Positions 1 through 64,000 of a stretch of DNA of 64,000 nucleotides are shown here, piece by piece; position 1 is the stretch's first letter, and every line of letters begins with the position of its first letter. A program made the translations under genes and the position numbers. The notes beneath the pieces were generated by a model, which was given only the letters and a program-made list of their open reading frames with translations, did not search any database and was not told the origin of the DNA. The DNA lies in assembly GCA_048938105.1 (NCBI GenBank), contig JBHLMN010000012.1, positions 32,001 through 96,000 of the forward strand, in the 5' to 3' direction. The stretch comes from Promethearchaeota archaeon (lineage in GTDB: Archaea; Asgardarchaeota; Heimdallarchaeia; Hodarchaeales; Hodarchaeaceae).

Positions 1-347
1 TCTGTAGGAAGTCCATAAGTTGTTATATCCACATTATGTTTTTGAGATCGAGAAAGAATCCATGCTTCAATGTAATTTGGAATAATGATCAATTTTATAT
101 TTTCTGAATCTTGACGACGCATTAAGCGAAGATCTTCATTATTATCAATCTGTACATAATTCCTTAGATCCTTTGGTTGTGTACTTGTAGGATCTTCATC
201 AACCATTCCGAGTGTACCAAAACCTTTCCGAAGACTATTTATGACTCTTCCTTTACCCGATTCATGACGAATCGAGGTAGCTGGAATTTCAAGAGATTGA
301 ACAAAATAGAAATCGAGATCACATTCAACTACGATCACCCAAATCAC
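1..347 (-). CDS. TOPRIM-like partner of the upstream ABC ATPase (runs off the window edge; not in the ORF track)
   Basis: Manual translation: VIWVIVVECDLDFYFVQSL...HESGKGRVINSL...GMVDEDP. It has a conserved E after a hydrophobic strand and a DxD-type motif. The GTG start overlaps the ATPase TGA stop (345-347). Confidence 0.6.
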   Translation of the reverse strand, partial: MIWVIVVECDLDFYFVQSLEIPATSIRHESGKGRVINSLRKGFGTLGMVDEDPTSTQPKDLRNYVQIDNNEDLRLMRRQDSENIKLIIIPNYIEAWILSRSQKHNVDITTYGLPT

Positions 348-1351
348 ATCTTATAGAATGAGCTGATATTAAAGAATGGATCTTTTTCTGAATCTAAAAT
401 GTCCTCAACTTCAGATGATGACAAAGATGTAAGTTTAGTTTGATAATCTTCAAAATAGGTAACAAAAGTGTTTGTAGTAGCTTTAGGTGCCTTAGCAAGA
501 ATTGAAGTCAAGAAATATGGATTATGGGTAGCAATAAAGTACTGATTTCGTGTGTCTAGGGCGATTTTTTCTGCAAGAAGTTTTGTATAATAAGGAAACA
601 CATGTCCCTCTGGTTCTTCGAACACTAGAATAGAATCTTTATTTGAATTGATCGCAAACATATAGAAGATCATATGTCTTAATGTATTTGATGTGACGAT
701 ATAGGGATATAAAATAATAGTATCATTAACTTGTTTCTGGATTTCAAAATTAAGGTCTTGTGGTTTGAAAACAAGACTAAAACCGAAGTCTTTAACCATT
801 TGTTGTATTAATGATCTGTGGGCATTATTACCATAAATCACAGAGAACAAATTAGATCCGTTTGGTGGTAGTAAAAACTCCCTCATTTTACTTTGGAATT
901 GAATGAGATTTTTGAAACGATAGAATTTTATTGCTTTGAGTAAAGGAAGAATTTCAGTTATAAAATGTCCTGTGGAACTTCCACCTGCATATTCCCCGTT
1001 ATGATTAAACCTAGCTTCACCTTTTGAGCTAGACTCCTGAAGAATAAAAACATCATATTCATATCGCAAAGAGAATGTAATATGGTTGATTCGCATTATA
1101 ATTGAATTTTCGGTTAAATCATCATAAAAAAGATTAGATATGTTTTGAAATCGTACAAAATCACTTAATATTGAAGGATCATAACCCCATGCACTAAGGA
1201 GACCTAAAACTTCTAATAAATTAGATTTACCTGAATTAGGTTCACCTATGAGGAGGTTAATTCGCTGGGGTTTCATTTGTAATTCTTTTATTGATTTGAA
1301 ATTAGAAATAGCCAGATTCTTGATCATCATGAGGAAACCTCCTTTGTGCAA
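344..1351 (-). CDS. ABC-type (AAA_15/AAA_21-like) ATPase
   Basis: N-terminal ISNFKSI, Walker A GEPNSGKS, Walker B/D-loop LVFEEPEGH, H-loop IATHNP. Confidence 0.9.
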   Translation of the reverse strand: MHKGGFLMMIKNLAISNFKSIKELQMKPQRINLLIGEPNSGKSNLLEVLGLLSAWGYDPSILSDFVRFQNISNLFYDDLTENSIIMRINHITFSLRYEYDVFILQESSSKGEARFNHNGEYAGGSSTGHFITEILPLLKAIKFYRFKNLIQFQSKMREFLLPPNGSNLFSVIYGNNAHRSLIQQMVKDFGFSLVFKPQDLNFEIQKQVNDTIILYPYIVTSNTLRHMIFYMFAINSNKDSILVFEEPEGHVFPYYTKLLAEKIALDTRNQYFIATHNPYFLTSILAKAPKATTNTFVTYFEDYQTKLTSLSSSEVEDILDSEKDPFFNISSFYKM

Positions 1352-1598
1352 AATTATTATTTAATCAACCATAAATGCCTTTCTAATCCTTCCTTATCAA
1401 TTATGTGGATATCCATCAAAACTTTATCCAATAGTCTTCTTTACAAATTTAAAATCAGAATATAAGTAGGATTTTTAAACTAAAATGAACTTTGAATTAA
1501 TAAATTCAATATATAATGGACTTTTTTCACTTCCTAAAAATAGTTTTTCAACAAATTTTTCTAAATTAGAATAGTACTGATGAAAATATATAGGTTGA

Positions 1599-1626
1599 AT
1601 GTCGCAAAAGGCTGGTATAGATAGCA
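1599..1626 (-). repeat. 28-bp dif-like site, copy 1
   Basis: Top strand ATGTCGCAAAA-GGCTGG-TATAGATAGCA; conserved arm plus CCAGCC spacer on the minus strand. Confidence 0.75.
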
Positions 1627-2296
1627 AAAATGCCTACTATACATCACCCCATTCTTCTATACTTGATTTTGGTTGAGAGCTCATCATAAAATAGAAGTAG
1701 TATAAATCCTGACTCCAAAGTTTTTGATAATTGGGAGAATGCAATCAAAATAAAGGCTAGAATTAATCAAATTGTATCAGAGTTTTGAATTAATATTAAG
1801 CCGAGAATACAAGGGAAACCACCGCTCCAACAAGAATTGTGGCAATTCCAGAGGCGCAAAGTATCGAATTTATGGAATACGTTGCTAATGCGACTGTGAA
1901 AGCATCAAATGACATTTTCAATACTCTTTTCATTTTTTTTGCTCCATGGATTCTTGTATTTCGGTGGCAGCATAAAGAAATGAGAGGACTTCTCATTTAC
2001 ACAAGCTCGTGAATTTTTCCTTCTTAAGAATCAGGAGCCTTGTGGTTTCCCGGATTCATCGAACCTGCCAAATATTCCAATTGTATTACTCCTAATAAAG
2101 GTTTGCACAAACATATTTCTGGTATGAAAGGTTATAACATAATCACTTGTACCGTCAAATATTATAAACACATTTATGTTCGAGTGATAATATTGCTACA
2201 AACAGAATCAAAAGAATATAAGAAAAAAGATGATTAAGATAAAGTAATACCTGTTTATTTAGACATTGGTTTCGAGAAAACAAATTTTACAAGTGA

Positions 2297-2324
2297 ATGT
2301 CGTCAAACCACCATTATCCCACTG
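2297..2324 (+). repeat. 28-bp dif-like site, copy 2
   Basis: ATGTCGTCAAA-CCACCA-TTATCCCACTG; left arm identical to copies 4 and 11. Confidence 0.65.
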
Positions 2325-2565
2325 TTTTATTATTACAACAATTGAAAAACATTGAGGAGGATTAAAAAAAGTTTCTCAGAATTCAAGTTCAATACTTATT
2401 TCTACCATGGTATTCCCATTGCAATAAAGAGAATTTTTCTTAGCCTTTTCAATATCTGCAATTACATCATTAGAAGGATGGGGGGAATATAAATCTGACG
2501 CAGATGCGAACACCTAATGTTTCGAAGGAAAAAAGGGAATTAATGAATATATTGTTTTACTTTTT

Positions 2566-2593
2566 TTTTCGTAAAAGTCTGGATTAGCACCTT
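2566..2593 (-). repeat. 28-bp dif-like site, copy 3
   Basis: Top strand TTTTCGTAAAA-GTCTGG-ATTAGCACCTT. Confidence 0.6.
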
Positions 2594-2693
2594 TGGAAAA
2601 TATTTAATGTCAATAATTGAATGATATTGTTTTACACTATTTTTACTAGCCATTATTCAGACAAATTCTTTTAATAAAACTTCTCTACAATTT

Positions 2694-5288
2694 TCATGTG
2701 TCAAAGACACCTTCTTTTATTTTTAGAGGATTTCCTACTAGGAGAAGTTTGACTTCCCCTTGATATTTCAAAGATTTCAGTGAATTTGGTATTTTTTTCA
2801 ACTTATTATAAGACAAATTTAATTGTTTGAGTCTATTTAGTTTCTTTATCGATTCTGGGACATCAATCAGTTGATTATATGATATATTTAAGTTCTGTAA
2901 TTTCTCGAGGTGGCCAATTGTTTCTGGTATGTGTTTTAATTGGTTGTTCCATAAATTTAAAGATTTTAGTTCGGTGAGGTGAGTGATTGTATCAGGTATC
3001 TGTGTTAGTTTGTTATCTGCTAGATCTAAGTTCTGTAATTCCTTGAGATGACCAATTGTTTCTGGTATGTGTGTCAGTCTGTTACTTGACAGATCTAAAT
3101 CTTTTAATTGAGTGAGACGGGTAATTGCGTCAATAAAATTGGTTAGTTGATTGTCTGATAAATTTAAAGATCTTAATTGTGTAAGATGGGTAATTGTGTC
3201 AGGTAAACTAGTCAATAAATTATCTGTGAAGTCCAGATCTTGTAAATGGGTATGTTGTTTTATTGTCTCTGGTATTTGTGTCAGTTGGAGATCAATTAAA
3301 TCTAGATCATAAAATTGATCCAGTTGGTCAGTCGATTCAGGTTGGTTAGTCCTTTGTTTATTTGATAGATCAATAGAAATCAAGTTTCCATTAGTATCAG
3401 GATAAAGATAATCAGAATACGGTGAAGATATATTGGAATTTGAAATTAATTCGAATAACAATTGAGGAATAATCCAACGGTTCTTTCCTGATTTAAGAAT
3501 GGTCCAAATCCATAACTCTTCCCAAATTTCTTTTGGATTTGTACGATTGAATTTTTTCTCTAAAAATTGGTTGGTTTTTTCTATTTCTATGTTTAAAATA
3601 TCTCTTGATCTCTTCAAAAGTGATGAATCGTCACATTGCTGGATAATACTCTTGTACCAATGAGCTAAATTAGTATGAGGAAAAATCCAGTGCTTGTTTT
3701 CCATTTTTCCAATAGATATCAAACCAATTATTCTTGCTATTCCACCTAATCTTTTCCTAATTCGTTTTTGGAGTTTTTTGCCTGGGATTCTGTCAAAATA
3801 CGATTGAACAATTGCTATACGAGCAAGTTCATAACCTATCTTGATAATAATTCGTTCTTGTTCACTAGTGTCGAATCGTTGAGTTTTTCTTTTGTTATAT
3901 TGCAGATAATGATTTATTGAGCTGTGTAAGGTACTCAACAGGATCTTTTCATATAACGTCTTTAAATGATCCAATGTTATTGTCTCATGACAAAACGGGT
4001 CATTTGTCTTGATGATTAGGTCTGACCAACTACTTAATGCCAATCTGGTCAAAACTAGATCGTTTTCTGTTAAACTAATGAAGTGTTTTCGTAATGCTTT
4101 ATAAGGAGGTAAATCCTGTAAATTTCTATCAACAATTGTTGCTTTAAGTAAGGCATCGCAAGACAAAAGAAAATGAAACTCTATTTTTGCATTTTCCATC
4201 CATTGATCTTCAATAAAAGGATTTTCTTCAAGTGGTCGTGATAGAAACCAGGTATGAATTTTTATTGTTTTGTTGTCTTGCTGATTTGCATTATATGATA
4301 AAGTATCACAGATTTTACTTATATTTTTCATAGTTCGGAATGGATCGGTTACCAAATGGAGATCATCCAACACAAAACATATAATTTGATGTTTATTCCA
4401 ATCTGCTTCTGCGATCAGTTTAATATCTTTTTCTAAGGTTTGACTCGTAATATAAGGATCGTCCCAAGTCTTTTCTTTGAATGAATAGTAAAAAGAGTTG
4501 AATTGAAATTCATCTGCCCCTAAATAACGATTCTTTGTTTCAAACATGACTTTACTGAAGGGCTGTTTACTTAAGTCTCTCTCATTCAAAAGATCCTCTA
4601 AAAATGCCATCATGCCTAATGCTTGACTAGTTTTTCCTCCTCCTGCTGATTCTGTTGTAAACGCGACTTGATAATTCGAAAAGGCCTCGATTAAGCGTTT
4701 AAACGCTTTTTCTGAAATTGGTGCCCAGCTTCTAAAATCTGTGAGTGTAACCCAAGGATATAATTCAGAAGTAGTTTTGTTCTTTATCCTAAATATTAAA
4801 GGTGTTTCTTTTAAGTATGATAGACTAAGCTTTGGGGATTTCTTCACTTTTTGCTTTATGGGAATATAATTCTCTGGTTTTAAGACTTCTAATATTGATA
4901 GAACTATCTGCTTCAATCCTTTTTCGGTTTTGATTGCGCTAAGATTAGCTAAAAATGGAGAATGGTGTAAAAAATCGTCACGTGATATTCCATGCCAGAT
5001 TGGCAAAATGAACTTACCCTCTTTGATTTGTCTTTGGATCAAACCATCTAGTTCATATTCAGGCCATTCTTTTGCAAAAAATGCTTGGCTAAAAACAACA
5101 ACGGCAAATCGTGATTTCTGAATTCCTTCGTCTATTTTTTTTCTTAAATTATCCCCGAGAGTTAAACTTATTTCATCATAAAAAACCTTTATTCCATGTA
5201 ATTCTAGATCTTTTGCTAATGGTTTTACAAGCTCCTCCTTGTCTTCAGAAGCATGACAGATAAATAGATCATATGTGAATTCAGACAT
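2694..5288 (-). CDS. TIR - P-loop NTPase (STAND-like) - leucine-rich repeat protein (NLR-like architecture)
   Basis: N-terminal TIR (YDLFICHASEDK...WPEYEL, catalytic Glu kept); variant Walker A ESAGGGKTS; Walker B CFVLDDLH; about 8 C-terminal 23-aa LRRs (LxxLxLxxNxLxxIPxxI). Confidence 0.85.
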   Translation of the reverse strand: MSEFTYDLFICHASEDKEELVKPLAKDLELHGIKVFYDEISLTLGDNLRKKIDEGIQKSRFAVVVFSQAFFAKEWPEYELDGLIQRQIKEGKFILPIWHGISRDDFLHHSPFLANLSAIKTEKGLKQIVLSILEVLKPENYIPIKQKVKKSPKLSLSYLKETPLIFRIKNKTTSELYPWVTLTDFRSWAPISEKAFKRLIEAFSNYQVAFTTESAGGGKTSQALGMMAFLEDLLNERDLSKQPFSKVMFETKNRYLGADEFQFNSFYYSFKEKTWDDPYITSQTLEKDIKLIAEADWNKHQIICFVLDDLHLVTDPFRTMKNISKICDTLSYNANQQDNKTIKIHTWFLSRPLEENPFIEDQWMENAKIEFHFLLSCDALLKATIVDRNLQDLPPYKALRKHFISLTENDLVLTRLALSSWSDLIIKTNDPFCHETITLDHLKTLYEKILLSTLHSSINHYLQYNKRKTQRFDTSEQERIIIKIGYELARIAIVQSYFDRIPGKKLQKRIRKRLGGIARIIGLISIGKMENKHWIFPHTNLAHWYKSIIQQCDDSSLLKRSRDILNIEIEKTNQFLEKKFNRTNPKEIWEELWIWTILKSGKNRWIIPQLLFELISNSNISSPYSDYLYPDTNGNLISIDLSNKQRTNQPESTDQLDQFYDLDLIDLQLTQIPETIKQHTHLQDLDFTDNLLTSLPDTITHLTQLRSLNLSDNQLTNFIDAITRLTQLKDLDLSSNRLTHIPETIGHLKELQNLDLADNKLTQIPDTITHLTELKSLNLWNNQLKHIPETIGHLEKLQNLNISYNQLIDVPESIKKLNRLKQLNLSYNKLKKIPNSLKSLKYQGEVKLLLVGNPLKIKEGVFDT
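2740..3310 (-). repeat. LRR-coding tandem repeats (69-bp period; approximate limits)
   Basis: Near-identical units such as HIPETIGHL (x2) and PDTITHLT (x2); DNA repeat CCAATTGTTTCTGGTATGTGT occurs twice. Confidence 0.85.
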
Positions 5289-5351
5289 TTATCTTACCTT
5301 ATAAACAACATCTGGTCACTAAGAGCAACAAATAACAATAAAATCATCTCT

Positions 5352-6440
5352 TCATAAATCTTGCAAGAATTTATCCAGACTATGAAGCTCTGAAACCTCT
5401 AAAAGATTATTAGCTGTCATTGTATTTTGATATTGTTTCACATTCTTATAGAACCGTGGGATTGCACGCGAATGTTCTTTAAACTCTCCTTTTTTCATAT
5501 AACCAACGAAATAAATGTTGGTATCGTATATCCATATATTCTCCCAATCATTTTGAAGAATACATACTTTTTCTCGTGTTTTCCTCCTTACTTTAAAACC
5601 GAATTTTGGTTCAATAATCTCTCTAGGCATATCAGTTTCTGCTTTAATTGTTAAAGTTCCTTGAGGAATCATTCCATTAGGTACATGGACATAGAAAAGT
5701 TGAAAGAAACTGTTTTGCGTTTTAGATTTTGGAGGGTTGCCTTTTAAAATTACTTTTTCAAACATAAACTTTCTATAACTTGATGTTCCTCCGATTACGA
5801 TTTCTTTACTATGATCATCTTCGTTATTGGAGATGATAGTGATTCGACCGAGTTGGGATGGTCCATAGGCTTTTATGAACTTCTGAGGTTTCACCCATGC
5901 ATATTCCCAAAAGGAGTGTATAAAGTATTTTTTGTATCTACTTTCTTGGAATGAATCAAGGTCAATACAACCATTATCTGGAGTTAATTTACCAGTTACA
6001 AACGCAAAAATGTAGAAATCATCGTCTATCATTGATTTAGCTTTCAATTGATCTGATGGTACTAAAGCTGCACAATCTAGAAGCCATTTGGTAGATGAAG
6101 GAGATAAATCCCCAATATTCTTTGATTCTAGATAAGAAGAATCAAGATCTAGAAAAAATGATTTGATATCACATTTGTGAGTGTTTATAGTAAGACTATA
6201 ACGATCAACATCGTACCACTTGGTTCCCCTTTCTTTTTCATACATTACGTTTTTAGTTTCTAGTAACTCTTCAAAAGCAAGTTCAGGAATGATTCCCTTT
6301 ACAAGATTTTTCATCCGGTAATATGGATTTGCGCTTGACATTCTATTAAAGGTCGAGTTTAAAGCTTTTTCTGCATATTTTATACCTTGAAGTATCCATT
6401 TGTCTTTGGTTTCTATGTGTATTATATCTTCATCAAGCAT
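5352..6440 (-). CDS. Putative PD-(D/E)xK restriction-endonuclease-like protein
   Basis: KGIIPELAFEELL helix followed by D...CDIKS, resembling type II REase active sites; directly upstream of, and co-oriented with, the TIR-NTPase-LRR gene. Confidence 0.45.
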   Translation of the reverse strand: MLDEDIIHIETKDKWILQGIKYAEKALNSTFNRMSSANPYYRMKNLVKGIIPELAFEELLETKNVMYEKERGTKWYDVDRYSLTINTHKCDIKSFFLDLDSSYLESKNIGDLSPSSTKWLLDCAALVPSDQLKAKSMIDDDFYIFAFVTGKLTPDNGCIDLDSFQESRYKKYFIHSFWEYAWVKPQKFIKAYGPSQLGRITIISNNEDDHSKEIVIGGTSSYRKFMFEKVILKGNPPKSKTQNSFFQLFYVHVPNGMIPQGTLTIKAETDMPREIIEPKFGFKVRRKTREKVCILQNDWENIWIYDTNIYFVGYMKKGEFKEHSRAIPRFYKNVKQYQNTMTANNLLEVSELHSLDKFLQDL

Positions 6441-7003
6441 TTTTTATCTCTCATAGCATGAAAAGTTTGTGGTTTTAGCTAAAGTAAAAACTTTTCTCTG
6501 CTTTAGTGTACGTAAGTATAAATCGGATTCTAATCACTTTTTATTTGGCTTCTGAAAGAATACACAATGGATTATAATTTTGAAAAACTGTTCTTTAATA
6601 GGCTTAAAACTTCTTTAATCTTATCTCTTGGATTCATTTTTCTACTTTTCATTTTGAAACGATAAACCCTCATCAAGAGTCTAGGATCTTAATTTCAGAG
6701 ACATTAACAGAAATGGGTGTTACAAAGGGTAGTTTAATTAATCTAGATACTAATGGAACTTCTGAAAAAGCACATTGTTAAACTAACCTCCCAGATATTT
6801 GTAAAAAGTTCGATAGCTATTTTCTAGTTTGATCTAAGTTAATTTATTAATTTTTTACACAGATAAGATAAGAGTAAATGGACTTTTAATAGCAAATTAA
6901 AGAGATAAATTTTAGTTATAATGATTAGATAATGCTTTATTATTCAATTGAACAATAGCTAGAAAAGTCGATTAGTATAATCATTAGCTTTATTCGAAAA
7001 GAA

Positions 7004-7981
7004 ATGGAATTGAGATATGTTATGTATCAAGACTATATTATTTATCTTCGTCAAGGAGCAGACCGATGGAATACTTGGCGTCATAAAAATCCTAGAATAA
7101 AACCTAATCTATCACGACAGATATTTCCTAAACTTGATTTGTCAGAATTTGACTTTTCTTACACCGATTTTTCCAACTCGAATCTTTCTGAATTGAACCT
7201 ATCAGAATCAGTGTTGTATAAAGCTAATTTTTCATATTCTGATCTTTCTAATACCGATCTTTCGAAAACAAGCCTATATTATACTACTTTTTTTCGAACT
7301 GATCTAAGGAATACTAATTTTTCTCTATCTAAACTACGTGGTACGAGTTTCACTTTCACTGATCTTAGTCAATCTAAATATTTAGATACAATCGAACATC
7401 AAGGTCCGAGCAGCATTGATATCTCTACTCTTCATCAGTCAAAAAAACTTCCTAAAAGCTTTTTACGGGGATTAGGAGTTCCTGAACTGTATATCAGGAA
7501 TCTTTCAGTATTTATTACACATGAATGGCAATTCTATACCTGTTTTATTTCCCATAGTAGTCATGATAAGGCTTTTGTACGAAAGCTTTATAATGCTCTT
7601 CAACATCAAGGAATCCGTTGTTGGTATGATAAAGAAGATGCTACATGGGGGAAAGAAATCAAACCGATTCTTAATGAAAAAATCGAAGAGTTTGACAAAG
7701 TTGTGGTTGTTTGCAGTGAAGATTCCCTCAAATCAGAATGGGTAAATCATGAGATTGAAAGAGCTTTGCAAAAGGAAGAAAAGAACCGAGAAATCGAATC
7801 TATACCTGAAATCTTATTCCCTATAATAATAGATAAGTCCCTCTCTAATTGGCTAAATCATCTAAAGAAGTTTGGAGTAGAACGTATTATCGGGGACTTC
7901 TATGATTGGAGGAGTCCAATAAAATTTAATCAGAGCCTCACACGATTGGTGCAGGCCTTAAAGAGTGATTCCCCACGATAA
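7004..7981 (+). CDS. Pentapeptide-repeat + C-terminal TIR protein
   Basis: WNTWRHKNP cap, (x)DLS/(x)NFS pentapeptide repeats, then TIR CFISHSSHDK...SEWVNHEI with catalytic Glu. Confidence 0.9.
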   Translation: MELRYVMYQDYIIYLRQGADRWNTWRHKNPRIKPNLSRQIFPKLDLSEFDFSYTDFSNSNLSELNLSESVLYKANFSYSDLSNTDLSKTSLYYTTFFRTDLRNTNFSLSKLRGTSFTFTDLSQSKYLDTIEHQGPSSIDISTLHQSKKLPKSFLRGLGVPELYIRNLSVFITHEWQFYTCFISHSSHDKAFVRKLYNALQHQGIRCWYDKEDATWGKEIKPILNEKIEEFDKVVVVCSEDSLKSEWVNHEIERALQKEEKNREIESIPEILFPIIIDKSLSNWLNHLKKFGVERIIGDFYDWRSPIKFNQSLTRLVQALKSDSPR

Positions 7982-8044
7982 TACAATAATGTAATCTAAC
8001 CCTAACTTGGATTTTATAAAACTATGATTTTCTTTATTACCTCC

Positions 8045-8458
8045 CTACTCATGATATGCAGTATATTGAAAAGCATGAGTTAAGGCTCTTCTTATATTTA
8101 TTCTGTCCCACTGAAAGATAGGAATACTCTTAGTCGAAATGAGGTGTGGTGGTACGAAGCGATTTGGAGTAACAACAATAGCTGCAATTCCGATATGTAG
8201 AGAACTCGCCACTGATAATTCATGGTCGACCCACTCACTTTGAAAGGTATTTTGTCCAAGTAAACAAACCAAAGCACGGCAGGGATTAATCAATTCATTG
8301 AGATATTTTCGCACTTCATCATACCCATATATTCTATAATCCTCTCGTGCTGAAATCGGGGTATGATTAAATTTGGCATTGGGATTTTGCATTAGTCCTT
8401 CAAATGCTTCTCGATAGTCTCGATCTTTTTCCTTATAACTAACGAAAACTTTTGCCAT
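8045..8458 (-). CDS. thsB: Thoeris ThsB-like TIR (MTH538/DUF1863 type)
   Basis: KVFVSY...LVCLLGQNTFQSEWVDHEL; stand-alone 137-aa TIR. Confidence 0.75.
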   Translation of the reverse strand: MAKVFVSYKEKDRDYREAFEGLMQNPNAKFNHTPISAREDYRIYGYDEVRKYLNELINPCRALVCLLGQNTFQSEWVDHELSVASSLHIGIAAIVVTPNRFVPPHLISTKSIPIFQWDRINIRRALTHAFQYTAYHE

Positions 8459-8665
8459 ATTTTCTACGCCAAAGTATTACTTAATTTCTAGTTAAGAAGG
8501 AATACATCATATACATGTTCGAAAAGTTTATTTATTATACTTATTAGATTCTTCCTAAAAATCCTTCAACGATTAATAGCACTATAAAGTAAAAAGGTTG
8601 AGGGAATTAAGTTATCCAAATAAAGAATCAAAATTGTGTTATCAATAAAAACATGGGGAAGTTAA

Positions 8666-9202
8666 ATGACTAAGCGACACAAAGTATTTTTATGTTTTCA
8701 TCATGAAAATGATGAGAACTATAAGAACCAATTCGAGCAAAAATTTGGTAGTTTGTATGTATCAAAATCAGTGGAGATAGGAGACATTGATCCTAATTTA
8801 AAAACAGAAACAATAAGACGTAAGATAAGAGATGAATATTTAAGAGATTCAACTGTAACAGTTGTTCTTGTTGGCAAAGAAACATGGAAAAGAAAACATG
8901 TGGATTGGGAAATTTCTTCTAGTATTCGACATACTCAATACAATCCTAGATCTGGTCTCCTAGGACTTATTCTGCCCACACATCCAAATTTTTCTACAGA
9001 AACATATGATCCGCATATCATTCCTCCACGATTATATGATAATATTGAATGTGGATTTGCTAAAATTTATAATTGGACCGATGATGTTTCAACAATTGAA
9101 CAGCGTATCCATGACGCTTTTCAACGTAAGGATAAAATTCTACCAGACAATTCAAGATTACTCTTCAAGAATAACCGCTCTGGGGATAAATGGCAAGATT
9201 GA
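8666..9202 (+). CDS. thsB: Thoeris ThsB-like TIR (MTH538/DUF1863 type)
   Basis: HKVFLCFHH...DSTVTVVLVGKETWKRKHVDWEI...GLLGLILP...PPRL. Confidence 0.85.
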   Translation: MTKRHKVFLCFHHENDENYKNQFEQKFGSLYVSKSVEIGDIDPNLKTETIRRKIRDEYLRDSTVTVVLVGKETWKRKHVDWEISSSIRHTQYNPRSGLLGLILPTHPNFSTETYDPHIIPPRLYDNIECGFAKIYNWTDDVSTIEQRIHDAFQRKDKILPDNSRLLFKNNRSGDKWQD

Positions 9203-9332
9203 AAAAACAAATTTTCCAATTAGAACTAATCTCAGTTTAAATTCGTCTTTTTCCTTAGTATCATTTAAAAAGAGAAATTTAGCTCCTCTTGGAACAGAAA
9301 ACCTTTTCTCATATTTAAATGAGGAGTTTATT

Positions 9333-9863
9333 ATGCCAAAAGTAAAAGAGGTTACTGTTAATATCGGAGTTAAGGATGTTTTTTCAATAAGTGGTACTTT
9401 TGTTCCAAACAAAAATGAAGAAGAGGCTGCCTGGGAATTATATGTAGAATTGATAACCCGAATCACAGTTGTTAAGCTAAAAAAAGACAAAGGTTTTCTG
9501 AGAGAAGCATTAAATTCTTATCATAGTTTATTTAAGACAACAAGGGGAATTATGCGGGAAAAAGGCCCAGATTTAGCAAGACCCAAATCAAGTAGTAAAA
9601 TTACACTTGGTTTAATAGCTGTTTCAGTTTTAAATTATGTTTTAAGGCCATTGCTGACAGAATGGCACCCAATTTTAGAAGATTATGAATCGACACGTCC
9701 AAAAAACCTTTCACGAAAAGCTCATGAAGATAAATGGGAAAACAACAAAGACCTAAGAGATAAAATTGCTGAGACTAGAGAAACTTTACTACATTATGCC
9801 CAGCTACTTGCTGATATTGCAAAAGTTGAACCAATCCACATTGTTCCAGCTCCTCTTACCTAG
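9333..9863 (+). CDS. Conserved helical hypothetical protein downstream of thsB
   Basis: ATG at 9333 preceded by GAGGAG; motifs AAWELYVELITR, LREALNSYHSLF, LRPLLTEWHP. The ORF-track start at 9006 overlaps thsB and is unlikely. Confidence 0.75.
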   Translation: MPKVKEVTVNIGVKDVFSISGTFVPNKNEEEAAWELYVELITRITVVKLKKDKGFLREALNSYHSLFKTTRGIMREKGPDLARPKSSSKITLGLIAVSVLNYVLRPLLTEWHPILEDYESTRPKNLSRKAHEDKWENNKDLRDKIAETRETLLHYAQLLADIAKVEPIHIVPAPLT

Positions 9864-10006
9864 AGGGATTAAGAAGTTCCAGTGTTGAAATTATTTCAAA
9901 TTGATAAACATCCACATTGCGAATTGTTGGTTCTCATTCATGTAATTTATAACAGCTCATATCTAATTACAAATAATCTGTACAACTATGGAATTTTTTT
10001 TCTCAA

Positions 10007-10034
10007 ATGTCGTCAAACCAGCCTGAGAGAAGCT
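10007..10034 (+). repeat. 28-bp dif-like site, copy 4
   Basis: ATGTCGTCAAA-CCAGCC-TGAGAGAAGCT, between two convergent gene ends. Confidence 0.75.
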
Positions 10035-10081
10035 TTCTGAGGGAATAGAAGCCCCTAAGAAAGATAATTAATTGTAAAATA

Positions 10082-10339
10082 CTACCCTCTAGAGACTCCT
10101 AGCTCATCTAACAAGTTAACAAAGTCCAAAACACTCATCTCAGCAATGGAAGCGGCACCTTCATAAAGTCGAAATTCAACAAATAATTTAATTGCCTCAA
10201 TCTGCTTTTTAGTACATTTATTCTTAATTAAATCCCAATTAACTGATTTTCGCCTTTCTTCTTTCGCCTCCTTCTCCCAAGCTTCAAAGTTTTCCATATA
10301 TTCTTCTGCCAATTTTCTTGCATTACTCATGATTACCAT
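10082..10339 (-). CDS. UPF0175-like small HTH protein, putative antitoxin
   Basis: C-terminal GAASIAEMSVLDFVNLLDELGV pattern; overlaps the PIN gene. Confidence 0.6.
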   Translation of the reverse strand: MVIMSNARKLAEEYMENFEAWEKEAKEERRKSVNWDLIKNKCTKKQIEAIKLFVEFRLYEGAASIAEMSVLDFVNLLDELGVSRG

Positions 10340-10823
10340 ACCTTTGTTTTATACGAAAAAGATCTTTGGTTGAGTAAGTGCCAAGGAGTTTATCAAAAAA
10401 ATCTATTTTAATCTTACCCAATTCTAATAATCGAGTAAAGAAATAAGTACCTCTGAATATTTTGACTTCGGAATATTCTTGATGATGTTTTCGTATATAC
10501 CAGGGGGCAAAATTATCACTAATAACGAGGAAATATCCCCGCGATAGAGACAGAACTAATGTTTCAATTTCACTAACATGTTTTCCAGCATATTGAGAGG
10601 AAAATTCTTCATGTAATACATTGAATCTTTCTCTTTCAGCTGTTGTCAATTCTTCTTTCGTCATACAATTCAATTTCTCTAAATCACGATGAAATTGAAA
10701 AGATTCCTTCCATACTTCTGGAGAAATTAATATTTCATCAAAAACATCACAAAGATACTTTATAACTTCCAATCTCTTTAGATTAACTAGAAAAGAAGTA
10801 TCTAGCACCGTTTTTTCTTTCAT
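10323..10823 (-). CDS. PIN-domain (VapC/DUF3368-like) ribonuclease toxin
   Basis: VLDTSFL, ISPEVWKE, SEIETL, VISDN acidic PIN motifs. Confidence 0.8.
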   Translation of the reverse strand: MKEKTVLDTSFLVNLKRLEVIKYLCDVFDEILISPEVWKESFQFHRDLEKLNCMTKEELTTAERERFNVLHEEFSSQYAGKHVSEIETLVLSLSRGYFLVISDNFAPWYIRKHHQEYSEVKIFRGTYFFTRLLELGKIKIDFFDKLLGTYSTKDLFRIKQRYGNHE

Positions 10824-10927
10824 TTCAACCTAAGGGAATTGTAAGATTTGAGAATTTATAAAGATATGTGGTTATCTTATGTTACAATTTAGATTTGTTG
10901 AAGTTTTTGGTGAATAATTTTGAACTA

Positions 10928-10955
10928 ATGTCGTAAAAGGTTGATTTGCCACATA
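10928..10955 (-). repeat. 28-bp dif-like site, copy 5
   Basis: Top strand ATGTCGTAAAA-GGTTGA-TTTGCCACATA; both arms recognisable. Confidence 0.75.
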
Positions 10956-11065
10956 TTAGTTTAAAAATGATATTTCAATAGTAATGTCTCTTGATCCCTT
11001 GGAAATTGCATCCCTGTTTCCTTATATTATAAAATAAGGAGAAAAATCATTTTAGACTATATTCA

Positions 11066-14000
11066 TTAATTTAAATACTCAGATTTTTTAATGATTATAA
11101 TTTCTTCTTTCTTATAATCAATTTCAATAGTTAATTTATTTTTTATCTTTATTACACTATAAATTAAATCTAGAAATTCGAGAGTCTCTTCAATATACCA
11201 CTTTGGTTTTAATTGCTTATCTAATATTAAATTTGGTTGAAGTAGTTTTTCCAATCTTAAAATTGAGGTTTCATTTTCATATATTTGAATATCTTGTAAA
11301 TTAGATAAAATGTGTGAATTCCATGGACAGGGGATTTTTTCAGAAAAGACATAGAAATAAAACTGATCTAATCTCTCAACAAGTTCAAGTATATCTGATG
11401 TCCATGGGTTTAGATTTCTACCCATTAATATAACACGTTTTTCGATATTATCGCATAATTCCTCAATAATTTTTAGAAATTCAATTTTTTGTTCTGTTTT
11501 CACTGTATTGAGGAATTTAATAATTCTAAAATAGTCTCGCAAATCTAAATTTGCTAATATTTCTCTCTCATCAATATTTGGAATAGGAATATAACTTTCA
11601 AAGCTTTTTAGTCTTTTATTTAAATCTTGAGGTAATCCTCGTCTCCATTTATTATCTCCAAACAATATTCTTGTATAATTAAAAATAAAATTCTTTAATT
11701 TTTCTTCAAGAATGACTTTAATTTTGTTAATCGCTAAATCAAAATTATTACTTTCTACATTTCTCCTGATATCATTGAGAAGAATTTTATCCTCTCTCCA
11801 AATTCCCTTTCCCTTCAATGAAAACCAAATATCCCACTGTACAAACCTTTTTAATCTTGAAACCAAGTCCTTAATTGTTGACAAGTAATCTGAAATTAAT
11901 CTAGTTTTATCATCTAAAGAAGGACTTATTTTTAACATAAAAGATTTTAATAATTTTGCAAAATACGTGACTACTTCCAATTCATACCAAGAATTTTCAT
12001 GAAATTCTAATGCTTCTTCGTAATTCTGTACTTCGGAATCACATTGAATTACATAAGCCATTAAGAGCGAAGAAAATGATTCTTGAATTATTTCAACATT
12101 AAATTTCGCTAATGATGATTCTTTGGCAATTCGTAATGATTTGGAGAATTGATATACTTCTTTATACCCTCTGGCTGCACTGACTAATTTTTCAATAAAA
12201 GCACTTCCATATTCTTCTCCCCTCTTAATTGTATTCTCAAGGGCTAGTAATACTTCATCTTCATATTCTTCGGGTATTTCTTTAACAAAGTAAAGAGATG
12301 GAATAATATTGACAGGATTTACACTATAGATATGGTTTATTTTATTGAAATAGTCATTACAATTTTCATTTATAGTCCATGATGGTTCCTGATCCGTTTC
12401 TTTCTTTATTAACAGTCCAACGGAGAAAAGATGAATAATTAATTCTCTGTTCTTAAGAAAATCGTAACTTCCCTCAATAATCGGATCACTCAACCATATA
12501 TCTTCTAAAACTTTAATTAATCGTTCAAATGTATCACGATTTGATTCTGTTCTCGTTTTAAGTTCTTGAAAAGCCTTATGTAATTGGTTATGGCTTCTTT
12601 CAATATCTTTTCTTGCATTTCTTATTTCAACATCATCTTCTCTTATTGTTATTGAATCTTCTGTAAATTCCAATCGTTTAAATCTCTTGATAAGAATTTC
12701 AATATAATCACGAAAAGTCTTGATCGGACGACCAGGATGTTTTTCCATTTTGGACAATCTAACTAAGTAATCTCTTGTGATAGAAGGAGCATTCTCGACC
12801 TCAATTGAAAATACTTTGAGTCTATGATTTATCATTGCTAAAGCTTCATCAATAGTAACTGAAGACATTGGATGATAATCATCAACACTCCCAGATATTG
12901 ATCTATCTCCCTTTATTCTCTGCGAAAGCTCATCAATCGCAGAAAAAAAGAAAGAAGTAGAGATTTCATGAGAAAAATCTTTTCTATAAATTTGAAGAGA
13001 TGTTATAAATCCAATAATCTCTTCCATATACTCTCCAATACTTGAATGCTTGTAGATATCTTCAATGAAAATTATTAATGCCTTTTTAACCGTTGATAAG
13101 GTTTTAAGCATAATAAGGCAATCTTCTTCAGGATCTATTTCTTCTGGAGTATAATCAAATTCATTTTGATGTACTTTTTTCAAGTGTGAACGTAATTTTA
13201 CGAAAAATTTTCTCTTTATTTCAACTACTCGCTCTCTTGCGTCTAAAGAAAAGATTATCACAATTGTATCATTATAATGCAGATTGATTAATCGATTCAT
13301 ATATTGAAATAATGTTGTTTTTCCAGATCCAAAAGCACCGTAAACACACATTGTTATGTTCTTAATGGAGGAAAAATTCCTTAGAATCGCATGTTTGAAT
13401 TGGTTTATCGAATTTGTTGGATAGATTATTTCATCATAGTATTCAGGATTAATATTACTTAATCCATCTTTAGATGGAAAAGGATTTTCTTTCAAACCAA
13501 GCCGTTTATACCAATCTAAATATTCAATGTTATCCTCGACTTCTTCTGAGGGAAGAGGAGGAAGGAATTCAACAGGACGATCTTTATATCGTTCTATAAC
13601 TGAGGCACTTCTCTTTCTATATTTTTCGAGTTCTTTAGTCATTGTAGATAATTCTTTTTGTAATTCAATTAATTTAATATCCTTTCTACGTCTTGAAAGA
13701 TGATCCTGAATGCTCTCTTCTCGTGATTCAAAGTATCTTTCATTATAATAATCTAATATTCGATTATGATAATACTGAATTTGTTTTAAAAGAAAAATTT
13801 CTTTCAAAGCTTCATATAATTTTTCAAAATTGATAATTAAATCCTTTGAAATTAAATATTTCAGAAAATTTAAAGCAAAATCCTCAATATTAAGGCTAGA
13901 AACAGATTTCATTTGCTTTCTAATTGTTATCAATTCTTCTTTTGAGTTCGCTCTTGTAATCTTCTTTTGATTTCTATAAAAAAAGATTTCTAATTCTTTT

Positions 14001-15013
14001 GTGATTTCATAATCCTTTAGAGGATCAGAAATTTCTTCAGAAATTTCTTTCTCTCTATAAGGTAAGCTAAACCTTATGATACCATCTTTCCTTGCTTCTG
14101 GAGAAACTGAAGTATCACTTGGGCAAAAATTAAGGCCTCTTTCAGTATGAAAATAAGAATGAATCCCTCTAGCGGTATATGGATCATAATCAAGAATAGA
14201 GAATCTATACCTATATTTTTCTGGATTCCTCTTTTCAGGTAAATAAAGTGTCCCCATAATGAATGTTATATATTCTCTTTCTCTAGAAATTTCTTTTTTT
14301 ATATAAGAATCAGGATAATGCTCATGGCCAACAACTACTATATCAAAACTTTTCCCAATTTTCATTTCTAAGTTGCGACGATTGTTAGGATATAAGCAAT
14401 GAGGGGGATGGTGTTGTACTAAAATAGACAAATTAAAATCATTTTTATCTTTAAAGGTATCTTTGATACCGTCAATATGAATAAAGGATGGCAATTTATC
14501 TTGGGCTAAAGAATTTGCTAAACATGAATTGAGCGATGTGATATTTATCTTGAATTTACTAATATCTACGGTTTTAGTGTAACCAAAAATTGAGTGTTTT
14601 TCGCATAAAAATCGTTCTTGAAATCTGATATAATTACTGAAGGCGTTATCTACATGAACTTTAAAATCAGAGGAGGAGAAAATTTCTTCAAATTTCATAC
14701 TATTTGGTGTTTCTATATATTTAAAAGCTGTACCTAATGAATCACGGTTATAGTCATGATTTCCAGGTGTAAAGAAGAATCTAGAGCTATCAATATTAAG
14801 ACTGTGTCTTAATCTTTCAAAAAAGAGTAACGCCTTATCATATTGATCAACTTTCCCTTCTGATGTAATGTCTCCTGGTACAACGACTAAGTCAACTCTA
14901 TTTTCAGCTACAATCATTTGATCAAAATGGTTAATAATTTTATCGAAAATTCTGTCTTGTAGATTATCATTACTAACCATATGAAGATCTGAAAAGATAG
15001 CTATTGTAACCAA
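11066..15013 (-). CDS. Calcineurin-like metallophosphoesterase fused to a P-loop ATPase with a long helical C-terminus
   Basis: All five MPE motifs (SDLH, PGDIT, PGNHD, QHHP, GHEH); LGLKENPF; Walker A GAFGSGKTT; Walker B IIFIED. Confidence 0.85.
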   Translation of the reverse strand: MVTIAIFSDLHMVSNDNLQDRIFDKIINHFDQMIVAENRVDLVVVPGDITSEGKVDQYDKALLFFERLRHSLNIDSSRFFFTPGNHDYNRDSLGTAFKYIETPNSMKFEEIFSSSDFKVHVDNAFSNYIRFQERFLCEKHSIFGYTKTVDISKFKINITSLNSCLANSLAQDKLPSFIHIDGIKDTFKDKNDFNLSILVQHHPPHCLYPNNRRNLEMKIGKSFDIVVVGHEHYPDSYIKKEISREREYITFIMGTLYLPEKRNPEKYRYRFSILDYDPYTARGIHSYFHTERGLNFCPSDTSVSPEARKDGIIRFSLPYREKEISEEISDPLKDYEITKELEIFFYRNQKKITRANSKEELITIRKQMKSVSSLNIEDFALNFLKYLISKDLIINFEKLYEALKEIFLLKQIQYYHNRILDYYNERYFESREESIQDHLSRRRKDIKLIELQKELSTMTKELEKYRKRSASVIERYKDRPVEFLPPLPSEEVEDNIEYLDWYKRLGLKENPFPSKDGLSNINPEYYDEIIYPTNSINQFKHAILRNFSSIKNITMCVYGAFGSGKTTLFQYMNRLINLHYNDTIVIIFSLDARERVVEIKRKFFVKLRSHLKKVHQNEFDYTPEEIDPEEDCLIMLKTLSTVKKALIIFIEDIYKHSSIGEYMEEIIGFITSLQIYRKDFSHEISTSFFFSAIDELSQRIKGDRSISGSVDDYHPMSSVTIDEALAMINHRLKVFSIEVENAPSITRDYLVRLSKMEKHPGRPIKTFRDYIEILIKRFKRLEFTEDSITIREDDVEIRNARKDIERSHNQLHKAFQELKTRTESNRDTFERLIKVLEDIWLSDPIIEGSYDFLKNRELIIHLFSVGLLIKKETDQEPSWTINENCNDYFNKINHIYSVNPVNIIPSLYFVKEIPEEYEDEVLLALENTIKRGEEYGSAFIEKLVSAARGYKEVYQFSKSLRIAKESSLAKFNVEIIQESFSSLLMAYVIQCDSEVQNYEEALEFHENSWYELEVVTYFAKLLKSFMLKISPSLDDKTRLISDYLSTIKDLVSRLKRFVQWDIWFSLKGKGIWREDKILLNDIRRNVESNNFDLAINKIKVILEEKLKNFIFNYTRILFGDNKWRRGLPQDLNKRLKSFESYIPIPNIDEREILANLDLRDYFRIIKFLNTVKTEQKIEFLKIIEELCDNIEKRVILMGRNLNPWTSDILELVERLDQFYFYVFSEKIPCPWNSHILSNLQDIQIYENETSILRLEKLLQPNLILDKQLKPKWYIEETLEFLDLIYSVIKIKNKLTIEIDYKKEEIIIIKKSEYLN

Positions 15014-15287
15014 TGATGGATCTCACCCCATCAATTAATTCTAATAGATGTTACAAGTATTCGTATATTATTATTGAATCATAATTTAAAAGCTTAACTT
15101 GGGTCTCGGTGTCTTTTAATTTTAGGTTGTATATAGATAATGTCAAATAGTTTCATAAAGATAATAGAATAAAATAATTACAATTATGACAATAGTTTTT
15201 GTAATAAATTATCATTATAAATTAAGATGGGATAGTTTAAAAGAGGCTTCTTTGATCTAACTAAACCACCTTGAGGGAAGTAAAAGA

Positions 15288-16661
15288 ATGAATCAGAGGG
15301 GTTATTCTTCTAATAACCAGATTTCCAAGTTCAAGTCTTTATTGAAAGAATATCCTTGGGACTTCATGGGATTTCTAATCCTTGCATTACTTATCCCCCG
15401 AATCTATAGTTTGACAAACACTTTTTGGGTTGGCCATATTGATTATAGTGCTCTTGCAATAGCAGAACAGTATGAATTTATGGGGATTCTAATAGAGATC
15501 GTGAATGAAACACTTCCTTTTGGTATCCTAGCGTTAGTAAGCCAGAATTTTAAGAGTCGGGAGAATATTGTGAAACAACTTGTTGCTGGTATAGCTTTAC
15601 AATTAATCCTTTCAATTAGTATGGCAGCATTAATCTTTCTCAATATCAACCAGTTTGTTGATTTCATAGGGACTGCACCTGAGCTAGTAGATCAAACCAT
15701 CTCTTACCTATCCTTACGAGCTATAGCGCTTCCCTTTACGTCAATGGCTCTACTTTTAATCGTTGGATTAAAGTCAATGGATCGAGCAAAGCTAGCTTTA
15801 GGAATTGTGTGTGTGAATGTTGCTATTAACATGTTATTAGACCTGTTTTTGGTCTCACAACTCCCCTTTTCCCTCCAATTAGGACTAAATGGTGTAGCTT
15901 TAGGCTATTTACTCTCAAATATCACTTACTTCATAGTTTCAACAATAACGTCTGTCCGAACACTCCAACTCAATAGAACAGACCTCACAACCAACCACAT
16001 TAAAAGCCAAACAAAACCCCTATTCACCATTGGGGGATGGACTGGAATAGACTCGTTTGTACGGAATTTCTTTTACTTTTTTGTTCTCCAGATTCTGAAT
16101 TTTATGGGTCCTAACCAATTTGCTGGATTTCAACTCTTTCAGCGCCTAATGTGGACAGTGTTAATACCAGTGATTGCACTCGCGGATGGTACAAGTATTC
16201 GTGTCGGAAATTACTTAAAAACAGACACAGCAAACCGAAATATTCCCCGTTTGCTATTCATGTCTTGTCTTCTTGCATTTGCTATTGTTGGCGGATTTGG
16301 ATTAACAGGACTTGTAACGATAGACGCAATGGGCTATATTTTCACTAAAAACCCAGATGTTGTACGCTACTCTAGCGAAATGTTCTTTTGGCAGATAATT
16401 CCTTATATGCTATTTGCAGTAGCCATGAACTTACGCGGATTATTCTTTGGAACGGGTAAAACGTACTATATCTTAATTATCAGTATAATCCTCAATCTGG
16501 CTATTATTTTCCCATTCTTCATCATGATTGATGCTGCTATTCTCCCACAGGCGTTTGGAACGATTATGTTGATGTTTGTTCTTGTTGATGTAGTTGACAT
16601 TGTGGTAACCTATACATTAGTTCATAGATTATTGGGCCGTCTCTTCCTCAAACAGTACTGA
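15288..16661 (+). CDS. MATE-family efflux transporter
   Basis: About 12 hydrophobic segments; NMLLDLFL, LGLNGVALG, TSIRVGNYL, FFGTGKT motifs. Confidence 0.9.
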   Translation: MNQRGYSSNNQISKFKSLLKEYPWDFMGFLILALLIPRIYSLTNTFWVGHIDYSALAIAEQYEFMGILIEIVNETLPFGILALVSQNFKSRENIVKQLVAGIALQLILSISMAALIFLNINQFVDFIGTAPELVDQTISYLSLRAIALPFTSMALLLIVGLKSMDRAKLALGIVCVNVAINMLLDLFLVSQLPFSLQLGLNGVALGYLLSNITYFIVSTITSVRTLQLNRTDLTTNHIKSQTKPLFTIGGWTGIDSFVRNFFYFFVLQILNFMGPNQFAGFQLFQRLMWTVLIPVIALADGTSIRVGNYLKTDTANRNIPRLLFMSCLLAFAIVGGFGLTGLVTIDAMGYIFTKNPDVVRYSSEMFFWQIIPYMLFAVAMNLRGLFFGTGKTYYILIISIILNLAIIFPFFIMIDAAILPQAFGTIMLMFVLVDVVDIVVTYTLVHRLLGRLFLKQY

Positions 16662-16675
16662 AACAAAAACCTAAT

Positions 16676-17650
16676 TCATTTTTCTTTTTCGTGCATCGAG
16701 GGTCTTGATCCAGAGGGATATTGAATATTTTCCTGCATAATAACAGTATTATAATAACTTTGAGTATTATCATAAGATCTTAAACAATTAACTTCTTCTA
16801 TTAATTCTAAAAATGATTTTAATTTTAGTCGCTGATAATTTTTGTCATAATTCTGGATAAGCGAGTTAAGATGATTGAAATGGACATAACTCCAATCATC
16901 AGGAGAACTCTCTACCAACTGAAGTCGTTCTTTGATACGATTTTGAAAGATCTTTTGGGGAAGGATTCGAAGATGGTTAACAAATACATTTGGTTCGTTA
17001 GGAGGAAGATAAACTTTATTCTTATGAATAAAACGATGGAATCCTGATACAGTACGGAGTTCAGAAATAAGGGGAAGTGTCTGATCCGAAACATGTAGAA
17101 TATAGTCCTTATAGAAAGGGTCTCCCCATAAATCACTGATCTTCCCTTTTAGAGCTTGGTTTCTAACTAAATTAAGGATTTGCTTGGGAGTCAAATCAGC
17201 TTGAAAAAGATTAGGAGTAAGATACCAGTCAAAAAAAATCGTCCGTAACACAGGATATTGAGTATATTGATCAAGAAACTGTGAGAAATTTTGAAAAGAA
17301 TCTAACCATATAAACTCATCTGCATCAGGAAAAACCCACCAATTATCATCAGAATGGACGCTTTTTCCAACCACCCAGTCAAGTATAAAATTACAAAAAG
17401 TAGTTTGTTGTTGATAGTTAGAATGTCTGTATTTTGGGTCAAACAGAACAAGGTGAACTAGGTTAGTCTCTGATTCCCACTTCCTAACAATATCTAATGT
17501 TCCATCTTTGGATCCACAATCAAAAAGATATATCCTATCTGCTCCTAATGTCTGATAATGATGAAAAAAGGTTTCAAGAAGATATTTCTCATTCAATGTT
17601 CTTAAGACAATGTATAGAGGCATGATAACACAGCTATATTTTCTGTACAA
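16676..17650 (-). CDS. Glycosyltransferase family 2 (GT-A fold)
   Basis: RTLNEKYLLETFFHHY, FDCGSKDGT, WWVFPDADEF (DxD). Confidence 0.85.
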   Translation of the reverse strand: MYRKYSCVIMPLYIVLRTLNEKYLLETFFHHYQTLGADRIYLFDCGSKDGTLDIVRKWESETNLVHLVLFDPKYRHSNYQQQTTFCNFILDWVVGKSVHSDDNWWVFPDADEFIWLDSFQNFSQFLDQYTQYPVLRTIFFDWYLTPNLFQADLTPKQILNLVRNQALKGKISDLWGDPFYKDYILHVSDQTLPLISELRTVSGFHRFIHKNKVYLPPNEPNVFVNHLRILPQKIFQNRIKERLQLVESSPDDWSYVHFNHLNSLIQNYDKNYQRLKLKSFLELIEEVNCLRSYDNTQSYYNTVIMQENIQYPSGSRPSMHEKEK

Positions 17651-17679
17651 TTAAAGTAGTAAGGTTAATGATTCTTTGT

Positions 17680-18474
17680 TTATTCCTTAATTCTAATTAG
17701 TTCCTCTACTTCTGTTGTGAGAAATGTCAGTTGTGAAAGCATACTGATACACTGGTAAGGAGAGAGAAGTTTTGTACTATGTTGAGCTCGATTCCGTAGT
17801 TCCCGTAAGAAATGAAATCCATGAAAAAATGTCTGTAAGATTGTCTTCCGATCATCTGACATTGATAATTTTGCTTGAATCATATGGAGTACATTCATTA
17901 AGTCAGACCACCGATCATGTGTATTAATATAACTCCGAATATCTCCCATCCCTTTCGTACCTTTAAAGATAGTTGGAATAGTTTGTCTGATCACAGTAAA
18001 GAAGAAAAACTCTGACACTAATGCTAGTTTTGAAGCAGCTGTTGAATCATCGCTCTCTATTATTGCACGCAGTGCATAAAAATATTCGTCCTGATGTTCC
18101 TCATCCAGATATTGAAGGATATTAAACATTGTATTTCCATTAAATTGATTTGCTAGAATTACACAGGGATCGTTATTCCCAATGTAGCTTCTTGATTGAA
18201 CACCTCTCAACTTAATATAATGTTCCTCTCGTGTGAGTTGAAATACATTCGTTCCCAATGAAACATTACCAGAAGAAAACTTCAATATAACTGATTCAAT
18301 TTTCCCTTTTATATTATTTGTCACCAAATATTCATATTCTTTGTGCTTGACGTAGTTAAATCCTTCTTCAGGGTACATATGGTCAAGGAAAGATTCTAGT
18401 GTGTCAATAGCAGTGTTCAGAGGAAATATCAACACAATTTTATCTTCTAGCTGCACAAACATGGAATTTTCCAC
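17680..18474 (-). CDS. Hypothetical protein with C-terminal HEPN-like domain
   Basis: LRELRNRAQH = Rx4H motif in a helical C-terminus. Confidence 0.6.
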   Translation of the reverse strand: MENSMFVQLEDKIVLIFPLNTAIDTLESFLDHMYPEEGFNYVKHKEYEYLVTNNIKGKIESVILKFSSGNVSLGTNVFQLTREEHYIKLRGVQSRSYIGNNDPCVILANQFNGNTMFNILQYLDEEHQDEYFYALRAIIESDDSTAASKLALVSEFFFFTVIRQTIPTIFKGTKGMGDIRSYINTHDRWSDLMNVLHMIQAKLSMSDDRKTILQTFFHGFHFLRELRNRAQHSTKLLSPYQCISMLSQLTFLTTEVEELIRIKE

Positions 18475-18608
18475 CTAATTAGTTGTCCCCATTTTTTAAT
18501 AAATTTTTAACCTATCTATTCAAATTATTTGGAATTATTTTAAAAAGGAACACACTGCATTATAACCAGAAATAAACTCGAAACAGATAATCTTTACATG
18601 AGTCAGTA

Positions 18609-18636
18609 ACGGTGTTAATCCAACCTTTTGCGACAC
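18609..18636 (+). repeat. 28-bp dif-like site, copy 6
   Basis: ACGGTGTTAAT-CCAACC-TTTTGCGACAC. Confidence 0.7.
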
Positions 18637-18843
18637 ATAATCAATAAGGAACTCAGATATAGATTTAAAACTCTAAATTATCCTATTATCCTCACACACA
18701 TTACACCCAATGAATGATTCTTGTTTTAATACTAAATGAGAAAGCTAAAGATAGAGATTAGGATGCCAGGGATAGTCCATAGTTTGATAATTCGATAAAA
18801 AGAAAGGAATGGATTTCGAATATTTTCTGATGTAGCTGGTGAG

Positions 18844-19890
18844 TTAAGGATCTAGAGAATGAATTTTCCTTTCAGAGTCAACCAATCGTATTTTATGTTC
18901 TGAAACATCCTCCATCCTTCGACCCCGCCATGTCCAACTAAGATAATATTCACCTGATTGAGAGGTTAATCTAACAACAGCAGAATAAGCGAGTAAACTG
19001 AGGAGAAGAGACCGAATCCGTTCAAGATCAAGCTGCTTACTCACTTCTTTTTCAATCCTACTTTTATATCCAGGTTTTTTAATATGAATTGCTTCAATTC
19101 CTTCTTGAATCGCTGATTTGCATTGATCTTTATCATTAGTAATAAATAAAATAGGAAGACTCGTATTTTGACGAATGAAGTCAACTTCATAACGAATAAG
19201 GCTATCGTGAACAGCATTTAGAAAAGGACTTTGTTCAAGAACTTTAGGGGAGTGGAGGACATGACTTGGTTTTACAATAATAACTGGTGCCCACTTATGT
19301 AAAGCGTCAACTTCATAAGTACCTTTCAATCCAAGTCTTCCTCTTTCATTTGATAGACTGGTCATAAGATCAGGAGTATATTTACCAAATCTAGAATTCC
19401 AAAGGTCCGCTAAGAGTGGCCAAGTTTGAACTGCTTGTTCAAAGAAATTTTCCACATCGGATGGAAGGCGAGAGGAATAGGTAAAAGGTCTCATACTATG
19501 AATTTCATATTGAATTGAACGTGCAAACAAAACCAAAACTGGGACAATATCATGGGGGCTTACAGCTAATCTCTTAAGAAATTTTGTTAAGAATCCTGGA
19601 ATGATTAAGTTTGTATCAGGTGCAATCCCTTTTACTCGATGAGGAAGAGTTTCTCTCCTAACCCATTCTTCAAGCTCATTTTCAGATTCACTAAAAATCA
19701 AATCAGCTTCCCAGTAAAGATGAGCTAAATCATTCTTATTCCAATTGGGAGAAGAACAGATTTCTTTTCGGGTTTTATCATAACAGATTTGCAGATCAAC
19801 CCATTCCCAAGAGGATTCTTGAATGACATGGAATTTCCAACAGGGATTCTCCGAAAAACACTCATTGAGAAGATTAATAAGAAGCTTCAT
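18844..19890 (-). CDS. PIN-domain protein (putative RNase effector)
   Basis: GIAPDTNLII, IQYEI, HDSLIRYE, LFITNDKD acidic PIN pattern; ATGA-type 4-bp overlap with the CARF gene. Confidence 0.65.
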   Translation of the reverse strand: MKLLINLLNECFSENPCWKFHVIQESSWEWVDLQICYDKTRKEICSSPNWNKNDLAHLYWEADLIFSESENELEEWVRRETLPHRVKGIAPDTNLIIPGFLTKFLKRLAVSPHDIVPVLVLFARSIQYEIHSMRPFTYSSRLPSDVENFFEQAVQTWPLLADLWNSRFGKYTPDLMTSLSNERGRLGLKGTYEVDALHKWAPVIIVKPSHVLHSPKVLEQSPFLNAVHDSLIRYEVDFIRQNTSLPILFITNDKDQCKSAIQEGIEAIHIKKPGYKSRIEKEVSKQLDLERIRSLLLSLLAYSAVVRLTSQSGEYYLSWTWRGRRMEDVSEHKIRLVDSERKIHSLDP

Positions 19891-20471
19891 TTACGAACCA
19901 TCCGAACATTGTCATCTAATTGTTCAAGTGAGGTAAAAATCGTTTCATAAGCATCGAAACCGAGTTCATAAAGCATTTTATTCAAATTATCAGGAGTAAA
20001 ACGTTTAAGCCAGTAATAGGCAATGTCATAAGAACAATTAGGTCTATTTTGCTTCAGGATAATAATACTTAACAAAGCTGAACCAGTCATAATCTTACGT
20101 CCTGCAGTTATGTCAAAAATTACACGATCGCCATCTTGAATAATCTTGTTTGCAGCTGAAACAATTAAAGGAACATTTGCACCAAGATCATGTTCGTAAA
20201 TATCTATCAACTCGTGATCTTGTGAGTGAATCCTAATATTTATTATTGATTGAAGTTTGTCAAGATTTCGAGTATTAGCTTGGAATCGTTCGATTACTTG
20301 ATTAATATCACTTGAAGTACGATCGGGAAACGGTTGGTCTTCTGAAGATCCTATGAAAAAATAACAATCAACTCTTATCCCCTCATCTAGTGTTAAAAGA
20401 TGAGATGCCATGGCATTAGCAACTGCTTGAGGAGTAGTACCAACAGTAAAAAACATTTTGATTGAACCCAT
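19887..20471 (-). CDS. Stand-alone CARF-domain protein
   Basis: CARF motif I FFTVGTTPQAV and motif II IFDITAGRKIM. Confidence 0.85.
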   Translation of the reverse strand: MGSIKMFFTVGTTPQAVANAMASHLLTLDEGIRVDCYFFIGSSEDQPFPDRTSSDINQVIERFQANTRNLDKLQSIINIRIHSQDHELIDIYEHDLGANVPLIVSAANKIIQDGDRVIFDITAGRKIMTGSALLSIIILKQNRPNCSYDIAYYWLKRFTPDNLNKMLYELGFDAYETIFTSLEQLDDNVRMVRK

Positions 20472-20515
20472 TAAGGAACACCTTTATTTAATTGCTTAAA
20501 ACTATTAATCAATTC

Positions 20516-21193
20516 TTAAGGTAACGAAATAACAGTATCAACTTTTTTTTCAGGTAAATAGAATCGTCTTAACCCATATTCCTTTGCTAGAATGTATAAG
20601 GACAGCGTGTGGATTTTAGTTAAACCAGTAATGTCGGTAATAATGGAATAGTTTAAGATAATGTCATCAATGACTTGTTTCATTGTTTGGTAGGTCGGTT
20701 CAAACTCAAGTAAGGGAACCTCAATTAATTGAGCTTCTGAATGTATCCTTTGCAGATTTAACCAGTTGTCATCATTCTCCAAAATTTCAATAATTTCAGT
20801 TGTTGTAAAAATGAAAAGTGCTTTAAATGCCCATCCGTGAGACTTTAATCTCTCAATAGACTGATTTAACTGTAATCCTGAATTTTTCTTGCCAACCATA
20901 CCTAAATATGCATATTTTTGTGTATTTTCGAAATATCGTCTTGCTCGTTCGATAAAACGCGGTGAGATACGAAGATAAATGGCTTTAGTTCCAGGTTGTT
21001 TTTCTTTAACTACGATATTACTTTCTAGTAGTATATTAAGATGATGGCGGGCGTTAGTTTCAGATATTTTTAGATAATCAATATATAATGATTTGAAATC
21101 AGTTAAACCTTGATTAAGTAACGTTTCAACAAATTTCTTTCGTGTTGCTTCTTTTAGTGATTCCACGAAAATGGTATAAGGTGGATCATCCAT
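20516..21193 (-). CDS. Winged-HTH + CARF transcriptional regulator (Csa3-like, reversed domain order)
   Basis: N-terminal ArsR-like HTH (LKISETNARHHLNILLESNIV); C-terminal Rossmann/CARF (YLGMVG...ITDITGLTKIHTLSL). Confidence 0.75.
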   Translation of the reverse strand: MDDPPYTIFVESLKEATRKKFVETLLNQGLTDFKSLYIDYLKISETNARHHLNILLESNIVVKEKQPGTKAIYLRISPRFIERARRYFENTQKYAYLGMVGKKNSGLQLNQSIERLKSHGWAFKALFIFTTTEIIEILENDDNWLNLQRIHSEAQLIEVPLLEFEPTYQTMKQVIDDIILNYSIITDITGLTKIHTLSLYILAKEYGLRRFYLPEKKVDTVISLP

Positions 21194-21233
21194 TTTCCTT
21201 CACTAGAATATGATATCATTTTTCCCTTTATAA

Positions 21234-21299
21234 TATATTCGCTATATACACTAGCGAATATAATAATATTTATATACGCTATATACAATAGAGTATATG
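21234..21299. promoter_or_regulatory. Two tandem palindromic operator-like sites in the divergent HTH-CARF / viperin promoter
   Basis: TATATTCGCTA-N7-TAGCGAATATA (21234-21262, perfect) and TATATACGCTA-N7-TAGAGTATATG (21271-21299, 9/11); 37-bp period. Confidence 0.75.
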
Positions 21300-21318
21300 G
21301 AGAAAGGGATTAAGAAAT

Positions 21319-22248
21319 ATGATTGGAAATAAGGCAAATAGAATTTTCATTGAAAATAAGCATTGTAATGAGCCTTTACATAACATAGAAAGAGGGGATG
21401 TCTCACAAAAACTCATAAGTGTGAATTATCATCTGACAAACGCCTGTAATTATCAATGTAGATTCTGTTTTGCGCGATTTCCTCAATCACATAAAATCTT
21501 GCCATTAAAGAAAGCAAAAAAGCTAGTAACACAGCTCTCAATGCATGGAACTAAAAAAATAACGTTTGTAGGGGGAGAGCCCCTTCTTTATCCACAGTTA
21601 GGGGAATTAATCCGTTATACGAAAAACTACAATATTACTACAATGATAATAACCAATGGATCACTTTTAGATTGTGTATATTTAGAATTATATGAAAAGT
21701 ATATAGATTGGATCGGCTTTAGCCTCGATTCAAGTATTGATGTGGTTAATGATACACTTGGGCGTCGCCTAAAAAATAGTCGAAAACAGAATTTAACCCA
21801 TATTCAACGTGTTCGTTCTTTGGTACCCACCGTAAAAAATTTGGGAATTAATGTAAAAATAAATACTGTAGTAACATCGTTGAACTGGCAGGAAGATATG
21901 AACTGGTTAATCAAGGAATTAAAACCAGATCGATGGAAAGTATTCCAGGTTCTAAAAATCGATGGAGAGAATGATAGGGATATCAGCCCTTTACTGATCA
22001 CACCAAGACAATTTCAACATTTTATCTTTCGTCATCAAAATTGTAACCCAAATAAAGAATCCAATGACGCAATGATGGGCAGCTACATCATGATAGATCC
22101 ATTAGGCAGATTTTTTGATAATACAAATGGGTACCTTACTTTTAGTCGTCCGATTCTTGAGGTTGGAGTAGAAAAAGCATTTAGTGACATACAGTTCTCA
22201 TTAAAAAAATTTTATCAACGAGGTGGGCATTATAATTGGGACACTTGA
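21319..22248 (+). CDS. RSAD2: Viperin (radical SAM antiviral ddhNTP synthase)
   Basis: SVNYHLTNACNYQCRFCF (CxxxCxxC), KITFVGGEP, KINTVV, RWKVFQVLKIDGEND, ESNDAMMGSYIMIDPLGRF: viperin-specific motifs. Confidence 0.95.
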   Translation: MIGNKANRIFIENKHCNEPLHNIERGDVSQKLISVNYHLTNACNYQCRFCFARFPQSHKILPLKKAKKLVTQLSMHGTKKITFVGGEPLLYPQLGELIRYTKNYNITTMIITNGSLLDCVYLELYEKYIDWIGFSLDSSIDVVNDTLGRRLKNSRKQNLTHIQRVRSLVPTVKNLGINVKINTVVTSLNWQEDMNWLIKELKPDRWKVFQVLKIDGENDRDISPLLITPRQFQHFIFRHQNCNPNKESNDAMMGSYIMIDPLGRFFDNTNGYLTFSRPILEVGVEKAFSDIQFSLKKFYQRGGHYNWDT

Positions 22249-22278
22249 CCAAAAAGAATCTTTTAAGCAGGTAAAAAG

Positions 22279-22413
22279 ATGATAAAAAAATCAGGAAAAA
22301 AAATTATGGCGAAAGAAGCAGCTACTAGAATATAGTCTCATACAGATCGTACAGGACGGACTCAGCAGTTCAAAGCCCAAGTTCAAAGAGCTGTGAGTAA
22401 AAAACGGAAATAA
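22279..22413 (+). pseudogene. Small basic ORF after viperin, interrupted by an in-frame TAG
   Basis: MIKKSGKKIMAKEAATRI*SHTDRTGRTQQFKAQVQRAVSKKRK; TAG at 22333-22335; CAGGT upstream of the ATG. Confidence 0.5.
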
Positions 22414-22432
22414 GACGAATTTTCGTCTTATT
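22409..22432 (+). terminator. Inverted repeat closing the viperin transcription unit
   Basis: AATAAGACGAA-TT-TTCGTCTTATT perfect 11-bp inverted repeat followed by a pyrimidine-rich tract. Confidence 0.55.
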
Positions 22433-22564
22433 CTCCATTTCAATGATAAAATCTAATCTTAAATACATCATCAAGAGATAAATTTCAAGTTTCTCTTACT
22501 AATAGAGAAATATAGAGATATATTTAAAAGAAAAATGGCATTTAAATTATTTTATTAGAGGAGA

Positions 22565-25357
22565 TTGAGAGAAGTCTTGTCTTATCTTTACTATGAGAAC
22601 TTTTCTGATGTGATGACTAAAGATCAAGCAAGAGCTATAATGTGGGGGATTTACGATAATTTAAAACCATATTTCGGATTTATTGAATCAATAATGAGAG
22701 TTGCAAGTAGAAAGGTGTTATCAGTTGAGGTAGAACCTTTCCCATTAGAAGATCTCATCTCTGAAGAACTATTTGAGATAATTGATGAATCAAAGATTAC
22801 CAAAAAAGAGGAAATATTGAGTCTTTTAAATCAAGAAGAGATAAGGAAAAAATTTGATCGTCAATTAAAATGGATCATTAAACTTGTACAAGAAGAAAAA
22901 GGAGCCCTATACAGAATTATTGATGATCCTGATGATGAGAAGATTGATAGAACAAAAGATGAATTTTTGGCCGCTGAAGAAGTTTATTTAACGAGTAAAG
23001 TAAGGGATGCGAGACGAATTGAGGTATTAACAAGCTATTCCCCTTATGATATTATTGTATTCAAAAAAAAGTGGTTACCAGAAAAAGAAGGAAAATTCAA
23101 GATCTATCTTAGATCTAATCTATACCAATTACAAATGATCTTGGATTCTTTACGGATCCTACAAAATAGACCAATGGATTACAATCGAAATTTAGTTAGA
23201 TTGATGGAAAATATTAATCATGTCCAATTTGACGATTTAGAGAATTTTAAAATAGCTGATAAAGAATGGATGTTCCTTAGCGATCCCAATCGTGAGGGTA
23301 CGAAAGTTCAAAGAGAATTTGTGGAAATTAGCTTAGCCACTCCAGATTTTGCATTATTAGAAGGACCTCCAGGCTCAGGAAAGACAACAACAATCTGTGA
23401 AATAATTTGTCAAGCAATAAAAAGGGGACAAAGAGTTCTATTGGTTGCCTCGACACATGTAGCCGTTGACAACGTCTTAGAAAAACTAATGGATGAAAAT
23501 TCTCATTATTTTAGTGAAATAAAACGAACCGTATTACCGATTCGAATAGGAAGATCAGAACGGATATCTGATTTAGCAACAAAATATCATGCAGAGACAT
23601 TTTGGGAGTCTGAACGAAAAAGATTACGCAGAAGATTGGAACAATTTAAGGAAAGAACAGAGTCTCAAGAAGAAATGTTAAAACTTCTGAGATCATCGGA
23701 AAAACTGATTAATATTCATATGAAAAATGTATTTATTCGTGCAGCAAACTTAGTTTGTGGAACAACCATTGGCATTTTGCGCCATCCTGAAATTTACAGG
23801 ATCAGACGAGGAGGAACAACTCTTTTACCTTATGATCTTTTGATTTTAGATGAAGCGAGTAAAACAACATTTCAAGAATTTCTTGTTCCATCATTAGTAG
23901 CAGGTCGATTTATAATTGTTGGGGATATACGTCAATTATCCCCATTTGTTGATGAGGAGGGAGTTGTATCTAATTTACAAGAAATTTCAGTTTCGGAAGC
24001 TTATTGGGTAACATTAATTAACAATATTAGAAATTCTGAAAAAGTTAACAAAGGAAATAAATACATTGTTCAATTAAAAGAAAATTTAACTGAAAAAGAA
24101 GTGAAAATCATCAAAGAGCTAATACCAAATGATATACCTTGGATATTGCTTTCAGAAGAAAAAAAAGTGGATTCTTTACAATTATTAGGATCTACAATTA
24201 TCATTGGGACACTTAATTCTTTAATTCTACATGAAAAAATGTTACCTCTCAATGTAAATTGGATGAATGATCAAGAAAATTCCATACTCAGTCCATTAAA
24301 TAAAAAATCAGTTCTTCAATCTTTGGACACTTGGCAAAGGAGTTTAAAAGCCTGTAAACAAATGAAACCACCTATAAGCGAAAAGTATGCAAATGATGAG
24401 CAATTTGAAGAAGCAATTGGATGGCGACTAATCCGTGATTATGAGCTTAGATTAATAAAGGATAATCGATATAGAGAGGAAATTGAAAACCTCATCCCAC
24501 AAAATTGGTCTAATGAAGAAAAGAATAATTTTCGATCAATCTTAAACGGTCTGAAACGATTAGCTTTTCCATCAATTATTGAATTGTTACAGAAAGGTTT
24601 TGAACGAAGTTATATACAGAAAGAAAGAGATCTAGGTTCCTGTCTGACAGATGGAATTCCTAGAGTTTTTTTAAATAAAAGACATAGAATTTTGCAGTAT
24701 CAACATAGGATGCATCCAGAGATTTCTGAATTTCCAAGAAAACAGTTTTACAATGATGAAGCCCTTAAAGATATTCCTGGATTAGAGCATGAGCGAGAAT
24801 TAAATTTCAAGAATTATCAACATGCCATATTATGGATTGATGTACCAAGAAAAAAACTAAAACCGAGTATGGTGAAGATTAAAAGTAGGAGGCAATTTAA
24901 AAATAGTAATGAAGATGAAGCTAATGTAATAATATCTGAGCTTAAAGATTTATTAAATCCAAGAAAACTCATTCCAAGACAAGATGGAAGACCTTGGGAG
25001 ATAGCAATACTTCCATTTTATAAAGGCCAGGAACGGTTAATCAGGTTCAAACTTCAAAGATTATTTAGTTCAAACCGAAAACGAACATTTTTCAACAAAA
25101 ATCGAACAGTACGGGTTGAATTATGTGTTGTAGATCGATTCCAAGGGCATGAAGCTGATATTGTTTTTTTATCTTTAGTACGTAATAGCGGGGTGGGATT
25201 TCTAGATACACCTAATCGATTAAATGTCGCACTCACACGACCGCGTTACCAACGTATTATTGTTGGAAATCGTTTACATTTCATTCGACAAGGCCGATCT
25301 GAGTTATTACGAAATTTAGCTGAAGAAACTCCTTATAAGAGATATTATCGGGGTTAA
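22565..25357 (+). CDS. Superfamily 1 helicase, Upf1/DNA2-like (Mokosh MkoA-like, no kinase domain)
   Basis: GPPGSGKTT, ASTHVAVDN, ILDEAS, VGDIRQL, QHRMHP, VDRFQGHE, NRLNVALTR. Confidence 0.9.
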   Translation: MREVLSYLYYENFSDVMTKDQARAIMWGIYDNLKPYFGFIESIMRVASRKVLSVEVEPFPLEDLISEELFEIIDESKITKKEEILSLLNQEEIRKKFDRQLKWIIKLVQEEKGALYRIIDDPDDEKIDRTKDEFLAAEEVYLTSKVRDARRIEVLTSYSPYDIIVFKKKWLPEKEGKFKIYLRSNLYQLQMILDSLRILQNRPMDYNRNLVRLMENINHVQFDDLENFKIADKEWMFLSDPNREGTKVQREFVEISLATPDFALLEGPPGSGKTTTICEIICQAIKRGQRVLLVASTHVAVDNVLEKLMDENSHYFSEIKRTVLPIRIGRSERISDLATKYHAETFWESERKRLRRRLEQFKERTESQEEMLKLLRSSEKLINIHMKNVFIRAANLVCGTTIGILRHPEIYRIRRGGTTLLPYDLLILDEASKTTFQEFLVPSLVAGRFIIVGDIRQLSPFVDEEGVVSNLQEISVSEAYWVTLINNIRNSEKVNKGNKYIVQLKENLTEKEVKIIKELIPNDIPWILLSEEKKVDSLQLLGSTIIIGTLNSLILHEKMLPLNVNWMNDQENSILSPLNKKSVLQSLDTWQRSLKACKQMKPPISEKYANDEQFEEAIGWRLIRDYELRLIKDNRYREEIENLIPQNWSNEEKNNFRSILNGLKRLAFPSIIELLQKGFERSYIQKERDLGSCLTDGIPRVFLNKRHRILQYQHRMHPEISEFPRKQFYNDEALKDIPGLEHERELNFKNYQHAILWIDVPRKKLKPSMVKIKSRRQFKNSNEDEANVIISELKDLLNPRKLIPRQDGRPWEIAILPFYKGQERLIRFKLQRLFSSNRKRTFFNKNRTVRVELCVVDRFQGHEADIVFLSLVRNSGVGFLDTPNRLNVALTRPRYQRIIVGNRLHFIRQGRSELLRNLAEETPYKRYYRG

Positions 25358-25359
25358 AA

Positions 25360-26454
25360 ATGAAGATAACATTAAAAAGAAGGGTGGAGGTATTATCTTA
25401 TGCAGTTCAGATGACAATATTCGAAGAGGAGGATAGACCAGAAATCATTCCACTTCTAAGGACTTTATCAGAAGCCAATGAAACCAACATAAATGTAATC
25501 GAATATCTGCAGAATAATATTTTCATAGACCTTCCTGTTGCTTTTATAAAGAACATTCTTATTGAATTAAGATTGATGGGGTTAATTTTAGAGGATAATA
25601 CTCTTTCAAACAGAGGTAAACAAACATTAGAGAAAGGAGAGGTGATGGTACCTCGTACAGGGCCTTATAGAGTCGATATAGTTGACGATCCTCTAATCAA
25701 ACAAGTTATTATAGATTATAATCCTTTGAATCTAAGTCTAAAAGACGATTTATTTTCACAAGACGATGACTCGAGACAAACAATAGAAATTCCCGATTTT
25801 TTGAGTAATACGATAGATACTCGCGTAAGTACTATTGAAAACAACTCGCGAACAATAGATATCAAGGAAATCCAAGAAAGAGGTTCAAAATTACATAGCA
25901 AACATCAACTAGAAATTACTCTTCAATTTTTGAATAGCTATACTCAGCTTATAGTAAATTATAGAAATCATACAAGAACACTTGAACTCCCTTCAAATTT
26001 TAATGAAAATAAACTCATTGATCGTTTATTAACCTCAATATCATCAGAAGCAGATCTAACTAGATGGCGAATCGAGCAATCTCCAGAATCATTAACTATT
26101 ACAGAACTAAGTCGGTTCAAAAAAAATTTCAATCTGCCCTCATTTGAAATTGAAGAATTGGGTTATTTTTCCTTTGTCACATTACAAGACATTGAGATCT
26201 ACCCTGATAACGATCAAAGTGCACGACAATGGGCAATTGATCTATTTCTTGAAGAGTTATCAGATTATGTGATTAATAAGAGATATCTTGATTTATGGAA
26301 TGATCTAATCTACAAATATCCAGTATTGGGGGAGTATGAGTATGTAATTCCAACGCTTAAAGAACTTTGGTCTGGTGTACAATTTGGATCTCAGAAATAT
26401 TGGTTCTTACGAGCAGGAACAGATATGAGACTTGGGGAGGTAATTCAAGAATGA
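25360..26454 (+). CDS. Hypothetical protein in the helicase-PLD operon
   Basis: 364-aa ORF 2 bp after the helicase stop and overlapping the PLD start; possible N-terminal winged helix. Confidence 0.75.
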   Translation: MKITLKRRVEVLSYAVQMTIFEEEDRPEIIPLLRTLSEANETNINVIEYLQNNIFIDLPVAFIKNILIELRLMGLILEDNTLSNRGKQTLEKGEVMVPRTGPYRVDIVDDPLIKQVIIDYNPLNLSLKDDLFSQDDDSRQTIEIPDFLSNTIDTRVSTIENNSRTIDIKEIQERGSKLHSKHQLEITLQFLNSYTQLIVNYRNHTRTLELPSNFNENKLIDRLLTSISSEADLTRWRIEQSPESLTITELSRFKKNFNLPSFEIEELGYFSFVTLQDIEIYPDNDQSARQWAIDLFLEELSDYVINKRYLDLWNDLIYKYPVLGEYEYVIPTLKELWSGVQFGSQKYWFLRAGTDMRLGEVIQE

Positions 26455-27980
26455 TTGAAAGGTATGAAAAAGATTTTTCAAAACAGTTAAACACAAATAT
26501 CCCACCACATTGGCGAGTTAGGGAAACTGAATCATATAAAAGACAACCCACCACAAAGCGAATCGTAGCAATAGGGGGAGGAGATAACCGTTTTCGGTCA
26601 TTACTGATTAATGCAATTAAAGAAGCTCAGCATACTATCATGCTTTGTTCATTTATATTGAGCGATGAACAGATAATTGAGGAGATCTTAGGAGCTGCTG
26701 ATCGCGAAGTCCGATGCTATTTGATGTTTTCTACTGAAACACAGTTAAAAAAGGAGTACCGCGAAGACATGACAGAGTTTGATCAAAAGACACTTGATGC
26801 TCATAAAAAAATGCTTGACCAACTAGTAGGAAAAGCATTAGCTCGTACAAATGAACATTTACATGCTAAATTTTTACTGATTGATTATAGTTTTCCCTCA
26901 CAAAAAGGGTTCATAAGTACTGCTAATTTTACATATGAAGCATTAACACGAAATCAAGAAATTGGGATTATTCTTACAGAAAAAGAAATCAATGAAGTTT
27001 TTGAATTTTTTAGATTTGGATTTTGGTCCGAAAGTAATCAAGAATTATTACGGATTAGGAGTTGGGATGATGTTAAGAGAGAACATATCAATGTAAACAA
27101 TAATTATTTAAGGATCAGGACAACAACTGTTCAAAATCAGGGAATTAAAAATGAAATTTTTAATTGTATCAAAAACGCACGTGGTTCGCTGATTGTTGCA
27201 AGCTATGGATTCGATGTTGACCATGAAGTAGCAGAAGCTTTGTATCAAAAAGCACAAACAAACGAACTCACTATAATAACACGTCCTAGGGACAGAAACA
27301 TGCCATTTATCGAAAAACTCTCAAATTCAGGAGCAACCATATTCAGTTTCAACTTCTTACATGCAAAATTCATTTATGCTCCGAAAGAAAAATATGGATT
27401 TATCATGACAGCAAATATCGAACCTCGTGGATTAGATACTGGTTATGAAGTTGGAATATTGCTAAATGAGGAGGATTACTCTGAACTTAATGTGATCATC
27501 AATGAATGGCTCAAACATGCTCCTTTGAAGTGGGAAAAAGGTGGAAATGTGCAAATCCTATCTCCAGGAAAAATATTGATACCAAATGGAAAGGAATCCG
27601 AAGAAAAAGAAATCATTCTTGAGTATTCTCTGCCAATTGAAGAAGAGTCTCCACCAGACCTTTTCAAAATGAAGAAACTAATGGAATCTCCCCCTAGAAT
27701 CCCTGAAAAAGTACCAGGATTATTACCCAAAGTAATAAAAGTAAAAAAGATTATTAATCCTCCAATTTTACCTAAAAATGCTGTGAAGATTGATGCAAAT
27801 GAATATTGGAGAAATACATCAAGTAAAGCAGAGTTGAAAAAGAAAAAGATTAAGAAATTTCCTATAACAGTTTATAAACTAAAAAATAATTATTATGGGA
27901 TCATTAAATCGTGGAAGGAATTTGAGAAGGTGAATAATCATCCCGATCTACCAAAAAATATTATATTCATTTCGGAATAA
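26451..27980 (+). CDS. Phospholipase D-family nuclease with two HKD-type motifs (Mokosh MkoB-like)
   Basis: HAKFLLID...STANFT and HAKFIYAP...TANIE; ATG at 26451 with GGAGGT upstream and ATGA overlap. Confidence 0.85.
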   Translation: MIERYEKDFSKQLNTNIPPHWRVRETESYKRQPTTKRIVAIGGGDNRFRSLLINAIKEAQHTIMLCSFILSDEQIIEEILGAADREVRCYLMFSTETQLKKEYREDMTEFDQKTLDAHKKMLDQLVGKALARTNEHLHAKFLLIDYSFPSQKGFISTANFTYEALTRNQEIGIILTEKEINEVFEFFRFGFWSESNQELLRIRSWDDVKREHINVNNNYLRIRTTTVQNQGIKNEIFNCIKNARGSLIVASYGFDVDHEVAEALYQKAQTNELTIITRPRDRNMPFIEKLSNSGATIFSFNFLHAKFIYAPKEKYGFIMTANIEPRGLDTGYEVGILLNEEDYSELNVIINEWLKHAPLKWEKGGNVQILSPGKILIPNGKESEEKEIILEYSLPIEEESPPDLFKMKKLMESPPRIPEKVPGLLPKVIKVKKIINPPILPKNAVKIDANEYWRNTSSKAELKKKKIKKFPITVYKLKNNYYGIIKSWKEFEKVNNHPDLPKNIIFISE

Positions 27981-28100
27981 CCAATACACTTTGTTTAAAT
28001 AATACAAAGTATAAGTTTGAACCAATTTCACAATGTGTAAAGAATAAGATATTTTTATAAGATTTAAACGAAAAATATTATGCAAAAAAAATATTGTTAA

Positions 28101-29543
28101 ATGTTTAGAAGGGACTCATGGATGAGATTCAGAATAAATGGGAATGTTGTTCAACTACTAACAAATCAAAATTGGACTAATGTTTTTCAACAAAATAATC
28201 CATATCAACGAGTTGGTATATCCTGCTATACAGAAAAATCTCTCATGGGAGGGTGGGTCAATCTTCCTCTCTCATTTCCTTTTGAATTTGAAGCTTTAAG
28301 CTATACTAATCGCCGATTTAATAATTTGGTTGTTCTTGAAATTACAGTTGAACGATTCACTCAGTTAAAGCAGCTCTCACACCAATTGATTGATTCCTTT
28401 ACAGATTATAGTTATAAGGGTGGACTCAAAAGACCATTAGTTTATGAAGTATTAAATGATTTCCTCATAGAATTACCTCATTTCAGAGACAATATGACCC
28501 TACTTCTTCAAAAGGTAGAAACTGAGTTTTCTTGGCAAGATGCTACTCAATATAATTGGAATGAAATTCGCGGAGATATCAATCACTATACAAATATTGT
28601 TCAAGTGAATCACTTGCCTTCAGAGTATCAAAAAATATTTAGAAAGCTTTATCATGAATTAAAAGATTTAGAAAATGTGTTTAATCCGAGTGTTGTTTTT
28701 AAGCAAGTATTTAAACGTGAGTTTGATAAATATAGTGATATATTTGAAGAAATTGTTAATCAATATACTAAACCAAACTTAGATTTACAATCCCTTTCAA
28801 TTATCTATGAAGATATTAATACATTGGATTCAAATGTTAAGGGACTTTGGGAACAGATCAATGATTATAATAGAAACTATGCAAATTCTGTGAATGAATT
28901 GAAGAATGAGCTCTTGAATAAAATTAGTCACTTAAAAAATAAAATCCAAAACGAATATCATGAACTAGAACAGCTCCATCAGCTAAAACAAAAGCGGAAA
29001 GCTATTGAACAAACAATTCTTCAACAATTAAAACTTCTAACACCAGGAATCCAAACACTCTTGACACGTATTAGCGAGTTGACTGACATTGATAAAAAAA
29101 TTGTTGAAGAAACCATAATCAGATTATTGGAGAGGTTCCCCGATTTAGGAAGTTATGATAAAGTATCTCAGGTCTTCATACTTGGGCAAAACATGCCAAC
29201 AGAAATTAATTCTATTTTAGATAATTATCCAAAACCCTCATTCGAAGATATTATTGTAAACCTAGAAAAAGGGAAAGAACCCGATAATGAACAACTCTAT
29301 TTCATTGTTGGAAGGTTACATAAAGAAATAGAATCTGTAATTCGAACATTAGTAGGAAACGAATCTAATAATGATTTTAAAGACAATATTAATCAGGCTT
29401 TTGATCAAGAGTACATTAATAAGAACGAAAAAGATGTTCTTCACGCATTTCGTAAAGCAAGAAATATACTAATGCACGAGGAAGGGGAATCTTTTCCTCT
29501 AGAGTTGATTCTGAATGTTAAAAGCATTCTCGAAAGATTATGA
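28101..29543 (+). CDS. Coiled-coil protein with PCI-like winged helix and C-terminal HEPN-like domain
   Basis: Heptad-rich middle; RISELTDIDKKIVEETIIRLL...GSYD; EIESVIR ... FRKARNILMH (Rx4H). Confidence 0.6.
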   Translation: MFRRDSWMRFRINGNVVQLLTNQNWTNVFQQNNPYQRVGISCYTEKSLMGGWVNLPLSFPFEFEALSYTNRRFNNLVVLEITVERFTQLKQLSHQLIDSFTDYSYKGGLKRPLVYEVLNDFLIELPHFRDNMTLLLQKVETEFSWQDATQYNWNEIRGDINHYTNIVQVNHLPSEYQKIFRKLYHELKDLENVFNPSVVFKQVFKREFDKYSDIFEEIVNQYTKPNLDLQSLSIIYEDINTLDSNVKGLWEQINDYNRNYANSVNELKNELLNKISHLKNKIQNEYHELEQLHQLKQKRKAIEQTILQQLKLLTPGIQTLLTRISELTDIDKKIVEETIIRLLERFPDLGSYDKVSQVFILGQNMPTEINSILDNYPKPSFEDIIVNLEKGKEPDNEQLYFIVGRLHKEIESVIRTLVGNESNNDFKDNINQAFDQEYINKNEKDVLHAFRKARNILMHEEGESFPLELILNVKSILERL

Positions 29544-29578
29544 ACAAAAAATTTATCGTTGAATTCCTCACCCTTTTA

Positions 29579-29606
29579 ATTTTATCAATCCAGCCTTTTA
29601 CGACCT
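29579..29606 (+). repeat. 28-bp dif-like site, copy 7
   Basis: ATTTTATCAAT-CCAGCC-TTTTACGACCT, between convergent stops. Confidence 0.75.
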
Positions 29607-29609
29607 AAT

Positions 29610-30151
29610 TTAGGGATAATCAGTTTTTTGATAAATGATTCTTGCATCCTCCTCCCATACTTTAGTTATACTTAGAAACCAAGCTAACATCCGCTTATCC
29701 CACCGCCTATGCTTTTGAAAAAGAGTCCAATCAAGTTCTAAAATCTGAACTAGTTCAAGCTCATCATCTAATTTCGTAATAATCACATATTCAAATAATC
29801 TATCATCTTCAATATTTGAATCTGGCGGATTAAGGGTATGAAAAACGCCAGTTTTCTTCGTCGTAGGATGAGTAATGGTTTTTATTGAATACCGCTCTCC
29901 ATTCCTGCTCAATGCGTCGACATTCCGTGTCCCTTCGGGAGTAGCTACTAATTTTGGTAGATTTGGAGTATCATTGTAAAATTTTATTGCTACTTTCTCT
30001 CCTTTCTCCCCAACAATGTTTTTGTCCGTACTAGAGCTCTGGTTTTAAGTTCTTTTTTTATTAATGCAAACGAGATCCATAACAATTCATCTTCTAAATT
30101 GGAAATGAATTCTCGCAATTCCTCTTTGGATTCCAGTTTCTTCCCCTTCAA
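29610..30151 (-). pseudogene. Frameshifted PD-(D/E)xK nuclease-like gene
   Basis: Upstream frame ...LIKKELKTRALVRT joins NIVGEKGEKVAIKFY...NVDALSRNGERYSIKT only if one base is added in the A5 run at about 30019-30023. Confidence 0.65.
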
Positions 30152-30422
30152 GTATCTAATAATTTCTGAGGCTTAATTAATTTATAAATGAATAGCAGTT
30201 TCTTATTACATTTGATTTGTATCTCAATTATATATTAAAATCTAACAAAGAACGATATCTTCTAGTAGAAGAATTATTATAATTGAATGAGAAATTACTC
30301 CTCGCGAAGTGTAAAAATTATTGAAAGTGAAGAGATAAAAATCAATGTAGAATTTTAATTAACCACGTATTTCTTTATATTCTATATTTTTTAGACCAAG
30401 CATAACAGTAGAGGGATTCTCA

Positions 30423-31097
30423 TTGAGTAAGAAGATCAATCAAAAAGAAATTGAGAAACTAGCGATATTAATTGCACTTGAAGCAGAAGAAAAATCATTT
30501 CCTACTTTTCAAATGTTAATATCAAGAGCAGGGTTTCTATCAAGACCATTGTCTGAAAGAGACCTAAAACTAGAAAACATTAGAAATTCTTTAAATGAAT
30601 TAACAAAACTAGAACCTAGGAAACCTCCAGAAATTACTCAACAGGGTAGAAAAGAACTGTATGATCCTAAAAATAGAGATTTAATAATACAAATTCTAGG
30701 AAAATCGATGGAAGATATTGGAAATCAGTTCTTGGGTTATGGGGGTTTCATGGATAGATTAACAAAACGTATCCCTAATGATATTCATACACTTGAAAGA
30801 GAATTAAGCATTTCATTAGATGAGTTTCAAATATTATTGAGAGAAATCTATCATGAAGTAAATGCAGAAGAATCCCGATTTCATGGATTACTGCCATTAG
30901 ATCTAATTAAAAAGAAAATTAATCAAAAAAAACCTAATTTGACATTAGATGATATCAATAGGTTCCTTTTAATGATGGAAGAAGAACGAATTATTGATCT
31001 ACAAATTGCTTATGATGCCAGTTCAATTAAGGAACCAGAATTTGGAATTGAAATTCCAGGAAGAGGATTAATATATTTCCTAAAATACCGTAGCTAA
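30423..31097 (+). CDS. Hypothetical protein (possible winged-helix domains), first gene of a 3-gene operon
   Basis: 224-aa ORF with GAGGG SD, 13 bp upstream of the ATPase gene. Confidence 0.7.
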   Translation: MSKKINQKEIEKLAILIALEAEEKSFPTFQMLISRAGFLSRPLSERDLKLENIRNSLNELTKLEPRKPPEITQQGRKELYDPKNRDLIIQILGKSMEDIGNQFLGYGGFMDRLTKRIPNDIHTLERELSISLDEFQILLREIYHEVNAEESRFHGLLPLDLIKKKINQKKPNLTLDDINRFLLMMEEERIIDLQIAYDASSIKEPEFGIEIPGRGLIYFLKYRS

Positions 31098-31110
31098 AAG
31101 GAGGGGAAAA

Positions 31111-33234
31111 TTGATGATTGAAGAAGTTCAGAAAGCAATTTATTCAGCAAGTAATCCTTTTAGAAAAACCAATGTTAAATCAGCATGGGAAGATGATATA
31201 TTTGATGTAGAATCCTATAACTCTAAATGTTTCAGTGAAATTATTAATGAAATTAAGGAGATCTCTCATAAGGAATATAGTTCATTTATTCATTTGATTT
31301 TGGGAGAAGTAGGTTTAGGAAAAACTCACATTTTGGCACGATTGAGGAAAAAAGCTATAGAAGAGAACTTCTATTTTGTCGAGATCGAACCTGTACCTAA
31401 TCTTGACAAATTTTATATGCACATCTTGCGAGAATTTTCATCAAATTTGAGAAAAAAGATACCAGATTCAGATTTTACTTTTCTAGAGGAACTAGTTGCT
31501 AATCTTCTATTTCAACAAATGGAAAAAGCCTTAAAAAATAAGAAAAAGTTTAAAAAACTTCTCAATGAACTTCGTAAATCTCCTACTAAGATATTTAAAC
31601 TCAAACTATCAGAAGATGATCTTAACGATATAAAAGACACAATGATATTTAAAATTAGTAAAGATTATCCTGGTATTGAAGTTCAACTTGTTCAGATTCT
31701 ATTTGAAGCTATTAATCCAAGAAAATTCCTTTATGCAATCAAATGGTTACAGTGCGAAAGCCTATCTGAAGAGGAGATGAAACTTATTGGAGCAACAATT
31801 TCAATAGAAGAGGAGAATATAGCTTTTAATGTAATGAAATCACTTCTTGATTTAACTGATAAGATTGTAGTATTTGCTTTTGATCAGATTGAATCAATTG
31901 AGAAGAGTTTTGGTATAGTTGGATTACAAAAATTCTTTCAAATGATTGTGAATATCTATAATACATGTAAGAATCATCTTTCCATAATTATGGTTCAAAC
32001 TGGGGTATGGAATTCTTTCGTTAGAGATAATCTTGATCAATCTGTTATTGATCGTATTGAAAATACTTCAATTCTTGAAAAATTGACAGTTGAAGAAAGT
32101 GGTTTAATAATTGAAAAGAGAATGGATTTAGTATGGAAGAGGGCTACTATTTCACCTTCTAATCCACGTTATCCGTTTACTGAAGAAAAGATTGAGGATC
32201 TTTCAAAAAAAAGTGCTTGGAATCCAAGGAAATTTATCCGAAATGCAGGTATTTTTTTCAAAGAAATCCAAACTAATGGAGTTGAAATCACTCCGCCTGA
32301 AGGAGATTTAGAAGAAGACATTGCCAAAGATGAAACTGAATTCATCTTGAAATCACTTGTAAGCATCGAAGAAAAATATCATGTTGAATATATGAATTCA
32401 TCTTTGGATAAAAGGGAGGATATAATAATTTCTGCAATTTATCAGCTTTTTAGGGGTATGAAAGATTATAAAATCAGTTATAAAGGTGTAAATATTACTG
32501 ATGTTGAAAGAAATTTAGTTTTTGAGCGAGGAAAAAAAGGAATAAACTTATTATTACGCTTTAGACATTCTAACTTGGATAAAAAAATTGGTATTGAATG
32601 TAGTAATGCGAGTAATATGGTTAAACTCTATCATACTTTGAATCGATTAATTACTTACAATAAGGATGGCCATTATGATAACAATATTTTTATTCGCGAA
32701 AAAGATCTATTAATTTCTCGAACTGCTAAAAGGACAATAGACCTTGTAGAAATTATCAAATCTCAAGGGGGATACTTTGAGATAGATAATAAAGTTAATT
32801 TAAAGCTTTACGCTTTAAAACGCCTTTTAGATTCTGCTGGAGCTAAAGAACTCTCTTATAGAGATAAGATTCTCGATTATGAAGATACCTGTAAAATCCT
32901 TATACATTCATACATTCAAACAATGACAATCTTTGAGGACTTGTTTGATTTTATTACATCATTATTCCAAATTCAAATTGAAGAAGATTCACCTGAAGAA
33001 ACTGATAAAGAGCAAGAAGTCACTTCTATCCAATATAAAGATGAATTATGGAATTTCATTTGCAAAAGAAGATTCTTAGGTTTTGATTCAATAAAAAAAA
33101 GGTTCAAGGATATTTCTAATTCAAATATTATTTCCAATTTAAAGGACCTAGAAAAGCAGAAAAGGATTATTATCAGAGAAGGACCAAATAAAGAATTGTT
33201 GATTCAATTAAAATCAGAAAGAAAATTATCCTGA
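31111..33234 (+). CDS. P-loop AAA+ ATPase with C-terminal extension
   Basis: SNPF, Walker A GEVGLGKTH, Walker B VFAFDQIE, WNPRKFI; GGAGGGG SD. Confidence 0.85.
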   Translation: MMIEEVQKAIYSASNPFRKTNVKSAWEDDIFDVESYNSKCFSEIINEIKEISHKEYSSFIHLILGEVGLGKTHILARLRKKAIEENFYFVEIEPVPNLDKFYMHILREFSSNLRKKIPDSDFTFLEELVANLLFQQMEKALKNKKKFKKLLNELRKSPTKIFKLKLSEDDLNDIKDTMIFKISKDYPGIEVQLVQILFEAINPRKFLYAIKWLQCESLSEEEMKLIGATISIEEENIAFNVMKSLLDLTDKIVVFAFDQIESIEKSFGIVGLQKFFQMIVNIYNTCKNHLSIIMVQTGVWNSFVRDNLDQSVIDRIENTSILEKLTVEESGLIIEKRMDLVWKRATISPSNPRYPFTEEKIEDLSKKSAWNPRKFIRNAGIFFKEIQTNGVEITPPEGDLEEDIAKDETEFILKSLVSIEEKYHVEYMNSSLDKREDIIISAIYQLFRGMKDYKISYKGVNITDVERNLVFERGKKGINLLLRFRHSNLDKKIGIECSNASNMVKLYHTLNRLITYNKDGHYDNNIFIREKDLLISRTAKRTIDLVEIIKSQGGYFEIDNKVNLKLYALKRLLDSAGAKELSYRDKILDYEDTCKILIHSYIQTMTIFEDLFDFITSLFQIQIEEDSPEETDKEQEVTSIQYKDELWNFICKRRFLGFDSIKKRFKDISNSNIISNLKDLEKQKRIIIREGPNKELLIQLKSERKLS

Positions 33235-33252
33235 GAAAGGGGGAGATACATA

Positions 33253-35415
33253 ATGTCATCAAAATATGAATATCGTTTTTCAGCAACAGATGTGAGAAAT
33301 GCAATAAAATGTCCTAGACTCTTTGTATTGGCCAAGAAATTTAAAAAAAGAGCTGCCTATCCTATCGGATTAGGTGTTGGAAATCTTGTTCATGATACTT
33401 TAAACAGTTTTATTAAAATGATTTCAAGTAGATCAAAGATCATTTCTTTGTTTTCGAAAAACATGAATACCAATGAGATTAGGGAGATATGCAGAGAATT
33501 ACTTTCTGAATTATTTTCAGAAAGGATAGATAAAAAACTCTCAAAAATTCGTGATATAAACACAATTGAAAAAGCTTGGATTTTACTTGATGGTTCTTCA
33601 GAAAAATTCGCTTTAATCTTAAAAAAAGCATTAATTAGATATCCACTAGAGGAAATCCCAGGTAAAATCATATTAGGAGCAGAAAAATCTTTCAAACTCC
33701 CTTTAACAATTCAAGACCAACAATTTATACTGACTGGAAGAGTTGATTTTCTCTTAAGAGACCCTGAAACAAATCAAATCATAATTTTTGATTATAAGAC
33801 TGGATCACCAGAGAATATTAATCAAGATTGTATTCAGCTAGTTTGTTATTCAATGGGGATTGAGAGGGAACTTAAAGAGAAAAGTGAGATCAGAATTCTT
33901 TATTTTTTTGAAGATGGAATCAGAGATGTTGAACTTCCACCTTCGGAAGATCTAAAGCCAAAATTACTCACTTTACTTCTCGAAATGGCTCAATGGCTAG
34001 AAGACTACCCACAACGAATTTCAGATGAAGAACTCTGTGATAAATGTCTGGTAAAACAAGACTGCTATAAAGAATTTGATGGTATAAACCCCCCAGACGA
34101 GATAAAAGCAAGTATATTTGATAAGATTAAAGATTTAGTAAAGACTCCCTCCATACATGAGGCTCATGAGATTAAAATCGGAAAATCTTTGAAAAATAAC
34201 AACGAAATTAAAATTAACAAAAATAAGTTTACACGCCACATAGCAATTTTAGGTTCCTCTGGATCAGGAAAAACAGTTCTTGCTAAAGTGATCATTGAGG
34301 AAATTCTCGGATCGGGGATTTCGGCACTTCTTATAGATCCACAAGGGGATTTAGCGTCTCTTACTTTATCAAATACCATAGAAGGGCAAAAATTACTTTC
34401 TAATATAGAAAAATTCATTTTTACCCCTGGTTCTAATAAGGGAGTAAATCTTATTTTGGATCCTTTTGCTGATCCTCCAAAAGAGAAGGGATTAGATAAA
34501 AATGAGTTTCGAGAATTTAAACTGGCATTACTTGATAATATTAGTTTGAATCTTCTTTCTATTTTGAATTTAGATCCAGCGAAGAACAAAGAAGAAAAAT
34601 CATTTCTTGAGGTTGTAATAAATGAAATTTGGAATATGGGAGAAAGACCAAGTTTTACAAAGATTGCAAACTATGTTGAAAGCATCGAGACTGTTACACC
34701 TGTTGATGGAGGAGAAAGAATTTCGGTCGATTTACTATTATCTTCAAGAAAAAGAAGACAAATATGTTCGTTACTCCTGTCCTACGCAGTTGGAACAGAT
34801 GGGACTCTCTTCCGTGGCGGTGAATCGTTAAATCTTAATGATATCACTAGTGGCAAACCAAAATTATATGTAATCCACCTAGGAGCGATTGGTGCAGATG
34901 TTAAGAAGAGACAAATTGTACTTTCTTGGATTATTAGATCAATATATACTTGGATGCTAAAAAATCCTCCAAAGGATCAAGATCCTAGATTATTATTTTA
35001 TATAGACGAAGTTGCTGATTTTCTACCCCCACATCCACATAATCCTGCATCAAAAAAGATGATAGATTTGTTACTACGACAAGCTCGAAAGTATGGTGTT
35101 AGTTGTATGTTAGCAACTCAATCACCAGCTAGTATCGATTATAAAGCTTTAGATAATGTTTTAACATTACTTATAGGGAGAATACCAACAAAACAGAGTA
35201 AAGAAAAAATATCTGACCTTGTAGGACCAAAATTTAAAGATTTTGATGATAGAAAAGAAAAATTAGAAAAAGTAATGAAGGCGAAACAAGGTGAATTTCT
35301 TATTGTGTCTGAGGATATTAATCCCTGTCTTTTCAAGTCAAGAATGACATATACAGAACACAGAATATTGAGTCTTGAAGACATCTCAAGGCTCTATCAT
35401 GAAAACTTGATATAA
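33253..35415 (+). CDS. Cas4/AddB-like PD-(D/E)xK nuclease fused to a HerA/FtsK-like ATPase
   Basis: KCPR...GNLVH...GRVD...FDYKTG...QLVCY...CDKCLVKQDC (4 Cys); HIAILGSSGSGKT, LIDPQGD, YIDEV, RQARKYGV, LATQSP. Confidence 0.9.
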   Translation: MSSKYEYRFSATDVRNAIKCPRLFVLAKKFKKRAAYPIGLGVGNLVHDTLNSFIKMISSRSKIISLFSKNMNTNEIREICRELLSELFSERIDKKLSKIRDINTIEKAWILLDGSSEKFALILKKALIRYPLEEIPGKIILGAEKSFKLPLTIQDQQFILTGRVDFLLRDPETNQIIIFDYKTGSPENINQDCIQLVCYSMGIERELKEKSEIRILYFFEDGIRDVELPPSEDLKPKLLTLLLEMAQWLEDYPQRISDEELCDKCLVKQDCYKEFDGINPPDEIKASIFDKIKDLVKTPSIHEAHEIKIGKSLKNNNEIKINKNKFTRHIAILGSSGSGKTVLAKVIIEEILGSGISALLIDPQGDLASLTLSNTIEGQKLLSNIEKFIFTPGSNKGVNLILDPFADPPKEKGLDKNEFREFKLALLDNISLNLLSILNLDPAKNKEEKSFLEVVINEIWNMGERPSFTKIANYVESIETVTPVDGGERISVDLLLSSRKRRQICSLLLSYAVGTDGTLFRGGESLNLNDITSGKPKLYVIHLGAIGADVKKRQIVLSWIIRSIYTWMLKNPPKDQDPRLLFYIDEVADFLPPHPHNPASKKMIDLLLRQARKYGVSCMLATQSPASIDYKALDNVLTLLIGRIPTKQSKEKISDLVGPKFKDFDDRKEKLEKVMKAKQGEFLIVSEDINPCLFKSRMTYTEHRILSLEDISRLYHENLI

Positions 35416-35444
35416 ATAGAAATAAGTATGTTCAGGCAAGACCA

Positions 35445-35472
35445 GAGATGCTAATCCTGCCTTTTACGGTCT
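35445..35472 (+). repeat. 28-bp dif-like site, copy 8
   Basis: GAGATGCTAAT-CCTGCC-TTTTACGGTCT. Confidence 0.65.
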
Positions 35473-35682
35473 TAAATTTAAGGAAACATAACAACTAAGA
35501 AAGGTTTTCATCAATTTCCTAAGTAGAAAATGTAATTTTCTTCCTCTATTGCACTTAAATGGACATCACGGATGAATATAATAGGAATAATTAAGGACTA
35601 GATATGGATTAAATCTCAAAAAAAGGAAAATGAAAACCCAGATGACTCTGGAAATATATCTAGATCTAGCTAATCTGAAATT

Positions 35683-36387
35683 GTGAGAATAATGCCTTAT
35701 GTTCCTCCAGAATATTTAAAAACAATTGTACTTTTAGGAAACATTAACCACAATAGGAGAATTTGTCCTTTAGGTACTGGATTCTTAGTACAAGTAAAAA
35801 AAGAGGGGTATTCCCGTTTCTGGCTTGTCACTGCTGCTCATGTTGTTAAAGACGATATGAGTTATTTTTTTATGGGAAAAGATAGAAAAATAAATCGGAT
35901 CTCATTTGAAGCTTTAAAAGAAAAACTGGGAGTAGAGTGGCATATTTTTCAAGATGATTTTGCGATTATTAATGTTGGTTTCGACCTTGAAGCTCATGAT
36001 ATTAAATTAATTCAGTCGGATATGATTTTCAGTCGAGAAAGATTATTTCCAGGAGAAGATGTTTTCTTTCTCGGTTATCCACTAGGTTTTATTGAAGATA
36101 ATGATATAACTCCGTTTATTAGAATGGGAATTATTGCTAGAATGTACGATAATAAAAATAGGTTCATAATTGATGGTTATTCGACTGGTGGAAGTAGTGG
36201 AAGTCCTCTATTCATTCATTCTAAAATATTTTCACGACATGGACAATCGAGAAGTATGCCACAATTGATTGGAATGATTCAAGGGCATATACCTCACCCG
36301 AATCATCCTGATGAAAACACAAATTTAGCTCTCGCGCTGTCTGTAGAGAAGATACATTCTGAAATAATGAACTTAAATCAAGCCTAA
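35683..36387 (+). CDS. Trypsin-like serine protease
   Basis: GTGFLV, VTAAHV (His), DDFAI (Asp), GYPLG, GGSSGSP (Ser); no signal peptide. Confidence 0.9.
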   Translation: MRIMPYVPPEYLKTIVLLGNINHNRRICPLGTGFLVQVKKEGYSRFWLVTAAHVVKDDMSYFFMGKDRKINRISFEALKEKLGVEWHIFQDDFAIINVGFDLEAHDIKLIQSDMIFSRERLFPGEDVFFLGYPLGFIEDNDITPFIRMGIIARMYDNKNRFIIDGYSTGGSSGSPLFIHSKIFSRHGQSRSMPQLIGMIQGHIPHPNHPDENTNLALALSVEKIHSEIMNLNQA

Positions 36388-36936
36388 GCCATTAACAGCT
36401 CTTTTATTACTAGAAAGATGAGTTGTGGATAAAGAGAAAGGACTTATTAATCCAATAAGAATTAATAGAAAAACTAATTATAAAATTGGGTGGTATTACT
36501 GCCTATAGATGGAATTGCTGGAAGTATATTCGACATTTCAATTCCTATTATCACAATAAATGCCACTAGTACTCCATATGTTCAAAATGACATCGGATTA
36601 ATTTCTTTCTTTCCCTTGAACACTCCAGGGTTTAATATGGATCTTCTAACAGGTGGTGAAATTCCAATCACAAAAATTCTTGTGTTTCCAATTACTCCTC
36701 GAGTTTGTATACATTTTTGTACAATTAAAACTGTAAATAAATGGGTAAAAAAAACCAAAAGTTAGCGGAAGGGGACTCATCTTAAGATCATCTGAGGAAC
36801 AAAATATTGAACTCACAAATCCATTATTACTAAAGTTTGTTGAAAAATTCGTCTATTCTAATCAAGAAATAGATAAAAATTTATTTTTGAAATAACTAAG
36901 GAAAAGCGAATAACTTTGAGAGCCATATAAATTTCA

Positions 36937-36964
36937 ATCTTATCAATCCAGCCTTTATCGACCA
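36937..36964 (+). repeat. 28-bp dif-like site, copy 9
   Basis: ATCTTATCAAT-CCAGCC-TTTATCGACCA. Confidence 0.7.
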
Positions 36965-37218
36965 ATCTAAAAATTGTCTAGACAAAGTATTAATTCTTTC
37001 ATTCTGTCTTTTTGGCTTTTTAGAGATTACATTAGCATCTATAATTTAATAATTAACTTCTACAACTATTCAAAACTGTTTTTAATAGCATTAGGATGTT
37101 TTATCCATCAATAACTTCATTGATACATTATAATGTCTTTAAAGAAAATTTATTAAAAACTTATAAAATTATAAGTAAAACTTAAAAAAATCATTCATTT
37201 ACTTGTAATTGGATTTTC

Positions 37219-38271
37219 GTGGGAATATTCATGGGGATAATTGTACGAGAATTTGACTATAAGGGAATGAAAGGAAGATTATTTAAGACTTCAAAAGATC
37301 TGATTTACAATGAATTAAAAGAAAAAATAGGTGAAAGCCTCAATTTTATTCCAAGAAAAATTCCAGATTATACTGATCATGGCATAGAACATGTTAAAAG
37401 AATGCAAGAAATTTTAGATGTCCTAAGTAATTTTATCAGACAGATCTCCACTCCTGGTCACCTTACTGATTTTGAATATCAAGCTTTAAAGTTTGCAATC
37501 TTATTTCATGATATTGGCAATTTACACTGTAGAACTTTTCATAATTTCCATTCATGTGAATTATTGCTAGGAAAAAAAACATACATTTCTGGGGGTTTAA
37601 CCACTAATACAATCAAGAGTGTAAATGAACAACTTAGAATATATGGCTTAAATAACTTAGATTTTGATGTATCATGGTCTGAAGAAGATATTTCTGGTTT
37701 AACGGAAAGAGAAATGAATTTTATTTCGTTAATCGCAGAATTGTGTAAATACCATAAGTTATCAACGAAATATTTGGATATGGAAGATAAACTCCTTGAA
37801 TTATGTAAGAATGAAGGGAATCTATTTCGAAAATTATCTTGTATCCTACGGATCTGTGATAATTTAGATCTTAGTCAACAGAGAACTCCAGGCTTAATAT
37901 ATGAAATGATGAAAACTGAAATGGACTGCGAAAGCAAAATAATTTGGGAGGCCCATAAGATTATGAAACCTCCAGAAATTCTTGTTTCTGATGACGAAAA
38001 ACATGTATTAATTGTGATAAGAATTGAAGAATTCTTTGAAAGAGAAGAAAACATTAAGAAATATATTCAGAATATTATAAATAGATATCGAGAAGAAATA
38101 ACAATTGGAACATGTAAACAAGCTAGAAGAACCGATTTAATTGAATTTGCTGAACTTGTAGATACACATATAATTATGAGTTTTTCTTCTCATGGAAGAA
38201 AAAAAGAGATCATTGAATATTTTTATACCAATAAAGCTCTAAAGAATACTGAAATTGAAAGTTTGTTATAA
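37219..38271 (+). CDS. HD-domain phosphohydrolase (HD-CE-like)
   Basis: YTDHGIEHVKR, LFHDIG, CKYH, LRICDNLDLSQQR. Confidence 0.85.
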   Translation: MGIFMGIIVREFDYKGMKGRLFKTSKDLIYNELKEKIGESLNFIPRKIPDYTDHGIEHVKRMQEILDVLSNFIRQISTPGHLTDFEYQALKFAILFHDIGNLHCRTFHNFHSCELLLGKKTYISGGLTTNTIKSVNEQLRIYGLNNLDFDVSWSEEDISGLTEREMNFISLIAELCKYHKLSTKYLDMEDKLLELCKNEGNLFRKLSCILRICDNLDLSQQRTPGLIYEMMKTEMDCESKIIWEAHKIMKPPEILVSDDEKHVLIVIRIEEFFEREENIKKYIQNIINRYREEITIGTCKQARRTDLIEFAELVDTHIIMSFSSHGRKKEIIEYFYTNKALKNTEIESLL

Positions 38272-38353
38272 TGAATTACCGATTGAGTAGGATTAAAAAG
38301 TGTAATTTAAGATAGATACACTAAAATAGTACTATTAAGAAAATGTTAAGAAA

Positions 38354-39355
38354 ATGTCCACAATAAATCAGGAGCAAGATGGAGATAATATGGAAGGAAG
38401 GAAGGTTTTAATTGTTGCAGAAAAAAGCTTTAGGGGACTAATTTCATCTTTAATTGAACGAAAATATTATAACAATAAATACAACATTGAATCTACCATT
38501 ATTCATCCTCCAAATAATAATATTAACTTTATTTCTGAAATAAAGGATTATAACAAAATCGTATTTCTGAATTATGAAGTAGAGGAAAATCAAGCCAACC
38601 TAATTCACGAAAATTTAATTGACAAAATTCATCGAACAATTTTATATTATTATTCCAATAGAGAATATTCCAAGTCAGGAAAAATTCTAATGGAGAAATT
38701 TTCTAAGAGTACCAATATTTCGTTTTTTCAGTCTCGTATCGTGGAACGGTTTACTATCCATCCTAAAGACAAATATGATTGGTATTTAAGCGCATTAGCT
38801 CACATTGTAGATTATGCAAATCTTGAAATAGATGAAGAGACAATTAAACAAGCTTTATCTTTGATTAATATTAAAGCGCTAAAGCGCAATCAAGAATATT
38901 TAGATGATCCAATATTATATCTTGCCTATCTAACTAAAAAAGATTTCACGATACTGAAATCAATAATTGAACCAATATTCATCCGACCAGGGGCATCAGA
39001 ATTAATTTCTATGAAAACACGATGGCATTGTAGCGAGAATCTAACAAAACCATACAAGGTTTATATAAATACAATTCTAAGAAAAATTCCTCAGAAAAGG
39101 CAGGATGAACTTTATCCTAGGAATCGAATGATAATAAGATCCCACAGAACATTAGAAACACGCTTTTGGGAAGATCATCAAACAGCAAAGATTCATTTCC
39201 ATCATTTATCGAAAATTCCAGACCCAAAAACTTGGTATTTTTCCACTCCTTCAGGTTATATTGTTAAGAATGTAAATGAATTTTTTATAGAAAATCAGTC
39301 GGGAGATAATGCCAATTCTGCATTGCAATTAAAAAAAAGATTTTTAGAGCGATAA
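38354..39355 (+). CDS. Hypothetical protein (possibly a degenerate DHH-like fold)
   Basis: 333-aa ORF co-oriented with the HD gene; N-terminal KVLIVAEKSFRGLISS...KIVFLN. Confidence 0.6.
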   Translation: MSTINQEQDGDNMEGRKVLIVAEKSFRGLISSLIERKYYNNKYNIESTIIHPPNNNINFISEIKDYNKIVFLNYEVEENQANLIHENLIDKIHRTILYYYSNREYSKSGKILMEKFSKSTNISFFQSRIVERFTIHPKDKYDWYLSALAHIVDYANLEIDEETIKQALSLINIKALKRNQEYLDDPILYLAYLTKKDFTILKSIIEPIFIRPGASELISMKTRWHCSENLTKPYKVYINTILRKIPQKRQDELYPRNRMIIRSHRTLETRFWEDHQTAKIHFHHLSKIPDPKTWYFSTPSGYIVKNVNEFFIENQSGDNANSALQLKKRFLER

Positions 39356-39360
39356 TCATT

Positions 39361-40176
39361 ATGAGAATAGTTGAAAATTTATCAATTTTTTGTTTCGGAA
39401 TTTTAAAAGAAAAAACGCTTCCATCTGGATTTGTACTATTTCAAAGATCTGATGAAATCATTCAACTTTTGACTGAGATTGGAATGAATCCGATAGATTT
39501 AGTTAATAAAGAGCAACAGGAGGACATATATCAGAATCAATATATTGTTATTAAGTGCTCCATACCCGATAATTGCCAGGATCAGCTATATATTTCAGAA
39601 ATAACAGTTACTATGAAAGGTGTTGGTATATTAATTACACCTATTGATACTTATTACACCCTTGAAAAAGAAAAACAAGTTGAAATCCTATTAGATGAAT
39701 CACAGAGGGTTGAGCTGCGTCTTATCGAAATAATGAAAGAGTTTGGCAAAATTCTTACGACAATCAAGAATATTACGGAAAATGATTATACTTTATACTA
39801 TGATATAAAAGCAAAATCGAAATTTGAGGCTGATAATTTTTTAAATATTTACAATAAAGACATGGTTAAATTTTTTAAAGTTTTGAAAGAAAAATCTTAC
39901 CCAATTGCAGATTTTTCAGATAATAAAGTCGAACCTAGCCTTTCAGGAATTATTTCACCGAAAATAATTGAAGACGTTGAAAAAATGAGTCATCATATGA
40001 AAGAACTTAGAAAAATTCCTTTTCCAATAAGAGATTTTTATGTTGCTCATCGTACTCCTGAAGATGTACCATTAAAAGAAATCCAAATATCCATTTCTGG
40101 AATAAATCTTGAATCCTATTGTGAATGTTTACAGATACTTGATGAAATTATTGATGGAAATGAAAAATCGCTTTAA
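39361..40176 (+). CDS. Hypothetical protein
   Basis: 271-aa ORF, 5 bp after the previous stop. Confidence 0.7.
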   Translation: MRIVENLSIFCFGILKEKTLPSGFVLFQRSDEIIQLLTEIGMNPIDLVNKEQQEDIYQNQYIVIKCSIPDNCQDQLYISEITVTMKGVGILITPIDTYYTLEKEKQVEILLDESQRVELRLIEIMKEFGKILTTIKNITENDYTLYYDIKAKSKFEADNFLNIYNKDMVKFFKVLKEKSYPIADFSDNKVEPSLSGIISPKIIEDVEKMSHHMKELRKIPFPIRDFYVAHRTPEDVPLKEIQISISGINLESYCECLQILDEIIDGNEKSL

Positions 40177-40332
40177 GAGATAACCCAAAAGTAAATTGAA
40201 TCTCGTCTGATGTTTATTCCAATAATTCCTTTCGGATCATTTTTTACAAATGACTTAAAAAATCTTGTACCTTTATATGGCTAAAACAATAATCGAAAAT
40301 TCTTAATGACTCTGCTGAGAATACTCAATTAA

Positions 40333-40563
40333 TTCGCTGGTGTAAACATATCGAAAAAAGTGAAAACCAATCCTGAGCTCTTCTTAAAAATAGTCGAACT
40401 ATTCAACAAAGAGGTAAAGGAATTCTTTAAGGTACTTTATCAAATGAAATAAGACTGGGTTATTGATGATTCCAAATTTCGAACAACATTTACTGATTTT
40501 GAATTAATACCACTCGATCAAGCATTTAAAGTAACATTTGACTGGAAAACAGAGGATAAGTAA
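40333..40563 (+). pseudogene. Remnant resembling the C-terminus of an NAD-dependent epimerase/dehydratase
   Basis: ...LFNKEVKEFFKVLYQMK*DWVIDDSKFRTTFTDFELIPLDQAFKVTFDW; internal stop, no 5' part. Confidence 0.45.
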
Positions 40564-40652
40564 TAGCTATCATCTTCTTTTTTTTCAAACAACATGTACT
40601 AGTAGAAAAAGAAAAATGGAACATACTCGTTACAACATTTTTTTGTAACCAA

Positions 40653-40680
40653 ATTCTGCCAATCCAGCCATTTACGACCT
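40653..40680 (+). repeat. 28-bp dif-like site, copy 10
   Basis: ATTCTGCCAAT-CCAGCC-ATTTACGACCT. Confidence 0.75.
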
Positions 40681-40734
40681 TTTTAATTCGATAATTGTAT
40701 GAAAAATATACCTAGAAATCACTCTCCATAAAGT

Positions 40735-41340
40735 TCATTCATAAATTTTTACGACTTTAGGCATTTTTCTGAATGGTAAATAGAATAAAAAGGTTCTTAC
40801 AATGCTTGATTTCCTATTCCTCAATCGAATTATTGTGGTGGTTAGTTGAGTATGCATATCTTCAGTTTCTTTTATTAAAAACTTCAGATCAGGGATATAA
40901 ACTGTTGAAATCCACCATGTTTCTTCATCATACGGTAACTCTAACAATGGGTTTCGTCTAATGATGTATGTTTTTGCTTCCACATTATAATTGATGTTTT
41001 TAATGATTCTTTCATAAGAATTCATAAAATCTGTATTATGATAGTAGGACAATTCGTGACGAAACTGGCTATAGACCTTTTTTAGGTTAGAAACCCAAGC
41101 TTCTTCCAAGTTAATTAGAACATAATCTTTTTTTATAGGATTAACTTCTTGTTGATGAATAATCTTCCCAATACTTAAACCAATAAACCGTAATTCACCA
41201 TAACAATGTTTTATTAGATCAATGTAATTTTCTAAGAGTTCTATTCTCTGTTCATCCTTCCAAGCAACGAATTTAGGAAATAAATAACCTAAGAAAGCTC
41301 CTAAAGCTATTAACAATACATCTGTTACTAGATCACTCAT
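40735..41340 (-). CDS. Hypothetical protein with N-terminal membrane anchor
   Basis: VLLIALGAFLGYLF hydrophobic helix; GAGGG SD. Confidence 0.7.
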   Translation of the reverse strand: MSDLVTDVLLIALGAFLGYLFPKFVAWKDEQRIELLENYIDLIKHCYGELRFIGLSIGKIIHQQEVNPIKKDYVLINLEEAWVSNLKKVYSQFRHELSYYHNTDFMNSYERIIKNINYNVEAKTYIIRRNPLLELPYDEETWWISTVYIPDLKFLIKETEDMHTQLTTTIIRLRNRKSSIVRTFLFYLPFRKMPKVVKIYE

Positions 41341-41621
41341 ATTGTTTGGCCCTCATTATTGAATTATATAGTTCAGACAACTAGGAAGTGTTGTTTTATA
41401 TAAGTTCATTGAAGTCAGAATCATCTGGATCACTAGAAAAAAGCAGTATTCATTGTTGGCTGGCTCCAACAAAGAGAAAGGATTAGGCTATTCTACTGCA
41501 TTTGACCGCTTCATAATCATTTGAAGTGTCATGAAAACTTGTTTAAAGATACATTGTCTCCAAGTACGTTTCACTAATGTTTTTTGAAACTTTATTTCTT
41601 ATGTTAAATTTTTCAATACAA

Positions 41622-42425
41622 TTATTTTGTATTTGCAAACTTCTCAAACATATTATTAAACTGTTCAAAGAAATAATCATAGAGAAATCCCCCTTTTTCA
41701 CAGATGAATGTTGGAACGTTGACACTGTATGCTTTAATATGACTGAATAATGCAACTATTATTGTATTATCTAAACGGTACATTGAATACACTGGCGCCT
41801 CAGGAAGGAATTTCATTTCCATTTTAGCAGGAAACTGTTCAGATTGCGGAAATAATTTCTTGAAATCATCCTGAGCTTTTTTTATTGAATTAATTATTTC
41901 TTCCTTCTCTTCGTCAAATCTCTTTGATAATTCTTCTACGGTCGAATTACTTTCAAAATCTGGTAAAATTATTCTCACGTTCAATTTCTTATCTCTTGCA
42001 AGTTCTTCTAGATCATTGTAATTCGTTGAACGCCAAGAAGAACCTCGGCATATATATATATCAAATTCCTTAATGCTTTTGAAGTAATCTTCCCAAACAA
42101 TATCTTTTCTGAATGAGGGAGGAGTTCTAATTAATCCAGACAGAATTAAATCATTTGACAAATTTGTTTTGACTAGAATCTCTTCTAAAAAGCTCTGCTT
42201 TCCTAATATTTCCCAAATTAATGCGATTGAAACCGTAACAAGTAAAAAACTTGCGAATTCTCCCACAATGGCCCGCAAATACGGAAAATCAATCCATAAG
42301 TTCTCATTAAGATTTAACAAGAGTAAGGTTAAACCTATCATAGCAGTGATTAGAGATATGATATAAAATCGATATCGAACAACCTGACTCTGTACTTTCT
42401 GTAACCTGGAGTTTTTCATTATCAA
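41622..42425 (-). CDS. Two-TM protein with a PLD-like (DUF5919-like) soluble domain
   Basis: Two N-terminal TM helices, then EFDIY...NVRIILPDFES...YSMYRLDNTIIV pattern; no HKD. Confidence 0.6.
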   Translation of the reverse strand: MIMKNSRLQKVQSQVVRYRFYIISLITAMIGLTLLLLNLNENLWIDFPYLRAIVGEFASFLLVTVSIALIWEILGKQSFLEEILVKTNLSNDLILSGLIRTPPSFRKDIVWEDYFKSIKEFDIYICRGSSWRSTNYNDLEELARDKKLNVRIILPDFESNSTVEELSKRFDEEKEEIINSIKKAQDDFKKLFPQSEQFPAKMEMKFLPEAPVYSMYRLDNTIIVALFSHIKAYSVNVPTFICEKGGFLYDYFFEQFNNMFEKFANTK

Positions 42426-42941
42426 TCATCTTTCAACAACAATTGAAGATTTTTTAAACTTTCTAAAGGTGAATTATAAATATTTTTTAGAGGATTATTG
42501 CCAAATTATTATCTAAATAGAAAAATAGTTCTAAATAAGTCAAAAATGGTTTGTAAAATCATTAAAAGGTTTGTACCAATATCAATATGTAAATAAAGTA
42601 TACTATGAAGAATTGAGTAGATTTAAATGTTCACTCATAATATCACACAATTACTAAGATATAATTATTCAACAATACCAGAAATAAAACAGAGAAGAGT
42701 CTTATAAAGTCAATGAAAACCTAGAGCATGATTTATAGAGGATTGTTATCTCAAGATTCCTTTATTTCCAAAGACAAATAGAAAGACATATTGAACTTCT
42801 AATCTCCTGAAATATACCTTTTTTAGTGAGAAAAATTAATTGAAATGATTCATGATTTTTAGGATTTCCCGCGAAATATATATTGATCTGATATAAGATT
42901 TCCTATCTATTCAATTTTATCAGCCTTGATTGTTCCAATAT

Positions 42942-43337
42942 TTAATCAAGATTGCTTAATGTCCTAATATAAGGAGTAATAGCCTGTTCAAATTTATTAA
43001 GATTTTCTCCTAGATTTAATAATTCTGTGAAAATCAAGCTTAAGGCGTTTCTAAATTTCTTTTCTTTTTTAGAAAGTAAAGGTTTGTCCATAATATTGAA
43101 GTAAAGATTTAGAAATTCTTTTAAGATTTCATTATATACTACCTCGCCTTCAAAAGATTTGTACTGAGTTTTATATTCATTTATCAAAATTTCAAGTATC
43201 TTTAGCTGATTCTGTTGCTTCCTTTCCCGACGTGATTTCCAAATCTCATAAAGAACCCCAATAAGAGGGGGAATAGTCCCTAAATTAATAACTGAAGTAC
43301 TTATCCAAAAAATGTCTTGACTCATCAAAATCACCAA
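42942..43337 (-). CDS. Small hypothetical protein with N-terminal hydrophobic helix
   Basis: 131-aa ORF; TM-like segment followed by basic KSRRERK. Confidence 0.55.
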   Translation of the reverse strand: MVILMSQDIFWISTSVINLGTIPPLIGVLYEIWKSRRERKQQNQLKILEILINEYKTQYKSFEGEVVYNEILKEFLNLYFNIMDKPLLSKKEKKFRNALSLIFTELLNLGENLNKFEQAITPYIRTLSNLD

Positions 43338-43466
43338 AAAGAGTATTTAATTATAGTGAATCTATCATTTCTTGTACATATTTATGAATATTGATTAATA
43401 ATTCCTTTTGAGCTAAGCAAATTTTTTAAATTATAAACAAGCAAAAAAAGTTATATTTGACTGGGG

Positions 43467-45593
43467 ATGTTTTTAATGACAATAAAGATTGGAGACCTAA
43501 ATAGTGAGATTTTAGAGCGAGTTGAAAATTACTTCAAGAATTTAAGAGGTTGGGGGTCCTTATTTGTTAAAGATCCTACTGATGCTGAATCAATTGAAGA
43601 GATAATTTCTGAATATGAAGAATTAGAAAAGAAATTTGTGAATTTCTACGGGGATGCTTTGAAAAATCTTAATGGTTTCAGTAATATGTTGTTATGGGGA
43701 AGAAGGGGAACTGGAAAGTCCACATATCTCACAAAAGCGTTTTTTCAACAAATTTACCAATTTAAAGGAAGAAAAAGAAATGTCCCCATTTTTATAGACT
43801 GTAATTTGTTGTTTAAAGAGGATTTAGAGGAGAATCTTCTGAATATCTCATATTTTTATGCAGGTTTAAAATCTCAGATTGTAAAATCATTATTGTTGTT
43901 CCAAAAAATCCTTCATCATTTTAATAAAAAGAATTTAGTAAGTTTAGATGAAGATGAATTAAGTTGTATCAAATTCAAAGGACCAGAGTTTGAAACTGAA
44001 GATTTCAGTGAAGATTTGGCTAGGAATAAGTATGATTTATTTCTTGAGAAATATTCTCAACAGCTCTATAACAACATTCAGAAAGAACAACCAATGAATT
44101 TTGATAGTATCCTGACCTTTCTTGTTGAACTCAAAAGACAATGGCAAGTACATGGTTTTATTTTCTATATAGATGAAGTTTCTGAATTCTTTATAGCTAA
44201 AGGGCATTTTAAAGAAAGTGTTCGAAATTATTTTTTAGATTTCATATCTAGGGCCATTTTGAATTACAGCAGTTTGATGGTTTTCAAGCTAGTTTTATAT
44301 CAAGAGGCTGATTTTGAGTACCTTCAACGAGGTGCTCCAAAAGATGTTAGAGTTCATCGTAAATACTTTAATTCTTTTGCTGCTCTGGATTTATTTGATG
44401 AAAACAAATATTTTGGAAGAAAAATTGGAATAAAAGGAACCTCGATAAAACGACAATACGAATTGGATTTAAACAAACATATTGATGCCATCTTTAATAA
44501 GGCTTCAAATGATTGGAATCGAATCATTGCTGACTTTGAAAAGAAAGAAATTCAAAACAAAATTTATAAGTATCTTCGTGAAAGTACAGGAGGAACGATT
44601 AGAGAATTAGGTTTCATAATCTCAGAGGCAATAAAACAGTCTAAAGAAAATAAGACCAGACCGATTAATGTTACCATTCCTAATTTAAGAGCTGCTATTA
44701 TTGCTCACTATAAAAAAATCAATACTTCACTATTGACAAAAGAAATTAAATTAATGGAGGAAGTTATAAGCACGAAAAAGAAAGATAGAGACCCTAATAT
44801 ACTTTATTTTACTGATCGAATTAATAGCTCTGATTATAAGCCTCTAGATAAGAATAATGTTGAAAAAGTCTTTAAACATAATTTTTTAGCAGAATTAGAG
44901 CAAAATTTCATTATAAATATTGTTTCAATGTTAAAAACCAATGGAAATACCGAAACAATTTTTGTTTTTCATCCTGGATATGCTTTTCAAAATACTTGGC
45001 CTGATAAAGATATTGAGTTTAATAGTAACTATTTAAGGCATAATTCAATGCATATTGCACTAAATTTAAGGTATAAAAACTCATTTTCAAAGTATTTCAA
45101 GAATTATATTGAAGAAATAGAAGTGGAAGAACAATCCATAAAGAAAAAATATCTAAATATTATAAAAGAGGGTCTTCTAAAAAAAGGGGAAAGTTTAACC
45201 TCAATTGAGAGATTTATCTTTCCTAGCTTGAAGAACCAATCAATTTATGGTCTAAAACTCTTTTGTGAAGAAGTTGGTATTGCATTAACTACAGAGTCTG
45301 ATGAAGAAGTAGCAGTAGAAGTTCCAGATCTTCCGATCGAATACGATGATGAAGAGAAATGGTTCGATGCATATTTAGAACGTGCGAGAAAAAAATTAAT
45401 CAGAACTCAATATTTAAAAGATTATCTAAAAATATTAGAAATAATAAATAATAAAGAAAAGGCTACTTTCGAGGATATTGGCGATGAACTTAATATCAGT
45501 TATCCTGTAAGCCGGAGAAAATACTTTATAAATTTTTTAAAGAAGAAATCGCTGATAAAAGAAATTGATGGAATTTTTCAAATAAAACGTTAA
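43467..45593 (+). CDS. P-loop ATPase (AAA+/ORC-Cdc6-like) with C-terminal winged helix
   Basis: Walker A GRRGTGKST, Walker B FIFYIDEV, STGGTIRE, C-terminal ATFEDIGDELNIS. Confidence 0.8.
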   Translation: MFLMTIKIGDLNSEILERVENYFKNLRGWGSLFVKDPTDAESIEEIISEYEELEKKFVNFYGDALKNLNGFSNMLLWGRRGTGKSTYLTKAFFQQIYQFKGRKRNVPIFIDCNLLFKEDLEENLLNISYFYAGLKSQIVKSLLLFQKILHHFNKKNLVSLDEDELSCIKFKGPEFETEDFSEDLARNKYDLFLEKYSQQLYNNIQKEQPMNFDSILTFLVELKRQWQVHGFIFYIDEVSEFFIAKGHFKESVRNYFLDFISRAILNYSSLMVFKLVLYQEADFEYLQRGAPKDVRVHRKYFNSFAALDLFDENKYFGRKIGIKGTSIKRQYELDLNKHIDAIFNKASNDWNRIIADFEKKEIQNKIYKYLRESTGGTIRELGFIISEAIKQSKENKTRPINVTIPNLRAAIIAHYKKINTSLLTKEIKLMEEVISTKKKDRDPNILYFTDRINSSDYKPLDKNNVEKVFKHNFLAELEQNFIINIVSMLKTNGNTETIFVFHPGYAFQNTWPDKDIEFNSNYLRHNSMHIALNLRYKNSFSKYFKNYIEEIEVEEQSIKKKYLNIIKEGLLKKGESLTSIERFIFPSLKNQSIYGLKLFCEEVGIALTTESDEEVAVEVPDLPIEYDDEEKWFDAYLERARKKLIRTQYLKDYLKILEIINNKEKATFEDIGDELNISYPVSRRKYFINFLKKKSLIKEIDGIFQIKR

Positions 45594-45640
45594 AAGAACC
45601 ATTTCTACGAATTAACCAAAGCCCCTAGGAAAAAAGCAGA

Positions 45641-46141
45641 TTGGTTGGTAAGAGAATAGCAAGTGATTATTATGTCCATCGAAAATATGTAAACAAAATT
45701 CAAAAAGAATTATTTATATTATATGAATTGGCCAAACTTGAATTATCACCTGAACAAGAAAAGAGCTGGAATATTTTAAAAGTTAACAAGAGGGAAAAGA
45801 GAGTTTCATTTTTGGAGTATCCAAAGTTTGATATTGATGCCCATCCAGAGTTAAAACACAGCATAAGCGTTAATCTATCAAAGTCTCCTCCAATTATACG
45901 GATAACACGAGGACGAGGGTATATTCTTCACAGGAAGGAGTTATTTATTGATAAGGACTACCCATTATACGCTAAATTTCATGAACTCACAAAAAAAGAG
46001 GAGGAATTCGGTCTTCTAGACGCCAAAATTGTTTTTAAAGGAAAAAAATTAGGGACTTTAATGGGGAGAAAGAAAATTTGGGAAGAATGGTTATCGTACA
46101 ACAATATAAAAATCTTAGATCATGAAATTGAAGTAGAATGA
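45641..46141 (+). CDS. Stand-alone accessory domain of the DNA-phosphorothioation-associated putative methyltransferase family
   Basis: VGKR...YVH, VSFLEYPKFDIDAHPEL, ILHRKELF, LTKKEEEFGLL, WEEWL: the motif series of that family, without a SAM-binding domain. Confidence 0.7.
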   Translation: MVGKRIASDYYVHRKYVNKIQKELFILYELAKLELSPEQEKSWNILKVNKREKRVSFLEYPKFDIDAHPELKHSISVNLSKSPPIIRITRGRGYILHRKELFIDKDYPLYAKFHELTKKEEEFGLLDAKIVFKGKKLGTLMGRKKIWEEWLSYNNIKILDHEIEVE

Positions 46142-46174
46142 GATTTAGAAGGTGCCTAAAGCTTGACCTGATGG

Positions 46175-47023
46175 ATGGTGAAAAAATTAACAGATTTTCC
46201 TTGGAAGAAAGTCCTTGAAACTGCTGAAATCGATTTAATATCTTGGGAAAGAGTTAGTCCATTAATTAAACATGAAGTGTTTAAGGAATTAAATTTACAA
46301 CCAAAGAATTACATCCCAATATACTCTGAACAGGAACGACAACGAAAATTAGGAACAACTCAAAATATTTGGCCTTTTCGCACAGGAAAAGGTGAATGTG
46401 TTCTTATTCGGGGGAATATGAGTGTCAAGAATACTTACCAAAGTCCAAATACAAAACTAATATTACTCGAAGAAACATGCATTCCAAAATCATGTTCTTT
46501 GGGAAATTCTAAAACGGAGAGAGAATATTTAGCTCAAGGATTTAATTCTCGGGTATTTCATCAACTTTTAATAAATGAGAGTAAGAAAGAAGTATTTCTT
46601 GGAAGCGCTGGCAAACTATACTTGAATGCAAAAGTTCAGTATCATTCCGTTCCTATTAAGTTGAAGAATGTTCAATTTGAACTTGATTGGACTGTGGAAA
46701 CAAGAAATGAAGTTTTACATTTTGAGGCGAAATACTCACCTAAAAAACCAACACCTGAATATATTTTATTTCAAGTTTTTTATCCGACGGTTTATTTAAG
46801 CGAAAAGGTAAAGAATAAAACTATACGACCGTTTTTCCTTGATATTATAAAGGGCCATGGTTTTGTAGATTATCATTTCATGGAGATAGGATACGATGAT
46901 ACATTGAATTTATCTTCTTATAAAGTAGTACCAATCCAAAATACAACAATTCGTGTTAGCTTATCAGACCAACGGTTTCCAAACTTGATGAGTTATATAA
47001 ATACAAATCGTACAAGAAAATAA
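46175..47023 (+). CDS. PD-(D/E)xK restriction-endonuclease-like protein
   Basis: TEREYL...QFELDW...HFEAK...FQVFYP. Confidence 0.65.
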   Translation: MVKKLTDFPWKKVLETAEIDLISWERVSPLIKHEVFKELNLQPKNYIPIYSEQERQRKLGTTQNIWPFRTGKGECVLIRGNMSVKNTYQSPNTKLILLEETCIPKSCSLGNSKTEREYLAQGFNSRVFHQLLINESKKEVFLGSAGKLYLNAKVQYHSVPIKLKNVQFELDWTVETRNEVLHFEAKYSPKKPTPEYILFQVFYPTVYLSEKVKNKTIRPFFLDIIKGHGFVDYHFMEIGYDDTLNLSSYKVVPIQNTTIRVSLSDQRFPNLMSYINTNRTRK

Positions 47024-47455
47024 ATTTCCAAAGGGAAGATAAATAGTTATGTGGCCTTACAACAGTAATTTGTACTACAGTTGAGAATGGGTTTCTAAGT
47101 TATTTTAATTTTCCTTTAAGAAAAATTAATGAGTTTAAAATGAAAATAGATCATCAGATATTAAGTATTATAAGATTTCATAAAAATAAGCAAAAATAAC
47201 TTTATTATGAACATGATCAGCTACCTTTCAAATCGATTATAAATAAGATAGGTAAAATCTAGGTTAGAGATATGATGGAGAGTTTTTTAGCTTGAATGAA
47301 AAAATTTACAAATACTTACATTCCTCAGGGATTCACTTACTTATGAAGATCCTGGGATACATGAAAAACTTGAATAGTCATTTCAGTCTATATTGAGACT
47401 CAATAGATTATTTCGGGAAATTGAAAGAAAATAAAAAAAACCACTGTGATCATTT

Positions 47456-47791
47456 ATGGATTCCATTTTTGTATTAATCAATTTTATAGAAAACGAAAAC
47501 AGAAAAAAAGAATTACTATATCTCGTTGGAGCCCACAAAGAGGCAATAATAGAATTAGATGTAAAATTAACTGGTATGCAGAAAGAAAGAAGCAAAGATT
47601 TCAAACCCTGGTTAATTGTAAAAAATAACACTCGGGGAATCTATTTAATAAATAAAATAATGAAGAAATTTGATCCCTGGGTTTCACTCTGGAAACAGAC
47701 TCCAATTTATCCTCATCAAATCCCAAAAGAAATAGTGGAGGTTGAAAGATGGGATCAAAACCTAGAAGAAAAGATGTTAAAAATAATGTAG
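47456..47791 (+). CDS. Hypothetical protein
   Basis: 111-aa ORF heading the SMC/PAPS-reductase operon. Confidence 0.5.
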   Translation: MDSIFVLINFIENENRKKELLYLVGAHKEAIIELDVKLTGMQKERSKDFKPWLIVKNNTRGIYLINKIMKKFDPWVSLWKQTPIYPHQIPKEIVEVERWDQNLEEKMLKIM

Positions 47792-47910
47792 ACAAGCAAA
47801 TTGAGAAACTTATCCACAAAGATGTTTTTAAAATTCTAAAACAAGGAACCAAAGCTTCAGAAAAAGAAGCAGAAAACAAAATAGATAACTTCATAAGAAG
47901 CTTGGATTAG
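47749..47910 (+). CDS. Small 53-aa charged protein directly before the SMC-like ATPase (not in the ORF track)
   Basis: GGAGGT SD 7 nt before ATG; MGSKPRRKDVKNNVDKQIEKLIHKDVFKILKQGTKASEKEAENKIDNFIRSLD; stop 9 bp before the next ATG. Confidence 0.6.
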   Translation: MGSKPRRKDVKNNVDKQIEKLIHKDVFKILKQGTKASEKEAENKIDNFIRSLD

Positions 47911-47919
47911 GGAATCTTT

Positions 47920-49812
47920 ATGGATGACTGGGAGTTAACTGTTGAAAATATCGGGTGCTTTGTTGGAAAACATTCTTTTCTTTTTAAACAAGGTACAAAT
48001 GTGGTTATTGGGCCTAATGCTATAGGGAAGACGAGTTTGTTGCATGCATTCCAATTATTAATACCTCTGGATTCAAACATCATAGATACGAACATTTTGA
48101 ATTCTTCGTCAATGATTGGACATGTTCGCTTACAAAATGGTAATGATTGTTTTTTTATTGATATAGGGAGACGATCAGACGGTACTGTATGTGTTACCAG
48201 AAAAAAGAAGTTATTAACTGCGAACGAATTTGCTAAACAAGTTATTTTCTTAACAGAAAGCCACGAAATAATGGAAGCGGTGATAAAAGGAGATTTTAGT
48301 ATTTTAAAGGACTGGTTTGTGAGAATAACAGATTTAAACCTTTACCAAAAGGCTTATGGAGCTTGTATGAGGTTAGATTCTCGTTATAGAGACCAAAAAG
48401 ATCAGGAATCAAAACAAATACTAAAAGAGAAACATCGCTTACGCCAAGAACAGAAAAATATGCTTTCTGAAATTCGCAAAAAAAAATCAGTATTCAAAAA
48501 ATATCAGCTTGCATCAATTGCAAAAGAATTTGATTCTGAGCTTGTAACTAAATTTAGAAAGATTTCCTCCGAATTAGAAAGAATAAATAATGAATTGAAC
48601 AAATTAAAATTGGATAAAAATGTCTTAAAGACTCAACTCCCAAAGCTAACAAAGGATAAAGAAAATTTTCAATTAAAACTTTCAAAAATAGGAGAGAATT
48701 TTGAATCTGCAAAAGATCATGTTCAATATCACAATAATGAACTACAAAAGATTGACAGTGAAATTAAGCAGAAAAAATCTGTCCTTAATAAGATAAATAG
48801 AGAAATTTCACGATGTGATATTCTTATTTCGAATTTTATAAACACATTGGATGAAAATATAATCGAATGTTTGCACTGTGGTTCTGTGATATCGCAAATA
48901 CAATTAACCCAAAAACTAAGAACTATAGAAGATGAAAAAATTCATTTTGCAGAACAAAAATTAGAATTAACCAATTCAATATCTGAATTCCTAAATAATA
49001 GAAAAAAACATGAAGAACAACTTCAGGATATTAAAGTAGGACTTCCCAAAGAAGAAAAGGAACTTAGAAAGAAAATCGAAAGCACAAAAAACAAAATAAA
49101 TCGGCAAAAAAAGAAATTAACCGAACTCCAGAAAAGAATAGCGAGTAAAAATGAAGCATTAGACGAAATACAACTTATCTTTGAAAGTCTTCAGGGTCAA
49201 GTGCTGGAAAAATCCGAAAAGAAAAGCGAAATAGAACGCATGGAAAACGAATTACAAGGCGAACTCAAACATATGGAGAAGAGCTTAAGTAGGATCCAAA
49301 GTGACTTAACAAGAACAGAAACCCAGCTTTTAATGCTTAAAACATTTGATATAAAAAGAAAAAATCTGAAAAAAGTAATATATTTTGTCCAAAAAGGCAT
49401 TAAATCAATCCAAGAAAATATCTTGGACAAGATTAACTATCATCTTAACCAAATAATCACTGAATTGGATATACCATTTTTATCATCAATTAAGCTCGAT
49501 GATGATTTCAATCTGAAAATTGTTAGGAAAACAGGGGTACTTGGAGAATTTAGAGAACTTTCTGGTCTTGAAAAAAGATTAATTGCGATTCTTGTTGGTT
49601 TTTCAATAAAAAATGCACTCCTACAAGACTTTCCATTCTTTATTATTGATGAGACATTATATTCTGCAGATGATGAAAGTTTCGAGCAGATTATAAATTA
49701 TATTGGGCAAAATATAGATCTTTTGATTGTAACCCGATTAGGTACAAATCCAGATATTCAAAAGGGCGTATTGAATCAACAGAATATAGTTTATATGGAG
49801 AATGTGGCATGA
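47920..49812 (+). CDS. Rad50/SMC-like ABC ATPase with coiled coil and zinc hook (DndD-analogous)
   Basis: Walker A GPNAIGKTS, central CLHCG, signature LSGLEK, Walker B FIIDE. Confidence 0.9.
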   Translation: MDDWELTVENIGCFVGKHSFLFKQGTNVVIGPNAIGKTSLLHAFQLLIPLDSNIIDTNILNSSSMIGHVRLQNGNDCFFIDIGRRSDGTVCVTRKKKLLTANEFAKQVIFLTESHEIMEAVIKGDFSILKDWFVRITDLNLYQKAYGACMRLDSRYRDQKDQESKQILKEKHRLRQEQKNMLSEIRKKKSVFKKYQLASIAKEFDSELVTKFRKISSELERINNELNKLKLDKNVLKTQLPKLTKDKENFQLKLSKIGENFESAKDHVQYHNNELQKIDSEIKQKKSVLNKINREISRCDILISNFINTLDENIIECLHCGSVISQIQLTQKLRTIEDEKIHFAEQKLELTNSISEFLNNRKKHEEQLQDIKVGLPKEEKELRKKIESTKNKINRQKKKLTELQKRIASKNEALDEIQLIFESLQGQVLEKSEKKSEIERMENELQGELKHMEKSLSRIQSDLTRTETQLLMLKTFDIKRKNLKKVIYFVQKGIKSIQENILDKINYHLNQIITELDIPFLSSIKLDDDFNLKIVRKTGVLGEFRELSGLEKRLIAILVGFSIKNALLQDFPFFIIDETLYSADDESFEQIINYIGQNIDLLIVTRLGTNPDIQKGVLNQQNIVYMENVA

Positions 49813-51677
49813 GTCCTTTCAAATGGTGTTTAAATTGTCATATTCCACTCATTCAAAGTAAATGTGGGAATTCAAGACCTATACCCCATAAAGTAGTAGA
49901 TTTCATTTCTCGAGTGAAACCTGTTGGTAAAAAAGAGTATCAAATGTATAAAGCCCTTTTTGTTAACAATTCTGATACTGAAAGTGAATATACGATAGAG
50001 GATGAATCTAAGAAGGATAGAGCGAAACGTTTTCCCAAGATTCTTTATCGAAGTAGAAATCTACTATATTCTGAAATGTCAGAAGGAACACCTCATTTTA
50101 AGATATTATTACAGAGAGAAAATGATATTGATAATTGGGGATTAACTAATCGGAATATTATACTTCATGATAATAAAAATTACTTTAAAAGGTCCGAATA
50201 CAAAAAAATTAATGAATACTTCTGGACCGATCCTGAATATCGGAAGAAATTAATTGAAGGAAACAAAGAACGACTTGTGAAACTAGAGGAAAAGGCGCTT
50301 AAATTTATTCGTTGGGTTTACAAAAAAAAGAAAGAATCTAAGGTTTTTGTTTCTTTTAGCGGAGGTAAAGACAGCGCGGTAACTGCATATCTAACAAATA
50401 AAGCATTGTACAAAGAATTAGGTAGTGTTCCATTACTTTTTTCAAATACTGATATTGAATACCAAGAAACTGTGGACTATGTAAGAAAAAGAGATCTTGG
50501 TGAGGTTATAGAAGTAAAATCAAAGAATAAATTTCTTGATTTATGTGAAAAATTAGGTCCTCCAAGTCGCACTATGCGATGGTGTTGTTCAACACAAAAA
50601 GCATCACCAGTTAATCAATATTACTCGACAATAAAGAGTGAAATTTTAAGTTTTGACGGTATAAGAAGAGAAGAATCAAATTTAAGAGCTGAATATCCTC
50701 GACACCATCAGAATACGAAGCTACAACGCCAATATAGTGCTTATCCTATTTTAGATTGGTCTGAAATAGAGGTTTGGTTATTTACGCTTTGGCGTAATAT
50801 CCCTCTAAATCCCCTATATGATGAAGGTTTTGCTAGAATCGGATGTTGGGCTTGTCCAAATAACGGTCTATTTGATACATTTCTTTTCGAAAAAATTAAA
50901 CCCGAAATGGCTGATTATTGGTTTAAGAAGCTACGAACTTTCTCAGAGTCAATTTCTAATGAATACGATCACAAATATAAACATGATTGGATTTATCAAG
51001 GAAAATGGAAAGGACGGCGTGTAAAATATCATAATGAGTTAATTGGGGAAATTTCCCAACAAGATTCAAGCTTTGAGAACTTTGATATTGTTGATCCTGC
51101 AGAGGCAATATCAAAATATGATGAATTTCATGATGAAAATTCATTTGAGAATGAATCTAAGCCATGCAGCCAGACCAGTGTAATGGTTGTTTCATTGGAT
51201 CGCCCCTTAAAAGAAGACTCATTCGAATTTCTTAAAATTTTTGGGGATTCTAAACGTATTCTAATTGGAAATCAAACTTTGGTCAAGATAGAAGGACAAA
51301 AATATTCAATTCAGTATGTTGAAAATTCTAACAAAATTAAATATAAAATCCTAGAAAAAGAGAAGAATGAAAGAAACATATTACGTAATAGATTGATTCG
51401 TCAAATAAATAAATCTTTCAATTGTATTAAATGTGCCTCATGTGTTGGTCTTTGTCCTAAAGGAGCGATTAGTGTTATAGTTAACAGATACCAAGTAGAT
51501 TCAAGCAAATGCATTAATTGTTTAAAATGCACTTCGAGCAATCTGCTGAGTATGGGTTGTGTAGCCCTTCATTATAAACCTGATAGACTTTTAGTTGATC
51601 GAAATGTCACGAAACCGTCTTTAAAAGTGAGACATGATTCAGAAATGGTTACTGAATCTCAATTACTTACTACATAG
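49809..51677 (+). CDS. PAPS-reductase-family protein with C-terminal 4Fe-4S ferredoxin (DndC/SspD-analogous)
   Basis: PP-loop SFSGGKDS, RWCC, GIRREES, RIGCWAC, CIKCASCVGLCP...CINCLKC. Confidence 0.9.
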   Translation: MSPFKWCLNCHIPLIQSKCGNSRPIPHKVVDFISRVKPVGKKEYQMYKALFVNNSDTESEYTIEDESKKDRAKRFPKILYRSRNLLYSEMSEGTPHFKILLQRENDIDNWGLTNRNIILHDNKNYFKRSEYKKINEYFWTDPEYRKKLIEGNKERLVKLEEKALKFIRWVYKKKKESKVFVSFSGGKDSAVTAYLTNKALYKELGSVPLLFSNTDIEYQETVDYVRKRDLGEVIEVKSKNKFLDLCEKLGPPSRTMRWCCSTQKASPVNQYYSTIKSEILSFDGIRREESNLRAEYPRHHQNTKLQRQYSAYPILDWSEIEVWLFTLWRNIPLNPLYDEGFARIGCWACPNNGLFDTFLFEKIKPEMADYWFKKLRTFSESISNEYDHKYKHDWIYQGKWKGRRVKYHNELIGEISQQDSSFENFDIVDPAEAISKYDEFHDENSFENESKPCSQTSVMVVSLDRPLKEDSFEFLKIFGDSKRILIGNQTLVKIEGQKYSIQYVENSNKIKYKILEKEKNERNILRNRLIRQINKSFNCIKCASCVGLCPKGAISVIVNRYQVDSSKCINCLKCTSSNLLSMGCVALHYKPDRLLVDRNVTKPSLKVRHDSEMVTESQLLTT

Positions 51678-51685
51678 ATTTAAGT

Positions 51686-53884
51686 GTGAATCATATGCCT
51701 TTAGCTTTAAACATTGGTTATACTCCAGCACAGATAGATTTTTTTGACAGAAAATTCAATAAAATCAAAGAATATATTGATTTCGTAGATATTAAGTCCT
51801 CATTCCTAGTACAAAGAAACTCTATTGCCTCTATTGTACGAGCTTTAAGTTCCAAAAGTATTCGAGCATTTCTAGAAAGTGGTGGATTTTTTAATTTAAA
51901 TTTTGATGTGCCTAGAGATAGTAATTATATACCTGTTAATTCCACAAAATCCAAGAATAATTTCTTAGACTTTATAACTGAATTCAGTGACACACCTGCT
52001 TATTTCCAAGATAGTTGTAATAATCTAATCCTCCCAGTGATTTTAGATGGTGATAGTTCATTAAATCATCAGTACAAAAATTCTCTTTCGAATTTTATAT
52101 TAAATAATCTAAATAAAATTGATCGAATCTTCGATAAGCTCCTGATTAGATATCATTTTATAAAAAACAATTCAGAAATTGAATATTATATTAACGAGAT
52201 TGAAAGATACGAGGGGGATTATAAAAATAATATTAAGGAAAGTTTTTCTTTGTTTCTCAATATACCAGAGTGGCATCAGAAATTAGGGCAAAAAAAAACT
52301 CTACAATTATTGAGAAAACTTCGAGACACTGGTAGGAAAGTAGAAGTTTACCAAATTGCCGACTACCAGATCATAGATAATCAGGTACATTCTAATATAA
52401 CCATTGGTGAGGGGAGAATATCTTGGAGACCTTTCCTCAGTTACTTTAAAAATTCAAACATATTACTAGCAACAAAAGACGGCATTTCGTCAGTAAAAAA
52501 AAGTATGGCGCATTTAGGGGAAATTTCGATTAACAAGAAAGATAGAATTGATGGGAATTCCGTTGTTACGGGATTCTTTTTTTCTAGGGATAAAAAATCA
52601 TTCTTTCAATCGTCACCTGGTACAAAAATGGCATTAAAGTATATTAAGGACAATAAAATTAATGTAAACTCGATTCTAGATTTAGGTTGTGGAAATGGGA
52701 GGAATTCTTTTTATCTATCAAAAAATATAGATGCGAAAGCACATCTAATAGATATTGACAGAGATTTGTTAAACTATGTTAAGCTTAAATTCAAAACTTT
52801 TAATGTTAAAACTCCAGAGATAGAGGTAATAGATCTGGAAAATTTCGACCTATCACTTTTTAATACTAAATATGATATTACACTGCTTAGTTATGTGCTT
52901 CAGAATATATTTCCTGCTAATTATTTCAAATTGATGGATTTCTGTAGGATTATAACAAGAAAACTAATGATTTTCGAGATCTATGTCAATTTAAATGTTT
53001 ATCCAGAAGGAATGGTTACAAAACGAGGAGAGACTTTTTGGTATGGCTTTTCAAGCGATGAAGTCTTTAAATTATTTGAATCCTTTTTCGACGTAATAGG
53101 ATGGGATGTGAAAAAAGGAAAAGCGAATCCTTTAATGATTTCAATTGTTGGTAAACCGAGGGATACTGTAACAAATGGGGAAAGTATTTTAAGGCGGTAT
53201 AATAACATACAAACAGTTGACTATAGCTCAATAAGAAAGATTTATCCCAAGAAACAGGTTTCAACTAGAAAAAAAGTAAAAACAATTAGTTCTACAAAAA
53301 GAAAAGAGAGAATGATTGATAAAACTAACACAGATCATTGGAGGATACTATCCTCTCATTTATTGTCTACTGGATTGAGTAAAACTCAAATCAGTGTTTT
53401 GGAGTCAAAACTAGAAGAACTTGATTCATCATATAAACTAAAAGCTCCAGAAAATTTTGGTGCCTTACTTTTTTTAGTTGCTAGATTAAATCGCATTCCG
53501 ATTCATCTACAAGAGATTGTCAAGATTCTTGATGTTCGTAGGAAAGATATTCATCGTACAATGAAAGAAATTCAATATAGACATAATATCGCACGTAATC
53601 TTCCAAGTTTAGAAGCTTTTTTTGAACGATATTTTACAATTTTAAATCTAAATGAAATTTACGAAAGATCTCCTTCAGAGATCATTGAAGAAATAAAGAA
53701 TAATTATAACTGTAACCTTCTGGGATCCTTGCCTCACATATCAGCTCTAGCTATTGCAATACATCTTTTACGGTCTTCTGATAAAAGATCTAACCCTTCT
53801 CAGCTTGCTAGAAAAGTGTATATTTCCCCCTCTTCTCTTAAAAACAAACTTAGATTATTAGAAGGTATTCAGCTGGTTCAGTAA
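51686..53884 (+). CDS. Multidomain protein: unknown N-terminal domain, class I SAM methyltransferase, C-terminal TFIIB-like cyclin repeats
   Basis: ILDLGCGNGRNS, LIDID, YDITLLSYVLQ; C-terminal ALLFLVARLNRIPIHLQEI ... SQLARKVYISPSSLKNKLRLL. Confidence 0.75.
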   Translation: MNHMPLALNIGYTPAQIDFFDRKFNKIKEYIDFVDIKSSFLVQRNSIASIVRALSSKSIRAFLESGGFFNLNFDVPRDSNYIPVNSTKSKNNFLDFITEFSDTPAYFQDSCNNLILPVILDGDSSLNHQYKNSLSNFILNNLNKIDRIFDKLLIRYHFIKNNSEIEYYINEIERYEGDYKNNIKESFSLFLNIPEWHQKLGQKKTLQLLRKLRDTGRKVEVYQIADYQIIDNQVHSNITIGEGRISWRPFLSYFKNSNILLATKDGISSVKKSMAHLGEISINKKDRIDGNSVVTGFFFSRDKKSFFQSSPGTKMALKYIKDNKINVNSILDLGCGNGRNSFYLSKNIDAKAHLIDIDRDLLNYVKLKFKTFNVKTPEIEVIDLENFDLSLFNTKYDITLLSYVLQNIFPANYFKLMDFCRIITRKLMIFEIYVNLNVYPEGMVTKRGETFWYGFSSDEVFKLFESFFDVIGWDVKKGKANPLMISIVGKPRDTVTNGESILRRYNNIQTVDYSSIRKIYPKKQVSTRKKVKTISSTKRKERMIDKTNTDHWRILSSHLLSTGLSKTQISVLESKLEELDSSYKLKAPENFGALLFLVARLNRIPIHLQEIVKILDVRRKDIHRTMKEIQYRHNIARNLPSLEAFFERYFTILNLNEIYERSPSEIIEEIKNNYNCNLLGSLPHISALAIAIHLLRSSDKRSNPSQLARKVYISPSSLKNKLRLLEGIQLVQ

Positions 53885-53889
53885 CAATT

Positions 53890-55125
53890 GTGGTAAATAT
53901 GGATCCATATGAATTTAGAAATTCTATTCCTCTTCTACGAAACAATCCAGATATCGTCTATTTAGATTCAGCTACAACTACATTAATTCCTGATACTGTA
54001 ATACAACGAATGAAAGAATTTTATGAAGAAATTGGGGTCATTCCAAATCGTGGAGCTTATGATTTAGTACTTCAATCAAATAAGACTTTAAATAAGGTAC
54101 GAAATAGTGTCTCGAATTTTTTTAATGTTGATTTTAATAGAATCGCCTTCACAACGAGTACTTCACATGGTTCTGCAACAGCGATCGCTGTTACAAACCT
54201 TACAAAGAAAGATAGAGTTTTATTTGCATCAAATTTACACAATTCGTCATTTTTAAATTGGTTTAGATTTGTACAAAAGAACTCAATAAATTTTGACTTC
54301 ATTAAATTGAATAAAGATGGTCAAGTCTTAATAGATGATTTAGAAGATAAAATTTCTCTGAAGATTCCCGGTAGAACAATAGTAGTTTTAGATCATGCAC
54401 CAATGGGTTTTGGTACGTTATTAAATTTAAATGTTGCATCAGAGGTAATACATAACACAAAAGATTCATATCTTTTTCTTGATGCTACTAGAACAGCTGG
54501 CTTAGTAGATTTAGATATATCAAGAGAAAATATTGATTATCTTGTCTGTCAAAGCCATGTGGGATTCTTTGCTCCTCCTGGAACAGGGATACTTATCGTT
54601 CCAGAGGAAGTTAATGGTGAACCATGTTATATAGGTTCAGGATCTGTAATTGACACTTCTAAAGAGTACTATCATTTATCCCCCTATCCTAATAGTGTTG
54701 AAATTGATAGTGTTAATATTGGAGGTTTAGTTGGATTAGAAGCTGGTATAAAATTGCTTAATGAAATTGGGATAAATGAAATCAGAAATCATTGTATGAA
54801 ATTAATCGAAATCTTCTGTAAAAATGTAGAAATGAGTGATGATATTCTTTTATTTGGATCATCTGATCCTTTAAGTCGGTCAAATTTACTTAGCATTAAA
54901 TTTAAAAATATAAGCTGTCATGACCTTGCCTTTTATGTTCATGAATTGGGAAAAATTTGTGTTCGATCTGGAAGTCTTTGTAGTCATCTACTTATTAGAG
55001 AAATTAATTCTAATATTAATAATGGATTTACACAATTCTCATTTAACTATTATAATACGGAGTTGGATTTAAAAAAAGCAATTGAAATTCTCAACTCAAT
55101 AAATATGAAAAAAAAAGAATTATAA
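53890..55125 (+). CDS. Cysteine desulfurase-like (class V aminotransferase, SufS/DndA-like)
   Basis: YLDSATTT, NRGAY, FTTSTS, LDAT, RSGSLCSH (catalytic Cys). The PLP Lys position reads SHVG. Confidence 0.85.
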   Translation: MVNMDPYEFRNSIPLLRNNPDIVYLDSATTTLIPDTVIQRMKEFYEEIGVIPNRGAYDLVLQSNKTLNKVRNSVSNFFNVDFNRIAFTTSTSHGSATAIAVTNLTKKDRVLFASNLHNSSFLNWFRFVQKNSINFDFIKLNKDGQVLIDDLEDKISLKIPGRTIVVLDHAPMGFGTLLNLNVASEVIHNTKDSYLFLDATRTAGLVDLDISRENIDYLVCQSHVGFFAPPGTGILIVPEEVNGEPCYIGSGSVIDTSKEYYHLSPYPNSVEIDSVNIGGLVGLEAGIKLLNEIGINEIRNHCMKLIEIFCKNVEMSDDILLFGSSDPLSRSNLLSIKFKNISCHDLAFYVHELGKICVRSGSLCSHLLIREINSNINNGFTQFSFNYYNTELDLKKAIEILNSINMKKKEL

Positions 55126-55136
55126 TGTGAAACTCT

Positions 55137-57335
55137 TCATAATTTCATAAGGAGATTGTTAATATCAAATAATTCTTTCATTAATTCATGCTTGTTTTCT
55201 GCATAATCTGCGAAGAAAGTAATTCTTTGATTTTCAATTCTAATTATGTTTTTTGCTAGTCTTGGATGTCTTTCCATTTGATTTGAATTTGGTAGGACTA
55301 TTATATCATAGATTACAACTGGTTCTTCCTTTTTTTTGTTTTTTCTTAGTATTCTACCAGCTCTTTGAATATGTTCTAATGCGGATCCTGAGCTTGCCAT
55401 AAAGATTGCTTTTTCCAAACATGGTATGTCTACGCCTTGGTCTAGGCATTTCATTGCAATTAGTGTATTTATATCTTTATTTGCTAAATTGTTAATATAG
55501 ATTTGCCTTTCTTTGTTATCCATGTTACCATCAATCAGATTAAAACTAATTTTAAACTGTTTTTGTGAATACAATTCCATAATAACGCTTCTTACATCTC
55601 GTGTAATATGCTCTTTATCTCTACAATATATTACACATTTCTCGAACTCTTTCTTATTGATTAAGTCAAGTATGATCGATTTTAAAACTTTTCTTTTGTG
55701 CTTACATTTTTTTATTATATCTGCTCTTTGATTGAGTAATATGGTTCTATAATCCTCTCTTGCTATGCCCCTAATTTTACTTATTTGTGTTGATAAATCT
55801 TCATATTGTTTGATATCATTATCGTCAAAATAACATTTGAAAATTTTGTACTCAAATTTACAGACAACGCCAAGCTCTTGAGCATCTTTCAGCGTTAGTT
55901 CATACAGATCCCTATTTTCATTAAGAAACCAATCAAGTATTTTTAGAGTTCCTTCCTCATCAAAATGTCTTTGAGGAGTAGCACTAAGACCAATTTTATA
56001 GTCGGGGTTAAAATTTTCCATTAAAAATATTCCTGTAGGTGTTCCAAGGCTATGTGCTTCGTCGGCAATAAATAAAACCCTTGATCTCTTGCTTAATCCT
56101 TTTTTATTAATAACCTCTCTATTTAAAATCTCGGGTTTAAGCGATTTGTATGTTCCAACTATATAGCAGTGATCTTGCTCTAATAGCAGTATTTTATCTA
56201 TGTGATTCCGTAGTTCTTTCTTCCAAGTAGGGTTCTCATGGTAGCATTTGATAACATATTTCGAATATCTATTTAATTCTTTATACCATTGATCAACTAA
56301 ATATCTATCAGGAACCCCAATAATAGTTATAAGTTTTAATCCTTCTTTCTTAAGTTTTAAATATAAATTATAACTAGCAAAAATCGATGTTTTAGTTTTT
56401 CCTGTTCCTGTTGCCATTGCAAGAAATCCAATGAACTTATTCTTATCCAAGTGATCCAATGCATCTCTTTGAGGTTCCCATGGTTTATCTTTCTCGATGT
56501 TGGGTATTAATAACCCTTCAGTGAAATTCCAAGTAGAATTCTTGCTAAATTCCTCAAACAATTTGTAAAAAGAAGTGGTTTTTATGTGTTCATTAAAAAC
56601 GTGATCAAAATGAGAAAAATTTATTTTATTTAAATCTTTAGGTTTGTATTTTGAGATAATATAATCTTTTAATCCTTTGGGAAAAGAAGAAACTTTAAGA
56701 CATGAATCTTTGTTATCCCAATATAATTGAAATTTCTCAAAATCCAATTGTGCATATTTTTTTGTATCATCCCAACTTCTAAACGTTTTTATTTCTTCAC
56801 GATTTTGTGACCAAGCCATATAAGTCATGTTTGAAGAACCTGAAAACGAAATATAATCTTGACCATCACTCAAAATCCCAATCTTTTCGTGTAAAATCCT
56901 CTCGAATAATAATTCCGATATTTTTTCTTCTGTACTAAATACTGGAATTGCAAATTTGATTTCTATTCTATTATAGTACAATAACCAGGCTAATAATTTA
57001 TAATGTTCATCTAGATCAGACCTTAAATTTATTTGATTAAGAAAATCCTCCTTGAGGATCTCTTCAAAATTCTCTGCTAACTCATTTCTTGCCATTAAAA
57101 GTAAATTTAATTCCTGATTTCTTGGAACTCCAATGATGATTTTTATTTTTCCATTATTTTTTTGGATAAAATTATACAATCCGTAAAATAATGGAATAAA
57201 AATCTTTGCTGAAAAATATCCAGTAATATACCAAAATTTTTTTGATTCATTGAGTACAGGTACTAAAAATTCATCAAAAAGGTTATCCCAACCCGTTGTA
57301 TAACTAATTTTGAGTTCCAAGTCCCTTAAAGGCAA
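55137..57335 (-). CDS. pbeA: PLD + SF2 (DEAH) helicase, phosphorothioation-associated restriction component (PbeA-like)
   Basis: TGYFS, LHEKIGILSD...GSSNMT; MATGTGKT, DEAH, GLSATP, LDQGVDIP, QRAGRILR. Confidence 0.8.
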   Translation of the reverse strand: MPLRDLELKISYTTGWDNLFDEFLVPVLNESKKFWYITGYFSAKIFIPLFYGLYNFIQKNNGKIKIIIGVPRNQELNLLLMARNELAENFEEILKEDFLNQINLRSDLDEHYKLLAWLLYYNRIEIKFAIPVFSTEEKISELLFERILHEKIGILSDGQDYISFSGSSNMTYMAWSQNREEIKTFRSWDDTKKYAQLDFEKFQLYWDNKDSCLKVSSFPKGLKDYIISKYKPKDLNKINFSHFDHVFNEHIKTTSFYKLFEEFSKNSTWNFTEGLLIPNIEKDKPWEPQRDALDHLDKNKFIGFLAMATGTGKTKTSIFASYNLYLKLKKEGLKLITIIGVPDRYLVDQWYKELNRYSKYVIKCYHENPTWKKELRNHIDKILLLEQDHCYIVGTYKSLKPEILNREVINKKGLSKRSRVLFIADEAHSLGTPTGIFLMENFNPDYKIGLSATPQRHFDEEGTLKILDWFLNENRDLYELTLKDAQELGVVCKFEYKIFKCYFDDNDIKQYEDLSTQISKIRGIAREDYRTILLNQRADIIKKCKHKRKVLKSIILDLINKKEFEKCVIYCRDKEHITRDVRSVIMELYSQKQFKISFNLIDGNMDNKERQIYINNLANKDINTLIAMKCLDQGVDIPCLEKAIFMASSGSALEHIQRAGRILRKNKKKEEPVVIYDIIVLPNSNQMERHPRLAKNIIRIENQRITFFADYAENKHELMKELFDINNLLMKL

Positions 57336-57370
57336 TTTAATTCTTCCTATTCAGAGAATAAGGGCATTGA

Positions 57371-57898
57371 TTATTGTTTCTCTTTAATATCATCTTTTAT
57401 TTCGTCTTCCCACTCAATAAGGTTAAAATCTTCGAGTAACTCCGAGTCTGGTGCATCAGCAAGACATATTAATTTAAAATTCCTTTCTCGTGGTAAATTC
57501 CATCCTCCCTTGAAATATTCTTCTGCAATTCGTGAGCATTCACTAAGATCCAACAAAATTTTGTGAATATAATCTCGTTTTTCTTCATTTCTCCCAATTT
57601 CATCCAACATATGACCATAAGCAATTGTTTTTAATATAAAGCCCACTTCTTCACGATCTGATAGTGATGGTACGTTAACGGAATCAGTTTTTTCACGTTT
57701 ACTCCTAGGTAATTCTTTAGGTGATCTACCATTTGCGAATGAGCGAGTAACGCCAATTATAAATCCATCTATTAACCTATTTTTGAAGGAACATTGTTGA
57801 TATCTCTTTTTTTTATCTTTAATCTCTTTTAATATGTCATTAGCCTCAATTTCTAAGTATATATTCCTGTATAAAGTCTGTTTTTCCTTTTTTGACAT
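57371..57898 (-). CDS. Phosphorothioation-associated small protein (dnd-associated protein 4 / PbeD-like)
   Basis: C-terminal IAEEYFKGG resembling the EEYANGG motif; position after the SMC-like ATPase. Confidence 0.6.
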   Translation of the reverse strand: MSKKEKQTLYRNIYLEIEANDILKEIKDKKKRYQQCSFKNRLIDGFIIGVTRSFANGRSPKELPRSKREKTDSVNVPSLSDREEVGFILKTIAYGHMLDEIGRNEEKRDYIHKILLDLSECSRIAEEYFKGGWNLPRERNFKLICLADAPDSELLEDFNLIEWEDEIKDDIKEKQ

Positions 57899-57899
57899 G

Positions 57900-59990
57900 C
57901 TATTTCCTCACTAATTTAGCATTATCATTTTTTGGATTTTCTATTTCATATTTTATTCCAATTTTTTGGTCAAAAATTGGTCTTAAATCTTCTATTTCAT
58001 TAATATCAGGTTTAGTGGCAAGTAAATTATTTTCCTTAGCAAAGAAAATAATTTGATTCCCTGAATATATTCCTGGTAATTTTTCGACAACTTGTTTTCG
58101 AGTTTCTGAGTCGATATTCCCAAAAGGAGAGTCAAAAATTAAAGGTAATTCGACATCTAGTACTTTTGCCAATGAAGATATAAAGGACATTCCTACAATA
58201 TTAGTTTGACCAGTCGATGTATTCATAATTTTTGAACCAGAACTAAAGATGGCCTCAAAAATCCATCCTTTTCCAATATCTTTTATGTTTAATGACAACC
58301 AATTTTCTGGATCTCTTACTAAAGTTTTTAATGTCTCTAAAGTTTCTTCCTCACACTTTTTTCGAATAACTTCAGCTACATTCTCTTCAATTTCAGAAAT
58401 TATTTTTAAATAAAATTCAGTTAAAGATCTACATTTTTGATAACATTCAGACTTGTCAGTAGATTTATCTGTTTCAGATACCATTTTATTATATTGTTTT
58501 TCCGCGTTTAGCTTATCATTTTTGATGTTATCAATTTCCATAAGGTAGTGCAGTTTATCTTGTTCAATTGATCCGATTAATTGATCTCCCAAAGAAATTT
58601 GATTTTCTAAATCTATAATTTCTTGATACCATTCTTCTGATTGTTCTTCAGGTGTTAATTTCGTTTTTAGTACATCAATTTTTGTTTTTATTTCAATAAC
58701 CTCTTGATTTATTTTTAGAAATTCCTTTTGATTTTCTAAAATGCTTTGTTTCCCAGTCTTAAGCAATTTTAACTTTGCTCCTAATTCTGCTTCAAATTTA
58801 ATTGCAGTTTCCCCTAAAATACTATTATCAGCCTTTTTTAGTATTTTATTTATTCTTGCCTTCATTTCAGTATTCCAAGGAGTTCCACAAACACAAGATC
58901 CATGTCTTTCTAATATTGTTTGAAGTACCTCTGATGTAAGTTTTCCAGGAATAATGTCTTTTTCTCTTTTCTCCTTAATATCCTTTAAAATCCTTTTCAT
59001 TGTTTGTTCTAAATATAGAATCGGTAAAAATTGCATCAATAACCTTTCTCGCCTCTCGATGATCTGATCCCTCCTTATTGCTTTCTCCTCTAATTTTTGA
59101 ATCAAATTATTATAGTCTCTTACGAAATCAATCTTACCTTGAACATTTTGTCTTCTGTTCCTTAATTCAGCTAATTCTGATCTTCTAATTTCTAGTTCAG
59201 TTATCTTCTCTGCTACTTTTGTTTCCAATTCTTTTTTCTTTTTTCCAAAATTTTCAATTTCCTCTTTCTTATCCTTTAATTTCTTGCCTTTGGCAGTCAC
59301 AGCTAAGTATTTATTTTGGAAGTAATTACTTGCTCTATCAAGATAAACTTGCAAAGTTTTTATTTTTGGATAATCTGAAATATCCAATGAATAATTTTTC
59401 AAATTCCCTACATTCTCAATAGATAATAAATGATTTAATCCTTCACCAAAAATGAACACGAAATCCCTCATTGATCTAGGAAAATATTTGTTAATCAAAT
59501 TTAAATATATTTCATCTGGATTTGGTACTTTTGATGCATTTTTATAGATTAACTTTCTTTCTGATTTCTTCAATTTTCCATTAGCAAACTGTATCCCTTT
59601 AGCGGTTTTCTTAAATTTTATATATCGATGTAATTCTAAAAAATTTAAGTTTCCAGAACGATCAATTTGTTCAAGTTCAATGCATCCCCCAACTTCAAAA
59701 CTGTTACCTACCTCTATTTTTCTTTTTACTACAGAGTTGGCTGCTTCTTTAATATTATGATCAGTAAAAAATTTGAGTTCCTTTAGCATTTCTTTCTCAT
59801 CAAATGATGGGAATAAAATCCAGTACATTAATTGAAATATCGAACTCTTACCAGAACCTGTATCACCAAGAAACAAAGTTACATTTTTTTCTTTATCAAC
59901 GGAAAATAACATTTCGTGTTCTCCAACAAATGGACCGAAATTAAGAATTCTCATTTTTTTGAAGGTTAAGCGAGGATTTTGAACCAACAT
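57900..59990 (-). CDS. DndD/PbeC-like SMC-type ATPase
   Basis: NFGPF, GDTGSGKSS, FIFGE, central CVCG, STGQ, IFDSPFGNID. Confidence 0.85.
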   Translation of the reverse strand: MLVQNPRLTFKKMRILNFGPFVGEHEMLFSVDKEKNVTLFLGDTGSGKSSIFQLMYWILFPSFDEKEMLKELKFFTDHNIKEAANSVVKRKIEVGNSFEVGGCIELEQIDRSGNLNFLELHRYIKFKKTAKGIQFANGKLKKSERKLIYKNASKVPNPDEIYLNLINKYFPRSMRDFVFIFGEGLNHLLSIENVGNLKNYSLDISDYPKIKTLQVYLDRASNYFQNKYLAVTAKGKKLKDKKEEIENFGKKKKELETKVAEKITELEIRRSELAELRNRRQNVQGKIDFVRDYNNLIQKLEEKAIRRDQIIERRERLLMQFLPILYLEQTMKRILKDIKEKREKDIIPGKLTSEVLQTILERHGSCVCGTPWNTEMKARINKILKKADNSILGETAIKFEAELGAKLKLLKTGKQSILENQKEFLKINQEVIEIKTKIDVLKTKLTPEEQSEEWYQEIIDLENQISLGDQLIGSIEQDKLHYLMEIDNIKNDKLNAEKQYNKMVSETDKSTDKSECYQKCRSLTEFYLKIISEIEENVAEVIRKKCEEETLETLKTLVRDPENWLSLNIKDIGKGWIFEAIFSSGSKIMNTSTGQTNIVGMSFISSLAKVLDVELPLIFDSPFGNIDSETRKQVVEKLPGIYSGNQIIFFAKENNLLATKPDINEIEDLRPIFDQKIGIKYEIENPKNDNAKLVRK

Positions 59991-59994
59991 AGCG

Positions 59995-60240
59995 TTAGCT
60001 TCCTACTCCGTGTTTGATTTTACTCATCTTTTCTATTATTTGGTTATACATATGATCGATTTTTTGTTTTTTTGCTTTATTTTCCTCATAAGGCCATTCT
60101 TTTTCAAAATAAATAAATTCAAATAGCTCATTGAAGAAATTAAATGGATCACCTATTTCTTTTTTAACATCTTCAGGAATTACTTTCTCCCAAGTTGATT
60201 TATACTCATTTAATAGAGTTTTAAAATTAATTTTCTTCAT
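59995..60240 (-). CDS. Small protein heading the pbe-like operon (PbeB-like by position)
   Basis: 81 aa, GGGGAAG SD, 4 bp before the ATPase gene. Confidence 0.55.
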   Translation of the reverse strand: MKKINFKTLLNEYKSTWEKVIPEDVKKEIGDPFNFFNELFEFIYFEKEWPYEENKAKKQKIDHMYNQIIEKMSKIKHGVGS

Positions 60241-60679
60241 TAAGAAGTCTTCCCCTATTTTACGTTCTTAAAAATAGTTTAGACTAAGCTCTACTATTTT
60301 TGTATTCATAATAAATAAGAATTTTACTCGTGAATATTGGATTGTCACAAGAGTAGTAATATTAAAACCTATTGATTTTTATGAATTTTTCAAACAACCT
60401 ATATACTTCTATAAACTATTTATCACATTTTAGAAGCAGCGAATTTTCATTACAATCTGTACTAAAAGCTTATTAACAAAATTAAGAAGAGAACGGACTT
60501 TTCTTAACTTTTATAATAAGGAAGTCAATTTTTTCAATAGAATGTTATATCAATGCAATTTGGTAAAGGAATCTATTGGTTATTTTCCTAGATTTTACAA
60601 TATTGAAATTCTGTCCAGTTTTTTCTTGCATCATTTTATATAAATAAAAAGGCTATAAAATTAATATTCGATTTCTTTT

Positions 60680-60707
60680 TCGTCGCAAAATGGCACTTTG
60701 ACGACAT
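60680..60707 (-). repeat. 28-bp dif-like site, copy 11 (both arms intact; right island border)
   Basis: Top strand TCGTCGCAAAA-TGGCAC-TTTGACGACAT; an 11-6-11 imperfect palindrome. Confidence 0.8.
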
Positions 60708-60725
60708 TCATTATAGAAGAACAGG

Positions 60726-61403
60726 CTATAGATTATCATTCATTGATTTAGGTTTCATAGATTCAAAACCTTTCTTTTCAGCATAATTCCGCAAATCCTC
60801 TAAAAATACTTTAGTTTTCATGTGTACTCCTTCTAAAATCGATTTCTCGACCTCAATCGTTTTCTCATAAGGAATAGGTACTTCTAAAGCAGCAATTTTG
60901 CTTAGAAGTCGTTCATATTGAAAAATAAGATCAGTTATTTTAATAATTTCAGGCCTTTTATATAATAAAGTAATAATAATGATGATTATGCATGATAAGA
61001 AACATAATACATATTTTACTAATGAATAGAATTCAACAGCTTCTGCTGGAATAATTTGATCTAATGGAATAAAAGCAGTCATGAATAAAGCAAGCGCACT
61101 GAGTAGATCTCCCCAAAAAGCGTCCCATTTTCTTACAACAAGAGGATGTCTAACTGAGGCTAATGTATGACCAAATATAAGAGGATCTAAAGGCTTCTCT
61201 ATTCGAAAAATTAGAAGTGGAATGGTTATGAGTGAGGAAAGGAATACGTAGATTGAGAGTAGATGAAAGACGGATTCCGAGGTGGTGAAATCCAGAACGT
61301 ATAATCGAAATGCTATATTTGTGATCAAGACAAATGTCACCCAAAGATACCCCGCTACCACACGTCTTCCTTCTTGTTGTTGAAGATTAAACATTAATGA
61401 CAT
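60726..61403 (-). CDS. Hypothetical membrane protein (about 4 TM)
   Basis: Four hydrophobic segments; GAGGA SD. Confidence 0.7.
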   Translation of the reverse strand: MSLMFNLQQQEGRRVVAGYLWVTFVLITNIAFRLYVLDFTTSESVFHLLSIYVFLSSLITIPLLIFRIEKPLDPLIFGHTLASVRHPLVVRKWDAFWGDLLSALALFMTAFIPLDQIIPAEAVEFYSLVKYVLCFLSCIIIIIITLLYKRPEIIKITDLIFQYERLLSKIAALEVPIPYEKTIEVEKSILEGVHMKTKVFLEDLRNYAEKKGFESMKPKSMNDNL

Positions 61404-62024
61404 ATTATTCTATCCTCTGTACCATCTTGTTATTTATATCTTGTGAAAGATGTCGAGGGATGACAGATAGTGTTGGACTTTTCTCTTAATATATTCTAAG
61501 TATTCATTTAAATATCTATGACCCCAGAGATGGACATGAGAATCAAAAATTTTGTACGTATGGGTGTCTTCAAGATTGATTAATGGATTTGAAACAGAAA
61601 ATATCTTCTCTACCGTCTGTCTTTCGATTCAATGAAATTACAACTGAAAAATGAAGTTGTTTTTTCAAAAAACTTTAGAACAGGTTTACTGATGTAACTA
61701 ATAAGATTTCATAACTTCGTTGGGAATTTTCAGAATCTATCACCTTGATGTGTTAGGATTGCAGACAGACGAATTGATAAAGGATATATTGCAGAGTTAA
61801 CAGAAATTGCCCAGATACCATGAACAAACAATAGATGAGGACCAATCCAAAAGAATATGTAAACAATGTAACAGAACATTAGTGGGAATTGGGAACTCAT
61901 ATTTTTGTCCAAAATGTGGTCTGGAAAAACCGAGACCATTTTTCACGTAATTAAACTTATTAACTAGAATGATTACTCCCTCCAGATATTAGAATTCTAG
62001 TAAAAGATGAGATGAGGTATTAAC

Positions 62025-64000
62025 ATGAATAGATATAGACATATTTTTCTTGTATTAATCCTATTTTTTTCATTCCTAACTTTAGAGATAAGGGTCAAAA
62101 ATACGCTAGAAGCCACACCATTAAGTGTAGCATGTGTTTTTGGAGTTGGGGGTCTTGGTGACAAGGGTTTCAATGACATGGCTTATTTAGGACTTCAAAA
62201 AGCTCAAACTGACGGTTTATGTACTTTTTCGTATAAAGAACCAGCTAACATTGGAGAAGCAGAAATATTCCTCCAATCTTTTGCTGCTGATGGTATTTAT
62301 GATCTAATCATTTCTGTTGGTTCTTCTTATCAACAAGCAGTAAATGGTACTGCTCAAGCATATCCAAATCAAGCTATCCTTTCAATTGATACTGTAGTTA
62401 ATCAAGGAAACGTAAGCTCAGTCTTATTTGAAACTAATGAAGGTTCATTTCTTGTAGGAGCATTAGCGGGATCAATGTCTAAAACAGGAAGGATTGGTTT
62501 CATTGGAGGCCAAGATATCCCACTCATTCGTGAATTTTGGGCTGGTTTTGTTGCTGGAGCTTATTATGTAAAGAATGATTCCTATATTGAAGTTTATGAT
62601 GATTATGTCGGAGATTTTGGCGACCCTGCAACAGCTAAAACAATGGCCGAAGATATGTGGAAAGAAGGAATAGATATAATTTTTGCAGCTGCAGGAAAAA
62701 GTGGCATTGGAGTTTTAGAGTCCGCAAATGAAACAAGGGGTGTTTATGCCATCGGAGTTGATTCAAATCAAGATAATTTATACCCAGGGGAGGTTTTAAC
62801 TTCAATGATGAAGCGATTAGATTTAGCAATCTATAGTGCTATTGAAGATATCTTAAATGCTAGATGGCATAATGATCTTAAAAAGCTAGGACTATCCGAA
62901 GATGGAGTCAGCCTCACCCCAATGGCACATACAAAAGATTTAATTGGAACACAAATAATTGATAGAGTTAATGTTACCCTACGGAATAAAATTATTAATA
63001 ATGAAATTAGTGTTCCCACCAACTTTTCAAGTTTATCTCAATGGATTACTGATTTGAATATCATAAATAAATCCTATACACCTTTTTCTGGTGTAATTTC
63101 AGTAGTTAATGATAATGAATTTAGTCCAACATTTAGTGGATCAGGTACACCTTCCAATCCTTATATAATTGAAGGATTGTATATTAATGAAGCTAGTGGA
63201 GTTTTAATCTCCATTAGTGACACAAGGGCTAATTTTAGGATAAGTAATAATCTAATAAATGGATATTTAACCTCTGGCCACGGAATATATCTTTCAAATG
63301 TAACTCATGGGAATTTCTCCCATAATGCGATTATTAACTGTGGAGGGATTGCGACATATGATTCAGAAAATAATACCATTATTGAAAATAGCATAATCAA
63401 CTGCGGATATGGTATTTATTTTGAATCATCTAATTACAGTCTAATATCGGGAAATTGGATGTATGACAACAAATATAATGGCATCAAATTTGTCGGATCT
63501 TCGGTTAATAACACAATAACATGGAATACTGTTTTTAAAAATGGGCTTTATTCCCCTAATGTTGAGGCAGGAATTTATATTAGAGAACATTCTTATAATA
63601 CTACTATCTCACATAACACTGTGCATAGCAATGGACATCATGGGATCTCTTTCATCATATCTGAAGGGAATAGTTATACTAATATAAACTATAACGTCGT
63701 TTATAAGAATAATTGGGGAATTGGTCTTGGTGGATATTATTTGGGTCAGATTTCAACAGGTGAAGTTACAATTATGAATAATGAGGCTTATCAAAATGAT
63801 ATGAGAGGGATTCAGCTTAGTGAATGCGTTGGAGGCATCATCTCTAATAACACAGTATATGGAAATCTCGATGGAGGGATTGGGTTCTACAGTAGCGAAG
63901 CAAATACCATTCAGTTCAATTCAATTCATTCTAATGGAAAACCAACAGTTTGTAATGGAGTATGCGCATCAACAGCTCAATTAAGCTTAAGTTTTGATTG
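62025..64000 (+). CDS. BMP-family substrate-binding domain fused to NosD-like parallel beta-helix repeats (runs off the window; not in the ORF track)
   Basis: Manual translation: signal peptide MNRYRHIFLVLILFF, GGLGDKGFND, EGSFLVGALAG, IFAAAGKSG, AIGVDSNQ, then GSGTPSNPYIIEG and NNTI/GIY repeats; GAGGT SD. Confidence 0.85.
   Translation, partial: MNRYRHIFLVLILFFSFLTLEIRVKNTLEATPLSVACVFGVGGLGDKGFNDMAYLGLQKAQTDGLCTFSYKEPANIGEAEIFLQSFAADGIYDLIISVGSSYQQAVNGTAQAYPNQAILSIDTVVNQGNVSSVLFETNEGSFLVGALAGSMSKTGRIGFIGGQDIPLIREFWAGFVAGAYYVKNDSYIEVYDDYVGDFGDPATAKTMAEDMWKEGIDIIFAAAGKSGIGVLESANETRGVYAIGVDSNQDNLYPGEVLTSMMKRLDLAIYSAIEDILNARWHNDLKKLGLSEDGVSLTPMAHTKDLIGTQIIDRVNVTLRNKIINNEISVPTNFSSLSQWITDLNIINKSYTPFSGVISVVNDNEFSPTFSGSGTPSNPYIIEGLYINEASGVLISISDTRANFRISNNLINGYLTSGHGIYLSNVTHGNFSHNAIINCGGIATYDSENNTIIENSIINCGYGIYFESSNYSLISGNWMYDNKYNGIKFVGSSVNNTITWNTVFKNGLYSPNVEAGIYIREHSYNTTISHNTVHSNGHHGISFIISEGNSYTNINYNVVYKNNWGIGLGGYYLGQISTGEVTIMNNEAYQNDMRGIQLSECVGGIISNNTVYGNLDGGIGFYSSEANTIQFNSIHSNGKPTVCNGVCASTAQLSLSFD

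Follow-up and report, generated by a model that had tools for sequence, protein, structure and literature searches.

Xer-type sites probably join multigene, mostly antiviral modules into variable arrays in Hodarchaeales

We put the probability at about 0.68 that a family of 28-bp elements in a Hodarchaeales (Asgard) archaeon consists of Xer-type core recombination sites that join multigene modules, here mostly antiviral, into variable arrays, likely through the host XerA acting in trans. The reading is drawn from sequence comparisons centered on a 64-kb stretch of DNA (the window). An earlier note on this DNA had proposed that dif/Xer-like sites partition a defense island whose modules are assembled or shuffled by a tyrosine recombinase supplied in trans. 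That proposal is supported by the clustering of the sites, the ~28-bp limit of their conservation, the positions of homology breaks, and the occurrence of XerA together with the same arm sequence. The wider proposition is that Hodarchaeales use their housekeeping XerA for genus-wide exchange of multigene defense modules in chromosomal arrays totaling hundreds of kilobases, with two site classes giving integron-like and pdif-like layouts; we regard this as an even bet. A published description of such an archaeal module-shuffling system was not found in the literature.

Two classes of sites in the window

All 11 sites that the earlier note had placed in the window were found at their positions and on their strands, and a check of coordinates and gene context agreed that every copy is intergenic. 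Eight of the 11 belong to class A (consensus GGTGYTAAT-CCAGCC-TTTTRCGACAT), which has a weak left arm, a CCAGCC spacer, and a strong right arm; the weak arm agrees with the strong arm at 5 of 9 positions. On the minus strand, class A sites lie at 1599..1626 (TGCTATCTATA-CCAGCC-TTTTGCGACAT; profile score, 24.2 bits), 2566..2593 (AAGGTGCTAAT-CCAGAC-TTTTACGAAAA; 33.5 bits), and 10928..10955 (spacer TCAACC; 20.4 bits). Those on the plus strand lie at 18609..18636 (ACGGTGTTAAT-CCAACC-TTTTGCGACAC; 36.2 bits), 29579..29606 (34.5 bits), 35445..35472 (18-mer core with three mismatches; 24.8 bits), 36937..36964 (27.6 bits), and 40653..40680 (31.2 bits), the last being the final site of the array. Class B combines the exact strong arm ATGTCGTCAAA on the left with a CCAGCC spacer and a variable right side and has two members, both on the plus strand, at 2297..2324 (with a degenerate spacer, CCACCA) and 10007..10034. 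The remaining site, at 60680..60707 (minus strand; ATGTCGTCAAA-GTGCCA-TTTTGCGACGA), is the sole full 11-6-11 palindrome among the 11; its arms match those of the array sites, but its spacer does not. Copies 4, 7, and 10 (10007, 29579, and 40653) lie between convergent gene ends, as had been claimed.

A profile built from genome-wide copies recovered exactly the eight class A sites in the window, at 20 to 36 bits, where the reversed-profile control predicts ~0.2 matches per 64 kb. A search with the 15-mer core (≤2 mismatches) gave 7 matches in the window versus 0.06 expected. The 28-bp consensus given earlier is a composite of the two classes rather than a single motif, and no window copy lies within 3 mismatches of it. 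The second arm, previously described as divergent, is conserved in class A as GGTGYTAAT. The copy at the right edge keeps both arms but not the shared spacer; it is one of the dispersed palindromes, which form a class of their own.

Both the full palindromes and the strong and weak arms of class A follow the layout of Xer/dif core sites, i.e., two ~11-bp inverted arms around a 6- to 8-bp spacer. Neither the window nor eight related array loci contain a tRNA that would point to an origin as tRNA-fragment att sites, and an Rfam search returned no matches. A coding-sequence origin of the motif (GW... codons) was rejected, as the sites lie outside genes and codon periodicity is absent from their conservation.

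Modules between the sites

The functional blocks separated by the sites are as described earlier, with two exceptions: the toxin-antitoxin identity of one gene pair was not confirmed on checking, and the PT/Pbe block is not partitioned, because class A sites are absent from 40.7 to 64 kb. From left to right, the window holds a TIR cluster (2694..9863) with TIR-LRR, TIR-pentapeptide, and ThsB-like TIR proteins and unknowns, followed by the gene pair in question, a 0.9-kb module (10035..10927, minus strand; 85 and 166 aa) that is found in other contexts in at least six sister species. The next module (10956..18608) encodes a 1315-aa metallophosphoesterase protein, MatE, a GT2 glycosyltransferase, and one unknown; it is flanked by inverted class A sites with their weak arms inward, and site orientation switches there. 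A pVip viperin (294 bits), an MkoA-like SF1 helicase, a DrmC-like PLD nuclease, and CARF/HTH-like small proteins make up the module at 18637..29578, and an AAA ATPase and a HerA helicase fused to a Cas4-like PD-(D/E)XK nuclease make up that at 29607..35444. Two shorter modules carry a trypsin-like protease (35473-36936) and an HD-CE protein with two unknowns (36965-40652). The site-free block of 20 kb that follows (40681..60679) encodes a DndD/LmuB-like ATPase, a BrxP/DndC-like PAPS reductase, a methyltransferase, a DndA/SspA desulfurase, PbeA, and PbeC.

Across the arrays, the median module is 2.9 kb long; modules contain 1 to 4 genes each, and gene strand shows no bias relative to site direction (63 with, 56 against). 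The sites have no associated transposase; one TnpB insertion adjoins a site. A 434-aa gene beside sites in two arrays was considered as a recombinase and rejected, one copy being TnpB and the other an unrelated subtilase. At another array edge lies a truncated amidohydrolase gene, the remaining part of which is absent from the assembly.

Distribution across the genome and the genus

The profile matched 65 positions genome-wide, compared to 17 for the reversed control, and 50 of the 65 fell within variable arrays that span five contigs and total ~210 kb. Nearly all of these array sites (47/50) are intergenic at a coding density of 78 to 89%, and 38 of 45 neighboring class A pairs are co-oriented, independent of gene strand. 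Leftward, the array runs ~31 kb beyond the window; it also continues on four other contigs, and array contigs reach 273 kb in length. A whole-genome scan, which the earlier note had proposed as a check, therefore places the sites in variable arrays rather than scattered at housekeeping promoters. Conservation is restricted to ~26 to 28 bp, with none outside positions −5 to +21; because it stops at ~28 bp, the sites are not IS or MITE ends, an outcome that also favors the earlier reading.

Among strong-arm matches in the genome, only the spacers CCAGCC and GGCTGG are enriched, and other large site families were not found; the 10-mer arm alone is not overrepresented genome-wide (59 copies versus 66 in the control). 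The spacer of class B runs opposite to that of its class A neighbors, and contig C63 contains the only stretch (C63:18971-42947) in which A(−) alternates with B(+). The motif was found in 17 of 20 sister species and is nearly absent outside the genus, and exact matches in bacteria occurred at the number expected by chance. Exact-match scans of IMG/VR for viral or plasmid carriers of the site gave only high-GC chance matches.

Full palindromes with the same arms as the array sites occur in 20 of 21 genomes, while the reversed-pattern control found one site only, in G020. The palindromes examined in G009 and G015 sit at synteny breaks against the present genome (G000). Chromosomal dif was not found among the palindromes examined; a recurrent palindrome with a CAAGAC spacer was rejected as dif since it is located inside a conserved gene. 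Rather than a single site at the terminus, as for chromosomal dif, there are dozens of copies in arrays.

Homology breaks and reshuffling between species

Comparison across related species showed that breaks in homology and synteny coincide with the sites. Of 336 ends of interspecies homology blocks, 9.8% lay within 15 nt of a spacer compared to 1.2% expected, and the proportion rose to 13.5% (1.2% expected) for blocks of ≥90% identity. This is an enrichment of ~8- to 11-fold over chance, and none of 200 randomizations reached the observed values. The remainder is large: ~85% of block ends lie >30 nt from any recognized site, and many fall at gene ends 50 to 100 nt away. A second motif at these ends was considered and rejected, as it corresponds to the 3′ end of a conserved gene.

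Sites flank five module pairs on both sides. C63:24525-25526 matches contig C109 of G003 over 1004 nt at 89% identity, and C39:249585-250502 matches contig C47 of G003 over 918 nt at 95% identity; in each case sites stand at both edges in both genomes, with different neighbors. A class B site at C63:21010 forms the junction of two segments with separate homologues. Within the window, homology to contigs of G018 and G020 begins exactly at the class B site at 10007..10034, and homology of the 0.9-kb module to G003 stops at the arm/spacer edge of the site at 10928..10955. This module adjoins a class A site in the present genome, whereas in G003 the adjoining site is of class B. Neither this A/B switch nor the reversed spacers of class B are accounted for by simple conservative exchange.

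Candidate recombinase

The earlier note had pointed out that the window encodes no recombinase. This holds for the whole contig, which encodes no tyrosine or serine recombinase, and no array contig has a PF00589 match. Since there is none in or near the arrays, a recombinase would have to act in trans. A search for a host XerA and a nearby site, also proposed earlier, found an orthologue with the same arm upstream of its gene. The protein encoded at C14:173949-174839 is XerA (NCBIfam equivalog NF040815, 283 bits versus a cutoff of 220); its closest solved relative is Pyrococcus abyssi XerA (4A8E, 1.8e-59), and the catalytic residues align. The gene is single copy in 19 of 20 sister genomes, and the strong arm lies 10 to 35 nt upstream of it, in either orientation, in 16 species. 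The right arm of the site also matches 7 of 11 positions of the Thermococcus kodakarensis dif arm, which is bound by XerA according to ChIP-seq (PMC11840125). In G013 (91% complete), G014 (95%), G003, and G004, which have 5 to 8 sites each, XerA is the sole PF00589 match. Weighing against our reading, G001 and G016 have XerA and palindromes but lack both class A sites and the arm upstream of xerA. Four serine recombinase matches, all away from the arrays, were rejected as the enzyme. Judged from these sequences, the host single-copy XerA, acting in trans, is the best candidate and most likely the enzyme.

Proposed mechanism and implications

In the proposed mechanism, a recombinase dimer would bind the strong arm TTTKRCGACAT and the weaker arm GGTGYTAAT around the asymmetric 6-bp CCAGCC spacer. 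A crossover inside the spacer between two such sites would then excise, insert, exchange, or invert the intervening DNA, with XerA (the C14 protein) supplying the activity. We infer the identity of XerA as the enzyme, the circular module intermediates, and present-day activity.

To our knowledge, modular gene movement without a recombinase in the module is known by two routes, integrons and Acinetobacter dif modules. If our reading is true, the arrays would represent a third such route, archaeal and chromosomal and built on the host's chromosome-resolving enzyme. They would also be the first module system driven by Xer in Archaea and the first of this size on a chromosome. Hodarchaeales are among the closest known archaeal relatives of eukaryotes, and such a system would explain how Asgard islands (viperin, TIR, Mokosh-like, HerA, and Dnd/Pbe) are assembled and exchanged without nearby integrases or transposases. 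The 28-bp site may serve as a concrete marker for accessory modules in metagenomes, and the system might yield a simple recombination tool with orthogonal spacers.

Alternative explanations

The sites may be true recombination sites whose enzyme is a dedicated tyrosine recombinase encoded elsewhere, which we consider unlikely, though the least so of the alternatives. Candidates would be a second Xer-like integrase on C56, its relatives, or an enzyme of an unbinned element, and since MAGs are incomplete, a dedicated integrase could be missed. The present genome does hold two further PF00589 genes, one on C56 (201270-202139, beside a NikA-like gene) and one on C45 that is broken. About half of the genus has relatives of the C56 type, two such genes have arm-like sequences ~600 nt away, and a G009 palindrome adjoins DNA homologous to the C56 integrase flank. 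However, the C56 protein is below every NCBIfam cutoff, the upstream arm is conserved for xerA in the 16 species and not for this second integrase, and arrays are present in the four genomes where XerA is the only PF00589 match. It is improbable that the elements are instead binding sites for a regulator or chromatin protein (an operator, a terminator-associated element, or a domain boundary) and that shuffling is a by-product of homologous recombination at short repeats. The arm between a TATA-like box and the xerA start is in an operator-like position, the arm occurs with a promoter-like element, TATAATTGTTAAAGCTAGCTTT, at a minimum of 8 loci, sites are located at gene 3′ ends, and dif regions in archaea fall at the boundaries of SMC domains (PMC11840125). 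A binding site is hard to reconcile with an orientation that is uniform over tens of kilobases regardless of gene strand, with the many sites between convergent genes, with the inability of class A sites to form a hairpin, and with an 11-6-11 layout around a fixed asymmetric spacer, which is that of a recombinase core site. For homologous recombination, 28 bp is short, and the breaks are located at the edge of the spacer.

An enrichment of integrons has been reported for Asgard MAGs (PMC9668308), and the co-oriented sites between unrelated genes with no integrase nearby resemble a classical integron or a CALIN, i.e., an attC cluster without an integrase. We nevertheless find this reading very improbable. 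No folding signal was seen in single strands around seven sites (z-scores, −1.5 to +1.8), and ~28 bp is conserved compared to the 55- to 141-nt imperfect palindrome of attC. The best score to the integron integrase model TIGR02249 is 173 bits versus a cutoff of 265, and the length, gene number, and mixed strands of the modules (above) also argue against it. The aloposons of Heimdallarchaeum, defined by giant genes and tRNA integration, are unrelated.

Comparison with known systems

IMEX (the CTX, VGJ, and TLC phages and the gonococcal island) insert at the single chromosomal dif via host Xer. Like them, the modules described here have no integrase, have dif-like flanks, and probably rely on host Xer; unlike them, they are not phages, and their sites number in the dozens, in arrays that lie apart from any identified dif. 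Archaeal dimer resolution by XerA at dif (PMC2958812, PMC11840125) involves the same enzyme family (the NCBIfam XerA equivalog) and the same 11-6-11 layout, and the dif-like element upstream of xerA has a counterpart in haloarchaea. Whereas dif is normally one conserved site per chromosome, the sites here occur in dozens of copies, most with one weak arm, at module joints.

With integrons and CALINs (PMC9668308), the arrays share their length and variability, co-oriented sites between unrelated accessory genes, and the recurrence of the same cassettes in other species in other orders. They differ in lacking IntI, an attI/Pc platform, and a folded attC, the site being a double-stranded dif-like core. 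Integron cassettes are short, mostly single-gene, and co-oriented, whereas modules here are multigene, with genes running either way.

The pdif modules of Acinetobacter Rep_3 plasmids, on which host XerC/XerD act (PMC13141974, PMC6449649), likewise consist of accessory genes bounded by 28-bp 11-6-11 sites, with no recombinase inside the modules and host Xer in trans, as is probable here. As pdif modules are reshuffled, inverted, and shared between replicons, so the modules here recur in other contexts, and the alternating spacer directions on C63 resemble pdif C/D and D/C sites. In contrast to pdif modules, the arrays are archaeal and chromosomal (~210 kb) rather than on Rep_3/OrfX plasmids, a single XerA takes the place of XerC and XerD, and neighboring sites are mostly co-oriented rather than strictly alternating. 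One fixed spacer, CCAGCC, is used throughout the family, and the cargo is mainly antiviral defense instead of antibiotic resistance.

Two classes of dif-like sites

All 11 dif-like copies claimed in the earlier note were confirmed in place, with one class accounting for most of them. Eight copies, at 1599(−), 2566(−), 10928(−), 18609(+), 29579(+), 35445(+), 36937(+), and 40653(+), have a weak left arm, the spacer CCAGCC, and a strong right arm (class A; GGTGYTAAT-CCAGCC-TTTTRCGACAT). Two others, at 2297(+) and 10007(+), have a strong left arm, CCAGCC, and variable sequence beyond it (class B; ATGTCGTCAAA-CCAGCC-variable), with a degenerate spacer at 2297(+). The copy at 60680(−) is a full 11-6-11 palindrome, with strong arms on both sides of the spacer GTGCCA. 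The single 28-mer consensus proposed for all of these copies is a composite of the classes, and every copy in the window differs from it at more than three positions. Among all strong-arm matches, only two spacers were enriched, CCAGCC (with arm TTTTR) and its complement GGCTGG (with arm TTTGA); since each has its own arm, A and B are separate, defined classes rather than products of random decay. When 52 genomic copies were aligned without gaps, information was confined to positions −5 to +21, so the motif is a discrete element of ~26 to 28 bp, not the tail of a longer repeat.

A class A profile built from 25 seeds returned 65 matches (≥14 bits) across the Promethearchaeota genome GCA_048938105.1 (G000), compared to 17 for the reversed profile used as a control. 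Fifty of the 65 were on contigs C63 (JBHLMN010000012.1, which contains the window at 32001-96000), C39, C43, C5, and C13. Matches in the window were exactly the eight class A sites, with none past 40.7 kb. The sequence TAATCCAGCCTTT is among the commonest nontrivial 13-mers of G000, on par with the tRNA T-arm; the 16-mer ACAGACATCAGACCGA has 13 to 15 occurrences. The motif is present in 17 of 20 sister species of the genus, clustered at 1- to 6-kb spacing, and is nearly missing from other genera of the class. Exact matches in one-genome-per-species collections (596 Gb) came from MAGs titled Candidatus Hodarchaeota or Heimdallarchaeota, and the complete chromosome CP070695.1 was among the matching genomes. 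Approximately 30 single matches in unrelated bacteria are at chance level for 596 Gb. This distribution identifies the host as a Hodarchaeales (Asgard) archaeon.

Arrays, modules, and gene content

The G000 assembly comprises 5.85 Mb in 65 contigs (35% G+C), and its rRNA operon scored best on archaeal models. The SSU rRNA gene (C9:1693-3924) spans 2.2 kb compared to a 1.48-kb model, the difference being an insertion of ~750 nt that is possibly an intron. Class A sites were in intergenic DNA in 47 of 50 cases, at a coding density of 78 to 89%, and 38 of 45 adjacent site pairs had the same orientation. Modules have a median length of 2.9 kb and usually contain one to four genes, with 63 genes running with the sites and 56 against. 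Sites lie near gene 3′ ends on either strand, many of them between convergent genes. Site orientation switches twice on C63, once inside the window between 10928(−) and 18609(+), and class B(+) sites alternate with class A(−) sites at C63:18971-42947.

The gene content of the window bears out its earlier description as a defense island. It encodes TIR-LRR, TIR-pentapeptide, and ThsB-like TIR proteins, a viperin (pVip; 294 bits), an MkoA-like helicase, a DrmC-like PLD nuclease, a HerA fused to a Cas4-like nuclease, a trypsin-like protease, an HD-CE protein, and Dnd/Pbe-type genes (DndA/SspA, a BrxP/DndC-like PAPS reductase, PbeA at 499 bits, and PbeC). The toxin-antitoxin pair that had been proposed was not confirmed; the two-gene module at 10082-10823 (−) had only a weak UPF0175 match, no solved relative, and no recognizable toxin or antitoxin domain beyond UPF0175. 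With matches in at least six species, this module is found more widely across the genus than any other array module. At 61482-61640 (−), an amidohydrolase-like gene is cut to its first ~50 codons; sister species G011 retains the whole gene (331 aa; L118:2469-3464), and its remainder is absent from the G000 assembly, which has only a 41%-identical paralogue on C41. The 44-nt repeat TATCTTGTGAAAGATGTCGAGGGATGACAGATAGTGTTGGACTT at 61437-61480 abuts the truncation point, has further copies at C63:97256-97300, G009:C1:3089797, and G012:C406:8995, and matched no Rfam families.

Putative recombination joints at the sites

Five lines of evidence from sequence comparison place putative recombination joints at the sites, supporting the earlier interpretation that Xer-like sites partition the defense island into shuffled modules. 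The 0.9-kb, two-gene module at 10035-10927, between class B site 10007 and class A site 10928, is shared with at least six sister species, where its homologues lie in unrelated contexts. Its homology to G018 and G020 begins exactly at the class B site, while homology to G003 ends at the arm/spacer edge, followed by GGTTGA in G000 and CCAGCC in G003. Over 1,004 nt, C63:24525-25526 is 89% identical to G003:C109 (a WORE3 contig), and in each genome the shared segment is bounded by sites on both sides. C39:249585-250502 and G003:C47 share 918 nt at 95% identity, and this homology begins exactly at the spacer; the G003 homologue adjoins that of the 0.9-kb module, and in G000 the two are on different contigs. 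Class B site C63:21010 is a junction, with its left flank matching C63:27066-27168 and its right flank C43:8385-8912, and three modules dispersed in G000 are joined as a mosaic in a 2.9-kb G020 contig.

Comparison of all arrays between species (46 array stretches from 12 sister species) yielded 336 informative block ends, of which 9.8% were within 15 nt of a spacer (1.2% expected) and 31.5% within 100 nt (7.5% expected). Among blocks with ≥90% identity, these values rose to 13.5% (1.2% expected) and 38.5% (7.7% expected). The observed values were reached in 0 of 200 randomizations. Five module pairs had sites at both ends, and many remaining block ends were at gene 3′ ends, 50 to 100 nt short of a site.

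Two points concerning the classes do not fit. The class B spacer is reversed relative to adjoining class A sites, and the site that the 0.9-kb module abuts is class A in G000 and class B in G003. A B(+)/A(−) inversion would yield one full and one armless site. Both kinds of site exist (G017:C82:263; C39:249575), and no module was found in both states [B(+)...A(−) versus full plus armless]. At C39:249490-249600, a class A site is interrupted by an ~85-bp "empty module," and the sequence reads strong arm-GGCTGC-AGTACTTCGCA, 56 nt, TGCGAAGTACT-GGCTGG-ATTAACACA; the two inner 11-mers are perfectly reverse complementary and occur nowhere else in G000. If circularized, this module would form a perfect 11-6-11 palindrome at its junction, one whose arms are foreign.

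Candidate recombinase and dispersed palindromes

Consistent with the earlier claim that no recombinase is encoded in the window, no tyrosine or serine recombinases were found on array contigs. G000 has three genes of the tyrosine-recombinase family PF00589. The product of C14:173949-174839 has SAM-like and catalytic domains, scored 283 bits against the NCBIfam XerA equivalog (cutoff, 220), and is closest to Pyrococcus abyssi XerA, with catalytic residues aligned. The second, C56:201270-202139, encodes an Xer-like integrase and adjoins a NikA-like gene, and the third, on C45, is a broken copy. xerA is single-copy and 70 to 91% identical in 16 sister genomes. G001 and G016 have a more divergent, 428-aa orthologue (G001:C5:210961-212088 and G016:C16:37629-38753), in which N-terminal-like sequence was matched twice.

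Full 11-6-11 palindromes sharing the arms of the sites, but with varied spacers, number one to eight per genome in 20 of 21 genomes; across all 21, the reversed-pattern control yielded a single site (in G020). The palindromes examined in G009 and G015 are at breaks of synteny with G000. The true dif was not found, and one recurrent palindrome is inside a conserved gene. A promoter-like element, consisting of a strong arm, ~6 nt, and TATAATTGTTAAAGCTAGCTTT (containing the palindrome AAAGCTAGCTTT), occurs in G000 at C53:84125, C53:230157, C52:1765/2119, C28:2325, C14:88510, C63:99840, and C9:161960, usually no more than a few kilobases from a full palindrome and upstream of small genes.

In 16 species, a strong arm (≤1 mismatch) precedes the xerA start by 10 to 35 nt. 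It points in one direction in one clade and in the opposite direction in another; in the latter clade, it is flanked by a TATA-like box and the start codon. Such a pattern points to selection rather than to inheritance alone. G001 and G016, with the most palindromes (eight each), have neither class A sites nor arms upstream of xerA. XerA is the only PF00589 match in G013, G003, G004, and G014, which have five to eight sites each. The right arm is identical at 7 of 11 positions to the Thermococcus kodakarensis dif arm, which is bound by XerA according to ChIP-seq (PMC11840125), and haloarchaeal xerA is likewise preceded by a dif-like element (PMC11840125). Considering the arm upstream of xerA, the XerA-only genomes with sites, the full palindromes, the synteny breaks, and the T. 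kodakarensis match, XerA is favored as the candidate enzyme and likely acts on the sites.

Comparison with known systems

An integron reading was rejected: none of seven sites analyzed folds, IntI is absent, and the multigene modules have no strand bias. Full-text literature searches on Asgard or Hodarchaeales integrons, recombinases, XerA, dif-like sites, or cassettes returned no description of the system. A 1.5-kb insertion relative to G009 (C13:9195-10723), 46 nt from a class A site, encodes a 434-aa TnpB (Cas12f-like TNB and OrfB_IS605 domains) and recalls the IS1202-family elements that target Acinetobacter pdif sites. The dif modules of Acinetobacter are the closest analogue in mode of action, with Xer sites of 28 bp, a trans-acting host enzyme, and shuffling and inversion of modules (PMC13141974). 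However, the G000 system differs in domain, replicon, and recombinase number, and its sites are mostly in direct orientation with a single fixed spacer. It represents a new form, archaeal and chromosomal, of module shuffling at putative Xer sites.

What the first reader, a model, noticed from the sequence alone, without database searches (positions are those of the whole stretch)
2694..5288. TIR-NTPase-LRR protein: plant TNL-like domain order in a probable archaeon
Seen: a catalytic-Glu TIR, a central P-loop domain (ESAGGGKTS, hhhhDD Walker B as in NB-ARC/NACHT) and about 8 LRRs. Established: prokaryotic STAND/Avs receptors usually use TPR or WD40 sensors, whereas TIR-NB-LRR is the plant immune-receptor layout. 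Inference: this is a virus-sensing NADase or signal generator, and either a convergent or an evolutionarily informative NLR-like protein. The first Walker A residue is non-canonical.
Basis: partly seen in the sequence, partly recalled or inferred. Interest (0 to 1): 0.8.

Follow-up and report, generated by a model that had tools for sequence, protein, structure and literature searches.

The report
Asgard archaeal TIR-NTPase-LRR immune-type sensor
An Asgard (Hodarchaeales) archaeon carries an intact gene built like a plant TIR-NLR immune receptor, with an NAD-cleaving TIR head, an ATP-switch middle and a leucine-rich-repeat tail; it is most likely a shuffled, recently gained antiviral sensor of a known prokaryotic kind and not an ancestor of the plant receptors.

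Summary
Window 2694-5288 (minus strand) is one intact 864-aa ORF.

- **TIR head:** residues 4-130 match the AbTir/TcpB/PdTIR family (PDB E 2e-38), and the catalytic Glu is kept (E79).
- **LRR tail:** nine 23-residue repeats in perfect register (656-862).
- **Centre (140-650):** a complete sequence orphan. It has no Pfam, PADLOC or PDB hit and no relative among 1.84 billion cluster representatives or in 59 related genomes. It does carry four STAND/NACHT-type motifs in canonical order and spacing: Walker A, hhhhDD Walker B, an SRP sensor-1 motif and an F.H winged-helix motif. None of 20,000 shuffles reproduced this. The ESM Atlas places it with NACHT/NPHP3_N/nSTAND3 by features and with MalT-type STAND/AAA+ by its own model. 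My two AlphaFold runs failed, so no structure of mine supports the STAND assignment.

The host is archaeal: the genome has an archaeal 16S, and a protein encoded elsewhere on the contig is 82-91% identical to proteins of Hodarchaeum/Hodarchaeota MAGs. The gene lies in a 7.7-kb four-TIR module of a defence island.

A recognisable TIR-NACHT-LRR protein exists in another genome of the same class, and bacterial TIR-NLR and LRR-bearing bNACHT proteins are published. I therefore read this as a new member of a known kind that resembles plant TNLs by convergence. This scan has noted related Asgard NLR-like genes on other DNA. Interest is moderate.

The parts
2694..5288 (-). Whole gene, 864 aa (P0001): TIR, divergent NOD-like NTPase, LRR. 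Stop codon at 2694-2696.
   Evidence: The ORF is intact, GC is uniform across the three parts (0.32-0.33), and no TM segment is present.
4878..5288 (-). TIR domain, residues 1-137, AbTir/TcpB/PdTIR type.
   Evidence: Pfam TIR_2 2.4e-19; PADLOC PDC-S66 1e-54 and ThsB1 1e-30, on the TIR part only; PDB 7UWG E 2.3e-38.
5052..5054 (-). Codon of Glu79, the predicted catalytic glutamate of the TIR NADase (motif WPEYEL).
   Evidence: It aligns with the conserved Glu of Y-E-L-D-G in AbTir and its relatives. That this Glu is the catalytic residue comes from established knowledge of TIR NADases.
3639..4721 (-). Residues about 190-550: predicted nucleotide-binding/oligomerisation module (NBD, helical lid, winged helix). 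It has no detectable sequence relatives.
   Evidence: Only itself was found among 1.84e9 representatives. No Pfam, PADLOC or PDB hit. ESM Atlas: features 0.94 to NACHT/NPHP3_N, and its own model has TM 0.56-0.66 to MalT-STAND/Cdc6/AAA+. Motifs are collinear.
4626..4652 (-). Walker A, ESAGGGKTS (213-221); GK[ST] kept, first Gly replaced by Glu.
   Evidence: aligned to the P-loop of NB-ARC, Orc1/Cdc6 and Asgard NACHT alignments by hhalign.
4356..4379 (-). Walker B, CFVLDDLH (304-311), hhhhDD.
   Evidence: aligned by hhalign to IVLDDV of plant NB-ARC and to the Walker B column of Asgard NACHT proteins.
4233..4250 (-). Sensor-1-like motif WFLSRP (347-352), of the hhh[ST]RP type found in NACHT.
   Evidence: aligned to the T.R column of Asgard NACHT proteins. 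P0157 has LILTTRP at the matching spacing.
3654..3689 (-). Winged-helix-type motif WIFPHTNLAHWY (534-545), with the conserved His (H538).
   Evidence: aligned to y.f.H..l.EY of Asgard NACHT proteins. Compare FNHKSFAEYY in P0157, and FSHRSIMEY and FAHKSFQEY in L073 and L074.
3327..3638 (-). Residues 551-654: helical spacer between the NOD and the LRRs, of unknown family.
   Evidence: No family hit. The whole centre's nearest Atlas models are MalT-like STANDs with a helical arm.
2697..3326 (-). LRR domain, residues 655-864: nine 23-residue repeats (LxxLxxLxLxxNxLxxIPxxIxx). Predicted ligand sensor.
   Evidence: Pfam LRR_8 2.1e-27 and LRR_14 1.5e-20; register shown; 35-41% identical LRR paralogues on seven other contigs of the genome.
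5352..6440 (-). Upstream co-oriented gene (P0002, 362 aa), 63 bp from the start of P0001. Orphan, soluble. A possible operon partner; not shown to belong to the system.
   Evidence: No Pfam, PADLOC, NCBIfam or PDB hit. Not found in 25 relatives, plasmids, or metagenome and viral contigs. AF2 failed.
2296..2313 (+). Left copy of an 18-nt direct repeat (AATGTCGTCAAACCA..) bounding the 7.7-kb four-TIR module.
   Evidence: 2 matches in the window at up to 3 mismatches, against 0.03 expected by chance.
10006..10023 (+). Right copy of the same repeat, with a CCAGCC core.
   Evidence: The link to the dif-like cassette sites noted elsewhere in this genome is only a lead.

Best explanation
P0001 is a single-chain, cytoplasmic, NLR-like (STAND-type) immune sensor of a Hodarchaeales archaeon. 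The proposed mechanism is inferred by analogy with Avs, bNACHT, TIR-NLR and plant TNL proteins:
1. The nine C-terminal LRRs hold the protein in an autoinhibited state until they bind an invader-derived ligand, probably a viral protein.
2. Binding lets the central P-loop module exchange or bind nucleotide and oligomerise.
3. Oligomerisation brings the N-terminal AbTir-type TIR domains together, which builds their composite active sites around Glu79.
4. NAD+ is then cleaved or cyclised. That either starves the infected cell (abortive infection) or makes a cADPR-type signal.

What is shown: the three-part anatomy, the TIR family and its catalytic Glu, the LRR array, the four NTPase/WHD motifs, the archaeal host and the defence-island setting.

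What is inferred: the STAND fold of the centre, ligand sensing, oligomerisation, NADase activity and the antiviral role.

In evolutionary terms it is a shuffled, accessory, probably recently acquired gene. Its likeness to plant TNLs is convergent.
For: Anatomy.

Centre as a STAND-type switch:
- Walker A (K218), hhhhDD (D308, D309), SRP (R350) and F.H (H538) are collinear, with spacings of 90, 42 and 188 residues. These are close to those of the Pfam-recognised TIR-NACHT-LRR protein P0157.
- hhalign aligns all four motifs at once to eight Asgard NACHT modules.
- 0 of 20,000 P-loop-preserving shuffles reproduce the motif set (the patterns were chosen post hoc).
- ESM Atlas features score 0.94 to NACHT/NPHP3_N/AAA_22/nSTAND3. 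The Atlas's own model has TM 0.56-0.66 to MalT-type STAND, Cdc6 and AAA+ for residues 185-450, and about 0.5 to MalT-like STANDs over residues 142-648.

Modular kin in the same class:
- TIR-NACHT-LRR.
- Mrr-NACHT-pentapeptide and SIR2-NACHT-pentapeptide-WD40.

Defence setting:
- Three more TIR genes, an AAA_15/21 ATPase, NurA-HerA, a PDC-S60-like phosphoesterase, an SF1 helicase with PLD, and a PAPS-reductase/SMC-like/cysteine-desulfurase group that I read as Dnd-like.

Precedent:
- TIR-NLR defends E. coli (PMC9122126).
- bNACHT proteins with TIR effectors, and others with LRR sensors (10.1101/2022.07.19.500537).
- Rst TIR-NLR is enriched in Asgard genomes (PMC11291487).
Against: - No HMM, profile-profile or PDB sequence match supports the centre beyond the P-loop and Walker B. 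hhalign probabilities are 2-18%, and it scores about as well against Orc1/Cdc6 as against NB-ARC.
- The NBD plus lid alone fits Cdc6/AAA+ models as well as STAND models.
- My AlphaFold model of the centre is unusable (pLDDT 35), so the fold evidence rests on the Atlas's moderate-confidence language-model structure (whole-protein pLDDT 0.58).
- Walker A lacks its first Gly.
- The gene is a singleton: one protein, one contig, one sequencing run. No conservation, co-variation or expression data back its function.
- The motif patterns were defined after I had seen the sequence.
Confidence: 0.68

Rival explanations
1. Signal-relay system. P0001 is the sensor and signal generator: its TIR makes a cADPR-type messenger. 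The killing is done by a separate effector in the same 7.7-kb module, either the orphan upstream gene P0002 or the 176-aa orphan at 9333-9863. This would be analogous to Thoeris (ThsB to ThsA) or to the plant TNL-to-EDS1 pathway.
For: P0002 lies 63 bp upstream on the same strand. The gap before P0001 holds a Shine-Dalgarno-like AAGGT and no well-placed promoter. P0001's central region and P0002 are both orphans, and neither was found in the relatives searched, which is consistent with arrival as one unit. AbTir-family TIRs are known (from my own knowledge) to make cADPR isomers. The module holds four TIR genes and no recognisable ThsA-type effector. An 18-nt direct repeat bounds it.
Against: P0002 matches no family, structure or relative, and its AF2 model failed. 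Nothing therefore marks it as a ligand-gated effector. Many TIR-STAND proteins act alone by NAD+ depletion. Adjacency alone is weak evidence.
Confidence: 0.13
2. The centre is a degenerate or non-switching P-loop scaffold, or an Orc1/Cdc6-like AAA+ module and not a STAND. The protein would then act as a TIR-LRR adaptor or enzyme whose activation needs no nucleotide cycle.
For: Walker A is non-canonical, with E at the first Gly position. No STAND HMM is matched. The hhalign score against Orc1/Cdc6 (26.8) is close to that against NB-ARC (29.0). The best single Atlas TM for residues 185-447 is to a Cdc6-type cluster (0.66). TIR-LRR proteins without an NTPase exist in bacteria (PMC7145615).
Against: GK[ST], hhhhDD, the sensor-1 Arg and the WHD His are all retained. 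Walker B is DD, not the DE seen in all 24 Orc1/Cdc6 sequences. Recognised Asgard NACHT proteins show the same first-position deviation. Atlas feature neighbours are STAND families. Over the whole centre, the nearest models are MalT-type STANDs with a WHD and arm.
Confidence: 0.08
3. It is not an antiviral gene. It could instead be a signalling, self/non-self-recognition or programmed-death regulator, of the kind proposed for NLR-like proteins of multicellular prokaryotes and fungi.
For: The genome has many LRR proteins. Prokaryotic NLR-like proteins are linked to multicellular lifestyles in the literature (10.1101/2020.01.06.895854; PMC7159879).
Against: The gene sits in a dense defence island. 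It is strain-specific and not conserved across the genus. Its TIR is of the NADase type with the catalytic Glu. These are all hallmarks of fast-turnover antiviral genes.
Confidence: 0.06
4. It is a vertical relic: a descendant of an Asgard TIR-NOD-LRR that gave rise to eukaryotic (plant-type) TNL receptors.
For: It has the same domain order as plant TNLs. The Walker A and B positions nearly coincide with those of a plant TNL (213/303 against 216/293). The host belongs to the archaeal group closest to eukaryotes.
Against: The TIR is far closer to bacterial AbTir/TcpB (E 2e-38) than to plant TNL TIRs (1e-6 to 1e-4). There is no NB-ARC match, and the SRP and F.H motifs are NACHT-like. No C-JID or post-LRR domain is present. 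The gene was not found in 59 relatives, 20 of them in the same genus. NB-ARC was seen in only 2 of 150 genomes of the phylum. The other TIR-NACHT-LRR of the class shares only 30% identity in the TIR, 37% in the LRR and nothing alignable in the NOD.
Confidence: 0.03

Closest known systems
Bacterial NLR-related NACHT proteins (bNACHT; Kibby et al., read as bioRxiv 10.1101/2022.07.19.500537), especially the LRR-bearing bNACHT16 and the TIR-headed clades
   Same: Tripartite design: N-terminal effector (TIR is one listed option), central NOD, C-terminal repeat sensor (LRR is one listed option). The protein is a single-gene defence system in a defence-island setting. It has an SRP sensor-1 motif and an F.H winged-helix motif of the NACHT type.
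   Different: P0001 does not reach the Pfam NACHT or NPHP3_N threshold and matches no PADLOC model with its centre. Walker B is DD, not DG.DE. The host is an Asgard archaeon. I could not confirm from the text that the exact triple TIR-NACHT-LRR is described there.
TIR-NACHT-LRR protein P0157 of another Heimdall-class genome
   Same: Same domain order in the same archaeal class. Walker A is non-Gly at its first position (ASAGTGKS). The spacing of Walker A, Walker B, sensor 1 and the WHD His is nearly the same.
   Different: Its NOD passes the Pfam NACHT cut-off (30.8 bits against 26.7), which P0001's does not. Identity is only 30% in the TIR and 37% in the LRR, and BLAST finds no alignment in the NOD. 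Its LRRs are more numerous and lack the regular 23-residue IP..I pattern.
TIR-NLR (Rst_TIR-NLR) single-gene defence system of P4-like satellites (Rousset et al. 2022, PMC9122126; PADLOC PDLC03015)
   Same: A TIR effector fused to an NLR-like NTPase in one protein. That system is experimentally protective against phages. It is reported as enriched in Asgard genomes (PMC11291487).
   Different: P0001 does not hit the TIR-NLR model at E <= 0.1. That model did appear for the neighbouring pentapeptide-TIR gene, through its TIR only.
Plant TIR-NB-ARC-LRR receptors (TNLs such as Roq1, RPP1, RUN1/RPV1)
   Same: The domain order TIR / P-loop NTPase / LRR. The TIR has the catalytic Glu. Walker A and B sit at almost the same distance from the N-terminus. 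The presumed logic is the same: ligand-induced oligomerisation switches on the TIR NADase.
   Different: NB-ARC membership fails: no RNBS-B TTR, GLPL or MHD motif was recognised. No C-JID or post-LRR domain is present. The TIR is only distantly similar (E 1e-6 to 1e-4). The LRRs are the 23-residue bacterial/Roco-like type.
AbTir / TcpB (BtpA) / PdTIR bacterial TIR NADases (PDB 7UWG, 8G83, 4LZP, 4LQC, 3H16)
   Same: The TIR domain (residues 4-130) matches at E 2e-38 to 2e-32, with the catalytic Glu conserved.
   Different: Those proteins pair the TIR with a coiled-coil or short N-terminal region, with no NTPase and no LRR. Here the TIR is N-terminal to a switch and a sensor.

Membership tests
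TIR domain NADases (Pfam PF13676/PF01582) | HMM score above the curated cut-off | tested here: met
   TIR_2 70.4 bits (cut-off 28) and TIR 52.7 bits (cut-off 21.3).
TIR domain NADases (Pfam PF13676/PF01582) | Catalytic glutamate conserved | tested here: met
   E79 aligns with the Glu of YELDG in AbTir and its relatives. Its catalytic role is known from the literature and was not assayed here.
Leucine-rich repeat (Pfam PF13855 and related) | HMM above the cut-off, and tandem LxxLxLxxN units | tested here: met
   LRR_8 95.1 bits (cut-off 27); nine 23-residue units in register.
STAND-class NTPases (NOD: NBD, helical domain, winged helix) | Walker A GxxxxGK[ST] | tested here: inconclusive
   ESAGGGKTS: GK[ST] is present but the first Gly is Glu. 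The same position is non-Gly in recognised Asgard NACHT proteins.
STAND-class NTPases (NOD: NBD, helical domain, winged helix) | Walker B hhhhD[D/G/E], with a second acidic residue | tested here: met
   CFVLDD at 304-309, aligned to the NB-ARC and NACHT Walker B by hhalign.
STAND-class NTPases (NOD: NBD, helical domain, winged helix) | Sensor-1 arginine, and a winged-helix His contacting the nucleotide | tested here: inconclusive
   The motifs WFLSRP (347-352) and WIFPHTNLAHWY (534-545) lie at the expected spacing and align to these columns. This is evidence at motif level only; no structure supports it.
STAND-class NTPases (NOD: NBD, helical domain, winged helix) | NOD fold | tested here: inconclusive
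   My AF2 model failed (pLDDT 35). The ESM Atlas's own model has TM 0.56-0.66 to STAND and AAA+ clusters for residues 185-450, and about 0.5 to MalT-type STANDs for 142-648.
Pfam NACHT (PF05729), NPHP3_N (PF24883), NB-ARC (PF00931), nSTAND families | HMM score above the gathering cut-off | tested here: not met
   None of these families hits the centre even at E <= 10. hhalign to 117 plant NB-ARCs gives probability 11-18%, and to eight Asgard NACHT modules 1.9%.
PADLOC TIR-NLR (PDLC03015), Avs and bNACHT models | Match to the system's HMM | tested here: not met
   PADLOC hits cover only the TIR domain: PDC-S66, ThsB, RT-TIR and others. The centre alone gives no hit at E <= 10.
Plant TNL receptors | NB-ARC with RNBS-B, GLPL and MHD motifs, plus a C-JID/post-LRR domain | tested here: not met
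   No NB-ARC match. After Walker B the hhalign alignment to the TNL consensus (GSRIIITTR) falls out of register. No post-LRR domain fits: the protein ends 2 residues after LRR 9.
Thoeris | ThsB-type TIR protein together with a ThsA (SIR2/Macro-SLOG) effector | tested here: not met
   ThsB-like scores arise from the TIR domain only. No ThsA-like gene was recognised in the module.

The most novel reading that the evidence does not exclude
The 7.7-kb repeat-bounded module is an undescribed archaeal signal-relay immune system. An NLR-type TIR-NOD-LRR sensor would make a cADPR-like messenger that is read by an orphan effector (P0002 or the 176-aa protein). That would be an Asgard counterpart of the two-tier TNL-to-EDS1 or Thoeris logic, built around a NOD family with no detectable sequence relatives.
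Probability: 0.12. Interest if true: 0.75.

Novelty: new member of a known kind. Interest (0 to 1): 0.45.

Why it matters
The gene shows that the full TIR / nucleotide switch / LRR receptor layout, usually taught as the plant TNL design, is assembled independently in Asgard archaea. I found it twice in the Heimdall class, with unrelated-looking switches. That supports the view that NLR-type receptors are a modular, repeatedly re-invented solution and not a lineage-specific invention. It also argues against reading such Asgard genes as eukaryotic ancestors.

In practical terms the gene offers three things:
- a compact (864 aa), soluble, LRR-based prokaryotic sensor that could be used to study LRR-mediated ligand recognition coupled to TIR activation;
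- a NOD so divergent that no sequence method tried here detects relatives, which makes it a useful hard case for remote-homology and structure-prediction tools;
- a candidate for finding what Hodarchaeales viruses present to host immunity.

Tried and rejected
**The centre of P0001 (residues 140-650)**
1. Sequence homology led nowhere. phmmer against 1.84e9 representatives found only the protein itself. The word-indexed search at E <= 10 also found only itself. Pfam, PADLOC and PHROGs at relaxed E gave nothing beyond a chance-level ORC1_wHTH hit at 0.03-0.09. The PDB sequence search gave nothing. Six-frame searches of 59 relatives gave nothing.
2. AlphaFold2 in single-sequence mode failed for the centre (pLDDT 35). 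No fold search was run on this model because the matches would be meaningless. I did not feed AlphaFold an alignment of known STAND proteins, because the result would have been circular.
3. Profile-profile comparison of the single sequence gave only P-loop and Walker B signal at low probability, and did not separate STAND from AAA+. The targets were 117 plant NB-ARCs, 24 Orc1/Cdc6 proteins and 8 Asgard NACHT modules.
4. Collecting STAND families from Asgard genomes was unproductive. Most 'NACHT' hits were Orc1/Cdc6. NB-ARC was seen in 2 of 150 genomes and NPHP3_N in 3 of 82.

**The neighbour P0002**
5. No family, PDB, plasmid, metagenome-contig or viral-contig relative was found, and it was not found in 25 relatives. 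Its AF2 model failed (pLDDT 29.5). I noticed a possible D...D-I-K (PD-(D/E)xK-like) motif by eye but could not test it, so I make no claim.

6. The first genome-contig scan, with P0001 as query, returned nothing.
8. Complex prediction was not used. I had no specific binding hypothesis, and both proteins lack alignments.

**Readings rejected**
9. The inverted repeat 2538-2570 / 11039-11071 is at chance level for this AT-rich DNA.
10. The long TIR ORFs in G020 and G037 are not the same architecture. Judging from the coordinates, their TIR is C-terminal.


Full report

Yes. Window 2694-5288 on the minus strand is one uninterrupted ORF of 864 codons that starts at an ATG.

- **TIR.** Pfam places a TIR domain at the N-terminus: TIR_2 at 70.4 bits against a cut-off of 28, and TIR at 52.7 bits. 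The C-terminus carries leucine-rich repeats: LRR_8 at 95.1 bits against a cut-off of 27, with LRR_14, LRR_4 and LRR_1 also matching.
- **TIR family.** Against solved structures, residues 4-130 match AbTir of Acinetobacter (7UWG, 8G83) at E 2e-38. They match TcpB/BtpA and PdTIR at about 1e-32. Plant TNL TIRs (Roq1, RPV1, L6, RUN1) match only at 1e-6 to 1e-4.
- **Catalytic residue.** The Glu in WPEYEL (E79) aligns with the conserved Glu of Y-E-L-D-G in these NADases.
- **LRRs.** The tail is nine 23-residue units in exact register from 656 to 862. The first and last units are degenerate.
- **Localisation.** Neither this protein nor its upstream neighbour has a hydrophobic stretch long enough for a membrane helix.

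**2. Is the host an archaeon, and is the contig sound?**

- The window is C63:32001-96000 of a 5.85-Mb, 65-contig assembly with 99% completeness and 7% contamination.
- The assembly's single SSU rRNA scores 1319 bits on the archaeal model and 1013 on the bacterial one.
- C63 (205 kb) correlates at 0.998 with the genome-wide tetranucleotide profile. The window region is somewhat AT-richer, as accessory islands often are.
- DNA from C63:100-120 kb recurs at 75-94% identity, in pieces, in 19 of 19 same-genus genomes.
- A 585-aa protein encoded there is 82-91% identical to proteins of 'Candidatus Hodarchaeum mangrovi', 'Candidatus Hodarchaeota archaeon' and 'Promethearchaeota archaeon' MAGs.
- A Logan assembly of run SRR30758825, probably made from the same sample, gives a 21.9-kb contig that is 100% identical over 20,209 bases around the gene.
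- GC and GC3 are uniform across the TIR, central and LRR coding parts.

The refuting condition 'non-archaeal or chimeric contig' is therefore not met. The host is a Hodarchaeales (Heimdall-group Asgard) archaeon, which agrees with earlier notes of this scan.

**3. What is the central region?**

This is the crux, and the evidence is mixed.

*Negative evidence.* Residues 140-650 have no detectable sequence relative.
- phmmer against 1.84 billion representatives returned only the protein itself.
- A word-indexed search at E <= 10 did the same.
- Six-frame searches of 59 related genomes, 20 of them in the same genus, found nothing.
- Pfam, PADLOC and PHROGs at relaxed thresholds, and the PDB sequence search, found nothing relevant.
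- hhalign of the single sequence against 117 plant TNL NB-ARC modules, 24 Asgard Orc1/Cdc6 proteins and eight Asgard NACHT modules gave probabilities of only 2-18%. With the P-loop held fixed, the real sequence beat the shuffles only modestly: 29.0 against 21.4 +/- 4.0 for NB-ARC, and 26.8 against 19.6 +/- 4.1 for Orc1/Cdc6.
- AlphaFold2 without an alignment failed (pLDDT 35).

*Positive evidence.*
- The sequence carries four motifs of a STAND/NACHT-type NOD in the right order. These are Walker A (GKT, K218), Walker B hhhhDD (D308, D309), a sensor-1-type hhh-S-R-P motif (R350) and a winged-helix-type F-x-H-x-x-h-x-x-aromatic motif (H538).
- hhalign in extended mode aligned all four at once to the corresponding columns of the Asgard NACHT alignment.
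- The spacings between the motifs are 90, 42 and 188 residues. They closely match those of P0157, a Pfam-recognised TIR-NACHT-LRR protein of the same archaeal class, whose motifs are ASAGTGKS, IAIIFDG, LILTTRP and FNHKSFAEYY.
- In 20,000 shuffles that kept the P-loop, none had Walker B and sensor 1 in their windows together, let alone all three added motifs. I chose the patterns after seeing the sequence. The number therefore overstates significance, but by far less than the margin observed.
- The ESM Atlas holds this protein. By language-model features, residues 185-450 are nearest to NACHT/NPHP3_N, AAA_22 and nSTAND3/NB-ARC clusters (0.92-0.94). The Atlas's own model superposes on MalT-type STAND, Cdc6, DnaA, RFC and AAA clusters at TM 0.56-0.66. 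The whole centre (142-648) is nearest to MalT-type STANDs, with a winged helix and helical arm, at TM about 0.5.
- Walker B is DD. All 24 Orc1/Cdc6 sequences collected here have DE.
- The odd first residue of Walker A is shared by recognised Asgard NACHT proteins.

I conclude, with roughly 85% confidence, that the centre is a highly divergent STAND-type NOD. It is NACHT-like in its sensor-1 and WHD motifs and NB-ARC-like only in its DD Walker B. It cannot be filed in any existing family.

**4. Surroundings**

The gene lies in a defence island.
- P0002, a 362-aa orphan, ends 63 bp upstream of P0001 on the same strand. The gap holds an SD-like AAGGT and no well-placed promoter.
- Further along are a pentapeptide-TIR gene (7004-7981, +), a 137-aa TIR gene (8045-8458, -), a ThsB-like 178-aa TIR gene (8666-9202, +) and a 176-aa orphan (9333-9863, +). 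No ThsA-like effector is recognisable.
- An 18-nt sequence, AATGTCGTCAAACCA.., occurs in the same orientation at 2296 and 10006. Chance expectation is 0.03. The two copies bracket exactly this four-TIR block. Earlier notes of this scan describe dif-like cassette sites with a CCAGCC core in this genome, and the right-hand copy has that core. I did not pursue this further.
- Flanking the block are an AAA_15/21 ATPase, NurA-HerA and a PIN/antitoxin pair. A 1315-aa calcineurin-like phosphoesterase (PDC-S60-like) follows.
- Further on lie an SF1 helicase with PLD, a HerA-nuclease fusion, and a PAPS-reductase/SMC-like/cysteine-desulfurase group that I read as Dnd-like.

**5. Relatives by architecture**

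- A TIR_2 search of the 82 genomes of the class found one other N-terminal-TIR long ORF. This is P0157 (G043, 1102 aa), with TIR 4-123, NACHT 244-373 (30.8 bits against a cut-off of 26.7) and LRRs 674-1014.
- P0157's NOD has three weak relatives in 399 genomes of the phylum. Two were scanned against Pfam: Mrr(REase)-NACHT-pentapeptide in the same genus as this genome, and SIR2-NACHT-pentapeptide-WD40.
- This is the classic mix-and-match of effector, NOD and repeat sensor.
- P0001 and P0157 share 30% identity in the TIR, 37% in the LRR and nothing alignable in the NOD. The two TIR-NOD-LRR proteins look independently assembled or extremely diverged.
- The best whole-protein hits of P0001 are bacterial or metagenomic TIR proteins, about 50% identical over the TIR only. 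None of them has a P-loop.
- The LRRs are 35-41% identical to LRR proteins elsewhere in this genome.

**6. Mechanism**

The best-supported model is an NLR-like single-chain sensor. The LRRs bind an invader-derived ligand. The NOD then binds nucleotide and oligomerises. The clustered AbTir-type TIR domains become active NADases through Glu79. NAD+ loss, or a cADPR-type product, stops the infection.

Every step after the anatomy is inference from Avs, bNACHT, TIR-NLR and TNL precedents. The main rival, at about 13%, is a relay in which a separate orphan effector in the module reads the TIR product. Lesser rivals are a non-switching scaffold, a non-defence role, and vertical ancestry to plant TNLs. 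I rate the last at about 3%, for the reasons given in sections 1, 3 and 5.

**7. Comparison with what is known, and novelty**

- Exceptions are published. bNACHT16 has LRRs, and bNACHT clades carry TIR effectors (10.1101/2022.07.19.500537). TIR-NLR is a validated single-gene defence system (PMC9122126). 'Rst TIR-NLR' is reported as over-represented in Asgard genomes (PMC11291487). TIR-NB and TIR-LRR proteins are noted in bacteria (PMC7145615).
- This scan has also noted NACHT-LRR and TIR-STAND-HEAT genes in other Asgard genomes (I did not check these).
- P0001 is therefore a new member of a known kind. Its particular points are the exact TNL-like triple in a Hodarchaeales archaeon, an LRR sensor, and a NOD with no detectable sequence kin.

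**8. Verdict**

The function is inferred, not shown. Interest is moderate (0.45).

Noticed in passing
window 2296-2313 and 10006-10023 (+): Two same-orientation copies of an 18-nt sequence (AATGTCGTCAAACCA..; the right copy has a CCAGCC core) bracket the 7.7-kb block that holds all four TIR genes. Chance expectation is 0.03 matches. This may be one of the dif/Xer-like cassette joints that other notes of this scan describe in this genome.
   Followed up: partly
window 7004-9863: Three more TIR genes lie next to the finding: pentapeptide-TIR (325 aa), a 137-aa TIR and a 178-aa ThsB-like TIR. A 176-aa orphan follows. No ThsA-type effector is recognisable.
   Followed up: partly
window 5352-6440 (-): P0002, a 362-aa soluble orphan directly upstream of the TIR-NTPase-LRR gene. 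It has no family, PDB, plasmid, metagenome or relative-genome match, and its AF2 model failed. A D...D-I-K stretch near residues 77-93 could be a PD-(D/E)xK-like motif; this was not tested.
   Followed up: partly
window 1352-2693: A 1.3-kb stretch with no ORF of 80 aa or more (one 37-aa gene was called in the Logan record) lies between the LRR gene's stop and the AAA_15/21 ATPase gene. It contains the left repeat copy.
   Followed up: no
window 11066-15013 (-): A 1315-aa protein with an N-terminal calcineurin-like phosphoesterase domain (PADLOC PDC-S60 8e-23). It is probably another single-gene defence candidate.
   Followed up: no
window 10082-10823 (-): A small pair of genes: a 166-aa PIN-like protein (weak DUF3368 hit) and an 85-aa ORF. 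This is probably a toxin-antitoxin pair, and it sits just beyond the right repeat copy.
   Followed up: no
L069:494-3802 (-) = G043:C40: A 1102-aa TIR-NACHT-LRR protein (P0157) in another Heimdall-class genome. Its NOD relatives are Mrr-NACHT-pentapeptide (L073, same genus as this genome) and SIR2-NACHT-pentapeptide-WD40 (L074).
   Followed up: partly
L001 (G000:C9:1695-3919): The 16S rRNA match spans 2225 bases for a 1478-position model, which implies an insertion or intron of about 750 bases in the SSU rRNA gene.
   Followed up: no
window 47920-55125: An SMC-like ATPase, a PAPS-reductase/4Fe-4S protein, a methyltransferase-domain protein and a class-V aminotransferase lie in a row. This looks like a Dnd-type DNA-modification/defence cluster.
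   Followed up: no

What the first reader, a model, noticed from the sequence alone, without database searches (positions are those of the whole stretch)
43467..60240. Atypical phosphorothioation-like locus: non-canonical modification arm converging on a pbe-like arm
Seen: on the + strand, ATPase, PT-associated domain, nuclease, two small ORFs, Rad50-like ATPase, PAPS-reductase-ferredoxin, MTase fusion and desulfurase-like gene. On the - strand, small protein, DndD/PbeC-like ATPase, PbeD-like protein and PLD-helicase; the two arms end 11 bp apart. Established: archaeal dndCDEA-pbeABCD is a PT-based antiviral system. Here no recognisable dndB/dndE or sspB is present, the DndC role would fall to a ferredoxin-fused PAPS reductase, and pbeA is last instead of first. 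Inference: a new PT-type or other sulfur-based DNA modification variant.
Basis: partly seen in the sequence, partly recalled or inferred. Interest (0 to 1): 0.7.

Follow-up and report, generated by a model that had tools for sequence, protein, structure and literature searches.

The report
Archaeal sulfur DNA-marking defence locus, new layout
A sediment archaeon (probably Asgard) carries a known virus-blocking gene set (Pbe) facing a rare, undescribed gene set that most likely puts sulfur marks on the cell's own DNA backbone, so this looks like a fifth genetic layout for making such marks.

Summary
All the genes named are present, and the two arms end 11 bp apart.

**Minus arm.** It is a Pbe module in the order B-C-D-A (PbeA 5e-150, PbeC 1e-41 with a CxC hook).

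**Plus arm.** It is two operons.
- The conserved core is s1-s2-D-E: two tiny proteins, a Rad50/ASRP-like ABC ATPase with an invariant CxxC hook, and a PAPS-reductase-type PP-loop enzyme with a zinc ribbon and a ferredoxin tail.
- E belongs to the SspD/BrxP lineage. Its bacterial relatives sit in SspD-B-C-A loci, 37 of 79 with PbeA.
- The core recurs in seven loci. It lies next to Pbe genes in three of them (colinear in L113); an eighth, truncated locus (L111) has E converging on PbeA. Once it lies next to SspC/BrxC-like, PglZ and weakly DUF4007-like genes.

**Accessories specific to this clade.**
- F is a decayed TIM barrel, a TehB-like methyltransferase and a TFIIB core.
- G is SufS-like. It has lost the PLP lysine but keeps the persulfide cysteine.
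- A (ORC/Cdc6-like) and B (dnd-associated methyltransferase C-domain) form a separate conserved operon. C is dispensable.

**Best reading (0.6).** This is a new phosphorothioation-type writer paired with Pbe. The chemistry is untested.

The scan noted this stretch before, in the same genome only.

The parts
42942..43337 (-). up131: small protein with an N-terminal hydrophobic helix, divergent from A
   Evidence: 62% identical homologue in the same position in L112. No family match. Role unknown.
43467..45593 (+). A: 708-aa P-loop ATPase, ORC/Cdc6-like AAA+ with a probable C-terminal winged helix
   Evidence: Walker A GRRGTGKS. Weak DUF815 hit. Weak CasR-like hit at residues 609-700. Atlas structure neighbours are ORC-CDC6-like clusters, TM 0.50-0.55; this is a lead only. 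65% homologue in L112, absent from L091.
45641..46141 (+). B: stand-alone copy of the C-terminal domain of the dnd-associated putative methyltransferase family (TIGR04096)
   Evidence: TIGR04096 positions 323-475, E 4e-22, below the cut-off because only this domain is present. Fused to the C-terminus of ~662-aa cyanobacterial proteins of that name. Conserved beside the writer operon in L091 (58%) and L112 (63%).
46175..47023 (+). C: DUF6996/DUF6997 protein, possible restriction-type endonuclease; dispensable
   Evidence: Pfam DUF6997, 1e-15. Atlas neighbours are labelled endonuclease or type II restriction enzyme. Absent from L112. Only a 49-residue remnant in L091.
47456..47791 (+). s1: 111-aa core partner protein with a ferredoxin/ACT-like beta-alpha-beta-beta-alpha-beta fold
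   Evidence: Present upstream of D in 6 of the 7 core loci, twice as a tandem fusion. L113 is cut at its start. AlphaFold pLDDT 70. Best structural matches Z 8-9, generic; not ribbon-helix-helix. Only 12 representatives among 1.84 billion.
47749..47910 (+). s2: 53-aa lysine-rich helical protein that overlaps the end of s1
   Evidence: An ORF of 53-61 aa lies in the same position in L091, L112, L114, L115 and L120. No family match.
47920..49812 (+). D: Rad50/ASRP-like coiled-coil ABC ATPase with a CxxC zinc hook
   Evidence: NCBIfam ASRP 1.9e-72 (245 bits, cut-off 300). PADLOC LmuB 5e-13, PbeC 6e-9, DndD 3e-8. Walker A, signature, Walker B and C317/C320 are invariant in 6 homologues. Directly upstream of E in all 7 core loci, mostly with a 4-bp overlap.
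49809..51677 (+). E: putative writer. N-terminal zinc ribbon, PP-loop PAPS-reductase-type domain, C-terminal 2x[4Fe-4S] ferredoxin
   Evidence: PAPS_reduct 1.7e-34 plus Fer4 models. PADLOC BrxP 9e-68, SspD 8e-12, DndC 6e-9. SGGKDS, RWCC, GCxxCP and eight ferredoxin cysteines are invariant in 17 homologues. Forms its own clade within the Ssp/BrxP lineage.
51686..53884 (+). F: three-domain fusion. Decayed xylose-isomerase/EndoIV-like TIM barrel (about 8-287), TehB-like SAM methyltransferase (about 300-495), TFIIB/TFB core (about 552-725)
   Evidence: Pfam Methyltransf_25/31/12/11 and TehB. Model pLDDT 75. TehB Z 18.4. TIM-barrel matches Z 15-16. TFIIB core E 2e-14 with the family profile. TFB genes of 13 phylum genomes hit residues about 590-725. 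Only 8 homologues in 5.8 billion proteins. No DPPY or PCQ motif.
53890..55125 (+). G: SufS/SspA-like protein without the PLP lysine but with the persulfide cysteine
   Evidence: Aminotran_5 4e-61. SspA 9e-27, DndA 1e-26. Lys is replaced by Val here and by Thr in the L112 orthologue, while Cys364 is kept. An intact SufS-like gene lies elsewhere in the genome.
55137..57335 (-). H: PbeA, HKD/PLD nuclease-like domain fused to an SF2 helicase
   Evidence: PADLOC PbeA 5.3e-150. TIGR04095 3.9e-84. PLDc_2, ResIII, Helicase_C. HxK...D...GSSN motif at 149-171.
57371..57898 (-). I: PbeD-position protein (175 aa)
   Evidence: Lies between PbeC and PbeA. 34% homologue in the same position in L113. No HMM or PDB match. 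Its equivalence to the DndE cognate rests on position and on PMC10853773.
57900..59990 (-). J: PbeC, CxC-type coiled-coil ABC ATPase
   Evidence: PADLOC PbeC 1.1e-41. TIGR03185 DndD 1.8e-18, below cut-off. CVC at residue 366 in mid coiled coil.
59995..60240 (-). K: PbeB-position small protein (81 aa)
   Evidence: First gene of the minus-strand operon. 31% match to the 76-aa ORF in front of PbeC in L113. No family match.

Best explanation
The locus is a two-part self/non-self defence element in a sediment archaeon that is probably Asgard.

**Writer (plus-strand operon s1-s2-D-E-F-G).** It marks the host's own DNA, most likely by replacing a backbone oxygen with sulfur (phosphorothioation).
- E, a PP-loop ATP pyrophosphatase of the SspD/BrxP lineage with Fe-S clusters, would activate the phosphate and insert the sulfur.
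- D, a Rad50/ASRP-like ABC ATPase with a zinc hook, together with the small proteins s1 and s2, would hold and scan the DNA. This is the role of DndD-DndE in Dnd systems and of the ORC-type SspC/BrxC with SspB in Ssp and BREX type 4 systems.
- G, which lacks the PLP lysine but keeps the persulfide cysteine, would relay sulfur from a housekeeping desulfurase.
- F (TehB-like methyltransferase with a TFB core) is a clade-specific accessory that may target or further process the mark.

**Reader (minus-strand pbeB-C-D-A operon).** It would block replication of DNA that lacks the mark, as shown for DndCDEA-PbeABCD in haloarchaea.

**A and B.** They form a conserved side operon of unknown role, possibly regulatory or target-recognising.

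**Shown here:** gene content, motifs, folds, family placement and conserved linkage.
**Inferred:** the chemistry of the mark, the roles of D, s1, s2, F and G, and the dependence of Pbe on the mark.
For: **Family placement of E.**
- E scores BrxP 9e-68, far above SspD 8e-12 and DndC 6e-9.
- It keeps the PP-loop and all the cluster cysteines.
- BrxP with BrxC is shown to make phosphorothioate (PMC12914056).
- Bacterial relatives of E lie in SspD-SspB-SspC-SspA loci. Of 79 loci, 75 have SspB, 68 SspC, 60 SspA and 37 PbeA.
- In a tree rooted on the housekeeping paralogues, the E proteins with s1/D neighbours form one clade (SH-aLRT 92) beside the bacterial Ssp clade.

**The core is conserved.** s1-s2-D-E recurs in seven loci: the window, L091, L112, L113, L114, L115 and L120. 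D and E mostly overlap by 4 bp.

**Linkage to effector genes.**
- Window: convergent with Pbe, 11 bp apart.
- L113: D-E-PbeB-C-D-A colinear, without F or G.
- L114: E, then an HNH gene, then PbeA.
- L111: E convergent with PbeA, 51% identical to H.
- L115: the core diverges from DUF4007-like, SspC/BrxC-like (9e-21) and PglZ (1e-10) genes.

**Not housekeeping.** The defence-type E occurs in 3 of 399 phylum genomes and F in 2 of 399. The roughly 670-aa paralogue found in 52 of 60 relatives has no D, F or G beside it.

**Pbe identity.** PbeA 5e-150; PbeC 1e-41 with a CxC hook. Pbe activity depends on phosphorothioate in haloarchaea (PMC6459918).

**Setting.** The locus lies in a defence island.
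Against: - There is no chemical or genetic evidence for any mark in this organism.
- E's lineage also contains members in non-defence contexts: the type II neighbourhood and the housekeeping paralogue. The fold alone therefore does not prove DNA phosphorothioation.
- No DndE or SspB-type DNA-recognition protein is recognisable. s1 has a generic ferredoxin-like fold.
- G lacks the catalytic lysine.
- F is not a recognisable DNA methyltransferase, and its role is unexplained.
- PbeAC modules are often found without dndCD and may pair with other marks (PMC6459918, PMC10853773).
- D's best PADLOC match is Lamassu LmuB, 5e-13.
- The tree used a quick search, and canonical DndC and Vibrio SspD were not included.
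Confidence: 0.6

Rival explanations
1. The writer makes a different or further-processed mark. One option is a phosphorothioate that the TehB-like methyltransferase F then S-methylates. Another is a different sulfur or methyl adduct, placed at sites chosen through F's TFB-core DNA/TBP-binding domain. Pbe would read that mark.
For: - F's methyltransferase domain is closest to TehB, a chalcogen methyltransferase (Z 18.4, Foldseek 2.5e-10). Thiol S-methyltransferases are among the matches.
- F lacks DNA base-methyltransferase motifs.
- SAM motif I is invariant in all 8 homologues.
- F is fused to a full TFIIB core, E 2e-14.
- B, a domain otherwise fused to dnd-associated methyltransferases, is conserved next to the operon.
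Against: - F and G are missing from L113, L114, L115 and L120. E lies next to Pbe genes in L113 and L114 without them.
- Similarity to TehB is at the level of the general class I fold, 17-21% identity.
- S-alkylated phosphorothioates are chemically labile (general chemistry, not tested here).
Confidence: 0.12
2. s1-s2-D-E is not a modification module. It is a Lamassu-like sensor-effector system: the SMC-like D, with small partners, senses foreign DNA and switches on E as an ATP-consuming or otherwise toxic effector. Its place next to Pbe reflects defence-island clustering.
For: - D's best PADLOC match is LmuB (5e-13). L115's D also matches LmuB.
- The layout of small proteins, an SMC-like ATPase and an enzyme resembles Lamassu.
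- PP-loop enzymes hydrolyse ATP to AMP and PPi (established for the family).
Against: - E keeps the zinc ribbon and the ferredoxin clusters, and it groups with the SspD/BrxP writers.
- Linkage to Pbe or BREX-like reader genes recurs in five independent contigs, once colinear in a single operon-like row.
- A desulfurase-like gene is attached in two loci.
Confidence: 0.1
3. The two arms are unrelated neighbours. Pbe works alone or with a mark made elsewhere in the genome, and the plus arm serves a cellular sulfur, tRNA or cofactor pathway.
For: - Most relatives carry a housekeeping paralogue of E (52 of 60 genomes).
- A second conserved non-defence neighbourhood (type II) exists for E-like proteins.
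- Many PbeAC modules are solitary (PMC6459918).
Against: - The housekeeping paralogue has no D, F or G beside it.
- The defence-type clade is rare and patchy, 3 of 399 genomes.
- It is linked to Pbe in four loci.
- D is a DNA-type SMC/Rad50-like ATPase.
Confidence: 0.08
4. Pbe here reads base methylation laid down by F, and E, D and G are unrelated to the mark.
For: PbeAC modules often have methyltransferases nearby instead of dndCD (PMC6459918, PMC10853773). F is a SAM methyltransferase with intact motif I.
Against: - F has no DNA base-methyltransferase motifs and resembles small-molecule methyltransferases.
- The related loci L113, L114 and L111 have E next to Pbe without F.
Confidence: 0.05

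Closest known systems
DndCDEA-PbeABCD of haloarchaea (Xiong et al. 2019, PMC6459918; re-annotated as the CxC ABC ATPase system in PMC10853773)
   Same: - All four Pbe positions are filled: HKD-helicase PbeA, small PbeB, CxC-hook ABC ATPase PbeC and a PbeD-sized protein.
- A sulfur-insertion-type writer operon lies next to it.
- The writer has a PP-loop enzyme, a coiled-coil ABC ATPase, small partner proteins and a desulfurase-like gene, which parallels DndC, DndD, DndE and DndA.
   Different: - The writer proteins are not Dnd orthologues. E is of the SspD/BrxP type (DndC model 33 bits against a cut-off of 290).
- D is ASRP/Rad50-like with a CxxC hook, not DndD.
- s1 has a ferredoxin-like fold, not the ribbon-helix-helix fold of DndE.
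- G lacks the PLP lysine.
- The Pbe order is B-C-D-A, and the two operons converge.
SspABCD phosphorothioation systems, including the bacterial SspD-B-C-A plus PbeA/PbeC loci found here
   Same: - E shares the zinc ribbon, PP-loop and C-terminal cysteine-rich architecture, at about 30% identity, with the SspD proteins of these loci.
- A SufS/SspA-like gene follows.
- Pbe genes are frequent neighbours (37 of 79 loci).
   Different: - No SspB (DUF4007) and no SspC (ORC-type, about 1200 aa) is present in the window.
- Their places are taken by D, s1, s2 and F.
- The archaeal E proteins form their own clade.
BREX type 4 (brxP-brxC-pglZ-brxL), shown to make phosphorothioate (PMC12914056)
   Same: E's strongest defence-library match is BrxP (9e-68). 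One related locus (L115) has SspC/BrxC-like and PglZ genes, and a weakly DUF4007-like gene, beside s1-s2-D-E.
   Different: - E matches only the PAPS-reductase part of BrxP (profile positions 100-367 of 779) and lacks the fused DUF4007 domain.
- There is no BrxC, PglZ or BrxL in the window.
Archaea-specific SMC-related proteins (ASRP; ClsN, Sph1/2; PMC9389158)
   Same: D has the ASRP layout: N-terminal Walker A, a coiled coil with a zinc hook, and C-terminal signature and Walker B motifs. It matches the ASRP model over its full length (1.9e-72).
   Different: - The score is below the curated cut-off (245 against 300 bits).
- D is encoded in a defence operon translationally coupled to a PP-loop enzyme, not as a chromosome-organising gene.
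- The ASRP paper reports no shared gene neighbourhood for the family.
TIGR04096 'DNA phosphorothioation-associated putative methyltransferase'
   Same: B is homologous to its C-terminal domain, and a methyltransferase (F) is encoded nearby. The same two functions are therefore present in the locus.
   Different: F's methyltransferase domain is not specifically related to the N-terminal part of that family: hhalign probability 19%, motif I only, and the model finds only B in the genome. This is a functional parallel, not a split gene.

Membership tests
PbeABCD / CxC ABC ATPase system | PbeA: HKD (PLD-type) domain fused to an SF2 helicase | tested here: met
   PADLOC PbeA 5.3e-150 over the full length. 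PLDc_2, ResIII, Helicase_C. TIGR04095 3.9e-84. HxK...D...GSSN motif.
PbeABCD / CxC ABC ATPase system | PbeC: coiled-coil ABC ATPase with a CxC zinc hook at the apex | tested here: met
   PADLOC PbeC 1.1e-41 over the full length. Walker A at 42-49. CVC at 366 of 696.
PbeABCD / CxC ABC ATPase system | PbeD: DndE cognate with two ribbon-helix-helix repeats, next to PbeC | tested here: inconclusive
   A 175-aa gene lies in the right place and is conserved in L113 (34%). It has no HMM or PDB sequence match.
PbeABCD / CxC ABC ATPase system | PbeB: small, fast-evolving protein in the operon | tested here: met
   The 81-aa first gene of the operon. It has a weak (31%) counterpart in front of PbeC in L113.
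PbeABCD / CxC ABC ATPase system | Phosphorothioate-dependent block of virus replication | not testable with these tools
   Needs infection assays.
DndABCDE | DndC (TIGR03183) sulfurtransferase | tested here: not met
   E scores 33 bits against a cut-off of 290, over a short stretch only. The PADLOC DndC matches (6e-9, 1e-8) cover only part of E.
DndABCDE | DndD-DndE obligate pair (DndD-clade ABC ATPase plus a two-RHH protein) | tested here: not met
   D has only a partial DndD match (3e-8) and a CxxC hook. It matches ASRP far better. The s1 model is ferredoxin-like, not RHH. No DndE or DndB match in the locus.
SspABCD | SspD-type PAPS-reductase-like ATP pyrophosphatase | tested here: met
   - PADLOC SspD 8e-12 on the PP-loop core.
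- About 30% identity over residues 6-589 to the SspD proteins of bacterial SspD-B-C-A loci.
- Same superclade in the tree, but a separate archaeal clade.
SspABCD | SspB (DUF4007) and SspC (ORC-type ATPase, about 1000-1200 aa) | tested here: not met
   No DUF4007 or SspC/BrxC match among the window's proteins. A is ORC/Cdc6-like only by an atlas lead and does not match the SspC models.
SspABCD | SspA cysteine desulfurase with PLP lysine and catalytic cysteine | tested here: not met
   G matches SspA at 9e-27. The lysine is Val (Thr in the L112 orthologue). The cysteine is kept.
BREX type 4 | BrxP (PAPS reductase fused to DUF4007) with BrxC, PglZ and BrxL | tested here: not met
   E matches only positions 100-367 of the 779-position BrxP model. 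No BrxC, PglZ or BrxL in the window. The related locus L115 does have SspC/BrxC-like and PglZ genes, and a weakly DUF4007-like gene (E 1.6e-4, below the Pfam cut-off).
ASRP (NF045487) | Score above the curated cut-off; Walker A, zinc hook and Walker B layout | tested here: inconclusive
   245 bits against a cut-off of 300, but the alignment is full length and the layout is conserved.
Lamassu | LmuB SMC-like ATPase with an LmuA effector and an LmuC partner | tested here: inconclusive
   D matches LmuB models at 5e-13, more weakly than it matches ASRP. No LmuA or LmuC match.

The most novel reading that the evidence does not exclude
The locus may write a DNA mark that is not plain phosphorothioate. 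One possibility is a phosphorothioate that the TehB-like methyltransferase F then S-methylates. Another is a mark placed at promoter-type sites that F's TFB core selects together with TBP. Either would be a new backbone chemistry, or a new way of choosing 'self' sites, in an archaeon related to the ancestors of eukaryotes.
Probability: 0.1. Interest if true: 0.9.

Novelty: new variant of a known kind. Interest (0 to 1): 0.62.

Why it matters
The literature available here lists four gene sets known to make phosphorothioate DNA: Dnd, Ssp, Tdp and BREX type 4 (PMC12914056). This locus suggests a fifth layout. An SspD/BrxP-type writer works with a Rad50/SMC-like zinc-hook ATPase and two new small proteins, instead of the ORC-type SspC/BrxC with SspB, or DndD with DndE.

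What it offers:
- It shows that the same writer enzyme can be coupled to two unrelated kinds of DNA-handling motor, and that Pbe readers pair with Ssp-type writers as well as Dnd writers.
- It gives a compact core, s1-s2-D-E, to test in a heterologous host.
- It raises two side questions: what a desulfurase-like protein without its lysine does, and why a methyltransferase is fused to a transcription-factor core.
- It extends phosphorothioate-type defence to what are probably Asgard archaea. The one Asgard defence survey that I read (PMC13700489) does not mention it.

Tried and rejected
The contexts of most metagenomic E homologues (P0006-P0039) could not be read. Contexts came from the search for related loci and the genome search instead.
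- **s1 as a DndE homologue: rejected.** The model is beta-alpha-beta-beta-alpha-beta, and its best matches are generic ferredoxin/ACT-like domains at Z 8-9.
- **'TIGR04096 split into B and F': not supported as homology.** The model finds only B in the genome. A full-length family member aligns to F only at SAM motif I, probability 19%.
TGT was not among the listed structural matches. Those listed were xylose-isomerase, EndoIV and tagatose-epimerase-type TIM barrels. Two homologues carry PF01261. The domain was not folded alone.
- **PDB sequence searches** with I, C and A found nothing.
- **Iterated searches for PbeD and PbeB** in the fetched loci found only L113.
- **PADLOC mad2/mad3 (MADS) matches** of F and D, about 1e-8, cover generic methyltransferase and ABC domains. 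They were not pursued.
- **RNA evidence:** no RNA holder was listed for the stretch.
- **A bacterial-type promoter/terminator scan** of the convergent junction found no terminator. It is not meaningful for an archaeon.
- **Literature:** the Asgard defensome paper PMC13700489 mentions none of Pbe, Dnd, Ssp, BREX or PAPS. The Tdp paper and the 2020 ABC ATPase classification are not in the library.
- **Organism name:** it could not be obtained. 'Asgard' rests on the named nearest homologues (Heimdallarchaeota and Promethearchaeota MAGs), genome size and GC content.

Full report
**Observation**

- The plus strand carries A, B, C, s1, s2, D, E, F and G.
- The minus strand carries K, J, I and H.
- G's stop ends at 55125 and H's stop begins at 55137, so the arms are 11 bp apart.
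- A 430-bp AT-rich gap (47024-47455) divides the plus arm into A-B-C and s1-s2-D-E-F-G. The second unit is tightly packed: s1 and s2 overlap, D and E overlap by 4 bp, and E-F and F-G are 8 and 5 bp apart.
- No DndB, DndE or SspB/DUF4007 match occurs in the locus.
- The window has about 30% GC. Its genome is 5.85 Mb in 65 contigs, from a sediment metagenome.
- The nearest named homologues are Heimdallarchaeota and Promethearchaeota MAGs. I therefore take the host to be an Asgard archaeon. This is an inference.
- The 20 kb upstream hold other defence-type genes.

**Minus arm**

- H matches PbeA models over their full length (5.3e-150). It has PLDc_2, ResIII and Helicase_C domains and an HKD-type motif.
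- J matches PbeC (1.1e-41). It has CVC at residue 366, in the middle of its coiled coil. This is the CxC zinc hook that defines this ABC ATPase clade (PMC10853773).
- I (175 aa) and K (81 aa) have no family matches. They occupy the PbeD and PbeB positions, and the published PbeB and PbeD are 66 and 152 aa (PMC6459918).
- Both I and K have homologues in the same order in the metagenomic locus L113.
- The arm is therefore a Pbe module in the order B-C-D-A. L113 shares that order, so it is not a rearrangement peculiar to this genome.

**The writer enzyme E**

- E has an N-terminal zinc ribbon, a PP-loop PAPS-reductase domain (1.7e-34) and a C-terminal two-cluster ferredoxin.
- In 17 homologues, the PP-loop SGGKDS, the RWCC and GCxxCP motifs and eight ferredoxin cysteines are invariant.
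- In the defence library, E scores BrxP 9e-68, SspD 8e-12 and DndC 6e-9. Against NCBI's DndC model it scores 33 bits, with a cut-off of 290. It is not a canonical DndC.
- Eighty loci were fetched from species-representative genomes. The only close one was a Hadarchaeota MAG (35%). The other 79, nearly all bacterial, are about 30% identical to E.
- Annotation of one of them, L060, gave SspD-like, SspB (DUF4007, 5e-88), SspC (1.8e-121), SspA, PbeA (4e-253) and PbeC (5e-89).
- Across the 79 loci, 75 have SspB, 68 SspC, 60 SspA, 37 PbeA and 30 PbeC. Many loci are cut by contig or flank ends.
- E therefore belongs to the lineage of Ssp-type writers. Those writers are commonly followed by Pbe readers.
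- BrxP is described as an SspD-SspB fusion. BrxP with BrxC is shown genetically to make phosphorothioate (PMC12914056).

**Is the plus arm housekeeping?**

- Nearly all relatives (52 of 60 genomes), including this genome, carry a paralogue of about 670 aa that is 28-39% identical to E.
- Three such regions were fetched. None has a homologue of D, F, G, s1 or s2.
- The defence-type E was found in 3 of 399 genomes of the phylum. Full-length F was found in 2 of 399.
- F has 8 homologues among 5.8 billion proteins. The s1 family has 12 representatives among 1.84 billion.
- This distribution is rare and patchy, as expected for a defence gene set.

**Synteny**

| Locus | Source | Gene content |
|---|---|---|
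| L091 | same genus, contig ends inside F | B, a remnant of C, s1, s2, D, E, F |
| L112 | 48-kb metagenome contig | up131, A, B, s1, s2, D, E, F, G, then a decayed second G copy. Identities 43-69% |
| L113 | metagenome | D, E, PbeB, PbeC (3.8e-39), PbeD, PbeA (6.6e-154), all on one strand, without F or G |
| L114 | metagenome | tandem-fused s1, s2, D, E, an HNH nuclease, then PbeA |
| L120 | metagenome | fused s1, s2, D, E |
| L111 | another family of the same class | E converging directly on a PbeA that is 51% identical to H |
| L115 | metagenome | s1, s2, D, E, diverging from a DUF4007-like gene (weak), an SspC/BrxC-like ATPase (9.4e-21) and a PglZ gene (1.2e-10) |

- The invariant unit is s1-s2-D-E.
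- It combines with different reader sets, mostly Pbe.
- F and G occur only in the window's own subclade.
- A and B accompany that subclade. C does not.

**Tree**

I built a quick maximum-likelihood tree of 77 E-family proteins, rooted on the housekeeping paralogues.

- All E proteins with an s1/D context, plus metagenomic proteins of unknown context, form one clade of 19 (SH-aLRT 92).
- That clade is sister to two longer proteins (98).
- It is separate from the bacterial Ssp-context clade (96-99).
- It is also separate from a 'type II' clade whose members lack D and share another unannotated neighbourhood.
- Canonical DndC and Vibrio SspD were not available for the tree.

**Partners of E**

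*D.*
- D matches the archaea-specific SMC-related protein model over its full length (1.9e-72, 245 bits, cut-off 300). It matches LmuB, PbeC and DndD only weakly.
- Six homologues share Walker A, the signature motif, Walker B and an invariant CxxC at 317-320. This is a Rad50/ASRP-type zinc hook (PMC9389158), unlike J's CxC.

*s1 and s2.*
- s1 is predicted, at moderate confidence (pLDDT 70), to have a ferredoxin/ACT-like fold. It has only generic structural neighbours and is not a ribbon-helix-helix protein.
- s2 is a 53-aa lysine-rich helix.

By analogy with DndD-DndE and with SspC-SspB (PMC10853773), I infer that D, s1 and s2 are the DNA-handling and site-selecting part of the writer.

**G**

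- G is clearly SufS-like (Aminotran_5 4e-61; SspA 9e-27).
- In alignments to solved desulfurases and to a bacterial SspA, the PLP lysine is Val in G and Thr in the L112 orthologue. The persulfide cysteine (RSGSLC) is kept.
- The genome has an intact SufS-like gene elsewhere, with both residues.
- G is therefore more likely a sulfur relay or scaffold than the primary desulfurase. This is an inference.

**F**

The AlphaFold model (pLDDT 75) has three domains.

- **Residues 8-287** match xylose-isomerase-type TIM barrels, including endonuclease IV (Z 15-16 over 230-270 residues).
  - Two homologues carry PF01261.
  - The His, Glu and Asp positions kept in the distant homologues P0126 and P0127 are replaced in the window's clade. 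The barrel therefore looks decayed. I judged this by eye on the alignment.
- **Residues 301-494** are closest to the tellurite methyltransferase TehB (Z 18.4; Foldseek 2.5e-10). SAM motif I is invariant, and no DNA base-methyltransferase motif is present.
- **Residues 552-723** match both cyclin repeats of the TFIIB core with the family profile (2e-14). They also hit the TFB genes of 13 genomes of the phylum.

F's role is unknown. It is absent from most loci that carry the core, so it cannot be essential to the basic mark.

**A, B and C**

- A has a Walker A motif. It resembles ORC/Cdc6-type AAA+ proteins only through atlas leads.
- B is the C-terminal domain of about 662-aa cyanobacterial 'DNA phosphorothioation-associated putative methyltransferases'.
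- F's methyltransferase is not specifically related to the N-terminal part of those proteins.
- C is a DUF6996/6997 protein whose relatives are labelled endonucleases. It is absent or decayed in the sister loci.

**Verdict**

The best reading is a phosphorothioation-type writer with a new composition, paired with a Pbe reader (confidence 0.6).

The rivals are:
- a further-processed or different mark that involves F;
- a Lamassu-like sensor-effector system;
- unrelated neighbours;
- Pbe reading methylation laid down by F.

None of these explains as well the repeated linkage of E to Pbe in loci that lack F. I found no description of this layout in the searchable literature. That library is incomplete.

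Earlier notes of this scan concern the same stretch of the same genome only.

Noticed in passing
window 22565-40176: The 20 kb upstream look like further defence genes:
- an SF1 helicase (AAA_11/AAA_12) followed by a protein with two PLD domains;
- an AAA_22 ATPase followed by a PD-(D/E)XK-HerA fusion;
- a trypsin-like peptidase;
- an HD-CE protein.

None of these was assigned to a named system.
   Followed up: no
L002-L080 (e.g. L060:9605-21318): Bacterial SspD-SspB-SspC-SspA loci are very often followed by PbeA/PbeC: 37 of the 79 fetched loci, many of them cut short. The Ssp papers I read name only SspE and SspFGH as partners, and they leave 84% of sspBCD loci without a known reader (PMC8092258).
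   Followed up: partly
L115:1-9923: In one metagenomic locus the s1-s2-D-E core diverges from a DUF4007-like gene, an SspC/BrxC-like 1379-aa ATPase and a PglZ gene. This looks like a BREX type 4-like set in which the PAPS reductase is unfused and comes with its own SMC-like ATPase.
   Followed up: partly
L116, L118, L125, L001 (e.g. L125:9074-14500): A second conserved neighbourhood exists for E-like proteins of about 520 aa that lack D. It comprises a 172-aa gene, an 84-aa HTH-like gene, E, and then genes of 229, 385 and 359 aa, with essentially no Pfam matches. Its function is unknown.
   Followed up: no
G000:C18:41852-42610 and relatives (L083-L094): Nearly all relatives (52 of 60 genomes) carry a PAPS-reductase-ferredoxin paralogue of about 670 aa, of the PRK13795 'hypothetical protein' type. 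Its function is unknown. It is the outgroup of the defence-linked lineage in the tree.
   Followed up: partly
window 51686-53884; P0126, P0127, P0128: Fusion of a methyltransferase to a TFIIB/TFB core is a tiny family of 8 proteins.
- P0128 (452 aa) lacks the TIM barrel.
- P0126 and P0127 keep the likely metal ligands of the barrel. They also have cysteine-rich inserts before the TFB core.
   Followed up: partly
L112:15392-16021: A second, decayed copy of the G-like gene, with stops and frame shifts, follows G in the sister locus. It also lacks the lysine, and its cysteine is replaced.
   Followed up: yes
L091:7191-9094: In the same-genus genome, E is split into a 573-aa ORF and an 81-aa ORF at the ferredoxin domain. 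This is either a frameshift or an assembly error.
   Followed up: no
window 42942-43337: A 131-aa protein with one hydrophobic N-terminal helix lies divergent from A. It is conserved (62%) in the same place in L112, so it may belong to the element.
   Followed up: no
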